A stretch of DNA of 64,000 nucleotides, from assembly GCA_965649765.1 (NCBI GenBank), contig OZ287750.1, forward strand, positions 54,746,001 to 54,810,000, in the 5' to 3' direction. Below the pieces are notes generated by a model that saw only the letters and a list, made by a program, of their open reading frames with translations, did not search any database and was not told where the DNA came from. Numbering within the stretch: position 1 is the stretch's first letter; the number at the start of each line of letters is the position of its first letter. Below, piece after piece: positions 1 through 64,000 of this stretch. A program made the position numbers and the translations under genes. The DNA is from Bispira polyomma. Taxonomy: Eukaryota.

Positions 1-350
1 AAGGCGTAGTAGGCCTTAAAATTAAGTGTGCTTACTTTTGTATGATTAGTTCACAAGTCAAAAATTACATTTTACAATAGTTTCTCTTATGATGCTCCTA
101 AGCTGTGGAATGATCTACCTCGTGATATTTGTACTGCCTCCTCACTTGCCTGTATTAGGAAAAAGCTCAAAACCAACCTATTTTGCAAGACTTTTATCAC
201 CTTAGTTTCCTTACCTTCTTTCCGGTGTCTCCATGGTCACAACCCCTGTACATGCAATGGCTTCATGAAATTGTCAAAATTTTCTGTCTCATGTGTCTTA
301 GAATGTGCTAGCACAGAGATAAGCGCTATAAAAGTTAGATCAGATTAGAT
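1..350 (+). mobile_element. 3' fragment of an L2/CR1-clade LINE
   Basis: Degenerate SFSYDAPKLWNDLP...RKKLKTNLF C-terminus, then AAGCGCTATAAAAG and a (TTAGA)n-like tail. Closely similar to 27280-27545. Confidence 0.8.
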
Positions 351-1289
351 AACAATAAAGGTGTTGAGGCATGTAATGATTATTATCACTTTTTCTGGGA
401 TATTGTCCATGGCAGAGCCTCATATGGGCTTAAATGACAAAAATTAAGATTTTAGGTGGATAAAGTCATTGCGGCCAGTTAGTCTGCTCCAAATTCACTA
501 GAGTTATAAACCTTTTTGGGCTAAATTCTAGAATTCACTACATAAAATATTTCACTATAAAAGGTTTAAGGTTTAGCCTTAAGTATCCCTGTGTCAAGTC
601 CGTCATGACCACACCCTGTCTAGTATATTTTGTAATTGTTTCAAAGGAAGACTCATAAATAACTACGTTGGTGGTATAATAAACTATGCCACAGACAAGA
701 GACTGTGAGAAGGCTTTTGTTACTGTAGAATTGAGTTTTTTCTCTAATGTTAGGGCGTTAAAAATTGGACAAATGGTCATACACCAAAATCAAGTCTTGT
801 CCTGCCAATAATAAACACTATATTACATTTTTTTCAGTTATTAGACATGACAGACCTATTTCCTACCACATACATTTTAGTAACAGTAAGACACAGTATA
901 GATAAGGTTGTTAGTTAGTTCACCACTGGATGAAATCAGAAACAGGATAGTTGGTAAAAAACATTAGCGTAAGCTTTAGAAATTTAGAGATTTTGTAATT
1001 ACCGTATTCACTTAAATTTAAATGTGGTTGTTCCACAGTTAATGATGATCTGGAGCAGCCCCAATTTTTGCGATCTTGGTGGCACCCTGTACTTAATATG
1101 AAGTGCAAATATTTTTTTGTCTATTCTCAGATTTTATAACCGCCTATTGTTTAGGCCTCAAGAAAGATTCACAAGATATGCTCTTAAATCAGATATCCAC
1201 AAATAGTAATTGCTGTGGCACCTTGGATTTTAATAAAGCAGAAAACCTAATGAATCGTGAATCTATTAATATTAGTTATGCACAAAGTT

Positions 1290-1625
1290 ATTTAAATCTA
1301 AAATGAATGAAGAGTTTCCAAAACATATTAATGCAAAACCAAAGCTAAGGTCTTATAAGCTTTGCAAACTCAATGCTGAGACTGGAAAAAATGTAACTGC
1401 CAATTTAGGCAGATATCAGCGGTCGTAAATGGCTGAAGTCAGGACTGGTACTTTACCCCTTGCAATTGAAAAAGGTAGATTTCCGAAAATTTTAATTAAA
1501 AATAGATTATGCGTATTTTGTAACAGCATCTTACATGAAGATGAAAAACACTTAAATTGTGTATGTCCATCTCAGAATGAGATTTATACGGTCACATTTT
1601 TTATTTTCTCTTATGCCAAATAATT
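1290..1625 (+). mobile_element. Non-LTR retrotransposon C-terminal fragment (Zn-knuckle region), degraded
   Basis: KPKLRSYK...EVRTGTLPLAIEKGRF...RLCVFCN...EDEKHL..CP, a typical LINE ORF2 C-terminus, broken by stops. Confidence 0.65.
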
Positions 1626-2440
1626 TTAATGTATATAGCAACCTGTTTTAAAACTATTTTGCATACTTTGGATGAATATCTTTTAATGACTGTTAAATTT
1701 CAAATTATATTTGGTACAAAACCTACAAAAACAATTACATTTTCATAAATGTTCTCACAATGAACTTGAAATTAACCATCTGTTTAGCTTTGGCCTTTTA
1801 CTAAAAATTAAGTGTAAACTATTTGTAATAAATTATGTAATTCTAAATCTTAGATGAAACATAAACAATGAGAAAACAATTAATAAATACAATTTTGCAC
1901 AAAACTTTATTTTTTAAATATATACATGTATATTTATCTGTATTTTTAATTACATATAAATGTATATAATTTGACATAAAGAAGACGTTAACATGGTTTG
2001 ACAAATTAACAGGGCTTTAAACTGTTTAAACATGTACATGATTTTACTATACCTTCATTAATGTCTCAAAAAGTGGACACCCTCCAAAATTTAATGGGTT
2101 CTGATGTGGCCCATGATCTATCACTGTACCAAAATTAAATCATTACAGTAGTTTTTGTCTAATCATGGTAACAAACAAAATATGGACATAGGCGAAACCA
2201 GAACTTTCTTGGGGGAAGTTAACATTACTGGGGATTGTAAATATATAAAGGAATGCATCTAAAGGCCAATTGGCATTACATTTTTAAAATCCTTCACAGA
2301 CCCTTACAATTCGATTTGTTTATGAAACAGGGATAATAGTGCCCTATAAAGTCATATGATATACATAACATACAAATTAAAAATACTTATATGAAGCTTC
2401 AAAAGGTATCAACAGAGTAAATTTTACTGTCTTCTTTTGT

Positions 2441-4255
2441 CTAGAGACCTAGTAGTTGATTTCCACGGTTTCTCTTAGAGACCAGGTAGACTCTTCCACC
2501 TTGACAGTTGTAAATTTTGCTCCCAAGCCACTTATAATACCAGCTCAGGCACCAGTTAAATCTGACCTCTATTGTGGTGACCAGTGCAAGCCTATTCAGT
2601 GTGAGAATAAGTTTCTGATGTTCTGCTATGGTCGATGCTGAATGAGCCATGACTGCAACCAGGAAGTTGATTAACATGACGGCAACCAAGAATGTAAAGA
2701 CCACATGAAGCGAATACAGAATGCCTATGTTTGTAATTTTGAAGGCTGTCAGATCCACCATGTTTAGCATGATACGAAATATGGTGTATGCAGTTTCGAA
2801 GACATTACTGAAGTCTTCAATGCATCCTTCATTAGAGTTTTGATTCACGAATGTTTCGAACACATGGATGAATGGTAGAACCATGATTAAGTATAGAACC
2901 ATAAAGTGGCCCATATTTCTGATCATTCCTTGTATACTGATGATAGAAGAACCAACAACCGGTAGGAGCTGGATGAAATAAAATATAGACCAAACACACA
3001 TAATAGGGATTATTACTTTAGTAATTTCTATAACTAAAAGAGCAGAATCATTCACACCATTGCCAGATCTTGTCAAGAGTAATGGAACACAAATTAGAAC
3101 AGAACAATACATCAAACACTGGCAAATTCTGTAAAAGATTGTATTGATAATTAGTTTCTTCTTTCCTAGTAAGTGTTTCACAGCTTTATCATAGCCTTTA
3201 AATTTAAACTGGATTATCTCAACGATATCAAAAATCATGAGTGCAACAGCTGCAGCCACTAGTATAACAGTCAAGGTATACCTAAACTCCTTTGATAATA
3301 TAACTTCCAAGTCAGGGCATGTATACTCAGTCAAGTTCCCTGGGTAAAGGTTTTGCATATAACTTGTATCAATATCAAAGATGAAGAAGGCCATCATAAA
3401 ACTAAGTCTCATGAAAAACCAAAAAAGAGCAGGTAACCAGTTTTGTTTAATCTTTGCAGCATACCAAGCACTAAATAAAGGTCCAAGGACAATACTGGTA
3501 ACTTTTGGATCTGTCAACTTCTCTTGTTGTAAAAAAGCAATATACCGAAGAGGAGATTTATTCTTACGACTTCCTGTTTCATACTCAGTGATGTCATGCC
3601 ATCGGTAGATAGTCATACCTCGAATGTCTTCACGAGCTACATAGATGCCTTTAGTTTCAAATATAACCTTGACCAGTTGCAGCGCTCCTTGTTGTGCTGC
3701 ATACTCCAATGGCCTGAAACCATCATCATTTTCACCTTCAAGTAACTCTACCATTTTGTCCTTAGTAGTCTGAGAAAGTAGCCACTGAAAAATGGTACAC
3801 ATTTTTTCTTCCAATGTTGGATAATATGTGGACATAGAAACAAGACTGTGTAGAACATTATGATTGGTACTGTCTTTTGTCAAGATATTAACTCCGTAGT
3901 TAATCATCACTTCTACAGCATGCTTAGCGCCCGCACCCACAGCTAGGTGCAATGGAAGTGACACTTTGTACCGATGCTTTCCAAATACACCAATAAAATA
4001 ATCATCCTGAAAGTCAAAAGGACAGTTCAGTAAGACATTCAACTCTGCAGCCTCTGTACATGATTTGAGGGTATTTTCTACATTCTGTGCATTATCAGAC
4101 ATGAGGGCATCAAAGTAGTCCTGGTACATCTGTATTGGTATGCTCGAGTCTAAAGTTTTCTTTTCATTGCCTTTAGATTGATGCAGTTGAGCAGATTCTG
4201 AAACACTCTCCAATTCAATGTCTGTAACTGTAGCTGCAGAGGATACTTTTGCCAT
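2441..4255 (-). CDS. TRPV-like cation channel, paralog 1 (604 aa, uninterrupted ORF)
   Basis: Ankyrin repeats (LPLHLAVGAG; HNVLHSLV; ENDDGFRPLEYAAQQG), TRPV-type linker (WHDITEYE...SPLRYIA), six hydrophobic segments, S4-S5 linker FYFIQLLPVVG, pore helix/filter TIFRIMLNMVD, S6 MLINFLVAVM and a TRP-helix-like segment. Confidence 0.92.
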   Translation of the reverse strand: MAKVSSAATVTDIELESVSESAQLHQSKGNEKKTLDSSIPIQMYQDYFDALMSDNAQNVENTLKSCTEAAELNVLLNCPFDFQDDYFIGVFGKHRYKVSLPLHLAVGAGAKHAVEVMINYGVNILTKDSTNHNVLHSLVSMSTYYPTLEEKMCTIFQWLLSQTTKDKMVELLEGENDDGFRPLEYAAQQGALQLVKVIFETKGIYVAREDIRGMTIYRWHDITEYETGSRKNKSPLRYIAFLQQEKLTDPKVTSIVLGPLFSAWYAAKIKQNWLPALFWFFMRLSFMMAFFIFDIDTSYMQNLYPGNLTEYTCPDLEVILSKEFRYTLTVILVAAAVALMIFDIVEIIQFKFKGYDKAVKHLLGKKKLIINTIFYRICQCLMYCSVLICVPLLLTRSGNGVNDSALLVIEITKVIIPIMCVWSIFYFIQLLPVVGSSIISIQGMIRNMGHFMVLYLIMVLPFIHVFETFVNQNSNEGCIEDFSNVFETAYTIFRIMLNMVDLTAFKITNIGILYSLHVVFTFLVAVMLINFLVAVMAHSASTIAEHQKLILTLNRLALVTTIEVRFNWCLSWYYKWLGSKIYNCQGGRVYLVSKRNRGNQLLGL

Positions 4256-4370
4256 AATGTTAACATGAAACTTTTACAAACTGCTTTGAAAATATTACTG
4301 TCTTTCACAATTTTACTCTGGTAGAGATAAACCGCCTCTGTGTTTTCACCTACTAAGCTAAAGCATTCCA

Positions 4371-4410
4371 CTCACTTTAGTGAGAGAAAGAAGTCTATAT
4401 ATATACACAG
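4371..4410 (-). promoter_or_regulatory. Putative TATA box and initiator of TRPV paralog 1
   Basis: TATATATA at 4396-4405, ~145 bp upstream of the ATG, followed by TCACT. The same arrangement occurs upstream of paralogs 2 and 3. Confidence 0.5.
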
Positions 4411-4727
4411 TAACACACCCCAACAGTAAATCAATCCATCAGCGAAAATATCCAACCAGTGTAAATAATTCTCAGTACCCCAAGTCAACAGAAACCCATT
4501 TAAAATGGCAAAGGACTCTGCCTAAACTCTTACAAATGTAAATGGGTGTATTGTACTGAACAATACCAGGTATTATCTGGGTAAATTGCAGACTGATAAG
4601 AAAAGGATCAGTTTTATGCTGTACACATCTTATATTATCAAATATGCACTAATGTTTCTGGGTCAGCGAGAAATCGTAAAGTCAAAGCTTTGCCTCAGTA
4701 GCAACTGAATTAACAGGGCACACTCAC

Positions 4728-4790
4728 TAGCCATTAATGGCTAAACGGAACTTATTGTTCTGAGTGGATACCTTGGTAATAACAGAACAG
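4728..4790. promoter_or_regulatory. Conserved upstream block with 16-bp palindrome TAGCCATTAATGGCTA (paralog 1)
   Basis: Block TAGCCATTAATGGCTAAACGGAACTTATTGTTCTGAGTGGATACCTTGG recurs at 11528, 36724 and 50953. Confidence 0.45.
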
Positions 4791-6077
4791 ATTATTATAT
4801 TGTGCAATTGTGGCATTTCAAGGAACACTATCTTTGTGAAATAGTTGCTCAGTGAACTCATACTTAAACTGCAATTATTGATCTAAAAAAAGTAGCAATC
4901 TAATTACAGAGTAAAGTATCTTCATTAATCTTTTTGGTAAAAATATAGGTATAAATTTCCATGCCAACTTGAATGCAGCTACTAAGATGTAGGAAATAGT
5001 CATAAATTGTATGTTGTAACTACATTTTCATTGACTATAAAAACCATCTCTGAGTCACCTTTATGCTGGATTACCTCATGCTGTAGAAAATGTATCTGCA
5101 TGTATTTCTCACATCAGAGAAAGTTGTAAAATATACAAGGTTTTATGACATTGAAGTAGAAATACCCTGTTTAGCAGCTTTATTTGTTGCTGTTAAAGTA
5201 CATTTGACGTGACTGTTGATGATAAAGAATAATTGATACTTTGCCAGAGGACAATTACGTGTTATTGGATAACAAAAGGCAAAACCAAGCTTTGGCTGGT
5301 ACAATATTTATGACCCAATGCATCGTTGGATCTGCCCTTTTTCTGTTTTGGTAAATATAAAAAAATATCCCTAAATTAAAGCTTAGGCTTGAATGAAATA
5401 CTTCCACTGTTAATCACATGCATTTTGGCAAGATAAATCCACTGTTTACTTAAAACTTAGTGAATTTATTTAAATTGCAATCTACCAATCCGAGGTAGCT
5501 CCTTTATGTGTATTATGCCTTGGAGCCAAGGCCAACGGTTCCGATATTTTGCTTACACTTGGTAAAATATGCGTATGCTTACCACTGATGCCTACTGTTT
5601 TATTAAATTGCCACATTATTAAGAGTATGAAGTTGCAATTAGTCCAAGGTACTTTCTTCAAATGGATTAACCTTGAAATCAAGATCAAATATTCATATTG
5701 TTCCTATTCTATGATTTTACTGTTGATCTATTTCGCTTGCACATTGCTGAAACTTAGCCCTGCACCTGATTATACGAAACACTAAGATATTTCGATTGTA
5801 ATACTTATTTTTCTAAATATACACATTTCTTTACCAGTGTTTGAAGCCATCATAAAATATTATATTTTTATTTAGTTTCTACTACAGTGAAAATACTGAA
5901 TTTGTTGTTTAATGCACTGTTTGTCTTAATAATTTCTGCACAAAAAATCGTGCTTGGGTCAATGTCTGGATCGTCATGTGTTTCACAATTAATATCAGGA
6001 TCATTAGTTATATCAGGATTCTCTGGACAACCGGTGGGGCATGTGAGGAATTCTTCCTGGTACTCGATGATGGCCCG

Positions 6078-6290
6078 TTAAACTTGTGGCACAAACTTGG
6101 TTATAGTTGACCTGCCCCATACAAACGAGTACTGTAGTGATGTGTAGGACTCCCCAGTTGCCAAATGCTTTAAAGTGATTGTTATCTTGAGTTCAGGAGG
6201 CAGTGCACTACTGTACCAGGTGGTGTGTCTCTGTATCCTGTGCCCCACCCTCCTTTCCATCTTCTGGAATACATCAGGAGCATCCTGAGG
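6078..6290 (-). mobile_element. PIF/Harbinger transposase remnant
   Basis: LPPELKITITLKHLATGESYTSLQYSFVWGRSTITKFVPQV matches the HARBI1/DDE_Tnp_4 N-terminal HTH motif. Truncated; terminal repeats not identified. Confidence 0.75.
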
Positions 6291-7924
6291 AAGTTGCGGT
6301 ATGACTGGAGATCTTGCAGCTCCAGGCATGGCATCATTGCTGTGTAGTGTCCATGTTCTTCCCTTTCCCTGAGCCATGGCTTGATCCAGAACCTTGGCCT
6401 TGCCGTTCACCACAATTCTCCGGCCACCCTCACCCTTACCTGAGGCTGTAGATTCAGTGCTTCCCTTTAATTCTTCAGTCTTCTCATCCTGCCTTCGATG
6501 TCTATAATAACAATCAGTTGTGCTTGCATGCAGGCAATTACAGCCCTAAGTCTATTTGCTAGATTTATTGTGAAATCATGTTGATCACTTTATTTCTGAA
6601 TTAAAACTATCTGGATTTAATTTCGACCCGTTGTTTATATAGGATTTGATAAAAACGGTACCCGCCGATTGCTATTACTGATCTGGATGAAATGTTCCAT
6701 AGGCCGACTTATCTTAGTGTCCAACAACTTGATCGTAATGCTGTTACAACCTGTTACAACCAAGCAGTTCTAGCGGCTTATCTTTACCAATCGGGGTGGT
6801 CGGGAGCAAAGAAATGTGATTGTAAAGACTAATCAAGCTGATCAATCGTAATGAAATGACTTTTCAGTGCGGTTGTACGACTTATCTTACAAGTTGTGAT
6901 GATGCATTTTTTTTGGCCCTTTAGTCAAAACATCGTGGGAAAACACCAAGGATTGCTTATATTATCGGGGCCTTTCCCAAACCGTCCGTGACAGTGGAAC
7001 GGCTCCATAAAGAGCTCAGCACAGTATGAATACACACAAACTTAAGCTAGAGAAGGGCAATTTACTGGATATCTAAAGATAATCCCTTGTGGCACATAAT
7101 GGCCGATGTAACAAAGTCTAAATGTTGTAAATGTAGCAAAATTATGTACATTTTGAAAACAGTAAAAGTAGTAATTTTAGTTTATTATAATTTTACATAC
7201 TTGTATTATACTGACATTTTGAATATACCAACTTTACATATTGTTGTGTGGCAATACGGCTTAATGTTTTACAAGTATTAGTGGGCTGATACATGATAAT
7301 TGTCAGTTTATTATTGAAATCAACAAATTAGAAATATATTACATGAGGATAACCAACAGTAAATACAAGTTATTACTGTCTTTTGGACATAAGGTCATCT
7401 TATAACACAGAGTCGATAATGTACTCATGCTTGGACTTTACTTACAGTTCAATTCTTCCAATTTTACTATTACTACATTCATTTAAGGTCACCTTTGCTT
7501 TCTAGTTTAGGCTAGTTTAAACTTAATTGATAGTGACCTCACATCTAGATTAAGGTGGCTTTACACCTATACTTGTGATGAACTTAGGTTTACCTTTAGG
7601 TACAATGGCACCTCATGCTAAGGTGACCTTATGCCCACATCGATGTCAACTGTATATAGAAATGTTAGCTTTATTGTAGTAACTAATAAAAGTTAAGCTG
7701 CATTCTTTTACTATCTCTGGTGTTATAAACTATCTAAGTCCATGAACCCTGAAGAACTGTGCACAGAAAAAATCGTCTGACCTCAAAATGAAAATAAAAG
7801 GCATTAAGGGTTATATAAAGAGTTTGGGTTATATAAAGAGTTGAACTAATTGTAACAAAATTTAAGGCTTCATAATGTTCTCCTATATTATACTAAAGCA
7901 AGTTTTAGGTTCCAGGGATATTCA

Positions 7925-8235
7925 GGTCAGTTAAAACTGCTTGGTGTTCACACATTTTGCCAGTGTATTGCTTGCTATTTGTCACTAATCTGTCTTTCTT
8001 TATTTTCATACATATCATGCTATTGTCAGTAATGTTCAAGATAGAAAGGGCAAATCATGTCAAACACAACAACATCTTATATCAGATTTATTTCTAGTTT
8101 AATGTCACTTTCGACAACTGGGTGCCCTAAACATTTGTACTAATCATTATATTATCAACATCATAAGTAAATAGAACATTTCTCTTGTCAGAAATATATG
8201 AAAATTATAAAACACACGTATCACAATAAACGAAC
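7925..8235. repeat. Old, deleted copy of the TGF-beta-gene 3' flank (segmental duplication remnant)
   Basis: AAAACTGCTTGG, TTTATTTTCATACATATCAT and CTTGTCAGAAATATAT...TATCACAATAAAC blocks match 39010-40110 and 53360-54810. Confidence 0.55.
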
Positions 8236-9201
8236 TAAACTTAAATTTTTTGTAAATACCAAAAGTCTTAATCTTTGCTTTTAAATCCAACTTTTACCAC
8301 ACTAAAAACTGAATTTTTGTATGCACTAACATTGCATAATGTTTATATTTTATAAATGTCGACAGTTTTAAACAATTAATGTAATAATTTATTTACTATA
8401 GCAATATTAAAACCACAAGAATCATACAAATGTTGTCTACTTTTGTGGCAATGTTTATTATGTCACACACAAATTACCTAACAGCAATAGCGTAAACAAA
8501 AAAGTAAAGGGTTTGTACCATAAATAGTTAGCTTTAGAATGAGATTATTATTGACCTATTTTTAATTTTCTCTGATGCCAAAAAATTTCAATTTATATAG
8601 CAACCTGTGTTGAACTATTTTGCATAATTTGGAAAATATTCATTAGAGAACTGTTAAATTCCAAATTATATTTAAAAAAACCCCCATTGCATTCATTTTC
8701 AAAAATGTACCAACAATGACTTTGGAACTAACCACCTGTGAAACTTCGGCCTTTTACTAATAAAGTTATGTGATAAATTATGTGATTCTTAATGGTGAAT
8801 GATATATAACCATTTAGAAAACAAATGATAAATATAATTTTATACAAGACTTTATTAGACCTCTAATAATGTCCCCAAATGTTGATCCGCTCCAAAATTT
8901 AATGGGTTTTACTTTGACCCATGCTCTATCCCAGCACCAAAATTATAATATTTCAGCAGTTTTTGTGTAATTCAGGTAATAAACAAACAAACTTCCTGGT
9001 GGAAGTAAACAGTATTGGAGATTGTAAATATGTAAAAAGCAATGCGTCTAAATACATATAGTGTCAAAACACTTTGAAAATCCTTCACCATAGACTTATA
9101 CAATAAGATTTGTTCTTAAAACAAGAAAAGGTTGCTATGGCTGAACACTCCATTAAGTCGTACAACAAAACATAACAAATTTACACCACTTTTATAAAGC
9201 T

Positions 9202-11052
9202 TTACAAGGTATCAACAGAAAAAGTTTCTTTTGGCTGCAGATTTAGTAGTTGATTTCCACGATTTGTGTTAGAGATCAGGTAGACTCTACCATCATGACC
9301 GTAATAAATTTTTCTCCCAATCCACTTATAATACCAGCCCAGACACCAGTTAAATCTGACCTCTATTGTGGTGACCAGTGCAAGCCTATTCAGTGTGAGA
9401 ATAAGTTTACGATTTTCTGCTATGTTTGATGCTGAATTAGCCATGACTGCAACCAGGAAGTTGATTAACATGACGGCAACCAGAAATATGAAAACCACAT
9501 GAAGAGAATACAGAATACCTATGTTTATGATGTTGAAGGCAGTCAGATCCACCATGTTTAGCATGATACGAAAGATGGTGTATGTGGTTTTGTAGACATT
9601 GCTGAAGTCATCAATACATCCTTCATTGGAGTTGTGATTCACAAATGTTTCAAACACATGGATGAATGGTAGTATCATGATTAAGTATAGTATGATGAAG
9701 TGGCCCATATCGCTGATCATTCCTTGTATGGTGATGATAGAAGAACCAACTATTGGTAGCAGCTGGATGAAGTAAAAAATGGACCAAACACACATAATAG
9801 GGATTACTACTTTAGTAATATCTATCACCAAATTGGCAACATAATTTGCACCATTGTCAGATCTTGTCAAAAGTAATGGAACACATATTAGAACAGAACA
9901 ATACATTATAGACTGGCAAATTCTGTAAAAGGTTGTATTGACAATTAATTGCTTCTTTCCCAACAAGTATTTGGCAGGTTTATCATAACCACTAAATTTG
10001 AACCGGATAACCTCAACGATATCAAAGATCATAAGTGCAACAGCTGCAGCCACTAATATAACAGTCAAGCTATACCTAAACTCCTTTGATAGGTTAACTA
10101 CCATGTCAGCACATATATACGCGGTCAGGTTCCCTGGGTGAAGCATCTGTATATAACTTGTATCAATGTCAAACATGGAAAAGGCTATCATAAAACTAAG
10201 TCTCATGAGAAACCAAAAAAGAGAAGGTAACCAGTTTTGTTTAATCTTTGCAGCAATCCAGACACTGAATAAAGGTCCAAGGACAATACTGGCAACAATT
10301 GGATCTGTTAGCTTCTCTTGTTGCAAACAAGCAATATACCGAAGAGGAGATTTATTCTTACGTCTTCCTGTTTCATACTCAGTGATATCATACCATCGGT
10401 GGACAATCATTCCTTGAATGTCTTCACGGGCTACATAGATGTCTTTTGTTTCGAATATAGCCTTGACCAGCTGCAGTGTTCCCTGTTGAGCTGCATACTC
10501 CAATGGCCTTAGGCCATCATCATTTTCACCTTTAAGTAACTCTACCATGTGCTCCTTAGCAGTCTGAGACAGTAGCCACTGAAACATGGTGCACATTTTT
10601 TCTTCTAATGTTGGATAATACATAGACATAGAAACAAGACTGTGGAGAACGTTATGATTGGTACTGTCTTTTGTCAAGATATTAACTCCATAGTTAATCA
10701 TCACTTCTGCAGCATGCTTAGCTCCCGCACCAACAGCCAGATGAAATGGCAGTGAAACTCTGTATCGAATCTTTCCAAATACACCAATAGAATAATCATC
10801 CTCAAACTTAAAAGGGCAGTTCAGTAAGATGTTTAACTCTTCGGCTTCTGTACAAGATTTCAGAGTATTTTCTACTTCCTGTGCACTATCAGACACAAGA
10901 GCATCAAAGTAGTCCTGGTACATCCGTATTGGTATGCTGGAGTCCAAAGTTTTCTCTTTGTTATTGTCTTTAGATTGATGGAGTGGATTAGACTTTGATA
11001 CACCCTCCAAGTAAATGTCTCCCATGGCAGCTGCAGAGGATACTTTTGCCAT
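9202..11052 (-). CDS. TRPV-like cation channel, paralog 2 (616 aa)
   Basis: Intact ORF colinear with paralog 1; identical pore segment TIFRIMLNMVDLTAF. Confidence 0.92.
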   Translation of the reverse strand: MAKVSSAAAMGDIYLEGVSKSNPLHQSKDNNKEKTLDSSIPIRMYQDYFDALVSDSAQEVENTLKSCTEAEELNILLNCPFKFEDDYSIGVFGKIRYRVSLPFHLAVGAGAKHAAEVMINYGVNILTKDSTNHNVLHSLVSMSMYYPTLEEKMCTMFQWLLSQTAKEHMVELLKGENDDGLRPLEYAAQQGTLQLVKAIFETKDIYVAREDIQGMIVHRWYDITEYETGRRKNKSPLRYIACLQQEKLTDPIVASIVLGPLFSVWIAAKIKQNWLPSLFWFLMRLSFMIAFSMFDIDTSYIQMLHPGNLTAYICADMVVNLSKEFRYSLTVILVAAAVALMIFDIVEVIRFKFSGYDKPAKYLLGKKQLIVNTTFYRICQSIMYCSVLICVPLLLTRSDNGANYVANLVIDITKVVIPIMCVWSIFYFIQLLPIVGSSIITIQGMISDMGHFIILYLIMILPFIHVFETFVNHNSNEGCIDDFSNVYKTTYTIFRIMLNMVDLTAFNIINIGILYSLHVVFIFLVAVMLINFLVAVMANSASNIAENRKLILTLNRLALVTTIEVRFNWCLGWYYKWIGRKIYYGHDGRVYLISNTNRGNQLLNLQPKETFSVDTL

Positions 11053-11160
11053 AGTTTAATACTGGCAAATGTCAACATAAAACTCAGCAAACTGCTTTGA
11101 AAATCTTTTTAATAGTAGAGAAATACCGACTATCTGTGATCACCTGGCGGACTATAACCT

Positions 11161-11200
11161 ACTCACGTTAGTGAGTGGGACAAATCTATATATACCCTGT
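11161..11200 (-). promoter_or_regulatory. Putative TATA box and initiator of paralog 2
   Basis: TATATATA at 11187-11194 and TCACT, positionally homologous to paralog 1. Confidence 0.45.
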
Positions 11201-12271
11201 AACATACACCAACAGTAAATCAATACCTCAATGTATAGCAGTAACATTATTGTTGATAGTGTAAATCATTCTCAGAACCCCAAGTCAACAGAAACCCATT
11301 TCCTATGGTAAAAGGCTATATTCAAACTCTTTAAGTCTTACTTTAAGATGAGTATATTGTGTTGGTGTGTAAACAGCAACATTTATTATCTGAGTTCATA
11401 GAAAATTGGTCATTGGAAAAATGATTATATGCTGTACACATGTCATTATATGAAATATTTTGGATGTTTTTGGATCAGGGAGGGATCGTAAAGTCAAAAC
11501 TTTGCATGAGTAACAAGGTGCATTCCCTAGCCATTAATTGCTAAACAGAACTTATTGTTCTGAGTGGATACCTTGGTAACAATAAAACTGATTATTATGT
11601 TATGACATTTTATGAGACCTTTTTCTTGTGAAATAGTTCATCAGTAGACTCACACTTAAATTACAACTATTCATATTATAAAGTAGAAATATACATACAT
11701 ATCTTCATTAATCATTTTGTTGAAAATATGGCTCTTAATCCACTTCAACTTGAATGCCAATCCTAAGATGTAGGAAAATTTAAATGCAGGCATAAATTGT
11801 AAGTTTTACATATACTTTCACTGAAAATAAGAACCATGTTTGAGTCACCCTTATCCTTGATCACATCATGCTGTAGAAAATGGTTTATGATATTATGGCG
11901 AAAATATCTTGGTTAGCACCGTTATTTATTGCTGTTAAGGTACATTTACCTTGGCCGATGATGACAAAGAACAATTCACATGTGTCATGGAACAACAATG
12001 GGTAAAAAAAAGCTTTGGTGTTTTAATATTCATGACCTAATGCATCATTTGATATACCCTTTTGTTTCTGGGAAATAAAAAAGGTGACCCACACTGACAT
12101 AATTTTATTACCCATTAATGAATTCAGTTTGAATAGTCTGACAAATATCACAACTAGAAATTGTCATAAAAGTAACATAAAAGCTTTGAATAAATCATGA
12201 GCACAAACAGGGGATTGGTAAACAGTAACTTAAGTGTCTTTTCAATGTAGTTTTAATGTACTTTGACTTCA

Positions 12272-12496
12272 GGGGCCATGGTGGCCTACTGGTTAGAGCC
12301 TCCTTTAGAATTCACTGGCCTCCCACCAATTTGAATTTGAATGCTGTTCGTTGCTTCATGTGGGAAAGTTTTTCAGGTACCGTAGGTTGCTGGGTTAAAG
12401 TGCTTCAGCACTGGTTTCTTGCACCATTGAATCTGGCCGTCATGTTATGATCTAAGTTGTTAGAAGTGACGTAATAACCTAACTAAATTCAAAATA
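12272..12496 (+). mobile_element. tRNA-derived SINE with 9-bp target-site duplication
   Basis: Starts GGGGCCATGGTGGCCTACTGGTTAG (A box), degenerate B box, tail GACGTAATAA. TSD TTGACTTCA at 12263-12271 and 12497-12505; the empty site is seen in the paralogous flank near 18845. Confidence 0.8.
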
Positions 12497-13133
12497 TTGA
12501 CTTCAAATAAAATCTATATACAAAACTACATATGACAAATTGCAAGTTCATTTTTTTTCATGATTTTAACAAAACAGTAGACGCTTGTTGTGTAAATGAT
12601 ATGTGTATTATGTTGAGCATTGTGTTAAGCATAATGAAGCAAGGAATATATCAAAAGTAAAAATCATTGGCCTTGCCTTCAAGAAAAATACATATAAAGG
12701 AGCTACCTTGGATTGGTGGATTGGCATTTAAAAATAGTCAGTGATGTGTAAATGTTAAGATTTTGTAGGCTCTTTTTTGTCAAAATATATGTATCTAATG
12801 GCACCGACACGACTCCAGGACCACTCTAAGATTTATACTGCAAACAATGTCTTATCTGACATCTAAGACCTCTCTTTCACTGACAATCATATTCCTTATC
12901 AGAATATGAATGCGATTCTAACTAATGTCTGTCAGATTGACAGCTGTCCAAGGTCATAATTTACACATGTATGATAGTGTAACAAGGGATATTACTTTAA
13001 TGGGGGATAACCCTTGTTTTGATATGGTTTGTAAACCCAAAGAGTCCCAGGCTGTGCGCATAAAGCCAGATGGTATTATGCAGAAGGGAGACATGAGTGG
13101 CATTAGAGTAAGGAAGCTCTTAGTAGAAGATAT

Positions 13134-13189
13134 GTATAGTGTCATAAAGTGGCCCATATTTTTAATCATGCCTTGTATGCTGATGATAG
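13134..13189 (-). pseudogene. Detached fragment of the TRPV pseudogene (S4-S5 linker/S5)
   Basis: Encodes IISIQGMIKNMGHFMTLY, which continues the sequence that stops at ~16420. Confidence 0.8.
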
Positions 13190-14479
13190 TATGTTTGAGA
13201 TGACGAAAGAAAGTAACATCACCCTGGAGTACATGATAGACAATTAACAATTATGAAACTGTCTCCCAGTTGGTGGCAACACATTTGGTCTCGTCGAGAA
13301 ATTGCCGTTTTTTGTTTTGTTTTATAACTAGTGCAAGTGTCAATATGAAACCTCATAAGAAAGTGAATAAAGGACTGAACTCATGCATGTTATCAGCTCC
13401 AGTCATAGAGTTGACACATCTTTCCTTATGATCTTGCTATGCCCATGGACTTTACGATTGGACCAATGATTATGCTGTTGCGCTTTAAAAGATGCCTAAC
13501 ATCTATAAAGTGTGTTAAAAATTCCTACGAATAATAATTAATGGTTTTTACACATCTGTTGGATGGATAGGGTGATGTAATATGTATAACTCAAGCATGT
13601 TATCAGCTGCAGTCATTGGTGAGGGGTTTAATCTGGATCTCGTCAGTAATATTGCACTGTACTTTACTGGTATTATATCTTGTTCATGTACGCTATGTGT
13701 ATTTTTTTTGCTTGTGTTTGACAGCAATTACATTTGTCTTTTAACTGGTATTTATATTTATGTCTGGTACATGTACAGCATGTGTATATTTTATGCCTGA
13801 TCTTTGACAACCTTTACACTTGGATACTTAACTGGTTCTTATGTTTATGTCTGGTACATGTACGGCATGTGTATATTTTAGGCCTCTTTCTTTTCAGTGT
13901 ACACACGTATACAGTAAAGTAGTTGGGGCTTCTGGGTTATTAAAAAAGTTGCTCATATTACTGATTGTAGGCCTGTCTAGCCCTACTAAACACAGGTTAT
14001 TAGTCATTACACCTATTTTTGTTAACATCTTTGACAAAATACAAAGTTTTACATTAGTATACTATCATGCCTGGGTAGTAGCTCTTGCAAACTTGTATTA
14101 CACTTTTATATCTGGTGTACTTGGTGTATGTGGGTTACTTAAAAACAATTGTAATGGTTATTATATTGATTGCCAGATTGAAAATGGTAGTTACCTACCA
14201 TTGTTAGTAATATTTTACCATCGTAATTTAATGGACAATATGTTGAATGTCATCTTCAGGGACAATTTAAATTCAGCTGTTTACCACTTAGCCCTCAACT
14301 TCTTCCAGTCGACCACTCTGTTAGTCAGGTTAGGTGTATTTCTGCTGTTAAACTTTACAGTTTAGTTGTTAATACTGGTGGTTGTTTCAATTCTTTGTAT
14401 CCACGTATTCCAGTTATGTCTACTCTTAATATTTCTGTCTAGCATGAATTGTTAAAAGATTACTTAACTGGTGGAGTTA

Positions 14480-16260
14480 CTGGAGTTCGGTTTTTACTTT
14501 TGATGCTCTGGACAAGTCTATTTTAACTCAAAAACTCCACAACCATCCTTTAGCAGGTAGTTACCCTGCTCACATGCAACATTATATTTCCACTGAAACC
14601 AATTATGGGGCTATTGAAGCTTATGTAGAACCACCCTTCTCAGATTTACATATCTCCTATGCATACTCGGCATAAACCTCATTCTAACAACAGAAGAGTT
14701 ATTATAGCCTTGTCTTGTCTCAGAAATCACTTTGTTAATGTTAGTGTTTCTAAAGATGTTTTTATGCATGCAGACTTTGTAATTACATATACCACAGTGG
14801 ATCAAATGATAGATTGTATTAAGCAAAGTGGAACAGACTGTTACTTGTTTAAGGTGGATCTTCAGCACGCTTTTCTGGAGTTTGAGGGTGGACCCTCATG
14901 ATTATCACTTATTGGGTCTGTATTGGGATAATGAATACAAAGTTAATAAGGCGGTCCCCTTTGGTCTATAACATGGGAGCCATTATTGCCAGAGAATGAC
15001 TGACAGTATCATATATATCATGGCTCAGCCGGGTAATCACTTGTTTAGGTCTTTAAAAAGATGTCACTTCAGGTGCACTCAGTATGCCTTCTGATAAGTT
15101 ACAAGAATTTACTGAATTATGTGTTAATTGGAGTATAAAAGGTTTGCCTCTAAACGGCTAGTATATAGTATTGCTGGCAAGTTACTGTACGTCAGCAAAT
15201 GTGTCAGGCCAGCCAGACTGTTTGTCAATTGTATCTTGCAAGAACTGCGTACTTGTCCTTATACTGAAAGGTTTAAGTTATCAGTGCCATTTATTGTAGA
15301 CATAAAATGGTTAGTCCAATTTCTTAAACAGTTTAATGGTGTGGTTTTATATGATAAAACATTGTGAGGTAGTGCATGTTGATGCCAGTTAGACGGGCTT
15401 AGGGGCGGTTTACAAGAATTATGGTTATCATGTGGAATTAATTCAAGTATCTGAACCCCTTTTTCATGGAAGAAATGCTCAACGTTTTCACTTTGTATTT
15501 TGATAATATCATGGTAGTTAATGTTTTAAATTTTTTTGTTCTAAATTTTTCTAGAGGCAAGGACCCTTATTTATTTAAAACAGCTCGCCATATCGGGCTA
15601 CTTACTGTCTGGGGTGGATAACGTGGGGGCTGACCTCTTGTCTCGTTATTCTGATGTAGCTAAAAGTTGTGTACAGTGTGATGGTCTCCCCTTTGGTAGA
15701 GTATTTAAGGCAATGTTTTTAGTGGCTTTTTTTAGCCTATTTAGTATTAGTAATCATGTGCCCCATGCTGTGTATGTATGATTCCGACAGGCTGTTACTC
15801 TATAAATTTTTAATCTTCTGGTTTAGTCATCAATGTTAAACTAGTGTATGTTTGCAGTTACCTCAGCTTGTGGGTTCACCTTTGAGTCCAGTTTAAGCAA
15901 CGATGGACATCTTTGGAGATTATCCAGCTACTCTAGCTTCCCCCTTGTTTATATTGACAAGTTATCTGGCGTTACAAAATTTTAACAGATGTTAAGGTTT
16001 ATTATGTGCTCAAAGACATTCTTGCCGTACTCGGCCTCAGGACTAGAACTCTTGGGTTCCATACATTCAGACGGTCAGGAGCTTCACACCTGTTTTAACA
16101 TAATGTGCCTTTTCAATGCCTTTACACTCATGGCACATGGACTTTTGATGCCATGGAGTCATAACTGCAGGCTGGTGATAACCTCAATATTATCCCTTAA
16201 ACTTTTCAATTCATTCTTTCTTAAAACAACAAGAACAACAACAGACTGGGGTGGTTAGTA
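14480..16260 (+). mobile_element. Heavily degraded YR (DIRS/Ngaro-type) retrotransposon: RT, RNase H and recombinase remnants
   Basis: Fragments PMHTRHKPHSNNRRVI, LFKVDLQHAF, AGKLLYVSKCVRPARLFVN, VHVDAS, FLVAFFSLFSISNHVP, HTFRRSGAS and HGTW are colinear with the element at 19817-26660. The insertion may span 13190-16419. Confidence 0.8.
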
Positions 16261-16419
16261 TAATTCTTTAGTAGACACTAACTAATATCACAAACTTATA
16301 TCATTACTAGTTAATATGTCATACAACAATGTGATTCTGAATGCATGGAATAAAATAACAAAAAGTACATTATTGTGTTCTCATTGTATAGTTAACCAAC
16401 AATCCTTCATTGGGCACTG

Positions 16420-17151
16420 TAGAAGAAGTAAACATGGGCAGGAACTGGATGAAGTAAAATATGGACCAAATACACACAATAGGGATTCCTACTTAATCTT
16501 TGCAGCTTTTCTGACACTAAATATTGGTCCAAGGATAATACTGGTAACATTTGGATCTGTCAGTTTCTCTTGTTGTAAATAAGCAATATACTGAAGCGGA
16601 AATGTATTCTTATGACTTGCTGTTTCACACTCAGGGATGTTATGTGATGTTAGTAGACATCCCTCGAATGTCTTCACAAGGTACATATGTGTCTTTAGTT
16701 TCAAATATAGCCTTGACTAGCTGCAGTATTCCCTGTTGTGCTGCATACTCAAATGGCTTAAGGCCATCATCATGTTCACCTTCAACTAACTCTACCATGT
16801 GCTCCTTACCAGTCTTAGGCAGTAGCCAATGAAGTGTGGTGTACATTTTTGCCCCCAATGTTGGGTAATACATATACATACAAACAGCCAGATTTAACAG
16901 CAGTGACACTCAGTGCCATGCTCCCAAACACACCAATACAATAATCATCTTCAAAATCAAAAGGGCAGCTCACTAACTCTGTACAAGATTTCCTCTGCAT
17001 TATTAAACACAAGGGCATCTAAGTAATCCTGGTAGCTCTGTATTGGTATGCTCTTTGTTTGTTGTCTTTCAATTAAAGGGGTTGATTGGACTTTGAAAAC
17101 ACTCTCCAATTTAATGACTTTCATTGTAGCTGTAGAGGATACTTTTTCCAT
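16420..17151 (-). pseudogene. TRPV-like pseudogene (5' part)
   Basis: MEKVSSTA..., SCPFDFEDDYCIGVFG, KEHMVELVEGEHDDGLKPFEYAAQQG, YLQQEKLTDP and WSIFYFIQ occur in shifting frames with internal deletions. The proximal promoter is replaced by an insertion. Confidence 0.9.
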
Positions 17152-17655
17152 AGTTCAATACTAGCAAATGTTACTGTGAAACTTTAAAATATTACTGTCT
17201 TTCACACTTACAGTATAGTAGAGATATACCGCCTATGTGACCTTGAGTTGATAAATCTGATGCAGTTTGGGATAAATTTTAATGTTATTAATAAAATTCT
17301 TCTAAAAACAGCTTTATACAAAAATTTTAAGGTTAAAATTTTATAAAATGCCATATATAATGGACATGGCAAGTAATTATTTGGGGTACAATATTCCCAA
17401 TACAAATGTAAGATAATAAAATTACTTTATAACATGCATTATAGCAACATGGCCAACATGGGCCTATAACAAGTAATAGGTTAAGAATATTAAAATTAGG
17501 CGAACATACAGCCTGGTAAAAGAGTTAACAATAGGCACACAGACTGGTAAAAGATTTAACAATAGGCATACAGCCTGATATAAGTTTCATAAAACCAGAA
17601 AGCCATTTATGGCCTGTGCTAAACTAATAGTTCTATGTGTTTTTTTTCAAGATGG

Positions 17656-17778
17656 CTGTTTTACATGTGTTTGTGTCAAGATGGCCGTCATACAGCCTGT
17701 TTTACATGTGTTTGTGTCAAGATGGCCGTCATACAGCCTGTTTTACATGTGTTTGTGTCAAGATGGCCGTCATACGGC
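17656..17778. repeat. 41-bp tandem repeat x3
   Basis: CTGTTTTACATGTGTTTGTGTCAAGATGGCCGTCATACAGC at 17656, 17697 and 17738; a 31-bp tandem also lies at ~17505-17580. Confidence 0.9.
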
Positions 17779-17854
17779 CTTTAAGTTTTTGTATGTGATG
17801 TGCTAGTTGTGTTTAGGCAACTTTGCTATTTGTCAATAAGTTATGTTTGGTCAT

Positions 17855-17955
17855 GGTACCTAATCGCTTAGCAGTGAAGGTCCCCAGCTGCAGAGCTTTA
17901 AACCCCGGTAGCTCACACCAGGAGGTAGTTTCAAGCTGGGGACCAGCACTAGACG
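17855..17955 (-). ncRNA. Candidate structured RNA motif, copy E3
   Basis: Minus strand CGTCTAGTGCTGGTCCCCAGCTTGAAACTACC...GAGCT...AGCTCTGCAGCTGGGGACCTTCACTGCTAAGCGATTAGGTACC. Perfect 11-bp helix plus CTAA-GCGA-TTAG hairpin. Confidence 0.6.
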
Positions 17956-19740
17956 GTTCGAATCTGTTGGTGGGGACATGCGAGATACATGTAAAAACAA
18001 GTTCATCAATCATAGTAAATAAATTTTTGACTTGTCTCGTTGCTTTCAGAGTTTATAATGCTAGCATAAAGGGAAAGGCGGGAATTCGCCCAGGAATCGA
18101 AGTATTTGATTGGTCTTGATTTGCCATTTGATTGGCTTTTGGTTGGTATACAAATAATTTTACTGTAAGCATTTTTGTGAAATAGTTGATCAGTAAACTT
18201 AAATTTGCTTAAGCTGTACGTATAGATTTTTAGAAAGTAGAAATATAGATATAAAGTAAATTTGTCAAATTGAATGCAGATACTAAGATGTAAGACAATT
18301 TAAATAAGGCATAAATTGTATGTTTCACATATATTTTCACTGAATATAAGAACCATCTCTTTGCCACCTTTATCATTGATTACCTCATCCTGTAGAAATC
18401 CTCATCCTGCATGTATTTCTCATACATCATAGAAAGTTGAAAAGTTACCATAGTTTATGATACTGAAGTGGAACTATCTTGGTTAGCACCTTTATTTATT
18501 GTTGATAAAGTACATTTAACCTGTTTGTTGATGACAAAATATAATTGACTCTGCAAAAGGACAAATACGTGTTATTGGATAACACAATACAAAAAAAAGA
18601 AAGATTTGTTCTATGCAATATTGAACACCTAATGCATCATTGATCTATCCTTTTGTTTTGGGCAAATATACAAAATGGTAACTCACACTTGCATTTTTTA
18701 ATTTCCCCTTAATGCCTTTCATTATGAGCAAACTAACACAAAATCAACAAATAATACAAAATGTTTCTTTGCAGAAATCATGCAGCTAACCAGTGCATTG
18801 GTAAACAGCAAATTCAATATTTTCATTGTAATTTCAAACTACATTGACTTCAAGCAAAATCCATTGCATTGGTAGATTTCTATTTAAAAATATTCAGTGA
18901 TGTGTAAACAGTGGCTTGTTTTGTCAAAATGCATGTATCTAGAGACACCTACAAAACTCTATTATCTCAATGGCTTTCCTCAAAATTAACATCGATTTGT
19001 TGTAATAGAGCATTGCAGTCATTGACAGCATATTAGGTACACAGCACGGTGCCTGGGTCTGGTCCTCGAAAGCACTATATTGCATAATCCAACTGACACA
19101 AGGTCCACTGGTCATGTTGACTGTTTCTGTAAAACATTCATACAGGGGAACAGAAAAGTAATACCAAGGTGTTCTATTTTGTAAATATTGTCCTATTTAA
19201 TACAGAAACACTATTATAGCTAATGTGAATAGCATCTTCATGAATATGTCACCCAATGCATGACTTTCACTCCCAAGTCACGTCCTGGACTTCTACCAAG
19301 CCAGAATCAACCCTGACCCTTTCTGAGACAAGAATGACAGGTTTCTTTTTGTCTTCGTTGCGATGTCTGCTAGCTAGTTTGTTGAAATTTTATACAATCA
19401 TAGCCTGACACACCAGTAATACTTACCATGATTCATGGACCTGACCTCTGCTTGACCTTTAGTAGGGAGTTCCCTTCTTTGATTTGTCTCTGCACTTAGC
19501 TCGAGATACATTGGGTAGCCCATCTAGTTGCTGGTATCCCCCTTTCTAACTCAACAGGCATGCTCCTCACTATCACTTTTGTGATGTGAGCCTTTATACT
19601 TATATATACATCTTGTTTACATTGCATCTGCTTTTTACTAATCATATTCTTATGGGCGAGTCTTGTATTAATATTACAAGCACGTATACATTAGGACCTG
19701 AAGGAGTTTCATAAAGAAATTCTAATTTTATTGAGAGACA

Positions 19741-19816
19741 TACACTACTAAAACCAGTGCAATGGTAATACCAAGCATTTAATAGTTAATTTCTATGCTG
19801 ATGATACAAAACTTTA
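19741..19816 (+). mobile_element. 5' piece of a truncated L2 LINE, split by the Ngaro insertion
   Basis: Encodes VNFYADDTKLY(V) and rejoins in frame with 26661 (HLLNRITTSAF...). Compare FHFYADDTQLYVHLSHKNTSTAF in the L2 at 60470-61411. Confidence 0.8.
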
Positions 19817-20032
19817 TGTGTATAGCACGAACACAAAAGGGTTCTGATAATTCAGTTCAATAGTTAGCTTTTCCTTAACCCCCAGGGAATGAACCTGACA
19901 CTAAAACTTCAGGAGCATTTACTAATCAATAACCAATCACATTCATTCCACCAATTGCTAGAGCACAATTCCCAATTGGGGGGGTAATTCATATTGAAAC
20001 CACATCACATGAAGGAACACAATAGAAAAGTG
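19817..20032 (+). repeat. Ngaro repeat A1 (216 bp)
   Basis: Direct repeat of 25604-25819; about 9 differences by manual count. Confidence 0.93.
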
Positions 20033-20096
20033 TGGCAAAATCAAGCTTTTAGGTAGCCATTTTACACTGGATTTTACATTTTTAGTCTTTATTTAT

Positions 20097-21381
20097 TTGT
20101 GTGTTATATTTTTTAATTGTGCAACAACAAGTGTCAATACTACGGGACGTTCAAGAAAAACACCATCTGCAGGATCAAAGCCAGCTAAGGCCAAGAAAAC
20201 CATAACCAAGGCAAAAAAGACTACAATTCAGGATCAGGTAAATGGGAGTTTTATATCCGATTTACCCTTCCCCTTTGGTCAAACAACACCTCAGAATAGA
20301 TCAAGTTCAGCCGGATCTGAGTTTAACCAGTATGCAGGCTCCAATCCCATTCACACGGATGTCGGGCAGATCCACGCTAATCAACCACTCGTGTCACTTG
20401 CTACTACTACAAGCGAGCCGGCAGGTGATACAGTACAAATGCTGGAAATCTTGAAGAGATTGGAGCAGTCCAACGCGGACTTAGGCCAGGGCCTCCACTG
20501 GGTGGAATCCCGAGAGTCTCAGAATTCCACGCCCTTACTTCCATCAGTACCAAACACCGGGGCCACGGGGGGTCACATCCCACGTACTCAGCCATTACAT
20601 ACAGTACAGGACTCGCTAGCTCTCCCAAGGGCCACCAACATTCACGACTATGCCAGAGACGGAATCGTCCCAGGGGTGGATGCGCTTAAGGCACTTCCAG
20701 ATGTACAAGCCATTGTAAATCAACGGATCTCGAAGTATGAAGCTCTTGCTCGCAGCATCTTCCACCAAGGTAAGCCCCCCCCCCCCCACTACTCATCAAA
20801 AGTCGGGCCGTTTTAACTATACATATATTGCATCATCAGACCCTAAGCTTCGTTGGCCTAATGAGGGTTTCACAAGGGGGGCTTCCAGAAAGAGGCCAGG
20901 TTTTGACGACCTAACTTTACCACAGTGGGTGGCAGGGCATCTTTCCAACGCTATGCAGGTTTCGGATCCACTAATATTCAGAGAAATGGTACACCAGCTA
21001 GTGCTTTCACTTCGCGACGCTTTATCATTACCATGGGAAGTGGTAAGGTCGGCATAGGGCCAGAACATGCATGAAGTAGAAGAGGGTCGTCTCAGGTGGG
21101 ACAACACCATGCAATATTCGCTGAATCGGCTTAGTTCGTCCCAGATGGCTATGGCGACTTCTAACACATCAGGCAAGCATAACCCAACAAACGGTAAATC
21201 CTCGAAAATGATTTGTAAACTCTTCAGCAGCGGCAAGTGCGCGCATAATTCTGACCACGGCACATACTGGCATGTGTGTTGGCACTGTGCCACGGTACTA
21301 CATAAAGACAACCAACATCCAGAATTTAAGTGCTATCGTTCCAATTCGTCCAAACAAACTGACAGTAGGGACTCCACATAA
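20097..21381 (+). pseudogene. Ngaro gag-like ORF (frameshift in a poly-C run near 20775, in-frame TAG at 21055)
   Basis: KSGR...WPNE...FDDLTLPQWVAG...EVEEGRLRWD and a C-terminal C-x7-C-x5-H...C-x2-C-x9-H-x4-C Zn finger. Homologous to 29163-30611. Confidence 0.8.
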
Positions 21382-21424
21382 CAGCTAGGTAATTTACCGA
21401 CAACCAGTAGATCAGCACAGGGAC

Positions 21425-23935
21425 GTGTATAAGTTGAGCGGAAAGGTGGTAAATAATAAAGATCTGAGAATTAGGAACAGAAATCATGAGTTTAAATTGT
21501 CTAGTCATATTTCGGGAAGTCAGACAGATGTGAACAGTGTTAATGCTACAAATTGGTGTCAAAATGTTGATACTGGAGAAAGTACAAAAGATGTAATTAA
21601 AGTGGTCAATGGTCAATCAGACCAAATAAATGACACATTATTTAAAGGTAGTGATAAAAATAGAAATAGAACAGTAAATAAGTATTTAAAAGAACTGAAT
21701 ACTATTTGTCATGTAAATGTTAAATCTAGTGCTGGGATGAGAAAAATACCAAATGTAAACACGAGTGTTGTTAATGTACTGAATAATGTGAATTTGTGTA
21801 ATGCAAATGTTAAATCTAGTGTTGGGATGAGGAAAATACCAAATGGTAACACAAGTGTTAATAATGTATTGAATGATGTGAAATTAAATATTTCATGTGC
21901 AGACCCAGTAGTGTTTACATTTATTAAGCATGACTCTAAGACCAGTTTTCAGGAAGAACAACATAGCTGTGACAACAGATGTGTCAACATATTTCAGGAT
22001 TTAATGTACACTAACCAAACTAACAGTGGAATAAATCATAATGTAAACGACCAAAGTACAGGTTTTAAGGCTTGTGTAGATACAAATATTGATCAGAAAC
22101 AATCGGATTTTAGTGTCATGGTGGTCACTGCCAAGGTTTCTATGACTAACTGGTGGCACTGTCAGGGGATGGGGAAATATTTTCCAATAATACATGTGGG
22201 AACAGATAATGCTGAAATTTCGGGATTCTTTTGGCAACAACCAAGTGAAGATCAGGTGCATTATAATTACATAAAATACCAGGATTTGCCACATATTCCA
22301 CTTCACATTTCTTACACCACGGAACAAGACTTGGCAGTGTACAACCAAATTCAGCATCATGATCAGGAGGCCATGACCTTGGCTAAGCAAACTTTTTTAC
22401 TTCATGAAAAAGACAGACAATGCATGTCTCAATTTGGCTATGATTATAGTGATCATATCACTGCTATTATTGACAAGTTGATAAGTGATGATGCTGATAC
22501 TTTGGCACAAGATGACAGTAATACTGTGGTAAATGGTCATAATACTAACACTATTAACACCAATGTTCATTGTAATGTAGCACAGAATGCTAGAACCATG
22601 TTGTCCGGTTTCTCCGAACATATTTCTGAAATTTCTCCAGTCAGCAAAAATTGTAAGGACAGTAAGGCTAAGGATTTCAATCTCCCTGATAAGGACAGGA
22701 GATTTATTGCTCTTTCGGCTACAGATTTCACTTTTTATGGCCTAGATAGGGATTTTAAAACATTTGACAATATTAATGCGTTTATTGAAGTAGCAAACAT
22801 TATTAACGACACAGGCTCTTCCAATTACAAAGGGGCTCGGATTCCTTTGCTCTCTGACTTAAATATCGAGGCTTGGGAAAAATTGCTCAGCGAGTATCCT
22901 GATAAGTTACTTTTTCAGTATCTCAAATTTGGATTCCCACTTTCCCTTACTGATTCTGATCAACTTAAAATTACTGAAGTTACTAACCACCATTCGGCTC
23001 TTCAGCATATGGATGCAGTTGGCCAATACCTGGAAAAAGAATATTCACACGGTGCCATGTTAGGTCCAGTTAATCACGTTGACAGTGATTTATATCACTG
23101 TTCTCCCCTTCTCACACGTCCTAAAGATAACAATAAGCATAGGGTGATTCTGAACTTGTCACACCCTCAGGTTAACTCGGTCAATGACAAGGTAGACAGG
23201 GACTGTTTTGACGGGGTCAGATTTGCTCTTAAGTTCCCATCTATCGACGATATTACAGCAAAAATCAGAGACACCCCTGACGCTAGGATATATAAACTGG
23301 ACGTCGATAGGGCCTTTCGTAACTTAAGAGTGGACCCAGTCGACGCCATGAAACTAGGCATAAAAGTTAAGGGTAACAACTACATTGATCCTGCGGTTGC
23401 TTTTGGCTGGGTCCACGGCTCGGCGGCGTTCCAGCATCTCTCTGACATCATAGCGCATGAAATGGGTAGGCGTGGTCACCAGGTGTTCTGTTACATCGAT
23501 GACTACATTGGTATATCCCCCAGGAACGATCCAGATAGGGCTTTTCATGATTTTACTGATCTGGTGACCTCATTAGGTCTTCCTAGCAATCAGGACAAGT
23601 TATCTCCCCCTAGTACTAAAGTAACGTGTTTAGGCATTGATATTGACTTGAATAAGGGCGTTATCAGCATAACTAAAGAAAAAATAAAGGAAACCTATGA
23701 CGCTTGTTTAGAAATAAGTAACAAAACCTGGATCTCACGAAAAAAATTTCAATCTATTCTAGGTAAGCTTCTCTACATACATAAGTGCGTGAAACCTGCA
23801 CGCATTTTTGTCAATAGACTTCTTGCAGCTTTTAGGAATAATCCACTGGCAAAAAGATTTAAGGTTACTGAAGAGATTAAGGCAGATTTGCAATGGTTTG
23901 TCATTTTCTTACCAACTGTTAACGGGGTTACATAG
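21425..23935 (+). CDS. Ngaro reverse transcriptase ORF with long low-complexity N-terminal extension
   Basis: LKFGFPL, SPLLTRPK...RVILNLS, YKLDVDRAFRNL, AFGW, CYIDD, CLGIDID, LGKLLYIHKCV. Truncated by a frameshift before RNase H. Confidence 0.88.
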   Translation: MYKLSGKVVNNKDLRIRNRNHEFKLSSHISGSQTDVNSVNATNWCQNVDTGESTKDVIKVVNGQSDQINDTLFKGSDKNRNRTVNKYLKELNTICHVNVKSSAGMRKIPNVNTSVVNVLNNVNLCNANVKSSVGMRKIPNGNTSVNNVLNDVKLNISCADPVVFTFIKHDSKTSFQEEQHSCDNRCVNIFQDLMYTNQTNSGINHNVNDQSTGFKACVDTNIDQKQSDFSVMVVTAKVSMTNWWHCQGMGKYFPIIHVGTDNAEISGFFWQQPSEDQVHYNYIKYQDLPHIPLHISYTTEQDLAVYNQIQHHDQEAMTLAKQTFLLHEKDRQCMSQFGYDYSDHITAIIDKLISDDADTLAQDDSNTVVNGHNTNTINTNVHCNVAQNARTMLSGFSEHISEISPVSKNCKDSKAKDFNLPDKDRRFIALSATDFTFYGLDRDFKTFDNINAFIEVANIINDTGSSNYKGARIPLLSDLNIEAWEKLLSEYPDKLLFQYLKFGFPLSLTDSDQLKITEVTNHHSALQHMDAVGQYLEKEYSHGAMLGPVNHVDSDLYHCSPLLTRPKDNNKHRVILNLSHPQVNSVNDKVDRDCFDGVRFALKFPSIDDITAKIRDTPDARIYKLDVDRAFRNLRVDPVDAMKLGIKVKGNNYIDPAVAFGWVHGSAAFQHLSDIIAHEMGRRGHQVFCYIDDYIGISPRNDPDRAFHDFTDLVTSLGLPSNQDKLSPPSTKVTCLGIDIDLNKGVISITKEKIKETYDACLEISNKTWISRKKFQSILGKLLYIHKCVKPARIFVNRLLAAFRNNPLAKRFKVTEEIKADLQWFVIFLPTVNGVT
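21703..21884 (+). repeat. 90-bp (30-aa) tandem duplication inside the RT ORF extension
   Basis: CHVNVKSSAGMRKIPNVNTSVVNVLNNVNL / CNANVKSSVGMRKIPNGNTSVNNVLNDVKL. Confidence 0.85.
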
Positions 23936-23939
23936 AACC

Positions 23940-24454
23940 ACTAGAACAAACCCAAGGAAATGAAGTGTTCATAGATGTTTGCCTTACTGGTTTAGGCGGC
24001 ATTTATGGCAAACAAGTATATGCTGTCCCCTTTCATAATATATAAACTTAATCTCACAATAGTTCACTTGGAGATGTTGAACATCCTGATTGCTCTCAGA
24101 TTATGGGCAATCGAATGGGCACACTCTAGAATAAAAATTTACTGTGACAATATGGCAGTAGTGCTGGTTGTCGGTTCTAGTAAGACTAAGGATAAATTTC
24201 TCGCTCTATGCCTCAGGTACATATGGCTGTTGTCAGCCAAATATGATATCACACTGGAGGTCCAACACATTAGGGGCAAAAAGAACGTCATGGCAGACTA
24301 CCTTTCTAGAATATATTCAGAAAATCCAATAACTGTGGACATTAACAATGATGACTATAAACACCTCATCTGGAATCATATTCCACTAGCTTATTTTAAT
24401 ATAAATTTTACACTATACTTTCAGATGCTTTCACTGTTACACAGCCACTTATGA
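23940..24454 (+). pseudogene. Ngaro RNase H domain (frameshifted)
   Basis: VFIDVCLTGLGG / IVHLEMLN / IYCDN / HIRGKKNVMADYLSR provide the D-E-D-D catalytic set across two frames. Confidence 0.85.
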
Positions 24455-25398
24455 CTTCAGCATGGGACAGACTTAACACTGTTCTTCGCCCAAATACTGC
24501 ATCAGCATACAGTAATCAGTTTAAGACATTTTTAGCTTTCAATTGCTTTGCTAGGATTCAAGCAGTTGACAAACAGTCATTCCTTGCTTTCCTAGAATAT
24601 TTGGTACAAAATTCCCTTTCTCCCAAGGCTATTGCAAACTATCTTTCTGCTATTAAATTTATGGCTAGGAAATTTCATTGGGATTTGGCTATATTTGAAA
24701 ACAACACGGTTGCTTTATTTATGAGAAGTTTGTCCCATAATTCACATTTCAGACCTCAGCCTAAAGGTATATTTAACATTAAACATATGGCTCTTATCTT
24801 GCAGGGTTGCGACATACTTTCTGATCCTGTGCTATATAAGGCCATTCTCCTTGCTTTTTACGGGTTTCTTCGCATATCCAACATTGCTCCACACTCTAGG
24901 GCTACTTTTGACCCCTCCAGACATTTCTTAAGAAAGGATGTCATATTTGGCCATCCAGGGGCCCACATTATTCTGAAGTGGGCCAAAAACTTACAGGATA
25001 GGTCCCAGTCACATGTAATTCAAATCCCCACGGTTAAGAACACCATTCTTTGCCCTGTGAGGGCCCTACATAGATTACTCTCATCTAGACACCTTCCTGA
25101 CTCTGCACCTTTGTTTGCAGAATCTCACCATCCAAACTTCTCAGTGATAGACACTCATGTACGTTCTGCACTCACTTCTGTGTTGACACATATAGGCATT
25201 CCACACAAATCACACACATTCCACACATTCAGAAGGTCAGGTGCCACATATGCCTTTAACAATAACGTTTCTTTGCAAAATATCATGTCTCATGGGCTGT
25301 GGAGGTCATCAGCAGCTTGGACCTATCTTCAGAAAACACCACAAGCAGCCTCCACAGTCCCCCTTACCTTTGCCTCCTCTATTCCCCTAAATTTTTGA
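24451..25398 (+). CDS. Tyrosine recombinase (315 aa, intact)
   Basis: Catalytic residues R (FLRISN), K (KWAK), HxxR (HTFRR), H/W (HGLW), Y (WTYL). Confidence 0.93.
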   Translation: MTSAWDRLNTVLRPNTASAYSNQFKTFLAFNCFARIQAVDKQSFLAFLEYLVQNSLSPKAIANYLSAIKFMARKFHWDLAIFENNTVALFMRSLSHNSHFRPQPKGIFNIKHMALILQGCDILSDPVLYKAILLAFYGFLRISNIAPHSRATFDPSRHFLRKDVIFGHPGAHIILKWAKNLQDRSQSHVIQIPTVKNTILCPVRALHRLLSSRHLPDSAPLFAESHHPNFSVIDTHVRSALTSVLTHIGIPHKSHTFHTFRRSGATYAFNNNVSLQNIMSHGLWRSSAAWTYLQKTPQAASTVPLTFASSIPLNF

Positions 25399-25410
25399 CT
25401 TTGGGTTTGC

Positions 25411-25606
25411 GTGTTTTTAAAATCTGAATATTTTAAAATCCTATTATACTACATTTATTGATAACATTATATATTTTACTAATATGTACAGTAATAAAAC
25501 CTCAAACCTAGTTTTATTCCCTTGTTCACACTTGCAAACTTCATTCAACTATGTAGTGCTACAACTTAACTTTGGCCTTGACCTTAATACTTCACTAGTG
25601 AACTGT
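25411..25606 (+). repeat. Ngaro repeat B1
   Basis: Near-identical direct repeat of 26465-26660; overlaps A2 by TGT; contains AATAAA. Confidence 0.93.
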
Positions 25607-25819
25607 GTATAGCACGAACATATAAGGGTTCTGATAATTCAGTTCAATAGTTAGCTTATACCTTAACCCCTAGGGAATGAACCTGACACTAAATCTTCAG
25701 GAGCATTTACTAATCAATAACCAATCACATTCATTCCACCAATTGCTAGAGCACAATTCCCAATTGGGGGGTCATTCATATTGAGACCACATCACATGAA
25801 GGAACACAATAGAAAAGTG
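25604..25819 (+). repeat. Ngaro repeat A2
   Basis: Direct repeat of 19817-20032. Confidence 0.93.
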
Positions 25820-25911
25820 CCCACCGCCACCCCGTCTTCCACCAAAATATCCCTCATTAACAATAAGGTTTTCTTAAGGCACTTGATTAGGAACAACTCT
25901 GTTGTTTTGTT

Positions 25912-26068
25912 AGCAGCAATGTGGACTCGTGACCGTGTGGAGGTACGGTTCCCCCTTGGTAACTACCCCTTGTGTGGGCTCCAGGGAGGATTATTAGCTC
26001 TGCAGGGGTTAACCTTCCTCTACTAGGCGACTAGGTGCCACAGGTCACGAGCCCCCTACATTGCTGCT
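25912..26068 (+). ncRNA. Candidate structured RNA motif, copy E1 (core 25934-26039), in the A2-B2 spacer
   Basis: Outer helices AGCAGCAATGT/ACATTGCTGCT and CTCGTGACC/GGTCACGAG; inner helices TGGAGG/CCTCTA, GGTTCCCCCTTG/CAGGGGTTAACC and GGGCT/AGCTC; hairpin CTAG-GCGA-CTAG. Confidence 0.65.
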
Positions 26069-26464
26069 TAGGCATTGAAACATAGCACACATTTTTAAGT
26101 ATATTTATTTTATCATACTTTAGTCTAGCATAAAGGCTTAGGATAAGTTGACAGAGTACTTGCTGACAGGTACCCATGTAGGGCAATGGTTTGCTGCTAG
26201 TTGTATTTGCACATTATATATCTAGGGCAGACTTAAAAGGATTACTGCAGTATGTCCGTTAGATAGTCCCATTTTCATATGTAATAATTATATGTTTTAC
26301 ATTGTTGCCTCCTGCGTGGGGTTTCTCTATATTTATTATTAATATGGTAATAACCAGTAACGTATGGTCAGTGATGAATTATTGGTTTATACACTGTGGA
26401 AGGAACTAGACTTGTTTGATTACATCTTGTGATATTTCTCTTTTATTTTCTGTACTTTGTACGG

Positions 26465-26660
26465 GTGTTTTTAAAATCTGGATATTTTAAAATCCTATTA
26501 TACTACATTTATTGATAACATTATATATTTTACTAATATGTACAGTAATAAAACCTCAAACCTAGTTTTATTCCCTTGTTCACACTTGCAAACTTCATTC
26601 AACTATGTAGCTCTACAACTTAACTTTGGCCTTGACCTTAATACTTCACCAGTAAACTGT
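26465..26660 (+). repeat. Ngaro repeat B2 (right end)
   Basis: Direct repeat of 25411-25606, ending in AACTGT. Confidence 0.93.
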
Positions 26661-27545
26661 TCATTTATTGAACAGAATTACAACTTCTGCATTTAGTAGC
26701 CTTAAAAGCTGCTTTGACAATGTGCAAAAGAGGATGTTTAATCATAAGTTAAAAATCAACCTGGATAAAACAGAATTCATTCTTTTTGGATCCAAATCAC
26801 AACGCAAGATTTTGGCTGATAATTTCCCAGTCAATATTCTGGGAAACATGTTGCACCCTGCTGATACTGCCAGAAACCTGGGTGTCACATTTGACTCTGA
26901 TTTCTCATTTGCTAAACTAGTTCAATCTGTTTGTAGGGCTTGTTTTATCCAGATTTGAGACAAGTGAGACTATACCTGTCTAGTGGAACTATGATGGCAA
27001 ATGCCCTGGTCAGCAGTCACCTTGATTACGGCAACTCTGTTTTCAGAGATCTCGCTGGGACTGCCCTGTGCAAATTGCAACACAGTTTGGCTCAGATTAT
27101 AACACGGAAGTCCAAGTTTACTCACATTACTGCTGTTTTAAAATCCTCCACTCGCTGCCTATTGAGTATAGAGCAATATTCAAAACTGCTACCTAAGTCT
27201 ATAAATATCTCAATTTAGGTTTCCCTCTGTATTTCAGTCCTTGCTTATCTCTCTATACATGTCAACGCAATACAAAGTGTAGTAGGCCTGGAAATGCTTT
27301 CTTAAGTGTCCCTCCTTTGTTCAATCAGTTCACAAGTCAAAAAGACATTTTAACAATAGTTTCTCATTTGATGCTCCTAACCTGTGAAATGATCTGCCTC
27401 ATGATACACTACCTCCTCACTTTCCTATTTTAGGAAAAAACTCAGAACCTACTTATTCAGCAAGGCTTTTTCTACTTAGCCTCCTTAAGTTTTGATGGCG
27501 TCTCCATGATCATGACCCCTATACGTCCAATGGCTATATGTAATT
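26661..27545 (+). mobile_element. 3' part of the L2 LINE interrupted by Ngaro
   Basis: KLKINLDKTEFILFGS...RNLGVTFDSDFSF, ANALVSSHLDYGNS, FSFDAPNL; 3' UTR like 1-350. Confidence 0.85.
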
Positions 27546-28495
27546 GTCTAAGGATTTTCTTTGTCTGTTTAGATATATTATTTTGTGGTATTTGTATTAT
27601 TATTGTTCTATTGTAATTTTGTATTGTGCCTTTGTATTGTCTTATAGTATTATTTTGTAGTTACTGTGTATATTTGCTATAAAGTAACAAATAAAAACAA
27701 AATATTTTGCACTATATCATTGTAAATTTTAAAATCTTTACATGGTATCAAATATCTACAGTAAATATATTGACATGTACAGAGTTAAAATAAATTTTTC
27801 AAACATATATTTCCTTGTCTTTGAAGGTCATCACCTTCACCTCTCATTGGGAACTCATAGACACATTTTAATGCAGTCCACTCAAGTTCATAATGAATTG
27901 TAAGATAATAAGCAATGCAAGTCAATAAAAGATGCAGTTTGAGGTTTTAGTTATGTTTTACATATTAGTAATTTGTACAGGTTGACAAAGTGTTAAAATA
28001 ATGGTTGAATACTTGTAATAAGATTTTAAGCCCCACATGGGAATCATACAACAAATGGGTGAAAGCCGAACAAGAAAACAAGGACTAGCCATTAATAATG
28101 GAATACCACACAAACATAAAATAATTACATAAAATATATCGTATTTTGTTTTAGCTAGTTTGGACTAGCCAACCGTTTGTAAAGTATATGAATATGTGTT
28201 ATCCATAAGCTAGTTACATAAACAAAAAAAAATAAATGAACTGATATCATGATTAAAACAGTATACAATAGTGGAAATACAGGTTCTTTCTATCAGAGTG
28301 TACACTAGCCATAAATAGTGTTTTCTGCACATGATGATTTGTTTTTCAATCTAGCCAGATAGGCCTTGCAACTGGTGTCACACACATGAACAAATTTGTT
28401 TCTATAACACTTCACATGTGTAGCTTTTACATCAAATATACCCAGTAATTGATTGCATTTTATGTGCTGCTCTGGGATGGGAGCCTAACACCTGG

Positions 28496-28609
28496 GGCAC
28501 CTAATCACCTAGCAGAGGATTCTGATTCTTTCCAGCACTCTTTTTTTCGGCCCTGCTATACTCTAAACGTGAGCTCAGAGGGAGTACAGGAGACACAACT
28601 CTCCACACA
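28496..28609 (-). ncRNA. Candidate structured RNA motif, copy E4 (degraded), probably in another YR 3' fragment
   Basis: Minus strand TGTGTGGAG...ACTCCCTCTGAGCTC...CCTCTGCTAGGTGATTAGGTGCC; CTAG-GTGA-TTAG GNRA hairpin; flanking helix AGCCCAGACATT/GGTGTTAGGCT. Confidence 0.5.
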
Positions 28610-29162
28610 ATGTCTGGGCTACGATTGCACACAGCAAGCTTTAGTTACACAAGAGTGTTTCTTTCTAACCAATTTTTTTCAGAAAAATTAGCTAAGATGA
28701 CCCCTTAAAGAGGATAATTGTCTTACAAAACCCTCAATAAAACAACTTGTTCTATAGGAATTAGCAAGCTGTATCATAAATATACATTGAATGCGTGCGT
28801 TATGACCAGCATCAGGTGTCACTTTCCCCCAAGCCGTGTTCACTAAAAACCATTCATTAGATAAGCCATTGGCGCCAGAATTTCCCGCCAAAATTGTTTA
28901 CCTGCCCAAGAATAAACAGTGTTGTCCTCATTCTGGGAAAAACCTTGAAGGAACAACAACTAAAAAGGAACTACATTCCTTTTTGGGACGCCATCTTAAC
29001 TATTTAAACACACAAGGATATTTTAAACTATAATTTTAATAAAGGACGTTTACAAATATATTTACATAATATTTTAAAAAGAAAACGTTATATATTAGTG
29101 AGTGTTTTAGTCAAGTGGTGTTAAAGTTCTACTCTACCGTGTGCCTATATTGTGATTTGAAT

Positions 29163-30611
29163 ATGGGCCCGAAACCGGTGAATAAGCAACATAATACCAG
29201 GAGCAAGAGCAAGGAGCAGTGTTACAAGTGTAAATCCAGTCACCGTTTGCCTATGGGGGACCGCTGTTTGAGGGAAGGAGCTGCCGACCAGACGCTGACA
29301 TCCTCGGGTTCGGATAACCCAGACCAGTCTAACGCGTTGGAGCAGTCAAGCCAACAACAGGAGATGAGGGTGATACACAACTCCACCACTGAAGGTATGG
29401 ATCAGTCGCAAGGACAGGCAGCCAAGGGGAAGAGAAAACGAGTCGGCAGTGTAGATGTAATGGCCAAATTAGATAAGTTCATGGAAAAGTTCTCTCAGCT
29501 AGAAGAGCGAGTATCCAGACAGGAAGAACGACGGGACAGTGAGCTATCGCTCTCCACCAGGTCGTCGGCGCACAGCTCGCCAAAACGCAAGACCACTAGT
29601 GAACGTACTGAGGGACGAGGGCAGTCAGGGAAGACCACTAAGTTACCTTCACTGGACTGCCTTCGGGGAAATACTACAATTCAAGAGGAAGTTGACAGGC
29701 GGTTGAGACAATACCAGGACGGTTCCAGAGACGATCTGACAGGTATTTTTGTTAATAAGAAATCCCTTAAGTCAGGTAGATTGCGTGTTGGGGATCAGAA
29801 AGTAAAAGTTTCCGTACCGTGGCCTCATGAGCATTGCATGCTCAACGAGCATATGGAAATGCCTACGTATGAAGATTTGACATTATGTCAGTGGGTGCAG
29901 GGCTATGCCCGATGCGAGTTAGAAGAGTCAGACGAAGAAGTGCGCAAAAACATGCTGCATTATCAATATCTGTTAATGCAGGATGCCATAGACCTCTCTT
30001 GGGCGACAGCAAAACGAGCCCATGCGGCAGTGCTGACCGAGATAGAAAGGGGGAATGTCACTTGGGAGGATGTCGGTGAAATTGATCGAATTAGGCAACG
30101 TTTCACGCAGAGAACACTAAGGAGGGCCAGCTCGGCTAGTTACAATGGGTCTACTAAGCAACATGCTCAGAACGGTAAAGTAACTGTTTGTCAAAAATAT
30201 TCAAAAGGGACTTGCAAATTTGATGCAGACCATTTCGAGGGGGGTAAGATGCAAAAATATTCTTGTGGGTATTGTTACAGGACTGTTCATAAGAATTATG
30301 ACCACCCCGAGATTAAATGCAACCAGAAGGTAAAGGAAGGTGGGGCAAAAAGTCGTGAAGCGGGGACAAGGCTGATCAGCGAGTTTAATGTTGTAAGGGC
30401 CCCCTCCTACAATATCACCAGTAGCGGCTTACAAAATAATAAGTCCCAAATCAAAAAGAAAATTGTAACAAAAAATCATGTCTGGGGAAGCAAATTTTGG
30501 AGTAGTCAACATCTGGGTCTGTGTAATTGTCAGTGGTGTGCGAGAGACACCACTTATTATATACCAAAAGGGGTGAATACTGTGGGCAGGGGTTTAACCC
30601 CACTGCAGTAA
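29163..30611 (+). CDS. Ngaro gag-like protein (intact; likely start MGPKPV)
   Basis: N-terminal C-x2-C-x3-H-x7-C, coiled coil, KSGR...WPHE...YEDLTLCQWVQG...EIERGNVTWED, C-terminal CQKYSKGTCKFDADH...CGYC...HPEIKC Zn finger. Confidence 0.82.
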   Translation: MGPKPVNKQHNTRSKSKEQCYKCKSSHRLPMGDRCLREGAADQTLTSSGSDNPDQSNALEQSSQQQEMRVIHNSTTEGMDQSQGQAAKGKRKRVGSVDVMAKLDKFMEKFSQLEERVSRQEERRDSELSLSTRSSAHSSPKRKTTSERTEGRGQSGKTTKLPSLDCLRGNTTIQEEVDRRLRQYQDGSRDDLTGIFVNKKSLKSGRLRVGDQKVKVSVPWPHEHCMLNEHMEMPTYEDLTLCQWVQGYARCELEESDEEVRKNMLHYQYLLMQDAIDLSWATAKRAHAAVLTEIERGNVTWEDVGEIDRIRQRFTQRTLRRASSASYNGSTKQHAQNGKVTVCQKYSKGTCKFDADHFEGGKMQKYSCGYCYRTVHKNYDHPEIKCNQKVKEGGAKSREAGTRLISEFNVVRAPSYNITSSGLQNNKSQIKKKIVTKNHVWGSKFWSSQHLGLCNCQWCARDTTYYIPKGVNTVGRGLTPLQ

Positions 30612-31156
30612 TTAATGGGAAAAACTCAAACTCTTACGTCGCAGACGCGGCTGGCATGAATAGTAGCTATACTAGTGTAGTTTTCAATGTCAATACAGTG
30701 TTACTGGAAGATACAAATGTAAACAGCAGTAATTGTGGTTCTTCGTTGTATGAGTCCAGTGTAGTCAGTAAGGACAGTAGCAGTAGCTGGAGTAGTAGTG
30801 TTTCTAGATCACAGGATTCTTACGTAGTGAGTCAGAGTAGTATAAAAGATTATAGTTTTGCCAAGGCTTGGGTCAAGGACGACTTCAACCCAGGGTTAAG
30901 TAGCATAAGGGTCCATGATATAGGACATATAGAGAGCCTCATGTACAATGCAGACTCTGACATGTCGAGTGTAGACAGGAAAAGGGGTCAGGCCCAGATA
31001 GGTTTCACCAATAATGAATCAGTTGACGAGTCAGTTAATATTAGCATGGCCATTAAGCAGGGTCAGTTTGGTGTTAGCTTTAGAATTAACAATGTCAGGG
31101 ACACCTCAGTAACAGAACAATCTAGCCATTGTGTAAGGTTAGACGGGGGTCACTAA
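30527..31156 (+). pseudogene. Ser-rich N-terminal extension of pol, truncated at the deletion
   Basis: Overlaps the end of gag in another frame, low complexity like 21425-22650, and ends at the A2 junction. Confidence 0.5.
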
Positions 31157-31352
31157 AAACCACTCATTAGGTAAGCCATTGGCGCCAGAATTTCCCGCCA
31201 AAATTGTTTACCTGCCCAAGAATAAACAGTGTTGTCCTCATTCTGGGAAAAACCTTGAAGGAACAACAACTAAAAAGGCTCGCCCACCCACTTCCAGAAG
31301 TAAGAGTGTAACGAGCTCAATAAGGGCTATATGTGTTTATCAGTACAGTGCT

Positions 31353-31530
31353 GTTCCGAACTGGGATCTCCACGGCTGGGGCCTGGGCCTCGGGGCGTGT
31401 GGCGGCGGGTCCTGTCTCTCAACTTTCCCCTTAGCTGGTCAAATAGAAGCTCTGAGAGGCAGGACCTCCCTGCTACTAGGCGAATTGGTGCCGTAGACCC
31501 AGGATCCCGACCTCTGCTTGGGGGTTTGGG
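31353..31530 (+). ncRNA. Candidate structured RNA motif, copy E2 (core 31396-31492)
   Basis: GTGGCGG/CTGCTAC, GGTCCTGTCTCTCA/TGAGAGGCAGGACC, AACT, AGCT..AGCTCTG, CTAGGCGAATTGG, GTGCC; outer helices CCTGGG/CCCAGG and GGGATC/GATCCC. Confidence 0.62.
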
Positions 31531-33369
31531 TTCAGAGTAGAATTAATAAGTGTGCGATGTAAAACCGGTCTTTACGAGACCTGCTCCTGTGAGCCCTCAG
31601 CCTTTATCAAGGCTCAGTCTTGCATGACTGCTTACGTTTTTTGTATTTTCTTTTTGTTAGTGAGCTGTAAACACCACAGGTTTTAGGTTTTTAGTGTTCA
31701 TTTTATGTTTTAGCGTTAGTCCCAAAACAACTATAACTGAGCTTAGCACGTGGTTTCAGTACATACATATATATATAACTTAACACACAACAATACTGTA
31801 AATAATTTAAGTAGTAGAATAACTAACAAAAGTAGTAGGTAAACCTTAACGCTAGGGTCACCTAGAAACAACAACCGGGGTGAACTCAACTTAAGCTTAA
31901 GATAACCCTAAATTCTAGTGTAAGGTCACCTTAAATCCACAGTTAGTGGCTTTCCATAGGTAAACCTCAACTTAAGTTAAGGCCAACGTACATTAACAGT
32001 TAAGGTAACCATGAAGTCACAAGTAACAGCATAGGCTAGTGAAAACAGACGGTTAACCTCAACTCAAGTTAAGGCTAGCATAGGTTAGCAGGTAAAGGTC
32101 ACCTTAAAGTCAAAAGTTAAGGCCTTAGCCGCAGTTTAAGGTGACCTTATGTTTAGTACAGTAGTCTAACACATTTAGGTATATATGTATATTATATGTT
32201 ATGTATTTTAATAAAGCCCAAATGATGTAATGAATTCATTTACTCTGTGTTCCACTCTATTTTCATTTGGATCACCTTGATCACTATCAGCGCAGCTTGG
32301 GGAAAACTGATCCATAAATAGCTGGTTGCTACATGGACAGCCAAGCAGTATAGTTGCGGCTAGGGGGAGGTGGTGGGCTCTAAAATATTTCTTCACTGTG
32401 TCACCTTGATGTTTGTAGCTTGAATGACAAATTAAATATGGAATCTAAGAGAATAGAAGCCTGAACAAAAGGTATGCAGTGCTGTGATTGGAAGGTACTA
32501 TAATGGACAGACATTCTAGCTACATGAAGCGATAGCATTGGTAAAGTTGAAGGTTGTACAGAATTTAAAAGTTTGTACAGAATTTCAAGGTGGGTGAACT
32601 AAACTATCAGTCCCCTGAAGGATCCTGCTGTGAATTTTCAGTATGGATAGAGGTATCAGAAAAACCTATTTCTATTTGTAACAATTCCAACAAAAGAAGA
32701 ATAGATTTACATGACTCATCATTGTTTCCCAAATACTCAATATCCATTGATTCATGGCTTTCGGGAAAAAATGTTTAGGATAAAACTAAACTTTGAAAAA
32801 TACAAAGATTATTAGGCTGAGGAGAGGGGCTCTAAAAGTAAACAGACTTACCATTTTGAAATCTGTTGTTAAACTGAAATGTATATTTTTCAGTTTTCTG
32901 TTTCACCTCAATGAAAACTATACAAGCTCAATTTTTTTTATATATAAAAATACTTTAATGATGTAACTAAATTTGCGAAGACCAAACAGGCAGCTATTAT
33001 AAGTGATACAGAAACTGTAGGTTTGAAAATGGTAGATAAACTGATAAAACTGTTGACAGACAATAACTATGTATAGAGAAAAATTAAGTGTACATGTATA
33101 CAGCAAGGAATCTTAACTACAATAATTTGTGCAAATTCTAAATACCTCATATGTAATATCTAGAAACAAAACAAGATTTTTTATCAAGCATTGTTAAAAA
33201 GCTGGTTGTCCCCTGATTGTAAACTCGACTGGTTTTAATATTAAGAGTAGTAGATATTTCGGTATATGCAAAAAGTATAGGATTTTTAAATAGCAAAACA
33301 ATATAATTGGGAAATTAACTTCCTGACCCAAAATGGAATAATGGATTCCATACAAAGTGAATGAAAGAA

Positions 33370-33600
33370 TTACTTCAATCCAGGAGGTTATGCTTTTGCC
33401 GCCTGTGTTAGTGGTTTGTTTGTGTGTCACAAGCATTACATAAATAACTACTGAACTCAATTACATGAAAGTTGGTAGAGTTGGCTTGGGTTCAACTAGT
33501 GGGTTTGAGTAGATGGACAGAAGCAGGATATGTTGTCACTTTTTGGCATTGTGACGCCTGCACGGATATATGCACTCCATCAAGTGCCCTTCTAATTGTT
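33370..33600 (+). mobile_element. Non-autonomous Helentron-associated (HINE/DINE-like) element
   Basis: CCAGGAGGTTATGCTTTT start, (GTTT/GT) microsatellite, GCACTCCATCAAGTGC hairpin-CCTTCTAATT end. Related pieces at ~2060-2225(-), ~8870-9010(-) and ~55590-55790. Confidence 0.55.
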
Positions 33601-34427
33601 AATGTGCCAAAATTCATATCATGATTTAAGCTTTTTTTGCCATTTTACCTTAAAGTTGTAAAACCAGAATGCGTCTTCACTAATGTTATTTTTGTGAAAA
33701 AAATCTCTCACTATTCTTGGCTGATTAGAAAAGTCATCAACAGGCTATTGAAAACTTGCAAAGTTTATTCAATTATTAAGGATTGTTGACTGGGTACCAT
33801 GTAAATTTGAATGAATTCAAGAAAAAGTGCAATTTGTTAACAAAAATATTACATGCTGATAGACTAAATATTTATTGAATTGTAAATACACATATATTTA
33901 TAATTGGGCTTCTAAATGATACTTACCGAAAAAAGGAGTATTATAGGTGTATTGCTGAAAATATCATCTGACTATCTTCAGTCTTAACATAATTGTAGAA
34001 AAGGTATCCTTCATATGTTTCAGTTGAATGAAATGTTTAATGAGATAATTAAATCCTTCTCTAGATTGATTGATTGATTTTATAATTTGATTAATATCTT
34101 TATTGCGAAAATATAGCCAATTTAGATAGTTAACAATAAAAGAATGATGTTCATAATTTAAATGTATATTGTGTTTTTATATTACAAATGGTGTCCCTAT
34201 TTTGTCTTTAAAATTAAACCAACATCCATGGATGTTAAACTTTATGCAGTAAAAATCTCAAAGGCAATTCCGCAAAATATTTGCTACTCTGGTCCTTTGG
34301 CAATAAATCTTGTTGTAATAGCTACTCGGTTTTACAAAATATAATCCAGGAATCAAAGCCGTGGATGGGTGCCTAGGACCGCCGATAACCGGTAAAATCA
34401 CAATTTATAATGAATGATATATTAAGT

Positions 34428-36260
34428 TTAACTGGCTTCTGGTGGCTGCAGACTTAGAAGTTGATTTCCACGGTTTCTCTTTGAGACCAGATAGACCCTT
34501 CCGTCATGACAGTCGTAAAGTTTGCTCCCAATCCACTTATAATACCATCCTAGGCACCAGCTAAACCGACCCTCTAATGTGGTGACCAGTGCAAGCCTAT
34601 TCAGTGTGAGAATGAGTTTCTGATGTTCTGCTATGTTTGATGCTGAATTAGCCATGACTGCAATTAGGAAATTGATCAACATGATGGCAACCAAAAATAT
34701 AAACACCACATGAAGAGAATACAGAATGCCTATATTTGTAATGTTGAAGGCAGTCAGATCCACCATGTTTAGCATGATACGGAAGATGGTATATGTGGTT
34801 TTGAAGACACTGCTAAAATCATCAATACATCCTTCATTGGAGTTGTGATACACAAATGTTTGAAACACATGGATGAATGGTAGGATAATGATAAAGTATA
34901 GTGTCATAAAGTGGCCCATATCTCTGACCATTCCTTGTATGCTCATGATAGAAGAACCAACCACTGGCAGGAGCTGAATGAAGTAAAATATTGACCAAAC
35001 ACACATAATGGGTATTACTACTTTGGTAATATCTATGACTAAAATGACAGCATCACTTGCACCATTGTTAGATCTTGTCATAAGTAAGGGAACACATATT
35101 AGAACAGAAGAATACATGAAACACTGACAAACTCTGTAAAACATGGTATTAATAATTAATTGCTTCTTTCCTAACAAGCATTTTACAGGTTTATCACAAC
35201 CTCTATATTTAAACCGGATGATGTCAACAATATCAAAGATCATGAGTGCAACAGCTGCAGCCACTAGTATAACAGTCAAGCTATACCTAAACTCCTTTGA
35301 TAGTATAAGTTCCAAGTCAGGGCATGTATACTCAGTCAGGTTGCCTTGGTAAAGGTTCTGCATATAACCTGTATCAATATCAAAGATGAAGAAGGCTATC
35401 ATAAAGCTGAGTCTGATGAGAAACCAAAAAGCAACAGGTAACCAGTTTTGTTTACTCTTGGCCGCTATCCAGACAGTAAATAAAGGTCCAAACACAATAC
35501 TGGCAACCATTTTATCTGTCAGCTTTTCCTTCTGTAAATATGCAATATACCGAAGAGGAGATTTATTTTTACGACTTCCTGTTTCATACTCAGTGATGTC
35601 ATGCCATTGGTAGACAATTATTCCTCGAATGTCTTCATGAGCTACATAGATGTCTTTAGTTTCGAATATAGCCTTGACCAGTTGCAGTGTTCCCTGTTGA
35701 GCTGCATACTCCAATGGCCTCAGGCCATCATCATTTTCACCTTCAAGTAACTCCACCATGTGCTCCTTAGCGGTCTGAGAAAGTAGCCACTGAAACATAG
35801 TGCACATTTTTTCTTCCAATGTGGGGTAATACGTAGACATAGAAACAAGACTGTGGAGAACATTATGATTGGTACTGTCTTTTGTCAAGATTTTAACTCC
35901 ATAGTTAATCATCACTTCTGCGGCATGCTTAGCTCCCGCACCAACAGCCAGATGGAACGGCAGTGACACTCTGTACCGATGCTTCCCAAATACACTAATA
36001 CAATAATCATCCTCAAAGTCAAAAGGGCAATTTAGTAAGACATTCAAGTCTGCAGCTTCCTTACAAGATTTCAGAGCATTATCTACTTCCTGTGCATTAT
36101 CAAATATGAGAGCATCAAAGTAGTCCTGGTACAGCTGTATTGGTATGCTTGAGTCCAGAGGTTTCTTTTCGTTGTCTTCAGATTGATGCAGTTCATCAGT
36201 GGCTGAAACACCCTCCAATTTACCAACTCTAAATGTAGCTGTAGAGGATACTTTTGCCAT
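34428..36260 (-). CDS. TRPV-like cation channel, paralog 3 (610 aa)
   Basis: Intact ORF colinear with the other paralogs. Confidence 0.92.
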   Translation of the reverse strand: MAKVSSTATFRVGKLEGVSATDELHQSEDNEKKPLDSSIPIQLYQDYFDALIFDNAQEVDNALKSCKEAADLNVLLNCPFDFEDDYCISVFGKHRYRVSLPFHLAVGAGAKHAAEVMINYGVKILTKDSTNHNVLHSLVSMSTYYPTLEEKMCTMFQWLLSQTAKEHMVELLEGENDDGLRPLEYAAQQGTLQLVKAIFETKDIYVAHEDIRGIIVYQWHDITEYETGSRKNKSPLRYIAYLQKEKLTDKMVASIVFGPLFTVWIAAKSKQNWLPVAFWFLIRLSFMIAFFIFDIDTGYMQNLYQGNLTEYTCPDLELILSKEFRYSLTVILVAAAVALMIFDIVDIIRFKYRGCDKPVKCLLGKKQLIINTMFYRVCQCFMYSSVLICVPLLMTRSNNGASDAVILVIDITKVVIPIMCVWSIFYFIQLLPVVGSSIMSIQGMVRDMGHFMTLYFIIILPFIHVFQTFVYHNSNEGCIDDFSSVFKTTYTIFRIMLNMVDLTAFNITNIGILYSLHVVFIFLVAIMLINFLIAVMANSASNIAEHQKLILTLNRLALVTTLEGRFSWCLGWYYKWIGSKLYDCHDGRVYLVSKRNRGNQLLSLQPPEAS

Positions 36261-36380
36261 AGTTTTATAGTAGCAATTGCCAACATGAATCTTAGCAAAC
36301 TGTTTGAAACTGTCTTTTACAATTTTAGTGTAATAGATATTACTTCATATGTGTTAACTCCTGTCACACAGAAATGCTCT

Positions 36381-36420
36381 ACTCATTTTAGTGAAAGCAC
36401 CAAGTCTATTTATATATACA
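36381..36420 (-). promoter_or_regulatory. Putative TATA box (TATATATAAATA) and initiator of paralog 3
   Basis: Positionally homologous to paralogs 1 and 2. Confidence 0.5.
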
Positions 36421-37849
36421 CAGTAAAGGTCCCTTAGCAGCAAATCAATCCATCAGTGAAAATATCCAGCCACAATTCATAACAGGAATATTATTGTTGA
36501 CAGTGTTAATCGTCCACAGTACCCCTGATCAACAAAATCCCATTTATAGATGTCAAAAACAACAACAGTTATTATCTAAGGCAATAAATTACAGATAAAA
36601 GGACCAGTTTCATGCTGTATGTGTGTCATTACATAAAATATTTCGATATGTTTCTGGGTGAGTGAGGAATTGTAAAATCAACATTTAGCCTTAGTAATGA
36701 CTGAATTATCATGGCACATTCTCTAGCCATTAATGGCTAAACGGAACTTATTGTTCTGTTTGGATACCTTGGCAACAACAAAACAGATTATTGTATTGTG
36801 GCATTTCATTTTTCTTGGCGAAATAGTGCATAAGTGAACTCCAACGTAAACTGCAAATATAGATTTTTTTTTTTATTGCAATTATAGATTTTGTAAAGTA
36901 GAAAAGTAAATAGAAAGTTCTTGTTGGATATATGACACTAATTCTGTTTGAATTTAGATATTCTGATGCAGAAAAGGTTAAATGCAGGCATCAATTGCAT
37001 GCTTTAAGTACATATTCACTGAATATAATAACTATATTTGAATCACCATAATCCTGCTTAACGTCAGACTATACAAAATGGACCTGCATGCATTTCCCAC
37101 TTGTCAGAGGAAGTTGTAAATGTTACAATGGTTTATGACATTGAAGTGGTAAGCTGCCTGGTGACAGCTTTTTTTTGTTACTGTTAAAGTATATACAACT
37201 TGGCTGTTTATGACAAAGAATTATTTATACCATGCAGAACGACAATTGTGTGTTATTGGATACCAAAGGCAAAATTTGCTCTGATCAGTGTAATATTTAT
37301 GACCTAATAAATAATTGATCTACCCTTTAGATAATATCCATCAATTGTAGCTTAGACTTGAATGCAGCATTGATTATCGAAAAACATCCAATGTTGGGGG
37401 GGGGGGGGGGGGGGGGTGTTAAGTAGGTACTTAAATTTCTGGGCCATTTCTCAACGGATTTTTGATGAAAATAAAATCTCGCAGTAATCACAGTAACATA
37501 AGCTTGTCCAGTTTCATTAAAAAATCCTCCGGCCTCAGGCTAAAGCACCTGCACAATATTCTTGAATCTGTGCTGTCCTATTACCACATTTGTTACTGTC
37601 AAAGTAACTTGGCTGTATATAGATCTACATTATACATATGTACATGTTCTATTTAAAAAAAAGTTTGAACCTGCAGTTTACCTGTTATTTACCAATACAC
37701 TGTTTGTTTTCATTATTTCTGAAAAAAATTATCTTACATGTGACTTTTATGATCGTTTGTGATTGTGACATTTGTTTGACATATTTAAGGAATATAAAAA
37801 TAAATGGTAATGTATTTAGATTTTTAACGAGACATCTTCTAAAGCGCAA

Positions 37850-38250
37850 CAGAATTACATAACTGATGGAGAAGGTCCAAAAACCAGCCAAGGTTGTAAG
37901 GAAGTATGTGTGGGTGTACAAATAGGGAACTAAAGGGATAGGCGAGTTTAAAGAGATAGGTTTTAAGCTTCTTCCTAAAACCAGAAAGTGCTTTAAGTGA
38001 TGTAAGCTCAACAGGGAGACTATTCCATAACATAGAAGAAAGCTCTAGATCCTGCCCCCTTGGTAGGTTTGACAGAGGAAACAGAAAGTCTTTTTCCCCG
38101 TTTAAGGTTAATGAAGGAAAGGTCGGAGGGCTGGCGAGAGATAACAGCTTTAGAAGTAGTTACATGGATTTTAAACAAAATACGATAATGAATAGGAAGC
38201 CAATGTAGTTTTTTGAGGTATAGAGAGACATCACTACGGATACCCAGTTG
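37850..38250 (-). mobile_element. L2 LINE 3' fragment
   Basis: LKKLHWLPIHYRILFKI...GSRAF, LWNSLPVEL...FRKKLKTYLFKLAYP; AAGCGC-type tail. Confidence 0.8.
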
Positions 38251-38309
38251 AAAAATGACTCGATCACACATAGTTTTGATTGGACTCCAACTTGTTTATG
38301 TGATAAAGA

Positions 38310-38830
38310 ACTAGCTAATATCACTTTCCATACCTACCGGCGATCTGGGGCGACAATGGCCTTTAATGCCCATGTTCCCCTCCAAGACATTCAAAGTCAG
38401 GGCATTTGGTCCTCTGAGTGTGTGTGGAGATATATCACACAGGACCACTCAGACTTTGATCAAGTAGCCCTACCTCTCCAATCTCTGCTCAACCCTATTC
38501 CTACTTCCTAGTTGGGCCTAGGTGGTTATTCTCTCTTTTACTATAATTTATATGCTATAATTTTACAATTTTCTTATCTATTTAAGGCCACCTTATACTC
38601 AAAAACATTACTTAACCTTCACTAGATATGTGTAAGGCTAAGGCCAGTATAAATCATGTAATTCGTTAAGGTTACCTTAAATTTTGCTAAACCTAAACTC
38701 CAATTTTAAAGTTATGTTAACCTTAAACTTAGTCGACGTTAAGTCACTCTTAAGGTGAACTTAGACTAAGTAAAACTTTTGGCTAAGGCGGCCTCATTTA
38801 TATTAACTAAATTTTAACCAGTTACATATA
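38310..38830 (+). mobile_element. YR retrotransposon 3' remnant (recombinase C-terminus plus downstream region)
   Basis: TFHTYRRSGATMAFNAHVPLQDIQSQGIWSSECVWRYI, homologous to 25200-25398, followed by an AAGGTNACCTT-rich tract. Confidence 0.8.
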
Positions 38831-39559
38831 TATATATATATGTGTAGAATTAGAATAAAAATATATATCCCAACTGCTCGTCTCACTTCAAGGTCATATC
38901 TATAAACTTCAAGGTCAGGGCACTGAACTTCATAATGGTCTCCTGTTTACAAAAATCCCATTTATAAAATCCTGGATCAGTTTCAGGAGGACAAAGTGCA
39001 GAGAGATTGAGGTTGTCAAAACTGCTTGGGTGGCCTCACACATCTCTGAAAGCTCATGTTTAGTTGGCTCTAATCATTTTCCCCTTTATTTTCATACATA
39101 TTATTCTGCTGTCATCAGCATTCAGACTGTAAATGGTTATTTATCTCGAACCCAACATTTTTGATTTTGATATATTTTAATATTTTTTTTTCAAGACAGG
39201 CAGTCTATTGGTGAAGAAAAGCTGTTTTGACTCTCAAGATTTGTGCACTGTAAACCCACAGCCTTCACCAGTCAAACGCCAACTAAAGAGATGGGTGGCA
39301 AGTGTTTAACCAATACACCACCAAGGCACCAAACAACATTGTAGAAGAGGTTACAGATGAGACATGTGTTATCCTTTATTCTGTTCCTGATTCATACAAT
39401 CCACATTTTCGATATTCGTGAAAATTTACAAAAAAAGAGTCTGCTGCCCTTGTCCATTTAAAATATGTGTTATGGGTCTGATCTTTTTTACAAATAGAGA
39501 TGGCTCACTCATTTTATTGTAATATAATGAAAAATAACATTCCTGGAGTGTGCTGGACG

Positions 39560-39765
39560 AAACCTTATGGAGGATGAGCCTGTCTGAAAATTAATTTCTT
39601 AAGGTTTCTTTTGAATGCGCTTAGGCTTATAAGATGACTATGGATATTAGTAGGAAGCTTGTTCCATTCACTTGAATCTGCATAAGTAAAACAATGACTG
39701 CCAAACTTTTTGTGGGGACGGTACTTTGAGACTAGGAGTCCATTTCCTCTAGTCAAGTTACCATA
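39560..39765 (-). mobile_element. L2 LINE 3' fragment
   Basis: FGSHCFTYADSSEWNKLP...FKRNLKKLIFRQAHPP. Confidence 0.7.
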
Positions 39766-40149
39766 CACAACAATATTATGGCTACAAACGTTTTATGGAA
39801 ACAAGACTTTTTATTGCTCAAGTACGTCTTTTGGATATTAACCAATCGGTGATTGAAAATGTATTGCAATTATCGTCAGGGAAAATAGAGCAGCCATATG
39901 CATGGTCAAGTTTATTTTGAACAACCAATGAAAATACAACAAATTTGTCAAAAGGTATCAATAGAACAATATAAATAAGCAAATGTTTAATTGAAATATG
40001 ATTTGTATTGAACACCATCCAACCAAACCTCAAACCTCATTATAGTATCATCATCAAAACAATGCCCTTGTCAGAAATATATAAAAAAGTATAAAATACA
40101 TATCACAATAAACACTTGCATTTTGTTACTATTTGGATGATCATTTTGC

Positions 40150-42465
40150 CCTTTGCTTCAATCTAGACCTGTGTAAGCCATGTCACATCCGAAAAGAAAT
40201 TACCTTTAGAAAGTATGGTGCCATATATGTACCAGATTTAATCAAGGATGTGGCAGCATCTCCAGCTTTAAATAACACAGAATGATCCGTTGATGCACTT
40301 GTTGAAGCTACAATACAGGTGTCTGAGCTATCATTAATCAACACGCCCCAAAAATTACAAAGCAATTACACTGAGACTAAATGCTCTTTACTCTAATGAA
40401 ATCGAAGATGCTAAGCATAAATGCAGGAGGGCTGACAAGATAAAACTAAGTATACATCAGAACCTTTTTGAGCAGCAGTGCCAGGCAGTGAATGAACTGC
40501 TAATATATCATAAGAAACAACAATATTCAACCAAGATAAGTGAGTGTGCTGGACATCAAAAACATCTTTTCAAACTAACAAGATATTTGATGGACGACAA
40601 ACGCGTGTGATCCTACCATATTGTACATCAAAGGCTGCTCTGGTAGACAAGTTCAACACCTTCTTTGTAAATAAAGTTATAACTATCCAGAATAACATCA
40701 GTGCTTGCAGTTCTGATATCACCAGTGATTCCAGTAGGAATTCTGATGTTGTATTAAATTGACAGCTTATTTTTCCCAGCCACTACAGATGAAGTTAAAA
40801 CCAATTTGCTAAAGCTCCAAACAAATCCTGTAAGTTGGATCCTTTTCTAACTTATATTTTGAAGCAATGTTTAGATCATCTTCTACCATTGATAACTGCC
40901 ATCAGAAATAAGTCACAGGCTGAATCCAGGGTAACACCAGCTTTTATACAGTCTATTGTACGATCTCTGCAAAAAAAGCCTGGTCTAAATAAAGAAGACT
41001 ATCGTCCAGTTTCCAAGTTACTCTTTGTGTCTAAGCTTGAAAAAATGTTGTAGCTAAACGCTTGTATAAACAGTTAAACAAAAATATGTTGCAACACAGT
41101 CTACAATCAGCATATCGTAAACGCAACACCACTGAAACTGCTTTGCTCACAGTTTACCATGATATTGCAGAAGCTCTTCATTAAAATTCCATGGCTAGTT
41201 TGGTTATGCTGGATGTATCTCCTGCATTCGATGTTACAGATCACAATATTTTATCAAAACGTTTTCAATGCTCATTTGGAATTGGATAAAAGCCGCTGGC
41301 ATCATCAGACTCATATCTGAGTAACAGGGTGCAGCAGACAGTGTGCAGCAATTGGTGATACTATATCTGCTGAAAAAAAAACATGTTTTGGAGTCCCTCA
41401 AAGATCCGTACTCTGTCTCAAGAATTATAGCATGGATACCAAACCTGTTGGTGAAATAGTTAGGAAGCATAACCTCAAATATCATTGTTATGCTGATGGT
41501 ACACAGGTATACATTACCATAACACCAGGTGATGTTACATATAAAATGGAAGCATGTGCTACTGACATAAGTGTGTGTGGAAACATGCTGAAACTTAATC
41601 AAGATAAAACAAAAGTTATGGTGTTTGCTCCCAAGCATCAAATCAAGAAACTTACTGATCGGAACCTTGATATAGGACTTAAAGTATTCTTTGACAAGGA
41701 GCCTAACAATGGAAAAACAGGTAAATGCCATATCAAAATCATGCTACTACCAGATCTCAAAAATTGGCCAAAATATGTTACAGAAGATGCCTGTAAAACA
41801 CTGGTTCAAGCATTGGTGATCTTTCGTCTGGATTATAGGAATGCATTATTCCATTGTATTCCCAAGTCACTCACCTGCTCGTTTTCCACTAATACGGAAT
41901 TGTGCTGCTTGCCTTGCAACATATACACGTAAGCGAAATTACATCACACCAGTTCTGTACAGGCCACAATACTAGATCCTACTGTACACATATAAGGCAT
42001 GGAAAGGACTGGCTCCGGTATACCGTAGTGATCTTGTGTAAAGATATCAACCATCACAATCCCTACAATCCAAAACAAAATAACAATAAGTAGCAATAAC
42101 ACACAATGCAACATATGGCAACAGATGTTTCAACAAATCTGCAGCTGTATTATGGAATGATTTGCCAGACAATGTCAAACATGCCAAGATCGTAGGGTCC
42201 TTTAAGTCTAAACTTAAAACACATCTTTTTAAAACAGCTTATGAAATATATTAAAATATCAAATAACTTTGGAATAACAATTTGAGAGCTTTTTATTGGT
42301 TAAACCCCTAGCTCTAAGCGGGATCATTACATTTTAATTAAGTACTGTTTAATAAAACATTATATATGTTTATTGTACTGTATTATATAATTATTATTAC
42401 TCAATGTTTTATTGTAAAGCACTTTAGAGCATTTCTATGAAGAGCGCAATATAAATCTAGTATAT
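40150..42465 (+). mobile_element. Degraded L2/CR1-clade LINE
   Basis: DKFNTFFVNKV, LDHLLPLIT, YRPVSKL, QSAYR...TETALL, YHCYADGTQVY, LKLNQDKT, LVQALVIFRLDY; GAGCGCAATATAAAT tail. Confidence 0.85.
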
Positions 42466-42534
42466 CATTTGTTTACCAACATTCATCTTCAAAACAGTTC
42501 CTTGACCACAAGACTTCTTTTGAGCAAGAAAGTT

Positions 42535-43300
42535 TTTAAAAGATATCCAGACTTTGTCGAATTTTTCTTTATCCTCTATCTTTTCATGGAGATATACTTG
42601 CTCATTGTAATTTTGAGTTAATTTGACTTTTAGGCCAGTAATATTTGGGATACATTTATTTACTGCACATTTGAAAATATATAATTTTGTGATGGCAATC
42701 AAATTGTCAACTGGAATGAGTGAGTTATCTTTATTTAAAAAGCCTAGTATGATATCTAATGGAGAGAATTTTATAGTTTTACCTATTCTCAAAAACATCA
42801 AATTTGCCAAGGATTTCCATAAATCCGCAACATAATCGCATGATACTAACAAATGCATATACGTTTCATGCCCTTTCTGCAATTGTCACATGTATCAATA
42901 GACATTTTGTAAAGAAGATCCCTTGAACATATTCTATGTTTTTATTTTTACTGAAACCAGACCAAGGAATTGTACAATATTAAACATGAGATAGAAAACT
43001 CCATGTCACACTATCAATATGTACTTCTAAATCTCTATTCCATTTTAATTTATATTTACATTCCACCTGTTCCACATTTATTTTGTTATAAATAAATTTA
43101 CAACACCTGTTACATTTTAATATAAGGGACATGTGGTGAGGGATATAAGGTCTTGAGAAAGAGTAGTTTTCATTTATCAGATGTCTTTCATCATTGGTGA
43201 ATCTTTGTATAACAGATCTGATTTAAAAATATTCTAAGAGGTTTTTTATTCGAAAACTATAGTTTTTTTCTATTTCTTCTCTTTTGAATAGTTGTAGATT
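42535..43300 (-). mobile_element. L1/Tx1-type LINE 3' fragment
   Basis: HETYMHLLVSCDYVADLW...DIILGF...ITKLYIFKC, the post-RT Zn-finger/C-terminal region. Confidence 0.65.
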
Positions 43301-43494
43301 CGGTTGGACAATAAGAAAGTTCACAAATATACACATATGACTAAAATGTATCAATCCATTATAACCATAACTTGCATGGAGACATTATATGTAGTGGTTT
43401 GTGTGTGGCATATATATGCTTGCAGCTTTCCATGATGCATTCAATTTGAACAACACATACACCTCGTTACATCATAATGTGCTCCTCTCTGTTG

Positions 43495-43550
43495 CTTATT
43501 AGGTGCACAACATGGCACGTTGCCCCACTCCAGGAAAGCCCTGGGTTGTA
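43495..43550 (-). pseudogene. TGF-beta-family last-exon remnant
   Basis: Translates QPRAFLEWGNVPCCAPNK versus QSRAFEERGKAPCCAPNK in the intact exon; flanked by homologous 3' UTR and intron sequence. Confidence 0.85.
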
Positions 43551-45419
43551 TTTTTAGAATTTTTTATTACCAAGTAACATTATTTATATACAGAGGATCT
43601 TTTATTTTATGAAATTTTTATTTCAAAAAACCAAATCTAGACAGGGAACAATTTTCGAGTATATTTCAGGGTTAAGAGGAGTGAGTTATTGGAAGTGAGC
43701 TTAACAAACATCGTTACGTTTTTGCACAAGTCCATTTTGTTTGTTAGCGGGATTATACAAAAACTAATCTGAGGGAAATATGTTGAAAGGAAGTCATAGG
43801 TAATATTAAATAATGACTTATAAACTTGGCCAATGTTGTCCTTCCTAGAAAAAAAGGCCAGGCTAAGTTTATATTTGAGAAGATAATTTTCACACCCCCT
43901 GGAACTAATTTTTACAATTGTCTAAGTTTTCATATGACTATATTAGTGCAGGTGTACATAGTGAGTGATTCACCAGTACATGAGTATGTATCAGTATAAG
44001 GATGGGTCTAACAAGCTATGACTTAGCTTGACCATGATTCACTGACTTGACCTCTGCTTGACCTTTAGTGGTGATTTCCCCTCTTTGTAGTGCCTCATGC
44101 GCTGAGTCAGAGATGCATTAGTTAGTCCTTCCAGTCGCTGGTGTCCCCTTCTGGATTTGACGGTCAAGGTATTTACAATTTCAGTCTTGTGGCATAAGCC
44201 TTTATGCTAATATCTGATTGTTGTTTACATTGCTTGTGCTTCTTACTAATCTTCTTTTTATAGGCATTATTATTTTGTACTATACCATTGTGTGTGGATG
44301 TTTTTATATTTTTTTTTATAAATTCTAAAATCTTTACTTGGTATTTAAATATCTACTGTAAATATTATTTTTTAAATTAAAAAAAAATAATTTTTATATT
44401 ATTTTTATTAATACCTCAATTATTGTTAACAAAAAGGTTTTACATTATGCAAATTACTACTACAACGCAACATATTGTTTAACCTGAATAAAAAAAAAAA
44501 TATGTTACAATTAGTAGAATACACCATTACAACAGCCTTTAGTTTTGTTTCTTACATTGTCATTTACAGTGTAGTGAGAAAAATTTTGACAACAATTTTA
44601 ATGAAGCTTCTTAAAAGGAACAAGGGAGATGCTATTCTGAGTGTTAACAGATAATGCTATTGTTCGAAAGGCATAATATGGTTTAAAATGAGGTACTAGC
44701 AAAACTCCTAAGAAATAACACCAAAAACATTTTCAAGACAATCTGATTTGTTGTTGAGAATGTATCCAAATCTAATGCTTTCAAATTTCACTTTCAGGAT
44801 TCGCAAAAATTCAAAAATGATATTTACAGACGCACTGAGCTGTCATTTCTTTGTTTCATATTAACTGATATCTACAAGTCAGTAGCTAAAAATAAGAAAA
44901 AAAGTTAGTAACTGGTAGCTACATATTAAAAGGTGGTATCCACATTCAGTTTGTATAAATTTTTACTTACAATAGAGCCTCTTGCGATGGCAATTAAGCA
45001 GAATTCAAATATAAATGGTATTCCAATGGTGTTGATATCAAAAGAGCTCACAGGTTACTACCAAGATCCAACTTGGGTTCAAAGTGGGTGAAGCCCGTCC
45101 AAGGTCAGCCTCAACCACAAAAGAGATGAAGTCCAAAGCCAAAGAGCAGATGAGAAGTTAAAGTTGATGAGTTATAAAGTAAATGGTTACTATAAAGCAA
45201 GCATGGCGCAAGCAGTGCTTATATGATGGTTTAATACATTTGTTAAAGAAGTAAAACTAAACACCAATATACACAACAGTTTTAGCAGTTTTATTTTAGC
45301 TTTTTTAATATATATTTGTTAAAAACTGTACATATCTCTACTTATTGAAACTATCAATGTGTCAGTTGTTAGTCCATTCATGATATCAAAGTCCTGTCCG
45401 GGTGAAGGTAGAGACTAGC

Positions 45420-45575
45420 CAAATCAAAGTCAAAGTTTAGGGTTTTAGGTCCCGTTCAACAGCCAGGGTCATATTGGGACAGGCCCACAGCATCTGTCAC
45501 TTGTGGGAGGCAAACTCACACAGAGGTGACAGCCTGTGATTAGATGCCAAACTTGCTAAACATTGGGCCACTGAG
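45420..45575 (-). mobile_element. tRNA-derived SINE, degraded
   Basis: Minus strand TGGCCCAATGTTTAGC A box, degenerate B box, GTTGAACGGGACCTAAAAC and (TTTGAC)n tail. Confidence 0.7.
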
Positions 45576-45765
45576 CATTAAAACAATAAAATACAAAATT
45601 CAAGGCATACAAAAGGCTATAGTAAGCCAGAAAGTATCGTCCAGACCCTAAATGAGTATAATAGAAAGTCCCGCACCACACACACCAGAGAGGAGTTCTC
45701 CATCTGTAGACCAGATATAACAAGTCAATTCCAGCATTCTAGTCCAGTAATATTCCTCGCATATT

Positions 45766-46027
45766 CAGGGGCGTAGCTACCATTAACGCCAGTACGCCCA
45801 GGCGTACCAATTTTAAACAAGAAAGAAAAAAAAAATTAAAGAAAAAAAAAAAAAATTTGAAAAAAAACTTTTTAAAATAAATTTAAATTTTCTTTGTATT
45901 CTGTTTGTTTTAGCAGCAACATCAAATTGCTGTTGTTAAAATTTTTTTTTATGTTGATGCACGCCCCCCCCCCAATATATTGGTTTAATTTGGGAGTACC
46001 AGATGAAAAATCCTGGCTACTCCCCTG
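45766..46027. mobile_element. MITE with short terminal inverted repeats
   Basis: CAGGGGCGTAGC ... GCTACTCCCCTG with an A/T-run interior; second copy at 47159-47470. Confidence 0.75.
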
Positions 46028-46342
46028 AATATTCCAGAGATAATCAGAGGCAACGCAACTATGTGCCAGTCCAGGTTAGACGCAATCCATCCTGACATCA
46101 AGGTAGAACCATTGGACCTTCAAAATACTTCCAGTCGTGTGCAATATTACCTCAAATACAAAAGACATGGTTTAGTACAGGGACAGCAACGGGTGGGAGG
46201 GGAATATTGTTTAAAACAGGTCTTTCTGGCAGGTAACCAACTCCACACTGACCGTGCCAGGTGGGGTTTTGTACAGAAAGACTGACCACCTTCTCTCAGC
46301 CAATCACAGGTTGCCTAATGTTAACATTCCATATCACCCCAC

Positions 46343-46683
46343 TTTCTAGGCCTATCACAAACTGCCACATGCTACATCAGCAAACCATGTCAGCCATATT
46401 TAATACTTTTTTAATATTAACAAAAAGGCCAAACCAACCTAGTGTACAAATAGAGACACCTTTAATCCCTGGTATCAACTGACCCGTGGTGAAGACCACA
46501 ATCACTATGTTGATGATACTTTCCTATTTTTAGGAGGTTCTAGAGAATCTTTAATTTCAAGCATAACCATCCTAAATGATTTTTGGGTTGGTTTGGCCTT
46601 TTTGTTGATATTAAAAAAGTATTAAATATGGTTGACATGGTTTGCTGATGCTAGCATGTGGCAGTTTGTGATAGGCCTAGAAA
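46343..46683. mobile_element. Foldback/MITE with ~97-bp inverted arms
   Basis: 46343-46439 is the near-perfect reverse complement of 46586-46683. Confidence 0.85.
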
Positions 46684-47158
46684 TTATATTGTCTTTCTTG
46701 ACTTTTTGACAATACTCACAAAATATCAATTTTGTCTATTTATCCCCATCTTTTCCTGTTTTTATAGAAAGCCATGGGTAGCTAGTAGTCCATTTTTTTC
46801 AGTTACCAGTGAAACTTGACTACCTGTGTGACATCTCAATTAAATGTCCAGCACTCTGTCAATAACATGGTCTAAGATGTATTTTGCAACACCAAAAATA
46901 CTGATAATTGGATTTTACTTTAAAAAAGATGTAATACTTGATTGATAAGCCATGTTATCAAATTGAGCCTTAAGGTGAACAGTAAAAAAATGACATAAAC
47001 TAAGATTCAGTAAGTCTAACTTGTAAAAACAAGATACATCGTATCATAATTATTGCCGTTTTTGGCGTTTTTCAGCAGGAAATGAACTATTTTACCCTCG
47101 TTTCGGGTACGTTTTGTCAATACTCGAGGTCTCACAGAGATCTCGCAAAGAAAAAATC

Positions 47159-47470
47159 AACGCCAGTACGCCCAGGCGTACCAATTTAATGACAAGAAAG
47201 AAGAAAAAAAAAAAAAAAAAAAATAAATAAATAAAAAATTAAAAAAAAAAAAAAAAAAAATGATTTAAATTTTTTTTTATTCTGTTTGTTTTACTAGTAA
47301 CATAGATTCTTGTTGTGTTGTTAAATAAAATTTTATTTGGTCTTCCCAATTAAACCACAATATTATGTTAGTGACCCCCCCTCCCCCCCCCTCTAATTGA
47401 ATTTTTGGTAGGACAAAAAGAAATATTTTAATTTGGGAGTACCAGATGAAAAATCCTGGCTACTCCCCTG
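47159..47470. mobile_element. Second copy of the MITE, lacking the left terminal repeat
   Basis: AACGCCAGTACGCCCAGGCGTACCAATTT...TTTAATTTGGGAGTACCAGATGAAAAATCCTGGCTACTCCCCTG identical to 45766-46027. Confidence 0.75.
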
Positions 47471-48506
47471 AATAACTTTGATGTACTGCCACCAGCCAAA
47501 ATGTAGCACACGAAAAAGAGGAGAATGGACAGATTAACTGAGGATTATAAGCCAATGGATGATTTAAAAAAGGATAAATTATCTTGAATTATTTCATTTT
47601 GTCATATAAGTTAGAAACTATTTTGAGTTGACAAACACTTGTTCTTTGTCCATTATTCGATGGCTGGAATTTGAGTTTTGTTTGAATCACACGGACACTT
47701 TTTAGTGGGAGCATGGTGTGCAAGGGACCATGGCATAAACTATATAACATTAGCTTGATTAAATATTTAATTAAAAGTATTAAAGATTATTCTGCTGGGT
47801 AACTATGTACCTCCCAAGGCGGCAGAATCTTGAAGCCATTAGTAATTTGTAAGTTAATTTACATAATAACATGGACTTATTTCCTTCTTCTGGACTGTTC
47901 AACTTGTGCTTTATAATTAAGTTTCGATGTTCTCTCAATGTTTCAAATAGATATTATAAAACTGAAGTCTGCAGTTGGTATTGTCTGCAAAACATTTTCC
48001 TCGTATCAGAGCTTTATCTTCTGTCCTCCCCCCCCCCCCCCCCCCCCCCGCTGGCCCACCTGGTTTGATATATTGTGGGTTACTTAATTTACCATCTCAT
48101 TATTATTGGATTTGTTCAGTACTCGTCCATCTTAAAATAAGAGAGTACCGTAGTACTCCTCGAATTTGGTCAGTACTCCTCCATTTACAAATTAAGCAGT
48201 ACCATACTCCCTAAAACAAAAAGATATCTGGAGCACTGTACTAGTTTATATAAATCTAAATATAGATTAACATAGTTTTTTGCAATAAAAGCCCAAGTTC
48301 AAATTACATGGTGTGAATATTTGTTAAATTGTTCATCTCTCACAAAATCTTAAATGTATTGCAATAAATGCAATAAATGTTGTTTTGACCGCTACTCGGT
48401 TCCACAAAATACAATCCAGGAGGAAGAGCCAAGGACGGGTACCCAGGACTGCAACTCACAATATATAATTTATGATATATTAAATTTAACTGGCTTCTTG
48501 TGGCTA

Positions 48507-50318
48507 CTAACTTAGTAGTTGATTTCCACGGTTTCTCTGAGAGACCAGGTAGACCCTTCCATCATGACAGTCGTAAAGTTTGATCCCAATCCACTTATAA
48601 TACCAGCCCAGGCACCAGCTAAACCTACCCTCTATTGTGGTGACCAGTGCAAGCCTATTCAGTGTGAGAATGAGTTTCTGATGTTCTGCTATGTTCGAGG
48701 CTGAAATAGCCATGACTGCAACCAGGAAGTTAATCAACGTGACGGCAACTAAAAATGTGAAGACCAGATGAAGTGAATACAGAATTCCTATGTTTGTGAT
48801 GTTAAAGGCAGTCAGATCCACCATGTTTAGCATGATACGGAAGATGGTATATGTGGTTTTAAAGACACTGTTGAAGTCTTCAATGCATCCTTCATTAGAG
48901 TTTTGATTTACGAATGTTGCAACCACATGGATGAATGGTAAAATAATGATAAAGTATAGTGTCATAAAGTGGCCCATATCTCTAATCATCCCTTGTATGC
49001 CAATGATAGAAGAACCAACCACTGGTAGGAGATGAATGAAGTAAAATATTGACCAAACACACATAATAGGGATGACTACTTTGGTAATATCTATCACTAA
49101 AATTACAGCATCATTCGCACCATTGTTAGATCTTGTCATAAGTAATGGAACACATATTAAAACAAAACAATACATCAAACACTGGCAAACTCTGTAAAAC
49201 ATGGCGTTAATAATTAATTGCTTTTTTCCAAGCAAGTATTTTACAGGCTTATCCCAACCTCTAAATTTAAACCGAATGGTGTCAACAATATTAAATATCA
49301 TGATTGCAACAGCAGCAGTAAATAATATAACAGTCAAGCAAATCCTAAACTCCTTTGATAGTATAACTTCCAAGTCAGGGCATGTATACTCAGTAATATT
49401 CTCTGGGTAAAGGTTTTGCATATAACTTATATCAATATCAAAGATAAAGAAGGCCAACATAAAGCTGAATCTGATGAGAAACCAAAAAACTGCAGGTAAC
49501 AAGTTTTGTTTACTCTTGACAGCTATCCAGACAGTAAATAAAGGTCCAAACACTATACTGGCAACCATTGGATCTGTCAGCTTTTCCTTCTGTAAATATG
49601 CAATATACCGAAGAGGAGATTTATTCTTACGACTTCCTGTTTCATACTCAGTGATATCATGCCATTGGTAGACAATTATTCCTCGTATGTCTTCACAAGC
49701 TAAATAGATGTCTTTAGTTTCGAATATAGCCTTGACCAGTTGCAGTGTTCCCTGTTGAGCTGCATACTCCAATGGCCTCAGGCCATCATCATTTTCACCT
49801 TTAAGTAACTCTACCATGTGCTCCTTAGCAGTCTGAGACAGTAGCCACTGAAACATGGTGCACATTTTTTCTTCCAATGTTGGATGATACGTAGACATAG
49901 AAACAAGACTGTGGAGAACATTATGATTGGTACTGTCTTTTGTCAAGATATTAACTCCATAGTTAATCATCACTTCTACAGCATGCTTAGCGCCCGCACC
50001 CACAGCTAGGTGCAATGGAAGTGACACTTTGTACCGATGCTTTCCAAATACACCAATAAAACAATCATCCCGAAAGTCAAAAGGACAGTTCAGTAAGACA
50101 TTCAACTCTGCAGCCTCTGTACATGATTTGAGGGCCTTTTCAACTTCCTGTGCATTATCAGATATGAGGCCGTCAAAGTAGTCCTGGTGCATATGTATTG
50201 GTATGCTTGAGTCTAAAGTTTTTTCTTTGTTCTCTTTAGATTGATGCAGTTGATCAGTTGTTGTATCTCTCTTCAATTTACCAACTCTTACTGAAGCTGC
50301 AGAAGATACTTTTGCCAT
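48507..50318 (-). CDS. TRPV-like cation channel, paralog 4 (603 aa)
   Basis: Intact ORF ending QLLS followed by TAG TAG; the downstream sequence still reads PQEAS as in paralog 3. Confidence 0.9.
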   Translation of the reverse strand: MAKVSSAASVRVGKLKRDTTTDQLHQSKENKEKTLDSSIPIHMHQDYFDGLISDNAQEVEKALKSCTEAAELNVLLNCPFDFRDDCFIGVFGKHRYKVSLPLHLAVGAGAKHAVEVMINYGVNILTKDSTNHNVLHSLVSMSTYHPTLEEKMCTMFQWLLSQTAKEHMVELLKGENDDGLRPLEYAAQQGTLQLVKAIFETKDIYLACEDIRGIIVYQWHDITEYETGSRKNKSPLRYIAYLQKEKLTDPMVASIVFGPLFTVWIAVKSKQNLLPAVFWFLIRFSFMLAFFIFDIDISYMQNLYPENITEYTCPDLEVILSKEFRICLTVILFTAAVAIMIFNIVDTIRFKFRGWDKPVKYLLGKKQLIINAMFYRVCQCLMYCFVLICVPLLMTRSNNGANDAVILVIDITKVVIPIMCVWSIFYFIHLLPVVGSSIIGIQGMIRDMGHFMTLYFIIILPFIHVVATFVNQNSNEGCIEDFNSVFKTTYTIFRIMLNMVDLTAFNITNIGILYSLHLVFTFLVAVTLINFLVAVMAISASNIAEHQKLILTLNRLALVTTIEGRFSWCLGWYYKWIGIKLYDCHDGRVYLVSQRNRGNQLLS

Positions 50319-50513
50319 AGTTTTATAATAGCAATTGCCAACACAAATCTAAGCAAACTGCTTTGAAAATGTTACCGTCTTTCACAATTTTGGTGTAATA
50401 GAGATTACCTGATATGTGTTAACTCCTGTAACCTAAAAGTAAAGATTCATTAGCAGCAAATTAATGCATCAGTGAAAATATCCAGCCATAATTCATAACA
50501 TCAATATTATTGT

Positions 50514-50647
50514 GCGCGCTCTGTGGTGCTGACCCTTTTCTGTCCCTTGATTTCGGAAATTGGATTACTGTCTTTTGTGCTGGTGCGCCTTAGAGTCCCC
50601 TTTGTTAAGGGGAGATTAAGCGCGATAAAAGTCTAATTACAATTACA
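50514..50647 (+). mobile_element. Severely 5'-truncated L2 insertion (3' UTR only) with 8-bp TSD
   Basis: Reverse complement of ~59951-60083; stem-loop CCCCTT-TGTT-AAGGGG; (ATTACA)n tail; TSD ATTATTGT at 50506 and 50648; absent upstream of paralog 3. Confidence 0.88.
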
Positions 50648-51654
50648 ATTATTGTTGAGAGTGTAAATTGTCCTCTGTTCCCCTGGTCAACAGAATCCCA
50701 AATTTGAGTTTTGCTCAAACCAACTTGTGAGCAAATTATTTTAAATTTGTCACAAAATGAGATGAGTATACTATACTGATATGCACATATTCAACAGCAA
50801 TTATTATCTGAGGTAATTATCGATTTGTCAGTTTGATGCTGTATAGGCGTCATTACATCAAATATTTATTGATGTTTCTGGATCAGCGAATAATTGCCAA
50901 GTCGAAACTTTGCATAACAACAGTAACAACTAAATTAATAGGGAACATTCCATAGCCATCAATGGCTAAATGGAAATTATTGTTCTGATTGGATATCTTG
51001 GCAACAACAAAACAGATTATTGTATTGTGACATTTCATGGAACCCTTTTGTTGTGAAATAGTTCATAAGTGAACTCCAACGTAAACTGCAATTATAGATT
51101 GTTTTTTATTGCAATGATAGATTTTGTAAGTAGAATTGTAAATAGAAAGTTGTTTGAAATATGAGTTTTAATCGAATTCTACCTTTATTCAGATATTCCC
51201 ATACAGAAGTTAATTCCTGCATAAACTGCATACCTTAAGCATATTATCACCCTTATCCTGCACAACCTCAAACTTTACAAAATCTCCTTACATGCATTTA
51301 CCACACGTCAGCTTTTTTTACTGCTATTACAGTAAATTTCACTTGGCTGTTTTTGCCAAAGAATAATTTATACTATGCAGAACGACAATTTTGTATAATT
51401 GGATACCAAAGGTAAACAAATTGCTCTGATCAGTGTAATATTTATGACCTATGAATAATTAAGCTCCCCTTTAAAAAATGTCCTCCAATTCAAGCTTAGA
51501 CTTGAAAATATTGTATCATCGATCATTTAAAAACCAAGCATTTTGACTTAAACAAGTTCACTGTTGACGTAAAATTTACACATCAGTAAATTTTTAAAAA
51601 TTTTAATCTATTTATCCAAATTTGCTCATTTATATCTATTGTCCTTAAAAGCAA

Positions 51655-52520
51655 GGACAATGATCAACCTAGCCCTTTGGGAGAGGTTATTGTTTTCGGT
51701 CTGTGTGTTTGTGTGTTTGTCTGTGTACAAAGCAGTATTACACAAAATCTACTGTATCAAGTGCATTCAAATTTACAGATACGTTTCAAAATGGGTACCT
51801 CTACATTTGTGCCAAATTTCATACAAATCGGTTGTGAGCTGTAGCTTTAAGACAAGATTTCCTTTTTTATATACAAAACTACCACTGAAGATCTGTTTGT
51901 GGGCATACACCTTAAATCATGGTAAAATTCTGTGTATACCATGCTTTGACAGGTGTTATTGCTATATTTTAAGCTTTAGAAAAGGTGCGTATTCTTCACG
52001 TCATCCATACGTCATCAACACACTATTTCAGATTATGACGTCACAATCTAGCACTACTGGTAGTGTACGTCTCCGATGTAATATATAAAGTATATCAGCC
52101 AGAAACAGCCCATTATACGGCTATGGAAATGGTGTGTATATTTAACATAATTACGCTGACTTCACATTTTGAAGTGAAATACACCTTGCAATAAAATGAG
52201 CCGTTTCTGGCTGATATATTCTATATATTAACCCCAATATGACGTCACAAACTAGCACTAATGGTAGTGTACATCCCAATGTAAAATATGGAGTATATCA
52301 ACCATTTATTGCATGTAAGGTGTACAATACTTAGGGTTATTATGTTAAATATATATACCCCATTTCTATTTAATTTTTAGAAATAATAACATAATCCTAA
52401 CTTGATATTTGAAAGTAAACTACACCCTACTCCATATATTAACCCGTATCGCAAATTTGCGAGACCGTGATTGAAATTGTGGGCGAGGTTTTACAGTCTC
52501 TGACTGCTATTTCTTGTTCT
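51655..52520 (+). mobile_element. HINE/DINE-like non-autonomous element with internal repeats
   Basis: GAGAGGTTATTGTTTT, (GTTT/GTCT) microsatellite, duplicated ATGACGTCACAAWCTAGCACTAMTGGTAGTGTAC, end CAGTCTCTGACTG hairpin-CTATTTCTTGTT. Confidence 0.6.
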
Positions 52521-55094
52521 TATTTGTACTTATGTTTGTCCTTTTTCATGTATTTACTTATGTTTGTCCTTTTTCATGTATTTTTCACACAACACGAACT
52601 TACCATTAAGTTAAAAGATACACATTATTAATATTTTGAAAAATTCCATTCAGTAAGCCCAAGGTGGTTTCCAAGTGTTAGTTTTTGTGCGCCGTATGTG
52701 GCAGCATGCCTAGTATGCTTTCCGAGGGAGCTGAAACTCAACAATGGTTGACAAGTGGAAGAACCGAGGTTTTGGGTGTAAACTATAATGTCGGCTGCGA
52801 TCTCAATAGAGGTGATATCAGACTAAACCTATACACATTTACACTTAACATCAACATTTTTAAACATTTATCTTCACAATATATTGTAGGATCACCCCTT
52901 CATCATTTACAAAATCCTTGATCTGTTTCGGGAGGACGAAGTGCAGAGATATGGGTAGGGATGTCATCGTGTACCGTGATATAGTGAAATCATTGAGAGA
53001 AGGTATAAGTTTAGGTATTGTGATTACAGTTTTGAAATCGTGATATTGTGAGGACTTTCCAATTCAATTCTTGTTTTAGACACTTGGATGCAAACCTCTA
53101 AATTTAATGCATCAGTTCATTGATTTTAGAGCAATGTATAGATTAAAACGGAAAAACGTCACCAAGCAGAGCATAAAACTGTCGATATTTTCTATAATAT
53201 AACCAAAAATCGACCAATAATCTTACAATGTAAATAAATGACGCCAACAAACATTTTGGAAATGATTTTATGTACATATATTTAATCGTGATATTATCAT
53301 GAAAATCTGGTGATATTGTGATGCCAGTTTTGACTGGCGATGACCTCACTAGACATGCGGGTTGTCAAAACTGCTTGGGTGACCTTAAACACTGTTTCCC
53401 CAACACATCTCTGAAGTAAGCTAGTATCTTGTTAGCTCCAACCTGTAATCCTTTTTTCTCCTTTTATTTCAATACATATCATTCTGCTGTCATCAGCGTT
53501 CAGACTGTAAATGTTAATTGATCTGGAACATAACATTTTTTATTTTGATTTATTTTAATTTTGTTGTGAAGAATATTGTATCATAACAGACAATCTATTG
53601 GTGGAGGGAACCTGTACAGTTTTTATTGTCAAGATTACTGCACTGTAAACCACCAACTTTCACCAGATCTACTGCCAGCTTCCCCACATACATGTCATGC
53701 CAAAGTAGTCAAACCCCAACTGAAGAGATTGTAAGCAAGTGTTTTACCAAATAGACCACCGTTGACCAACAAGATTGTTGAAGATGTTGCAGATGAGATA
53801 TGTGTCAGGTATCCTTTTTTCCTGTTCCTGATTCATACCTGTTTTCGTGAAATTTTACTATAAAAGAGTCATAGATATGTGTTAAATATATGTGGTATGG
53901 GTCAGAGATATTTTATGTGTCATTTTGTTGTCAATACCACAATATTTGTGTTAAAATATCAATAATTCTTGGAGATATTAACTATTATTTTCAGGGTGGG
54001 GCATTAACTTTTGGTAGGCCCTAACTGTTACAGTGCCAGTAGTCAAGTTTCTATGCACGAAAGTATTATGGCTACATGGGTGCAAAGTGTATGAACAGGC
54101 ACGGATCACAGACAGGTCTAAACAATACCTTGAAGAACACTTTGAGCAAGATCGGCTTTGTAAGCGGCGTGTGTCACTTGCGAGGATTCAGGGGCCGAAA
54201 GACTAGAATTTAATCCGAGGATACAAAATATATCCTCGCTGAGTAATTTCACTCCGGGCAGAAGGACTCAGATTTCAAAGATTGCGGCAACTGAATGTTG
54301 TGGTCGGTAATTTACCAGACTTAAGAAAACAAAATAAAGTTATTAAAAAGACTACTAATTGACTGGAGATGTTGTTTAAATTATGTTTGTAAATGTTTTT
54401 TTAGGTTTTTATGCCATATTTCTTTTTAAATTCATGAATCCTCGGATTTAATCCGATTTGTTTGGCTTCACAACGCAGATTAAACAATTTGCGCATGCGC
54501 AAGATTTCTCCGAGGATTAACAGACGTATGAGGCGGATCTCGCTCTTTAAAAGAAAATGTAGCAGCCATATGCATGATCAAGTTTATTTTCAACAAGCAA
54601 TGAAAATACAACACATTTGTCAAACAGTATCAATGGAAAAATATAAATAAGCAAATGTACAATTGAAATAAGATCTGTATTGAACACCATCCTACCAACC
54701 CTCCATCCTTATTATAGTCTCATCATTACTAGCAAAAAACAAAAACAATGCCCTTGTCAGAAATATATATATAAAAAAAAAAGAATAAAATACATATCAC
54801 AATAAACAGTTGCATTTTTTTTTTTACCAACATTCATCTTCAAAACGGTTCTTCGAACCAAGAGATCCTTTTAAATGTTTCTAAAATACATAAAAAAAAC
54901 CATGTACAAATATACATTTATACATGTAAATATCTAAATTGTCTCAACCCATTCTAGCTACCACTTGCATGGACACATTGTGTGTTGTGGTTTGTGGGTG
55001 GGTCTATATAAGCGTCCAATTTTCTATTATGCACTAATTTAGAACAACAAATAAAACCTGTTACGTCATAATGTCCTCCTCTAGGTTGTTGCAT

Positions 55095-55288
55095 TCAATG
55101 ACACCCACACGAATCTACGACCATTTTCTCCAAGGTTTTCCTCACCATTAACCCATTCTGGTTATAATAGAGCACTGTTTGTGAGGACAGCTTATTTGGT
55201 GCACAACAGGGCGCCTTGCCCCGTTCCTCGAAAGCCCTGGATTGCATAATCACACTGACAAAGGGTCCACTGGCCATATTCAGTGTTT
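55095..55288 (-). CDS. TGF-beta/activin-family ligand, last coding exon
   Basis: Acceptor TTTTTCTATAG at 55289; the phase-1 junction gives ...QHP-E-TLNMASG...PCCAPNKLS...MVVDSCGCH-stop. Confidence 0.9.
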
Positions 55289-57154
55289 CTATAGAAAAAT
55301 ATGCATAAACAGCAAGAGAATATTATTACTAAAGTATTACTTTGACATAGAAGCTCTTTTATCTGAATTTTATTTTCATAAAAACCAATCTTGTATTTTA
55401 CAAGCTTTCTATTTTCAAGCAAGGTTATTTTAAATACAGAAGCTCTTTTATCGGAACTTTTTATTTCAACACTAAATGTAAGTTGGTAACAGCTTTCGTG
55501 TATCTTTCAAGGTTAAGGGGAATGAGCTATTGTAAGTGTGCTAAAGGAACATCAGAAAAAAGACTTATCTTGGATAATATTATGAATTCTGCCAAGAAGG
55601 TTATGCTTTTGCCCAAGTCCATTTGGTTTGTCAACAGGTTTATACAAAAGCTAACAACAAATGAGTGACATCCAATCTCTTTGGAATGGATATAGGTAGA
55701 ATGGCGGATCCAGGTGAATGTTTGGGACTGTAGTGTCTCGGTGGAGTGCCAAAGCGGTCTACTGATTATAGGGACATATTGACTAACTAGGATATCTCAT
55801 TATGGAATATACTGCACCAGAAATTACTTCTACTACAGAATTTCACAGGGTCATTCAAAAACTTACCAGTTATTTTAAAGTGTACAAGAATGACATTTAT
55901 TTTTGAAAGAGTAAATAATAATTTCATTGGTGTAAAGTTTAAAAACACTTAAAAACAATGTAAGTAAGAACTTAGTAAAAGTAACAAAAAGGGGAAAAAC
56001 TATTATATTAAATCAAACAAAAAGTGTAGATTTTTATAAGTTCTACTACTACAGTCTAAAATATCTTAAACTTTACATGTATAACTAATTATTTATAATG
56101 TACTACATAAAGTACAGCTCTGGTCAAGTAACCGGAATAATAGTATACTAAAAATAATAGAACTTTCATATATACAGTATACTAAATACTATAAATTAAA
56201 AATCGATGTATCGGCACCAGGTTCATATATTCAAATAAAACATCTTAAAATAAAATTTTAAATTCTATTCATAATAAAAACTTTCAAAATTAAACATTTT
56301 ACATCTTAACTAATTATAGATATAATAATTTATAAAATTAGGAGCCTGTTGGCTTTAAATTAAGGTTCACTCATACCTATGAGGTCACCATGGCTTAAAT
56401 AGAATAAGTAATATGGTGTGTCAAAATTGGCAACAGGTACCTGTCATTAATTCTTTAAAATCAAAAATTTACAATTTTAATTAGCTAAGTAATTGCTAAT
56501 TCCCATTCTCAAAACTCATGGTACCTAGTGTCCTTGTTAGCGTGACCTTAGTCATTAAAGGTCACCCCAGAAATGTTTTAATAAAGTAAATGTCTTGTGT
56601 TGTACCCATGATGCAGTACTAGTTAAATTAAATTTTATACTCCCAATACTCAATGTACTCATTAGTCACACAAGGTCACCCATATTCTGACCCTTAAGAA
56701 GTTGGCAAAATACTTAATATATACACAATGCATATGCTTCTAAGTTGTATTTGAGAAGGTAATTTTCACATCTATTGATACTAATTTTTTCGATTGCCTT
56801 AGATTTCATTTGACAATTTTAGTGCACGTGTTCATAAAGAGTGATCTTATTCACCAGTACATAAGTCTATATTCAGTATGAGGATGGGGCTACCAAGCTA
56901 TGATTTAGCTTTATCAAGTGAGCATCAGAGTAAAAGAAGAATATGTTAAATTTTGGAGCATATCTGGGTAAAAAGATCTATCTAGAAATGTTGAGTCACT
57001 TTTTGGCACTATCTACATTCTTACCCAAACTTCTAAATATTCCTTTAATACAATGAATAGAGCATTCTACAATAAGTGGATACATTATAAAGAATTTTAT
57101 TGTCATTTTGTTCTCATTATAGATAATCGCAAAGAAGAACAGAGAACTGCTTAC

Positions 57155-57739
57155 CGGGGTGCTGTCTAACTGAACATGAGCCGTCACAATAGTTGGGCTG
57201 ATACTCTCTGGGCTCTATAAACGCCTTCAGACCCGCGTCATGGAAGTTGAACTTCAATATTTTCTTACAGCACGATGTCTGGTCGTTTCCACACCAGTGA
57301 GTACGTCTTTTGGACCTCTTTTTAATCTTCTTAAAGTTAAACACCAGAAATGGCTTCTTGTTGCCTTCTATCACAATAGGCGGAGCCTCATCACCGCAAG
57401 TAGGACATGCGATCATCAGGTGACCATCTGAGCCAATCTGATCGGATGGACACCATGGCCCATAACATGCCTTTCTGGCCCATTGCTTGACTTTGTCCCT
57501 TAATGTCACGTCCTTGAATTCTATCCAGCCAGGATCAATCCCTACCCGTTCCGATGCCAGAATGACTGGTTTCGGGTAATGCCGGTCGGATATTTTGGAT
57601 ACCACATAAGTGTGGTTGCTATGGTCGCGGCTTCGTCTTTTATACATCCATAGCTCAACACTGTGGATGTTTCCACGTGAATAGTAACTAGTTAAGTTGA
57701 AGTAGATGCAAATTTCATTATTACGTGCACGAGCTGGTG
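57155..57739 (-). CDS. TGF-beta/activin-family ligand, penultimate coding exon (prodomain, furin site, start of mature domain)
   Basis: Acceptor TTTTTCAG at 57740, CIYFNL...IHSVELWMY, GWIEF.V, PFLV, KKRSKRR, C-x6-CC...NYCDGSC; donor G/GTAAGC at 57154. Upstream exon(s) not found in the window. Confidence 0.9.
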
Positions 57740-59950
57740 CTGAAAAACATGTAAGAAGTTGATTGTTAGATTATGTTTACCTATTTTTTTGCTAAAAAAT
57801 ATACATACATGTACCTTGGGGAATATATGGCAGAGCTTTCTTAAAAAGGATTTCTATCCTGGGTTGTCATAGATCTTTAGATAAATAATGTGCTGATATA
57901 CACGGGTATTACAACAGTCTCACACACCCCTTACACATGTAATTTATGCCAGCCTCTTTAATTGTGACTATAAAATATAAACTTAATTTTAACCAGCCCA
58001 TTGTACAACTAACAGTCCATCTCTAAGACTGCTTGTCAAAATAAAGGTCATAACCCTATCTTAAAGATAGAGAAAATGCTAGGTTGGGATGCAATATTTT
58101 GTACTATGGATCAGCCAAAATAGAATAACACTGATGGCGCAACAACAAACATCTCAAGCATTCAAAGATTTCACTACTGTAGAGTATGGTTGGGACATCA
58201 ATGTAGGCCAGATTATGCTAACTTTGAACAGACAGAAAACTGTCTTGTCTCTTGACGGTTAAAGTTGATTACCGAAGGTTGTTAAAGGTTCTCTGTGCAC
58301 TCTTATTGTTTCATCCAAGAATGACATAGGTTTACTGCAATTGCTAAATATGACAAACGTGAATGTTGGGCATTGACTGAAGGGCCTGTCTCACAAATTC
58401 TCTGAATCACCACTCCTATATTAAGCATGCACCATTCTACCACCTCTTAAATATACACAATTTGTAATTTAGGACTGATATTTGGTCATCAGTAACAGTC
58501 GTGACTCAGTTCGTGAATGTGGGACACTAGGATAAATTTATCAAAAAACTTATTTATTGTTTTTTTATTTTTTTTTCGCAATATGTACCATTTCACCTAC
58601 AATTTATATATGACATCTGATATGTATTACAAATTTCATATAGTACAACATAGCATTAAATATTTGACATACATCATAAATTTTATACATACAGTCGACC
58701 ATACAGTCCCGTGTCTCTCTGGAACATTTACTATTTTGAAAATTTATCTTTTGATTATCCGTTATATTTTCCCTTGTAGATAGCAATTAGATTTCATACC
58801 AACACTTAATTTCTCATTTTGTAAAATATATACACTCCCATTTTTTCATATTTGATGAAACATATTTTCTTTATTTGATAATTTCGCTAAATATTTCTCA
58901 TCCGTGAACACTTTCTCTAAACTATAACTGAGGCTTCTGAGATTGAGTTCCCGACAATATCGAAATTAATCAAATATATAGTTTTTTAGCAACTAGAATA
59001 AAAAACGTGATGGGAATTCTATTTTAGTCTGCAAATTGATATCCAATAAATGGAGTCAACTTACTTTCTAAAAATGTCTGATAAATGGACAGTCAACAAA
59101 CATGTAGAAAATAGTTTCAATCCTTTTACAATAATGACAATAGGGACTGTCGGTGGTACCAATCTTATATAGATAATTCATTGTACCTAATATTCTATAT
59201 ATCAATCTCAGCTGGAACCATATTAAATTATTATCATTGACTGTTTTAGAACAAATAAAAAATATAGTTCTCTATGTTCAATTATCAATGTTTTGTTCAA
59301 TATCATAAAATCATAAAACTTAGTTATATGACGTTGAACTTGCAGATGGTACCATAAGTTGAATATTGCACTTGTTAAATTTGAGTGTTGATATATAATG
59401 TAACAATTTCTGCTATAAGAACTTATGCTGTCAATGATTTATTATTGGGTGAAGTCGATTTACTACATATTTTCTACCCGCCATGCTTGCCAAATATGAC
59501 GGGCAGTTGTCATTTATCTTTCATTAAGTTAGCCACAGAACCGGGAAATACAGTGAGTGGTTATTTGGTGGATTGTGGCCAGCTGATGTAGAAACAAGAC
59601 TAGCCTTTTAAAAAGGCAGGCCAAAGAGAAGTAAGCTTTATTTAATTATATTCTACACTTTTGTGGGTCTAATCCGGTTCCAAGTGACACTCCAGGCTTT
59701 ATTATTAACCAGATAGGAGAATCCCAGAGGTAAAAAAGGTGTGTTAGCTTTTTGAACATAAAACAATGTATTTTTACATCAATTAAAGCTTTCTTTCATT
59801 TATCCATTGAAATAAAATTCCATCAGTCCACCCATATCAAATAAATATATTAGCCATAAATAGACCGGTCATACGTCATGGTGGCCCCTAGCTAATGCTC
59901 AAGTGAAGTGATTTTCCGATTTTCAGCTTCCTGGTTACAGAGTATTTAAG

Positions 59951-62760
59951 GTAATTGTAATTAGACTTTTATTGCGCTTAATCTCCCCTTAACAAAGGGG
60001 ACTCTAAGGCGCCCCAGCACAAAAGACAGTTATCCAATTTCCAAAATCAAGGGACAGAAAAAGGGTCAGCAACATAGAGCGCACCGGGGGATGATTGAGA
60101 CTAAGGTGGATATGCTTTAGTGTACAAGTGGGTTTTAAGCTTCTTCCTAAAACAGGCTAGTGAGAGGGAAGCACGAATCACATCAGGAAGACCATTCCAA
60201 ACAATGGGAGCATCAAAAGCAAAGCTGTAACCAAACTGTTTTACCGACCTTTGAGTAGATGGGTGGAACTTCGGAACAACAAGGAAATTACTACCACTCT
60301 GACTACGTCTGGTATTGTAGGAACTACTGTAAGTGGAATGACATGGGGCAAAGTACTTTGGAAACCCAGTGTGGAGAAATTTATAAACAAGTGTAGCTGT
60401 CTTAAACACTGAACGCTGTCCAACAGGGAGCCAATGCAATTTCTTAAGAACAGGAGTTATACTAGTGTATCAACTGGTGTTTGACACAATTCTAGCTGCA
60501 CTATTTTGAATGCATTGTAATTTGCGTAAATTAAACTTTGAGAGACTCCTGAAAAGTGAATTGCAGTAATCCAGTCTACTACTGACAAAAGCATTGGCCA
60601 CAAGTATAGAAGCATCATAAGTGAGAAACCGTCCGACACGTCTAAAGTCACGGAGTTGCATAAAACAGCTTTTGCAGACACTCTGAACGTGTTTAGAGAA
60701 AGAAAAGTCAGAGTCAAACCATACACCCAGGTTCTTGACAGAATCAGCTGGACTGAAGGGGCTACCCAGGATATCAACTGGAAACAATGCTTTGAACTTA
60801 TCCCTCTGTTGTTTTGAGCCAAAGATTATGAACTCAGTCTTGTCGGGATTAAGTTTGAGTTTACCAGTTGACATCCACTCTTTCACATCATCAAGACACC
60901 TATTCAACTGTTCAAAGGCAGTAGATGTGTTTTTATGGGATAGGTGCACATAAAGTTGGGTATCATCTGCATAAAAATGAAACTTTATTCCTGTGTATTT
61001 GCCAATAACCAATCTGAGAGGAGCAGTGTATAATGAGAACAACAGAGGGCCCAAAACACAACCTTGAGGGACACCAAACAAGAGTTTACAAAGATTGGAC
61101 AGATTAGAGCCAATTTTTATCGACTGATAACGATCAGTTAAGTAGGAAGTGAACCATTTAAGAACAGAGCCCGTAACTCCAAACCAAGTCTGAAGACAAC
61201 TGAGAAGCGTGGAATGATCAATGGTGTCAAAGGCAGCAGAGAGGTCGAGCAATACCAGGGCAGTAGGTTCCCCTCTTGACAAAGATAAGTGAACTTCATT
61301 TTTTATAGACAGAAGAGCTGTCTCAGTCGAATGACCAGTTTTATATGCAGACTGGTATGGATTGTCTAAGTCGTGGACAAAGATGTGATCTAACAGTTGC
61401 CTAGCAACCACGCGTTCAACCAGTTTTGATATGAAACTAAGACCAGATACAGGGCGATAATTTTTCAGGTCATCAACTGGAAGAGAAGCCTTCTTAATAA
61501 GTGCCCCCGTAAGCCTCCGTAAGTGAGCAGTTTACAAATTTTGTAATGGATGGTAGTAATATATCACTACATTCTTTAATAAGAGATGTTGGCCATGGAT
61601 CCAACATGCAGGATTTAGTAGGCGAGTTACTTATTATTTTACTAACATCATCTTCAGAGACTCTGGCAAAGGCAGTAATTTCTGGGGGAACAGAAAGAGG
61701 ATGAACATCAATTTTAGTTCCAGAGACAATAAAAGTATCCCTAATTCTCTTAATTTTGTCCGAAAAAAAGGAAGCAAACTTATCAGCTAGTGATTTATCA
61801 GAATCATGGGACGGGAGTGCCACATTGGTATCCATATTAAGGGTCTTGCGCAGTTCGTGCCACAGCTTCCTGGAGTTGTGACTGTTGTCAGAGATAAGTT
61901 TACTGTAATACACCGACTTATCCTCGTTAACAAGTACATTGCACCGAGCAATCTGGCGATGTAGTCGACTTCTATTTAAGGGATTCTTGGCCCTTCGCCA
62001 AGTTCTTTCATATTGGCGCCTGAGAGATTTAGCCCGTCGGTAAGAATCAGAGAGCCAATGCACAGATTCTTTCTTTGACATTCTGGATACCAGTGGTGCA
62101 TGCTTATCTAGTACATCACCCAAATCATGTATGTATTGTTCATAAAGTTTGGCTACAGAATTGGCAGGTGACTGAATAAAGGAAGTACTCTCAAGATCAG
62201 TACGGAGGTCAGACATGTTAATACGGTGGTACCTCCTATAATGCACTGTATTAGGAATATGAGCCACCTGAGGGGGAGTGGCAATTGAGCATTTGACTAA
62301 TGCATGATCCGATATGAAATCACAGACTTTGACATCCACAATAGTATCCTGATCACAAGGAGATAAAATAAGGTCCAGAATGTGACCATGCAGATGGGTA
62401 GGTTGTCTAACTAACTGTTTTAAATCGCATGAATCAAGAAAGGTCATAAATTTATGACCGTCACCAACTGGTGCATCAACATGGATGTTAAAGTCACCAC
62501 AGATATGATATGAACTGTTAATGGAAGACAAGAAACCAACAAAAGACATAAATTCTTCTAAAAAATTACAGGTACATGATCCTGGGGGGCGATAGACGCA
62601 GGCAAGCAACAGTGAGCGGCCATGAAGCCCAATTGACACCACCATATTTTCAAAGGACTGATAGACAGGAGAATCTATTTTATGTGGTTTGTAGAAGGAT
62701 CTGATGAAGAAACCAACACCACCACCAATCCGTGAGGGACGAACCAAAAGAATGGATAGG
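59951..62760 (-). mobile_element. 5'-truncated L2 LINE (endonuclease plus RT) in the TGF-beta intron
   Basis: RIGGGVG, YRPP, GDFNIH, HILDLI, SDH (APE endonuclease); QSAY, LDLSAAFDTIDH, GVPQG, YADD; frameshifts near 61490 and 60450; (ATTACA) tail. Confidence 0.92.
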
Positions 62761-63630
62761 GTTGCAACTAAAAATAATAAACAATTATAACTTTGGTGAA
62801 TATTCACAGTTATTAAAGGGGAATGACAACTGAATAATTTTAAATGCATTCGGAAAGCTAATTCACCAAGATAAATATTAGCTATTTGTTTGATGGTCTC
62901 TCTATAATGTTGGACCATCTTGGCTTTGACAGGAAATCACATAGTTCTATATTTTTCAAGATATCTAAAAAAAACAACAATAGTTCAGACCTGCTTTTAG
63001 TTATGCTGAAATGTCAGGCTAGGGTTGATGTTTAATTTAATATATCATTTGCAGGGCCAGCTTCAGTATAGCGCAAAAAGCTATAAGATAGCATATAACA
63101 AAATTAGTAATGGTCTAAATCCAAGTTTGGAAGTCTTCGACTAAAAAAGGCACCTTGAATATTTTTTCATTTCTTGCCCCAGTTTATTGACACCAAACCC
63201 CCACCTAATTTTACACCCTTGTCCTCTAACATGTAATACAAAATCTTTTCTAGAACATAACCAAAACACAAGAAAAAAATACAGAAATTCCGTCCCTTTA
63301 TGGGTAAATATTTTCAATAGTATCCAATTTTATACTTTGGTACAGATTTAGATTGTAATGTAATACATTCCATAGAGCAGCATTATAGAAGTCAGCTGTT
63401 ATCTGTACAAGACAGAGAGAATCGGAACTGGAAGGAAAACAGACAAAAAACTAGGACACAGTTAGCCTTGCCTATGACTCTAAGTTAACTTTTATTTTTT
63501 CGGAGACGGCCGGGTTTAGTGGTAGAAAAATGAGTGCCTGTGCACTGTAAACCACCGACCTATGGCAAGTATCTAGCAAGCTCTGTCACATGAAGAAGGA
63601 ATCTGTGGCATTCGATCCCCAGAGGTGAGA

Positions 63631-63884
63631 ATTGAATTGAATTTGAATATTTAACGTCCACTCTAGTACCTGTTTATGTTATATTGGGACGTGTAGTTGG
63701 AAACGCTGGAGGAAACACTGCATACAGTTAATCAAGGTTCTGCACTGAAACCAGTGGCCCACAGTAAGGAACTACCACCTTTCCCACATAGGCATCAACA
63801 GGATTCGAACTCCCGCCATCCAGAGGTGAGAGACCAGTGATTGTGAAGCTCAATGCTTGCTAACCACTAGGCCACCGCGGCCCC
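63631..63884 (-). mobile_element. tRNA-derived SINE nested in an older related SINE
   Basis: A box TGGCCTAGTGG, B box GTTCGAATCC, GGACGTTAAATA and (TTCAA)n tail; duplication CCCAGAGGTGAGA at 63618-63630 and 63887-63899. Confidence 0.85.
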
Positions 63885-64000
63885 CTCCCAGAGGTGAGAG
63901 GCCAGTGATTCTAAAGCAGGCACTTATAGCCGTTAAGCCACCTTAGTCCCTATTTGTGTACATAGCATAAAGATACATATAATAGAGTATATTGCATAAA

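What the first reader, a model, noticed from the sequence alone, without database searches (positions are those of the whole stretch)
2441..50318. Tandem array of intronless, divergent TRPV-like channels with birth-and-death features: candidate sensory receptor family
Seen: four intact single-ORF paralogs plus a pseudogene, all on the minus strand, with duplicated promoters and 3' flanks. The pore segment TIFRIMLNMVDLTAF is invariant, while the N-terminus, S1-S2, S2-S3 and S3-S4 loops and the C-tail vary. Established: canonical TRPV genes (TRPV1-6, osm-9/inactive, ocr/nanchung) are multi-exon, while intronless tandem arrays typify chemoreceptor expansions such as vertebrate odorant receptors and cephalopod chemotactile receptors. 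Inference: a retroposition-derived, lineage-specific TRPV clade, possibly chemo- or thermosensory, or used for epithelial Ca2+ uptake (e.g. biomineralisation); heterotetramers are possible.
Basis: partly seen in the sequence, partly recalled or inferred. Interest (0 to 1): 0.75.

Follow-up and report, generated by a model that had tools for sequence, protein, structure and literature searches.

The report
Tandem array of TRPV-like channel genes
Four working copies and one dead copy of a single-exon gene for a shortened TRPV-type ion channel sit in a row in this invertebrate genome; they are real, conserved and recently duplicated, but they belong to a large, old, unnamed gene family whose job is still unknown.

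Summary
Four intact single ORFs of 603-616 aa and one decayed copy lie head to tail on the minus strand. Each repeated unit is about 3-3.4 kb and carries about 1.1 kb of 5' flank.

The proteins are TRPV-type channel subunits by sequence (TRPV6/TRPV3) and by fold (TRPV2, Z 22.9). They are shortened to about four ankyrin repeats and lack the TRP-box tryptophan. The filter reads L-N-M-V-D.

The four copies form one clade (100/98 support). They duplicated after the split from the nearest relative in the databases. Pairwise dN/dS is 0.24-0.32, so they are under purifying selection, and no window outside the N-tail exceeds 0.65.

The array arose by DNA duplication, not retroposition. The family itself is not lineage-specific. 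The genome has 10 members on three chromosomes, and a 1.84-billion-protein library holds at least 148 full-length relatives, none with an informative name.

Being intronless is not distinctive here. TRPC4/5-like and TRPV5/6-like genes of this genome are single ORFs too.

The family falls outside the TRPV5/6-like clade. I could not test whether it equals the published TRPVL family. I found no RNA data, so function stays inferred.

The parts
2441..4255 (-). Gene A: intact single ORF, 604 aa, short TRPV-like channel subunit
   Evidence: ORF list; tblastn 81-82% identity to B, C and D; weak Ank_2 Pfam hit; member of the four-copy clade
9202..11052 (-). Gene B: intact single ORF, 616 aa
   Evidence: scores 834 bits against the family profile
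16391..17151 (-). Pseudogene: pieces matching residues 1-59, 64-99, 134-214, 220-270 and 414-447 in three frames; S1-S3 deleted; S5 to the C-terminus missing
   Evidence: tblastn pieces and printed alignments; 78 bits for profile positions 114-194 only
13083..13190 (-). Isolated 36-aa relic matching the S4-S5 linker and S5 (residues 437-466); either the displaced tail of the pseudogene or a second relic
   Evidence: tblastn E 3e-6
34428..36260 (-). Gene C: intact single ORF, 610 aa; the copy that was modelled
48507..50318 (-). Gene D: intact single ORF, 603 aa; closest to C (86% aa identity)
   Evidence: C+D clade, support 100/99
4256..5362 (-). Duplicated 5' flank of gene A (promoter and 5'UTR region)
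   Evidence: self-blastn 2035-5362 vs 8843-12082 and 2418-5340 vs 34423-37328; alignment conserved up to the ATG with a TATA-like motif at about -150
11053..12271 (-). Duplicated 5' flank of gene B
36261..37385 (-). Duplicated 5' flank of gene C
   Evidence: 36605-37107 vs 50829-51311; 37165-37385 vs 51309-51534
50319..51534 (-). Duplicated 5' flank of gene D
18237..18852 (-). Remnant of the same 5' flank upstream of the pseudogene
   Evidence: self-blastn 4937-5364 vs 18237-18675, 11745-12271 vs 18265-18852 and 18270-18653 vs 36948-37328
2035..2440 (-). 3' flank of gene A, shared with B (8843-9201); C and D share only about 130 bp (34300-34427, 48370-48506)
   Evidence: AATAAA/ATTAAA at +299 to +346 after the stop in A, B and C

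Best explanation
The window holds a head-to-tail array of four functional genes and one decayed copy. Each gene is a single 1.8-kb ORF for a roughly 605-residue subunit of a TRPV-type cation channel.

The subunit looks like a cut-down TRPV. It has:
- a disordered tail of about 35 residues;
- about four ankyrin repeats rather than six;
- the TRPV linker beta-hairpin;
- six membrane helices;
- a pore helix with the filter L-N-M-V-D, whose Asp aligns with the filter Asp of TRPV6;
- an S6 helix with N-F-L-I-A;
- a TRP helix without the usual Trp;
- a C-terminal beta-strand, after which the protein ends.

By inference, four subunits form a cation channel that probably passes Ca2+. Mixed tetramers of the paralogs are possible.

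The array grew by unequal, DNA-level duplication of a 3-3.4 kb unit that carries its own promoter. This happened after the split from the nearest sequenced relative. One copy has since died. The others are kept by purifying selection. Selection is loosest on the N-tail, the extracellular S1-S2 loop and the C-end.

The genes belong to an old, widespread, intronless family inside the TRPV/TRPVL super-group. The family lies outside the TRPV5/6-like clade. Family-wide marks are an N-glycosylation site and a Cys in the S1-S2 loop, plus a Cys in the pore turret; the two Cys may form a disulfide.

The stimulus and the tissue are unknown.
For: Shown by calls:
- ORFs, identities and the pseudogene.
- Shared flanks.
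- phmmer against the PDB: TRPV3/TRPV6, E 1.2e-11. The filter Asp aligns to the Asp of TRPV6 'TIID'.
- Family profile against the PDB: TRPV6, E 2.4e-37, in one stretch covering profile positions 73-550. Only TRPV channels are among the channel hits in the top 60.
- AF2 model: pLDDT 83.8, pTM 0.80.
- Foldseek: TRPV5/6/3/1, E 1.5e-12, TM 0.60-0.63 over about 590 columns.
- VIA-align: TRPV2, Z 22.9, rmsd 3.7 A over 480 residues. Model residues 45-605 match TRPV2 166-719, and model 39-601 match TRPV1 193-752.
- dN/dS 0.24-0.32 with dS 0.28-0.38. The pore window has dN 0.032 against dS 0.32, so its invariance comes from selection, not recent conversion.
- IQ-TREE: the four copies form one clade (100/98). 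That clade is sister (100/100) to P0001/P0016/P0002 from another assembly.
- Own genome: 10 loci score 735-859 bits against the family profile; the next best scores 118.7 bits.
- Library search: 872 representatives at E<=1e-30. Of the best 150, 148 are channel-sized.
- Conservation over 172 family rows: N498 in 159, M499 in 128, D501 in 108 (N in 35, E in 16), N530 in 170, A534 in 166, C313 in 157, C478 in 144, N307 in 148, and T/S309 in 140.

Inferred: tetramer formation, Ca2+ permeability, the disulfide, and promoter function of the shared flank.
Against: - There is no RNA evidence. The three runs that hold the locus show even depth over flanks and coding sequence, as DNA does.
- Pfam's Ion_trans model does not reach E 0.01 in any of the four proteins. 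Only weak Ank_2 and sub-threshold PKD_channel hits appear.
- The TRP-box Trp is absent, and the filter N-M-V-D has no studied counterpart, so conduction is not guaranteed.
- With four sequences the selection test has little power.
- The deep branching among the TRPV-like clades is unresolved.
- No named TRPV-A/B, TRPA or TRPVL reference could be put in the tree.
- The organisms of the family members are not given by the tools.
Confidence: 0.72

Rival explanations
1. The family is simply TRPVL, the 'vanilloid-like' sister family of TRPV. TRPVL was named in 2015 from cnidarians and the annelid Capitella. If so, the array is a local expansion of an already named, though uncharacterised, family.
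For: - Passages in PMC8749608 and PMC9242649 say TRPVL occurs in annelids and cnidarians and is sister to TRPV.
- Earlier notes of this scan call the animal a fan worm.
- The family sits beside, not inside, the TRPV5/6-like clade.
- Like the published TRPVL consensus, it lacks the TRP-box Trp and has a conserved Asn just after the pre-S1 Trp (PMC9242649 Table 1).
Against: - The published TRPVL consensus (W - N G Phi F W N F I A A) differs from this family at three positions. It has W where the family has Y/F (162 of 172 rows), F where the family has L (159 of 172), and A where the family has L/M/V/I.
- Two other intronless TRPV-like clades in the same genome could equally be TRPVL.
- No TRPVL sequence could be obtained, so the placement is untested.
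Confidence: 0.4
2. The genes are a retroposition-born, lineage-specific sensory receptor family. It evolves like chemoreceptor arrays, by birth and death with diversifying selection on the ligand-facing loops.
For: - There is a tandem array with a pseudogene.
- The highest dN/dS values lie in the extracellular S1-S2 loop (0.65) and around S3-S4 (0.62).
- Glycosylation sites differ among the copies.
- Recent duplicates on single contigs also occur in other family clusters, judging by members that share a contig length.
Against: - The copies carry their flanks, so the duplication was of DNA, not of RNA.
- No window outside the N-tail has dN/dS above 0.65.
- The family is old and broad.
- Housekeeping-type TRPC4/5-like and TRPV5/6-like genes in this genome are also single ORFs.
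Confidence: 0.15
3. The genes encode constitutively open epithelial Ca2+-entry channels of the TRPV5/6 kind, for example for tube or chaeta mineral handling, rather than sensors.
For: - The best sequence match of the family profile is TRPV6.
- The filter Asp aligns with the Asp of the TRPV6 filter.
- The N-glycosylation site in the S1-S2 loop is conserved in 148 of 172 rows. From recall, TRPV5 is regulated through a glycan in that loop.
Against: - The family lies outside the clade that holds this genome's own TRPV5/6-like genes.
- The rest of the filter differs (N-M-V-D against T-I-I-D).
- 35 of 172 family members have Asn instead of Asp.
- No expression data exist.
Confidence: 0.12
4. The copies are silent, slowly decaying duplicates that happen still to be open.
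For: There is no RNA evidence. One copy is already dead. C-terminal lengths differ because the stops are shifted.
Against: - All six pairwise dN/dS values are 0.24-0.32 at dS of about 0.3.
- The 5' flanks diverged by 23-32%, while the proteins kept 79-86% identity and an identical pore.
- Four 600-codon frames stay open in AT-rich DNA.
Confidence: 0.06

Closest known systems
TRPV5/TRPV6 and the TRPV1-4 channels (solved structures)
   Same: - The whole-chain fold is the same: ankyrin domain, linker beta-hairpin, S1-S6, pore helix, TRP helix and C-terminal strand.
- The S6 motif N-x-L-I-A, the S4-S5 Gly, the S5 and pore-helix Phe and the filter Asp are kept.
- 9 of the 12 group-1 TRP fingerprint positions of PMC9242649 are kept.
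   Different: - The protein starts at about the third ankyrin repeat of TRPV1/2 (the repeat borders are recalled).
- It ends right after the C-terminal strand.
- There is no Trp in the TRP helix: 0 of 164 pattern-matched family proteins have one.
- The filter is N-M-V-D.
- The family has a Cys pair in the S1-S2 loop and the turret.
- Sequence similarity is low: 47 bits for one protein, against 117-121 bits for this genome's TRPV5/6-like genes.
TRPVL (vanilloid-like) family of cnidarians and annelids
   Same: Reported as the sister of TRPV, present in annelids, with no TRP-box Trp in its consensus. It has no solved structure and no known function.
   Different: The published consensus differs at three fingerprint positions.
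[quoted passage not shown]
   Same: They are described as clustering near both TRPV and TRPVL without belonging to either. The authors raise the possibility of unrecognised TRPV-like subfamilies in lophotrochozoans (passages).
   Different: Their sequences, lengths and gene structures are in supplementary tables that I could not open, so no comparison was made.
Intronless tandem chemoreceptor arrays (vertebrate odorant receptors, cephalopod chemotactile receptors)
   Same: Single-exon coding regions, tandem copies, pseudogenes, and variable extracellular loops. PMC11526382 lists such intronless receptor families.
   Different: These are six-helix tetrameric channels, not GPCRs or pentameric receptors. 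There are only four or five local copies. No positive selection was seen. Being intronless is common among channel genes of this genome.

Membership tests
TRPV (canonical vanilloid subfamily) | TRPV whole-subunit fold: ankyrin domain, linker beta-hairpin paired with a C-terminal strand, six membrane helices with pore helix, TRP helix | tested here: met
   AF2 model pLDDT 83.8. Foldseek: TRPV5/6/3/1, E 1.5e-12, TM 0.60-0.63. VIA-align: Z 22.9, rmsd 3.7 A, 480 residues against TRPV2.
TRPV (canonical vanilloid subfamily) | Six N-terminal ankyrin repeats | tested here: not met
   The structural alignment starts at TRPV2 residue 166 and TRPV1 residue 193. The profile starts at TRPV6 residue 161. 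The model has helix pairs for about four repeats. Pfam finds one Ank_2 stretch.
TRPV (canonical vanilloid subfamily) | TRP-box tryptophan (rat TRPV1 W697 in the fingerprint of PMC9242649) | tested here: not met
   Residue 21 after the S6 Asn is L in the window copies. It is never W in the 164 of 174 family proteins where the S6 pattern was found. This genome's TRPV5/6-like L025 and L031 and TRPC-like L028 do have W there.
TRPV (canonical vanilloid subfamily) | [quoted passage not shown] | tested here: inconclusive
   9 of 12 positions are kept across 172 rows: W 170, G 155, F 166, F 150, Y/F 162, N 170, L 159, I 143, A 166. Three are not kept: N instead of F, W instead of Phi, and L/M/V instead of W (table). 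The published table gives 12 for TRPV, 10 for TRPA1 and 7 for TRPVL.
TRPV (canonical vanilloid subfamily) | Placement inside the TRPV clade in a phylogeny | tested here: inconclusive
   Rooted on this genome's TRPC4/5-like genes, the family forms its own clade (SH-aLRT 98). It lies apart from the clade holding the TRPV5/6-like genes (96), but the branches between the clades are unresolved. No TRPV-A/B or TRPA anchor was available.
TRPV (canonical vanilloid subfamily) | Acidic residue in the selectivity filter | tested here: met
   D501 aligns with the Asp of the TRPV6 filter. It is D in 4 of 4 window copies. Across 172 family rows it is D in 108, E in 16 and N in 35.
TRPVL (vanilloid-like) | Groups with the Nematostella and Capitella TRPVL reference sequences in a phylogeny | not testable with these tools
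   None of the 27 proteins looked up carried an informative name. Three homologue searches returned only unnamed proteins. The founding paper and the main review are not held. Accession lists are in closed supplements.
TRPVL (vanilloid-like) | Published consensus at the fingerprint positions (W - N G Phi F W N F I A A) | tested here: inconclusive
   The family agrees at W, G, Phi, F, N, I and A, in lacking the final W, and perhaps at the Asn. It disagrees at 666 (Y/F, not W), 678 (L, not F) and 697 (L/M/V, not A). A consensus is not a definition.
Retrocopy (retroposition-derived gene) | A copy that lacks the parent's flanks and promoter, bounded by a poly(A) remnant | tested here: not met
   The four copies and the pseudogene share about 1.1 kb of 5' flank and up to 0.4 kb of 3' flank. 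The absence of introns is shared by the whole family, so any retroposition predates the array.
Chemoreceptor-type birth-and-death array | Tandem copies with pseudogenes, and positive selection on exposed loops | tested here: inconclusive
   The array and the pseudogene are present. The highest 30-codon dN/dS outside the N-tail is 0.65, in the S1-S2 loop. Four sequences give little power.

The most novel reading that the evidence does not exclude
The genes represent a so far unnamed subfamily of group-1 TRP channels, distinct from both TRPV and TRPVL. It would be a 'minimal TRPV' with:
- four ankyrin repeats;
- no TRP-box Trp;
- an N-M-V-D filter;
- a conserved glycan and a Cys pair that tie the S1-S2 loop to the pore turret.

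It would be intronless throughout, widespread in marine invertebrate assemblies, prone to local duplication, and largely invisible to domain-based annotation.
Probability: 0.3. Interest if true: 0.65.

Novelty: new variant of a known kind. Interest (0 to 1): 0.45.

Why it matters
TRP channels are the main thermal, chemical and mechanical sensors of animals. Almost all functional knowledge comes from vertebrate, fly and nematode members.

This report delimits a compact TRPV-like channel family by sequence. In this genome members score at least 735 bits against the family profile and the next best locus scores 119 bits.

The family has clear structural departures from TRPV. It also has many members in public assemblies, yet none of the clusters I looked up had an informative name.

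The genes are single 1.8-kb ORFs, so they can be cloned straight from genomic DNA for expression and cryo-EM. The four recent paralogs give a natural series for mapping which loops set stimulus specificity.

If the family turns out to be TRPVL, it would give that uncharacterised family a fold model, signature residues and an expansion to study. If it is not TRPVL, it adds a subfamily to the TRP tree.

Tried and rejected
Searches for named relatives. Three word-indexed homologue searches found 15, 2 and 13 proteins, all unnamed: one protein, a pore region of a distant paralog, and a 55-row profile. Three cluster look-ups of 27 proteins gave only 'hypothetical protein' (1 of 27) and a metagenome tag on one 50-aa member. 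Two Atlas searches returned generic TRP clusters or noise.

RNA evidence. The one run search gave three runs of uncertain kind. Laid on 33800-38800, they show even depth over intergenic and coding DNA and contigs broken at paralogous stretches. I therefore read them as DNA. They say nothing about transcription.

Canonical anchors from the same genome. TIGR00870 turned out to be TRPC-like. Its best hits are TRPC4/5-like genes. A search with the TRPV5/6-like gene found no Nanchung- or Inactive-like exons. TRPV-A/B and TRPA anchors are therefore missing from the tree.

Literature. Seven full-text searches found no paper describing an intronless short TRPV-like family or its tandem arrays. That holds only for the held library. 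Peng et al. 2015 and Himmel & Cox 2020 are not held; I know them only through citing passages. Closed supplements may bear on the TRPVL question: Table S2 of PMC12980990 and Supplementary file 1 of PMC9242649.

Rejected readings:
- Retroposition as the origin of the array, because the flanks are shared.
- Gene conversion as the cause of the invariant pore, because dS there is 0.32.
- A transposon-carried gene. The transposon ORFs lie between units, not inside them.

Full report
WHAT IS THERE. The window has four long minus-strand ORFs:
- A, 2441-4255, 604 aa
- B, 9202-11052, 616 aa
- C, 34428-36260, 610 aa
- D, 48507-50318, 603 aa

They are 79-86% identical in protein; C and D are the closest pair.

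A fifth copy at 16391-17151 is dead. Its pieces lie in three frames. About residues 271-413 are deleted. Nothing follows the S4-S5 linker except a 36-aa relic 3.2 kb further on, at 13083-13190.

Self-comparison of the window shows a repeated unit of 3-3.4 kb. It holds the ORF, about 1.1 kb upstream and 0.02-0.4 kb downstream. The upstream flanks are 68-80% identical, against about 85% for the coding DNA. That level fits the synonymous divergence (dS 0.28-0.38).

The upstream alignment is conserved up to the ATG. A TATA-like word sits at about -150 in A, B and C.

Between the units lie only transposon ORFs:
- a tyrosine-recombinase retroelement at about 19.8-26 kb;
- unexplained ORFs at 29-31 kb;
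- a LINE at 60.5-62.9 kb.

A sixth, older member (43% identity, same strand) lies about 17 kb below the window start (L005).

WHAT THE PROTEINS ARE. Pfam gives only weak ankyrin hits and a sub-threshold PKD_channel hit. Ion_trans does not reach E 0.01 in any of the four.

Against solved structures, protein C finds only TRPV channels (TRPV3/TRPV6, E 1.2e-11). A 23-row family profile finds TRPV6 at E 2.4e-37 in one stretch, profile positions 73-550 against TRPV6 161-613. In that search the four rows above TRPV6 are designed ankyrin proteins.

An AlphaFold2 model built on the family alignment has pLDDT 83.8 and pTM 0.80.
- Foldseek ranks TRPV5, TRPV6, TRPV3 and TRPV1 first (E 1.5e-12, TM 0.60-0.63, about 590 columns).
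- VIA-align gives Z 22.9, rmsd 3.7 A over 480 residues to TRPV2. Model residues 45-605 match TRPV2 166-719, and model 39-601 match TRPV1 193-752.

The protein is therefore a whole TRPV subunit. It begins near the third ankyrin repeat (the repeat borders are recalled) and stops just after the C-terminal strand.

The alignment puts the Asp of L-N-M-V-D on the Asp of the TRPV6 filter.

FINGERPRINT. PMC9242649 (section 6 read in full) lists 12 residues shared by group-1 TRP channels. I mapped them onto protein C using the alignment and the fixed spacings in that table. The mapping is an inference.

Over 172 family rows, nine positions are kept:
- W 170
- G 155
- F 166
- F 150
- Y/F 162
- N 170
- L 159
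- I 143
- A 166

Three positions are not kept. There is an Asn where TRPV has Phe (108 of 172 rows). There is a Trp where TRPV has Tyr (150 of 172). There is no Trp in the TRP helix: none of the 164 proteins in which the S6 pattern was found has one, and 10 of 174 had no pattern match.

In the same genome the TRPV5/6-like and TRPC-like genes do have that Trp.

Family-wide extracellular marks are:
- an N-x-S/T site in the S1-S2 loop (N in 148 of 172 rows; T/S in 140);
- a Cys six residues later (157 of 172);
- a Cys in the pore turret (144 of 172).

A disulfide between the two Cys is my inference.

SELECTION. All six pairwise dN/dS values are 0.24-0.32. In 30-codon windows the ratio is:
- 1.0 only for the first 30 codons;
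- 0.65 in the S1-S2 loop;
- 0.62 around S3-S4;
- 0.10-0.20 in the ankyrin core, S4 and the pore.

The pore window has dS 0.32, so its identity in all four copies is due to selection rather than recent conversion. Two stretches with low dS (0.11-0.14) may reflect local conversion; I did not test that. Four sequences cannot reveal site-wise positive selection.

HISTORY OF THE ARRAY. In an IQ-TREE analysis of 27 rows, the four copies form one clade (bootstrap 100, SH-aLRT 98), with C+D inside it (100/99). Its sister (100/100) is a trio of proteins from other assemblies: P0002 plus P0001/P0016. The four-fold duplication therefore happened in this lineage.

L005 pairs with P0024 (100/100). This suggests, but does not show, that the two subtypes are neighbours in the relative too.

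THE FAMILY. Searching this genome with the family profile gives 10 loci at 735-859 bits: five on C3, three on C14 and two on C9. It also finds the pseudogene. Then comes a gap down to 118.7 bits.

The profile search of 1.84 billion representatives gives 872 proteins at E<=1e-30. The best 150 all score at least 337 bits. Of these, 148 are channel-sized, mostly 570-660 aa and matched end to end. The other two are long ankyrin proteins.

These proteins come from genome and transcript contigs and are each one predicted protein. I therefore infer, but cannot show, that the family is intronless generally.

None of the 27 proteins I looked up has an informative name.

A FastTree of 179 rows puts all 10 members of this genome in one subclade of 23 rows (support 95). 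The rest of the family lies outside it.

WIDER CONTEXT IN THIS GENOME. Other single-ORF TRP-type genes exist here:
- a seven-locus 'far' clade on C1 and C11;
- 696-866-aa frames on C8 and C7;
- TRPV5/6-like genes on C4, C12 and C9 (TRPV6 at E 4e-34 and 5.5e-33);
- two nearly identical TRPC4/5-like genes on C9 (E 1.5e-107).

Multi-exon TRPC-like genes are also present. Being intronless is therefore a trait of many channel genes in this animal. It does not mark this family as receptor-like.

A 41-row tree rooted on the TRPC-like genes separates four groups. They are this family (SH-aLRT 98), the TRPV5/6-like group (96), the far clade (100) and the C8/C7 pair (100). The order of branching among them is unresolved.

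COMPARISON WITH PRINT. TRPVL is described as a sister of TRPV found in cnidarians and annelids, without structure or function (passages in PMC8749608; PMC9242649; 10.1101/2021.11.14.466824). More recently it has been reported in choanoflagellates and other holozoans (10.64898/2026.06.15.732245 and PMC13663828).

The abalone study reports one TRPVL-like gene and two unclassified genes near TRPV/TRPVL (PMC12980990).

PMC9664204 divides TRPV into A, B and C/D types and finds C/D types duplicated in annelids and molluscs.

None of the passages I read mentions gene structure. My searches found no account of an intronless short TRPV-like family.

The TRPVL consensus in PMC9242649 differs from this family at three positions. 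I put the chance that the family is TRPVL at about 0.4.

VERDICT. It is wrong on retroposition as the source of the array and on the clade being lineage-specific. It is untested on function.

The most likely picture is a recent tandem expansion of functional subunits of an old, compact, TRPV-like cation channel family.

Noticed in passing
window 19817-26068 (+): Tyrosine-recombinase retrotransposon between the pseudogene and gene C. It has an 836-aa ORF with a Y-I-D-D reverse-transcriptase motif (21425-23935) and a 315-aa ORF with phage-integrase SAM-like domains (24451-25398). It also has 216-bp direct repeats that are 95.9% identical (19817-20032 and 25604-25819), which suggests a fairly recent insertion.
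   Followed up: partly
window 60470-62918 (-): LINE-type element: RVT_1 reverse transcriptase (E 5e-27) preceded by an endonuclease-type ORF (Exo_endo_phos_2, E 7e-6).
   Followed up: partly
window 37808-38308: Summed contig depth in the three laid runs jumps from about 8-75 to 3,400-80,000, with many odd joints. This is a very high-copy repeat about 1.5-2 kb upstream of gene C.
   Followed up: no
window 29115-31156 (+): Overlapping ORFs of 498 and 209 aa. The 498-aa ORF has no Pfam hit; the 209-aa ORF was not scanned. They are Ser-rich and have a Cys-His knuckle-like stretch. They may be the gag of another retroelement.
   Followed up: no
L028 1063-3183 (-) and L029 843-2963 (+) = G000:C9 24.227 Mb and 28.627 Mb: Two almost identical single-ORF TRPC4/5-like genes (707 aa; L028 matches TRPC4 at E 1.5e-107; L029 not searched) on opposite strands, 4.4 Mb apart. 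Multi-exon TRPC-like hits lie on C1 and C6. They are candidate retrocopies or a recent inverted duplication.
   Followed up: partly
L025 1590-3746 (-), L026 948-3461 (+), L032 1046-3694 (+), L031 1265-3055 (-): Single-ORF genes of 597-883 aa that group in one TRPV5/6-like clade. L025 and L026 match TRPV6 at E 4e-34 and 5.5e-33. L025 and L031 keep the TRP-box Trp.
   Followed up: partly
L013-L020 (G000:C11 46.25-46.27 Mb; C1 54.59-54.61 Mb; C1 100.35-100.36 Mb): A second intronless TRPV-like clade of seven loci in local pairs and triplets, one with an in-frame TGA. It has a different pore (no filter Asp in the alignment) and no TRP-box Trp.
   Followed up: partly
L023 244-2860 (+) = G000:C7 11.19 Mb: A copy of the 855-aa C7 type (L027), broken into four consecutive ORFs of 186-262 aa (measured from the first Met). 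It is probably another pseudogene, next to a LINE fragment.
   Followed up: no

Follow-up and report, generated by a model that had tools for sequence, protein, structure and literature searches.

A strongly conserved folded RNA, predicted to form a long rod with a three-way junction, is carried in the last noncoding spacer of Ngaro-type tyrosine-recombinase retrotransposons of Bispira polyomma, and it matches no catalogued RNA. The element was examined in a window of 64,000 nucleotides (assembly GCA_965649765.1, contig OZ287750.1, positions 54,746,001–54,810,000 of the forward strand; coordinates below are those of the window), in which an initial annotation had proposed that four otherwise dissimilar stretches, here called E1–E4, share a covarying RNA structure of about 100 nt. 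That observation is confirmed, and the four stretches read as described. The accompanying interpretation, a cis-acting RNA for priming, self-cleavage or packaging, is only partly supported: a conserved, covarying and strand-specific structured element of Ngaro-type elements is established, whereas the analysis does not distinguish between the jobs that were offered for it.

Abundance of the shared motif

The four stretches share a 20-nt 3' motif, CTRCTARGYGAHTWGGTRCC, which hits exactly these four places in the window, with 0.02 hits expected by chance. In the whole 1.03-Gb assembly the motif hits 1114 times, against one hit for the reversed control, whereas 596 Gb of prokaryote genomes gave two hits and the viral contigs gave none, so that this is an abundant repeat-borne motif and not a chance resemblance.

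Predicted fold and covariation

A covariance model (R1) was built from 21 copies with a hand-set structure. Plain MAFFT alignment misaligned the long arm, so that RNAalifold alone saw only helix a and the small hairpin. The model recovered the four window copies at 57–114 bits and, in the genome, all 150 scored candidates out of roughly 58,000 first-look candidates matched. Over a sample of 80 fetched loci plus the window it aligned 88 copies, of which 78 are distinct, falling into 28 clusters at 80% identity, about 24 of them complete. The absence of significant covariation in a larger alignment had been named in advance as grounds for rejecting the structure; in this alignment 87.3% of cells form standard pairs, against 33–48% when the 3' partners are slid by 1–3 columns, 30 of 37 pairs show changes on both sides, and the covariation score is 0.345, against 0.06–0.13 when slid. 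No shuffle of 500 reaches the observed score, although shuffles ignore relatedness. As the alignment is fitted to the model, the count was repeated in a gapless register fixed only by the two conserved sequence anchors, in which helix a is 98.7% paired (63 unique copies) and the outer stem is 82.1% paired, against 20–76% when shifted (20–60% for the outer stem). Double changes are clear at several positions, for example TA 38/AT 22 in helix a and TA 35/AT 10/GC 7 in the outer stem.

The element is a rod of 140–180 nt. From 5' to 3' it consists of an outer stem of 12–25 bp, often longer; the junction strand GU; helix a, 6 bp, in which GUGGNN pairs with NNCURC and the second and third pairs are nearly always U·G and G·U; a small internal loop; helix b, 10–16 bp of freely changing sequence; a variable apex; the 3' strands of helices b and a; the junction strand UA; a small hairpin inside the 20-nt near-invariant motif; the junction strand NYA, with an invariant A; and the 3' strand of the outer stem. 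A second conserved block, resembling GAAUAGGAGCUCUG, lies in the apex of the long arm and starts 28–32 nt before the 3' motif in most families, within three mismatches in 11 of 23; this is the 'AGCT, CTG' of the initial annotation.

E1 (25912–26068, plus strand) is a complete rod, with a covariance-model hit at 25917–26063 (113.9 bits) and a fold closed by an extended outer stem in which 25912–25934 pairs with 26043–26068. Its junction GU lies at 25935–25936, helix a pairs 25937–25943 with 26017–26023, and the long arm (25947–26014) contains helix b (25947–25958 with 26003–26014) and the second conserved block (25989–26002). The 3' motif holding the small hairpin occupies 26020–26039 and is followed by the junction strand ACA (26040–26042). 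E2 (31379–31516, plus strand; 97.7 bits) is also a complete rod. E3 (17841–17965, minus strand) is a rod of the commonest family that lacks its 3' outer arm, scoring 71.9 bits with R1 and 90.4 bits with a second model, R2. E4 (28472–28626, minus strand; 57 bits) is a degraded rod that keeps helix a and the 3' motif, and its own fold is no better than shuffles (z = −0.06).

The proposed pairing and covariation of helices a and b hold. At the position of helix a for which three different pairs had been pointed out, the pairs are AU 12, UA 7 and CG 1, and all 11 pairs of helix b show changes on both sides, with 90.7% of cells paired. The outer helices, which had been regarded as unrelated, are one homologous outer stem that also covaries. 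Two further proposals do not hold. The claim that the CTAG-GNRA-YTAG hairpin covaries is weak, as its closing positions change on one side only (G–C to G–U) and show T·T or G·A mismatches in about a third of the families. A competing hairpin, GGYG/URCC with a six-base loop, fits at least as well, is chosen by RNAalifold and most single-sequence folds, and has one pair that switches between C–G and U–A (Fisher p = 0.0017 among 100 of the genomic motif instances, not corrected for relatedness); the two hairpins exclude each other, and the present data do not choose between them. The suggested loop pseudoknot is likewise unsupported: its partners form an ordinary nested hairpin in the energy minimum, and none of the analyses tests the pseudoknot itself.

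The strand had been argued from G–U pairs in general. At variable paired positions, however, G·U (65) and A·C (61) are equally frequent among family representatives, and the argument holds only for three invariant wobble pairs, namely the tandem pairs of helix a and a third G·U pair in the alternative small hairpin, which would be mismatches on the complement, A·C in the case of the tandem pairs. The sense assignment also rests on the model score for E3, 90 bits on the sense strand against 9 bits on the antisense strand, and on the recombinase gene, which lies on the same strand as the rod.

Genomic context

E1 lies in a textbook Ngaro element (element 1), with the split direct repeats in the order A1 (19817–20032), B1 (25411–25606), A2 (25604–25819) and B2 (26465–26660), all on the plus strand. 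A1 is supported by three direct repeats (D2, D4 and D5) with 25604–25819, 90–98% identical, and B2 is 97% identical to B1. Between A1 and B1 lie a gag-like frame (20097–20816) and, on one strand, a reverse transcriptase/RNase H frame (21425–23935) and a tyrosine recombinase frame (24451–25398). The recombinase frame carries Phage_int_SAM domains and has 263 homologues with E ≤ 1e-10. Pfam itself found nothing convincing in the reverse transcriptase frame, but this frame is 43% identical over 595 aa to a gene with RVT_1 and RVT_3 hits in a Ngaro element of another assembly, ERZ22147071 (locus L031); it also contains a tandem duplication of about 90 nt (87% identical) at 21707–21885. E2 lies in element 2, with A1 at 28840–28968 and A2 at 31150–31278. 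The reading of element 2 as a non-autonomous family was rejected, since it is a single internally deleted copy: full-length relatives of 28840–31600 (G000:C4:44291200–44297361) match up to the base before A2 and resume about 3.4 kb later, so that pol, recombinase and B1 are missing while gag, A2 and the rod remain. The core of the structure starts 115 nt (E1) and 118 nt (E2) after A2, as had been claimed.

The 15–32 kb part of the window is a nest of Ngaro insertions on both strands, in which elements 1 and 2 lie 1.9 kb and 0.2 kb upstream of older rods. Further fragments of Ngaro reverse transcriptase and recombinase genes at 15128–16206 and 38323–38442 (both plus strand) have no rod downstream. 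The nest sits between four uninterrupted minus-strand reading frames of about 603–616 aa (2441–4255, 9202–11052, 34428–36260 and 48507–50318); the two that were scanned carry ankyrin repeats, one with an additional weak polycystin-channel hit below the Pfam cutoff, which looks like a tandem family of TRP/PKD-like channel genes. A LINE-type element on the minus strand at 60470–62918, with an endonuclease frame (61494–62918) and a reverse transcriptase frame (60470–61411; RVT_1, E = 5e-27), is unrelated to the rods.

Association with tyrosine-recombinase elements and enrichment between A2 and B2 had been set out beforehand as checks on the proposal. Across the sampled loci the association with Ngaro elements is consistent. 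A recombinase frame lies upstream on the same strand in 41 of the 80 sampled loci (21 of 50 taken in genome order and 20 of 30 top model hits); it ends 320–716 nt before the rod, apart from four outliers at 30–226 nt, and is 35–96% identical to that of E1. In 39 loci B-type direct repeats flank the rod, which lies between B1/A2 and B2, with median distances of 290 nt from the end of B1 to the rod and 319 nt (range 31–643 nt) from the rod to B2. The first AATAAA or ATTAAA after the rod falls about 65–90 nt inside B2 in most of these loci (for example L003, L012 and L026). The rod is therefore probably inside the transcript, roughly 400 nt before its predicted end, and not at the 3' end as had been proposed. 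B1 carries the same poly(A) signal, so the elements must skip it once, which is the problem that retroviruses have with their two LTRs. Some Ngaro families carry two rods in one spacer: L019 at 1477–1627 and 1692–1840, with L021 the same (64 nt apart in both), and L015 at 1484–1615 and 2608–2767 (minus strand).

Conservation uncoupled from the proteins

Rods of different lineages are alignable, while the 150 nt on either side sit at the shuffled baseline of about 51%. Among 202 element pairs whose recombinases are under 50% identical, 97 have rods at least 85% identical. Rod similarity does not follow recombinase similarity: among sampled loci, L003 and L038 share 44% of recombinase residues but 91% of rod nucleotides, and L026 and L003 share 48% and 86%, whereas L026 and the E1-family copy L009 share 69% and 69%, and L004 and L026 share 71% and 65%. 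In a recombinase tree, the rod-bearing lineages of this genome interleave with lineages of other assemblies; the labelling needs three changes, although well-supported branches alone do not force more than one. From this it is inferred that the module is exchanged between Ngaro lineages by recombination, on top of selection on its fold.

Occurrence in other assemblies

The closest recombinase homologues found are 56–59% identical, and the two whose DNA was fetched (P0001 and P0111) come from ERZ22147071. Their elements lack the rod: there is no motif, and neither covariance model finds it in loci L031–L033, even with filters off. L031 carries in the same A2–B2 spacer a different 68-nt hairpin module in two copies (4525–4592 and 4694–4761), whose hairpin differs by compensating changes and is followed by a conserved tail; it may be an analogue of the rod.

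A metagenome scan for the 20-mer gave 27 contigs (loci L084–L110), of which about seven look like chance or bacterial hits. The others, from ERZ17400xx, OFEO01 (OFEO01008644.1) and JAAUYA01, carry the motif in short repeats of about 250 nt whose flanks differ from copy to copy. These repeats keep the 5' anchor, helix a and an outer stem, with a long arm of unrelated sequence, and no recombinase or reverse transcriptase lies on the contigs. Locus L100 has two units 285 nt apart, the second of which (1004–1168) folds into the same three-way junction with the U–A version of the small hairpin. Some of the repeats have A-box- and B-box-like sequences.

Comparison with known RNAs

A match to an existing Rfam family had been named as the result that would remove the novelty of the structure. 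No family matched at gathering thresholds over the whole window, and searches with 211-nt and 321-nt queries, covering E1 and a copy of the commonest family, returned only chance hits at E ≤ 10, including for the twister, twister-sister, pistol, hatchet, hairpin and hovlinc classes. The junction strands GU, UA and NYA are not the CUGANGA, GAAA and UH strands of the hammerhead core, and all supported helices are nested, unlike the nested double pseudoknot with a catalytic C of the HDV-like ribozymes. The hammerhead and HDV-like ribozymes of Penelope-like, R2 and related retrotransposons are nevertheless comparable in that a conserved core lies at a helical junction with covarying helices in a retrotransposon.

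tRNA models do not recognize the Ngaro rods: ARAGORN found no tRNA in 14 Ngaro loci at its default threshold and Rfam tRNA does not hit them. Relaxed ARAGORN runs gave scattered hits of no value, apart from a tRNA-Trp-like call over the L100 units, and Rfam tRNA reached only 19.2 bits (E = 0.08) in the metagenome repeat L096. The tRNA-like 'head' of L100 turned out to be one strand of the long arm. The outer stem of many families contains the perfect palindrome GGTTCGAACC on both arms (for example L012 1477–1618, minus strand, and window 17941–17965), which fits the Pol III B-box/tRNA T-arm consensus; E1 and E2 lack it, and by inspection there is no A-box at the proper distance upstream. A reading of the 3' arm as a primer-binding site complementary to a tRNA 3' end was rejected by inspection, because the T-loop-like part is in the sense and not the antisense orientation. 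The 3' strand of helix a resembles the 3' end of initiator tRNA, a likeness that was not tested and carries no weight here.

The 3' stem-loops of stringent-type LINEs shared with their SINEs, such as the eel UnaL2/UnaSINE1 pair, are likewise conserved folded RNAs in a noncoding retrotransposon tail; they are portable between lineages, as the rod appears to be, and carried by short noncoding repeats. The rod differs in not lying at the extreme 3' end of the RNA, in being a three-way junction of 140–180 nt rather than a short hairpin and in belonging to elements that use a tyrosine recombinase, and its binding to the enzyme has not been tested. Sharing between autonomous and short non-autonomous elements was observed only as far as the same junction in short repeats of other organisms' contigs, whose partner elements and hosts are unknown, and this leaves the parallel undecided. 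The constitutive transport element of Mason–Pfizer monkey virus is also a rod of about 160 nt between the last gene and the terminal repeat, with conserved unpaired blocks. There is no sequence likeness to it; two GAWUAGG-like blocks occur in the rod, one in the apex and one in the 3' motif, but they are not loops in twofold symmetry and export-receptor binding was not assayed, so that the comparison does not settle in either direction. The internal complementary region of DIRS-1, which is required for mobility (PMC7192593), is a noncoding cis element after the genes of a tyrosine-recombinase retrotransposon, but it is defined by complementarity to the element's ends and not by its own fold; no inverted repeat of 25 nt or more was found anywhere in 18500–27500, nor any long complementarity between the rod and the A/B repeats. 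HBV epsilon, retron msr and the tRNA-like 3' end of the Mauriceville retroplasmid are folded RNAs that reverse transcriptases bind in order to start DNA synthesis, and the rod may work like these, although there is no sequence or model match and priming from the rod has not been shown. Among the papers that could be searched, none links Ngaro with a ribozyme or describes a conserved fold in Ngaro spacers, and text searches for pieces of the motif found only unrelated primers.

Possible function

The analysis demonstrates the structure, its strand, its position, its abundance and the mismatch between rod and protein similarity, whereas the binding partner and the step that the rod serves are inferences. 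Our preferred explanation, held tentatively, is that the rod is a structured module of the genomic (sense) RNA and a cis-acting recognition site through which this RNA is picked by the copying machinery of the element, that is, by reverse transcriptase or the particle, which could serve to start cDNA synthesis or to package the RNA. The fold is under selection, the module appears portable, and the short repeats that keep the junction and little else are what non-autonomous riders on a copying signal would look like, as SINEs carry LINE tails. No RNA data were examined, and there is no binding or mobility evidence of any kind. Several findings weigh against this explanation: the rod is not at the 3' end of the RNA, unlike the stem-loops that LINE enzymes recognize; a 20-nt motif kept unchanged across elements whose proteins are 35–45% identical fits a shared host partner or catalytic chemistry at least as well as an element-encoded protein; and, since the Ngaro elements of ERZ22147071, with a recombinase 56% identical to that of E1, lack the module, it is not a general requirement of the class.

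A less likely but possible alternative is that the rod binds a host factor and controls RNA handling, either by exporting the unspliced, intron-containing element RNA in the manner of the constitutive transport element of simian type D retroviruses or by favouring use of the poly(A) signal in B2 over the identical one in B1. The place and size of the rod are those of a transport element, the two GAWUAGG-like blocks are similar, and some element must distinguish B1 from B2. In addition, the motif is unchanged across very diverged element families of one genome while related Ngaro elements of another assembly lack it, and thus follows the host rather than the element. Splicing of these elements has not been shown, however, the range of distances to B2 is loose for a poly(A) enhancer, there is no likeness to known transport elements and no Rfam hit, and short intron-less repeats in other organisms also keep the rod.

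It is unlikely that the rod is a captured small-RNA or SINE-like, tRNA-related module that rides along, kept by frequent recombination and without an essential job. The B-box-like palindrome, the occurrence of the same 20-mer followed by a T-arm-like sequence in tRNA-like short repeats, the weak tRNA hit in L096 and the uncoupling from protein similarity would be compatible with this view, and the tRNA-like traits are recorded as a lead only. Against it, about 24 families keep the pairing through compensatory changes around a near-invariant junction, which requires selection on the fold.

A new class of self-cleaving ribozyme that trims the element RNA is very unlikely. The most conserved nucleotides do sit at a junction of three covarying helices, as in hammerheads, tandem G·U pairs are a classic metal-binding motif, and other retrotransposons carry hammerhead or HDV-like ribozymes. 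Nevertheless, nothing supports self-cleavage, which was not assayed: the junction strands fit no known ribozyme core, cutting about 400 nt before the poly(A) site would remove B2, which the accepted replication scheme needs, and genomic copies are not truncated at any common point. A role as folded single-stranded DNA or as a double-stranded recombinase site during integration is the weakest possibility, since, although DIRS-1 makes single-stranded cDNA (PMC7192593) and the small palindromic CTAG-N4-CTAG of some copies resembles a recombinase core site, the first cDNA strand is the complement, on which the invariant wobble pairs become mismatches and the model scores 9 rather than 90 bits, the palindrome is imperfect in most families, the helices covary with unrelated sequences as a protein-read DNA site would not allow, and recombination should occur at the B/A ends and not in the spacer.

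How DIRS/Ngaro-type retrotransposons start reverse transcription is an acknowledged open question, and the primer of DIRS-type elements is stated to be unknown (PMC7192593). An unlikely but not excluded reading is that the three-way junction is where the reverse transcriptase docks to begin cDNA synthesis, the missing 'primer site' of the whole class, and that short noncoding repeats in other organisms have captured this portable module, which would make them the first SINE-like parasites of recombinase-type retrotransposons.

In conclusion, this study defines an RNA of about 150 nt with a near-invariant junction, more than a thousand natural copies and about two dozen natural compensatory variants, which is amenable to binding, probing, cleavage and end-mapping experiments. 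It would add a new RNA family to the catalogues, and the 3' modules of these elements seem to be exchanged between lineages, as LINE tails are.
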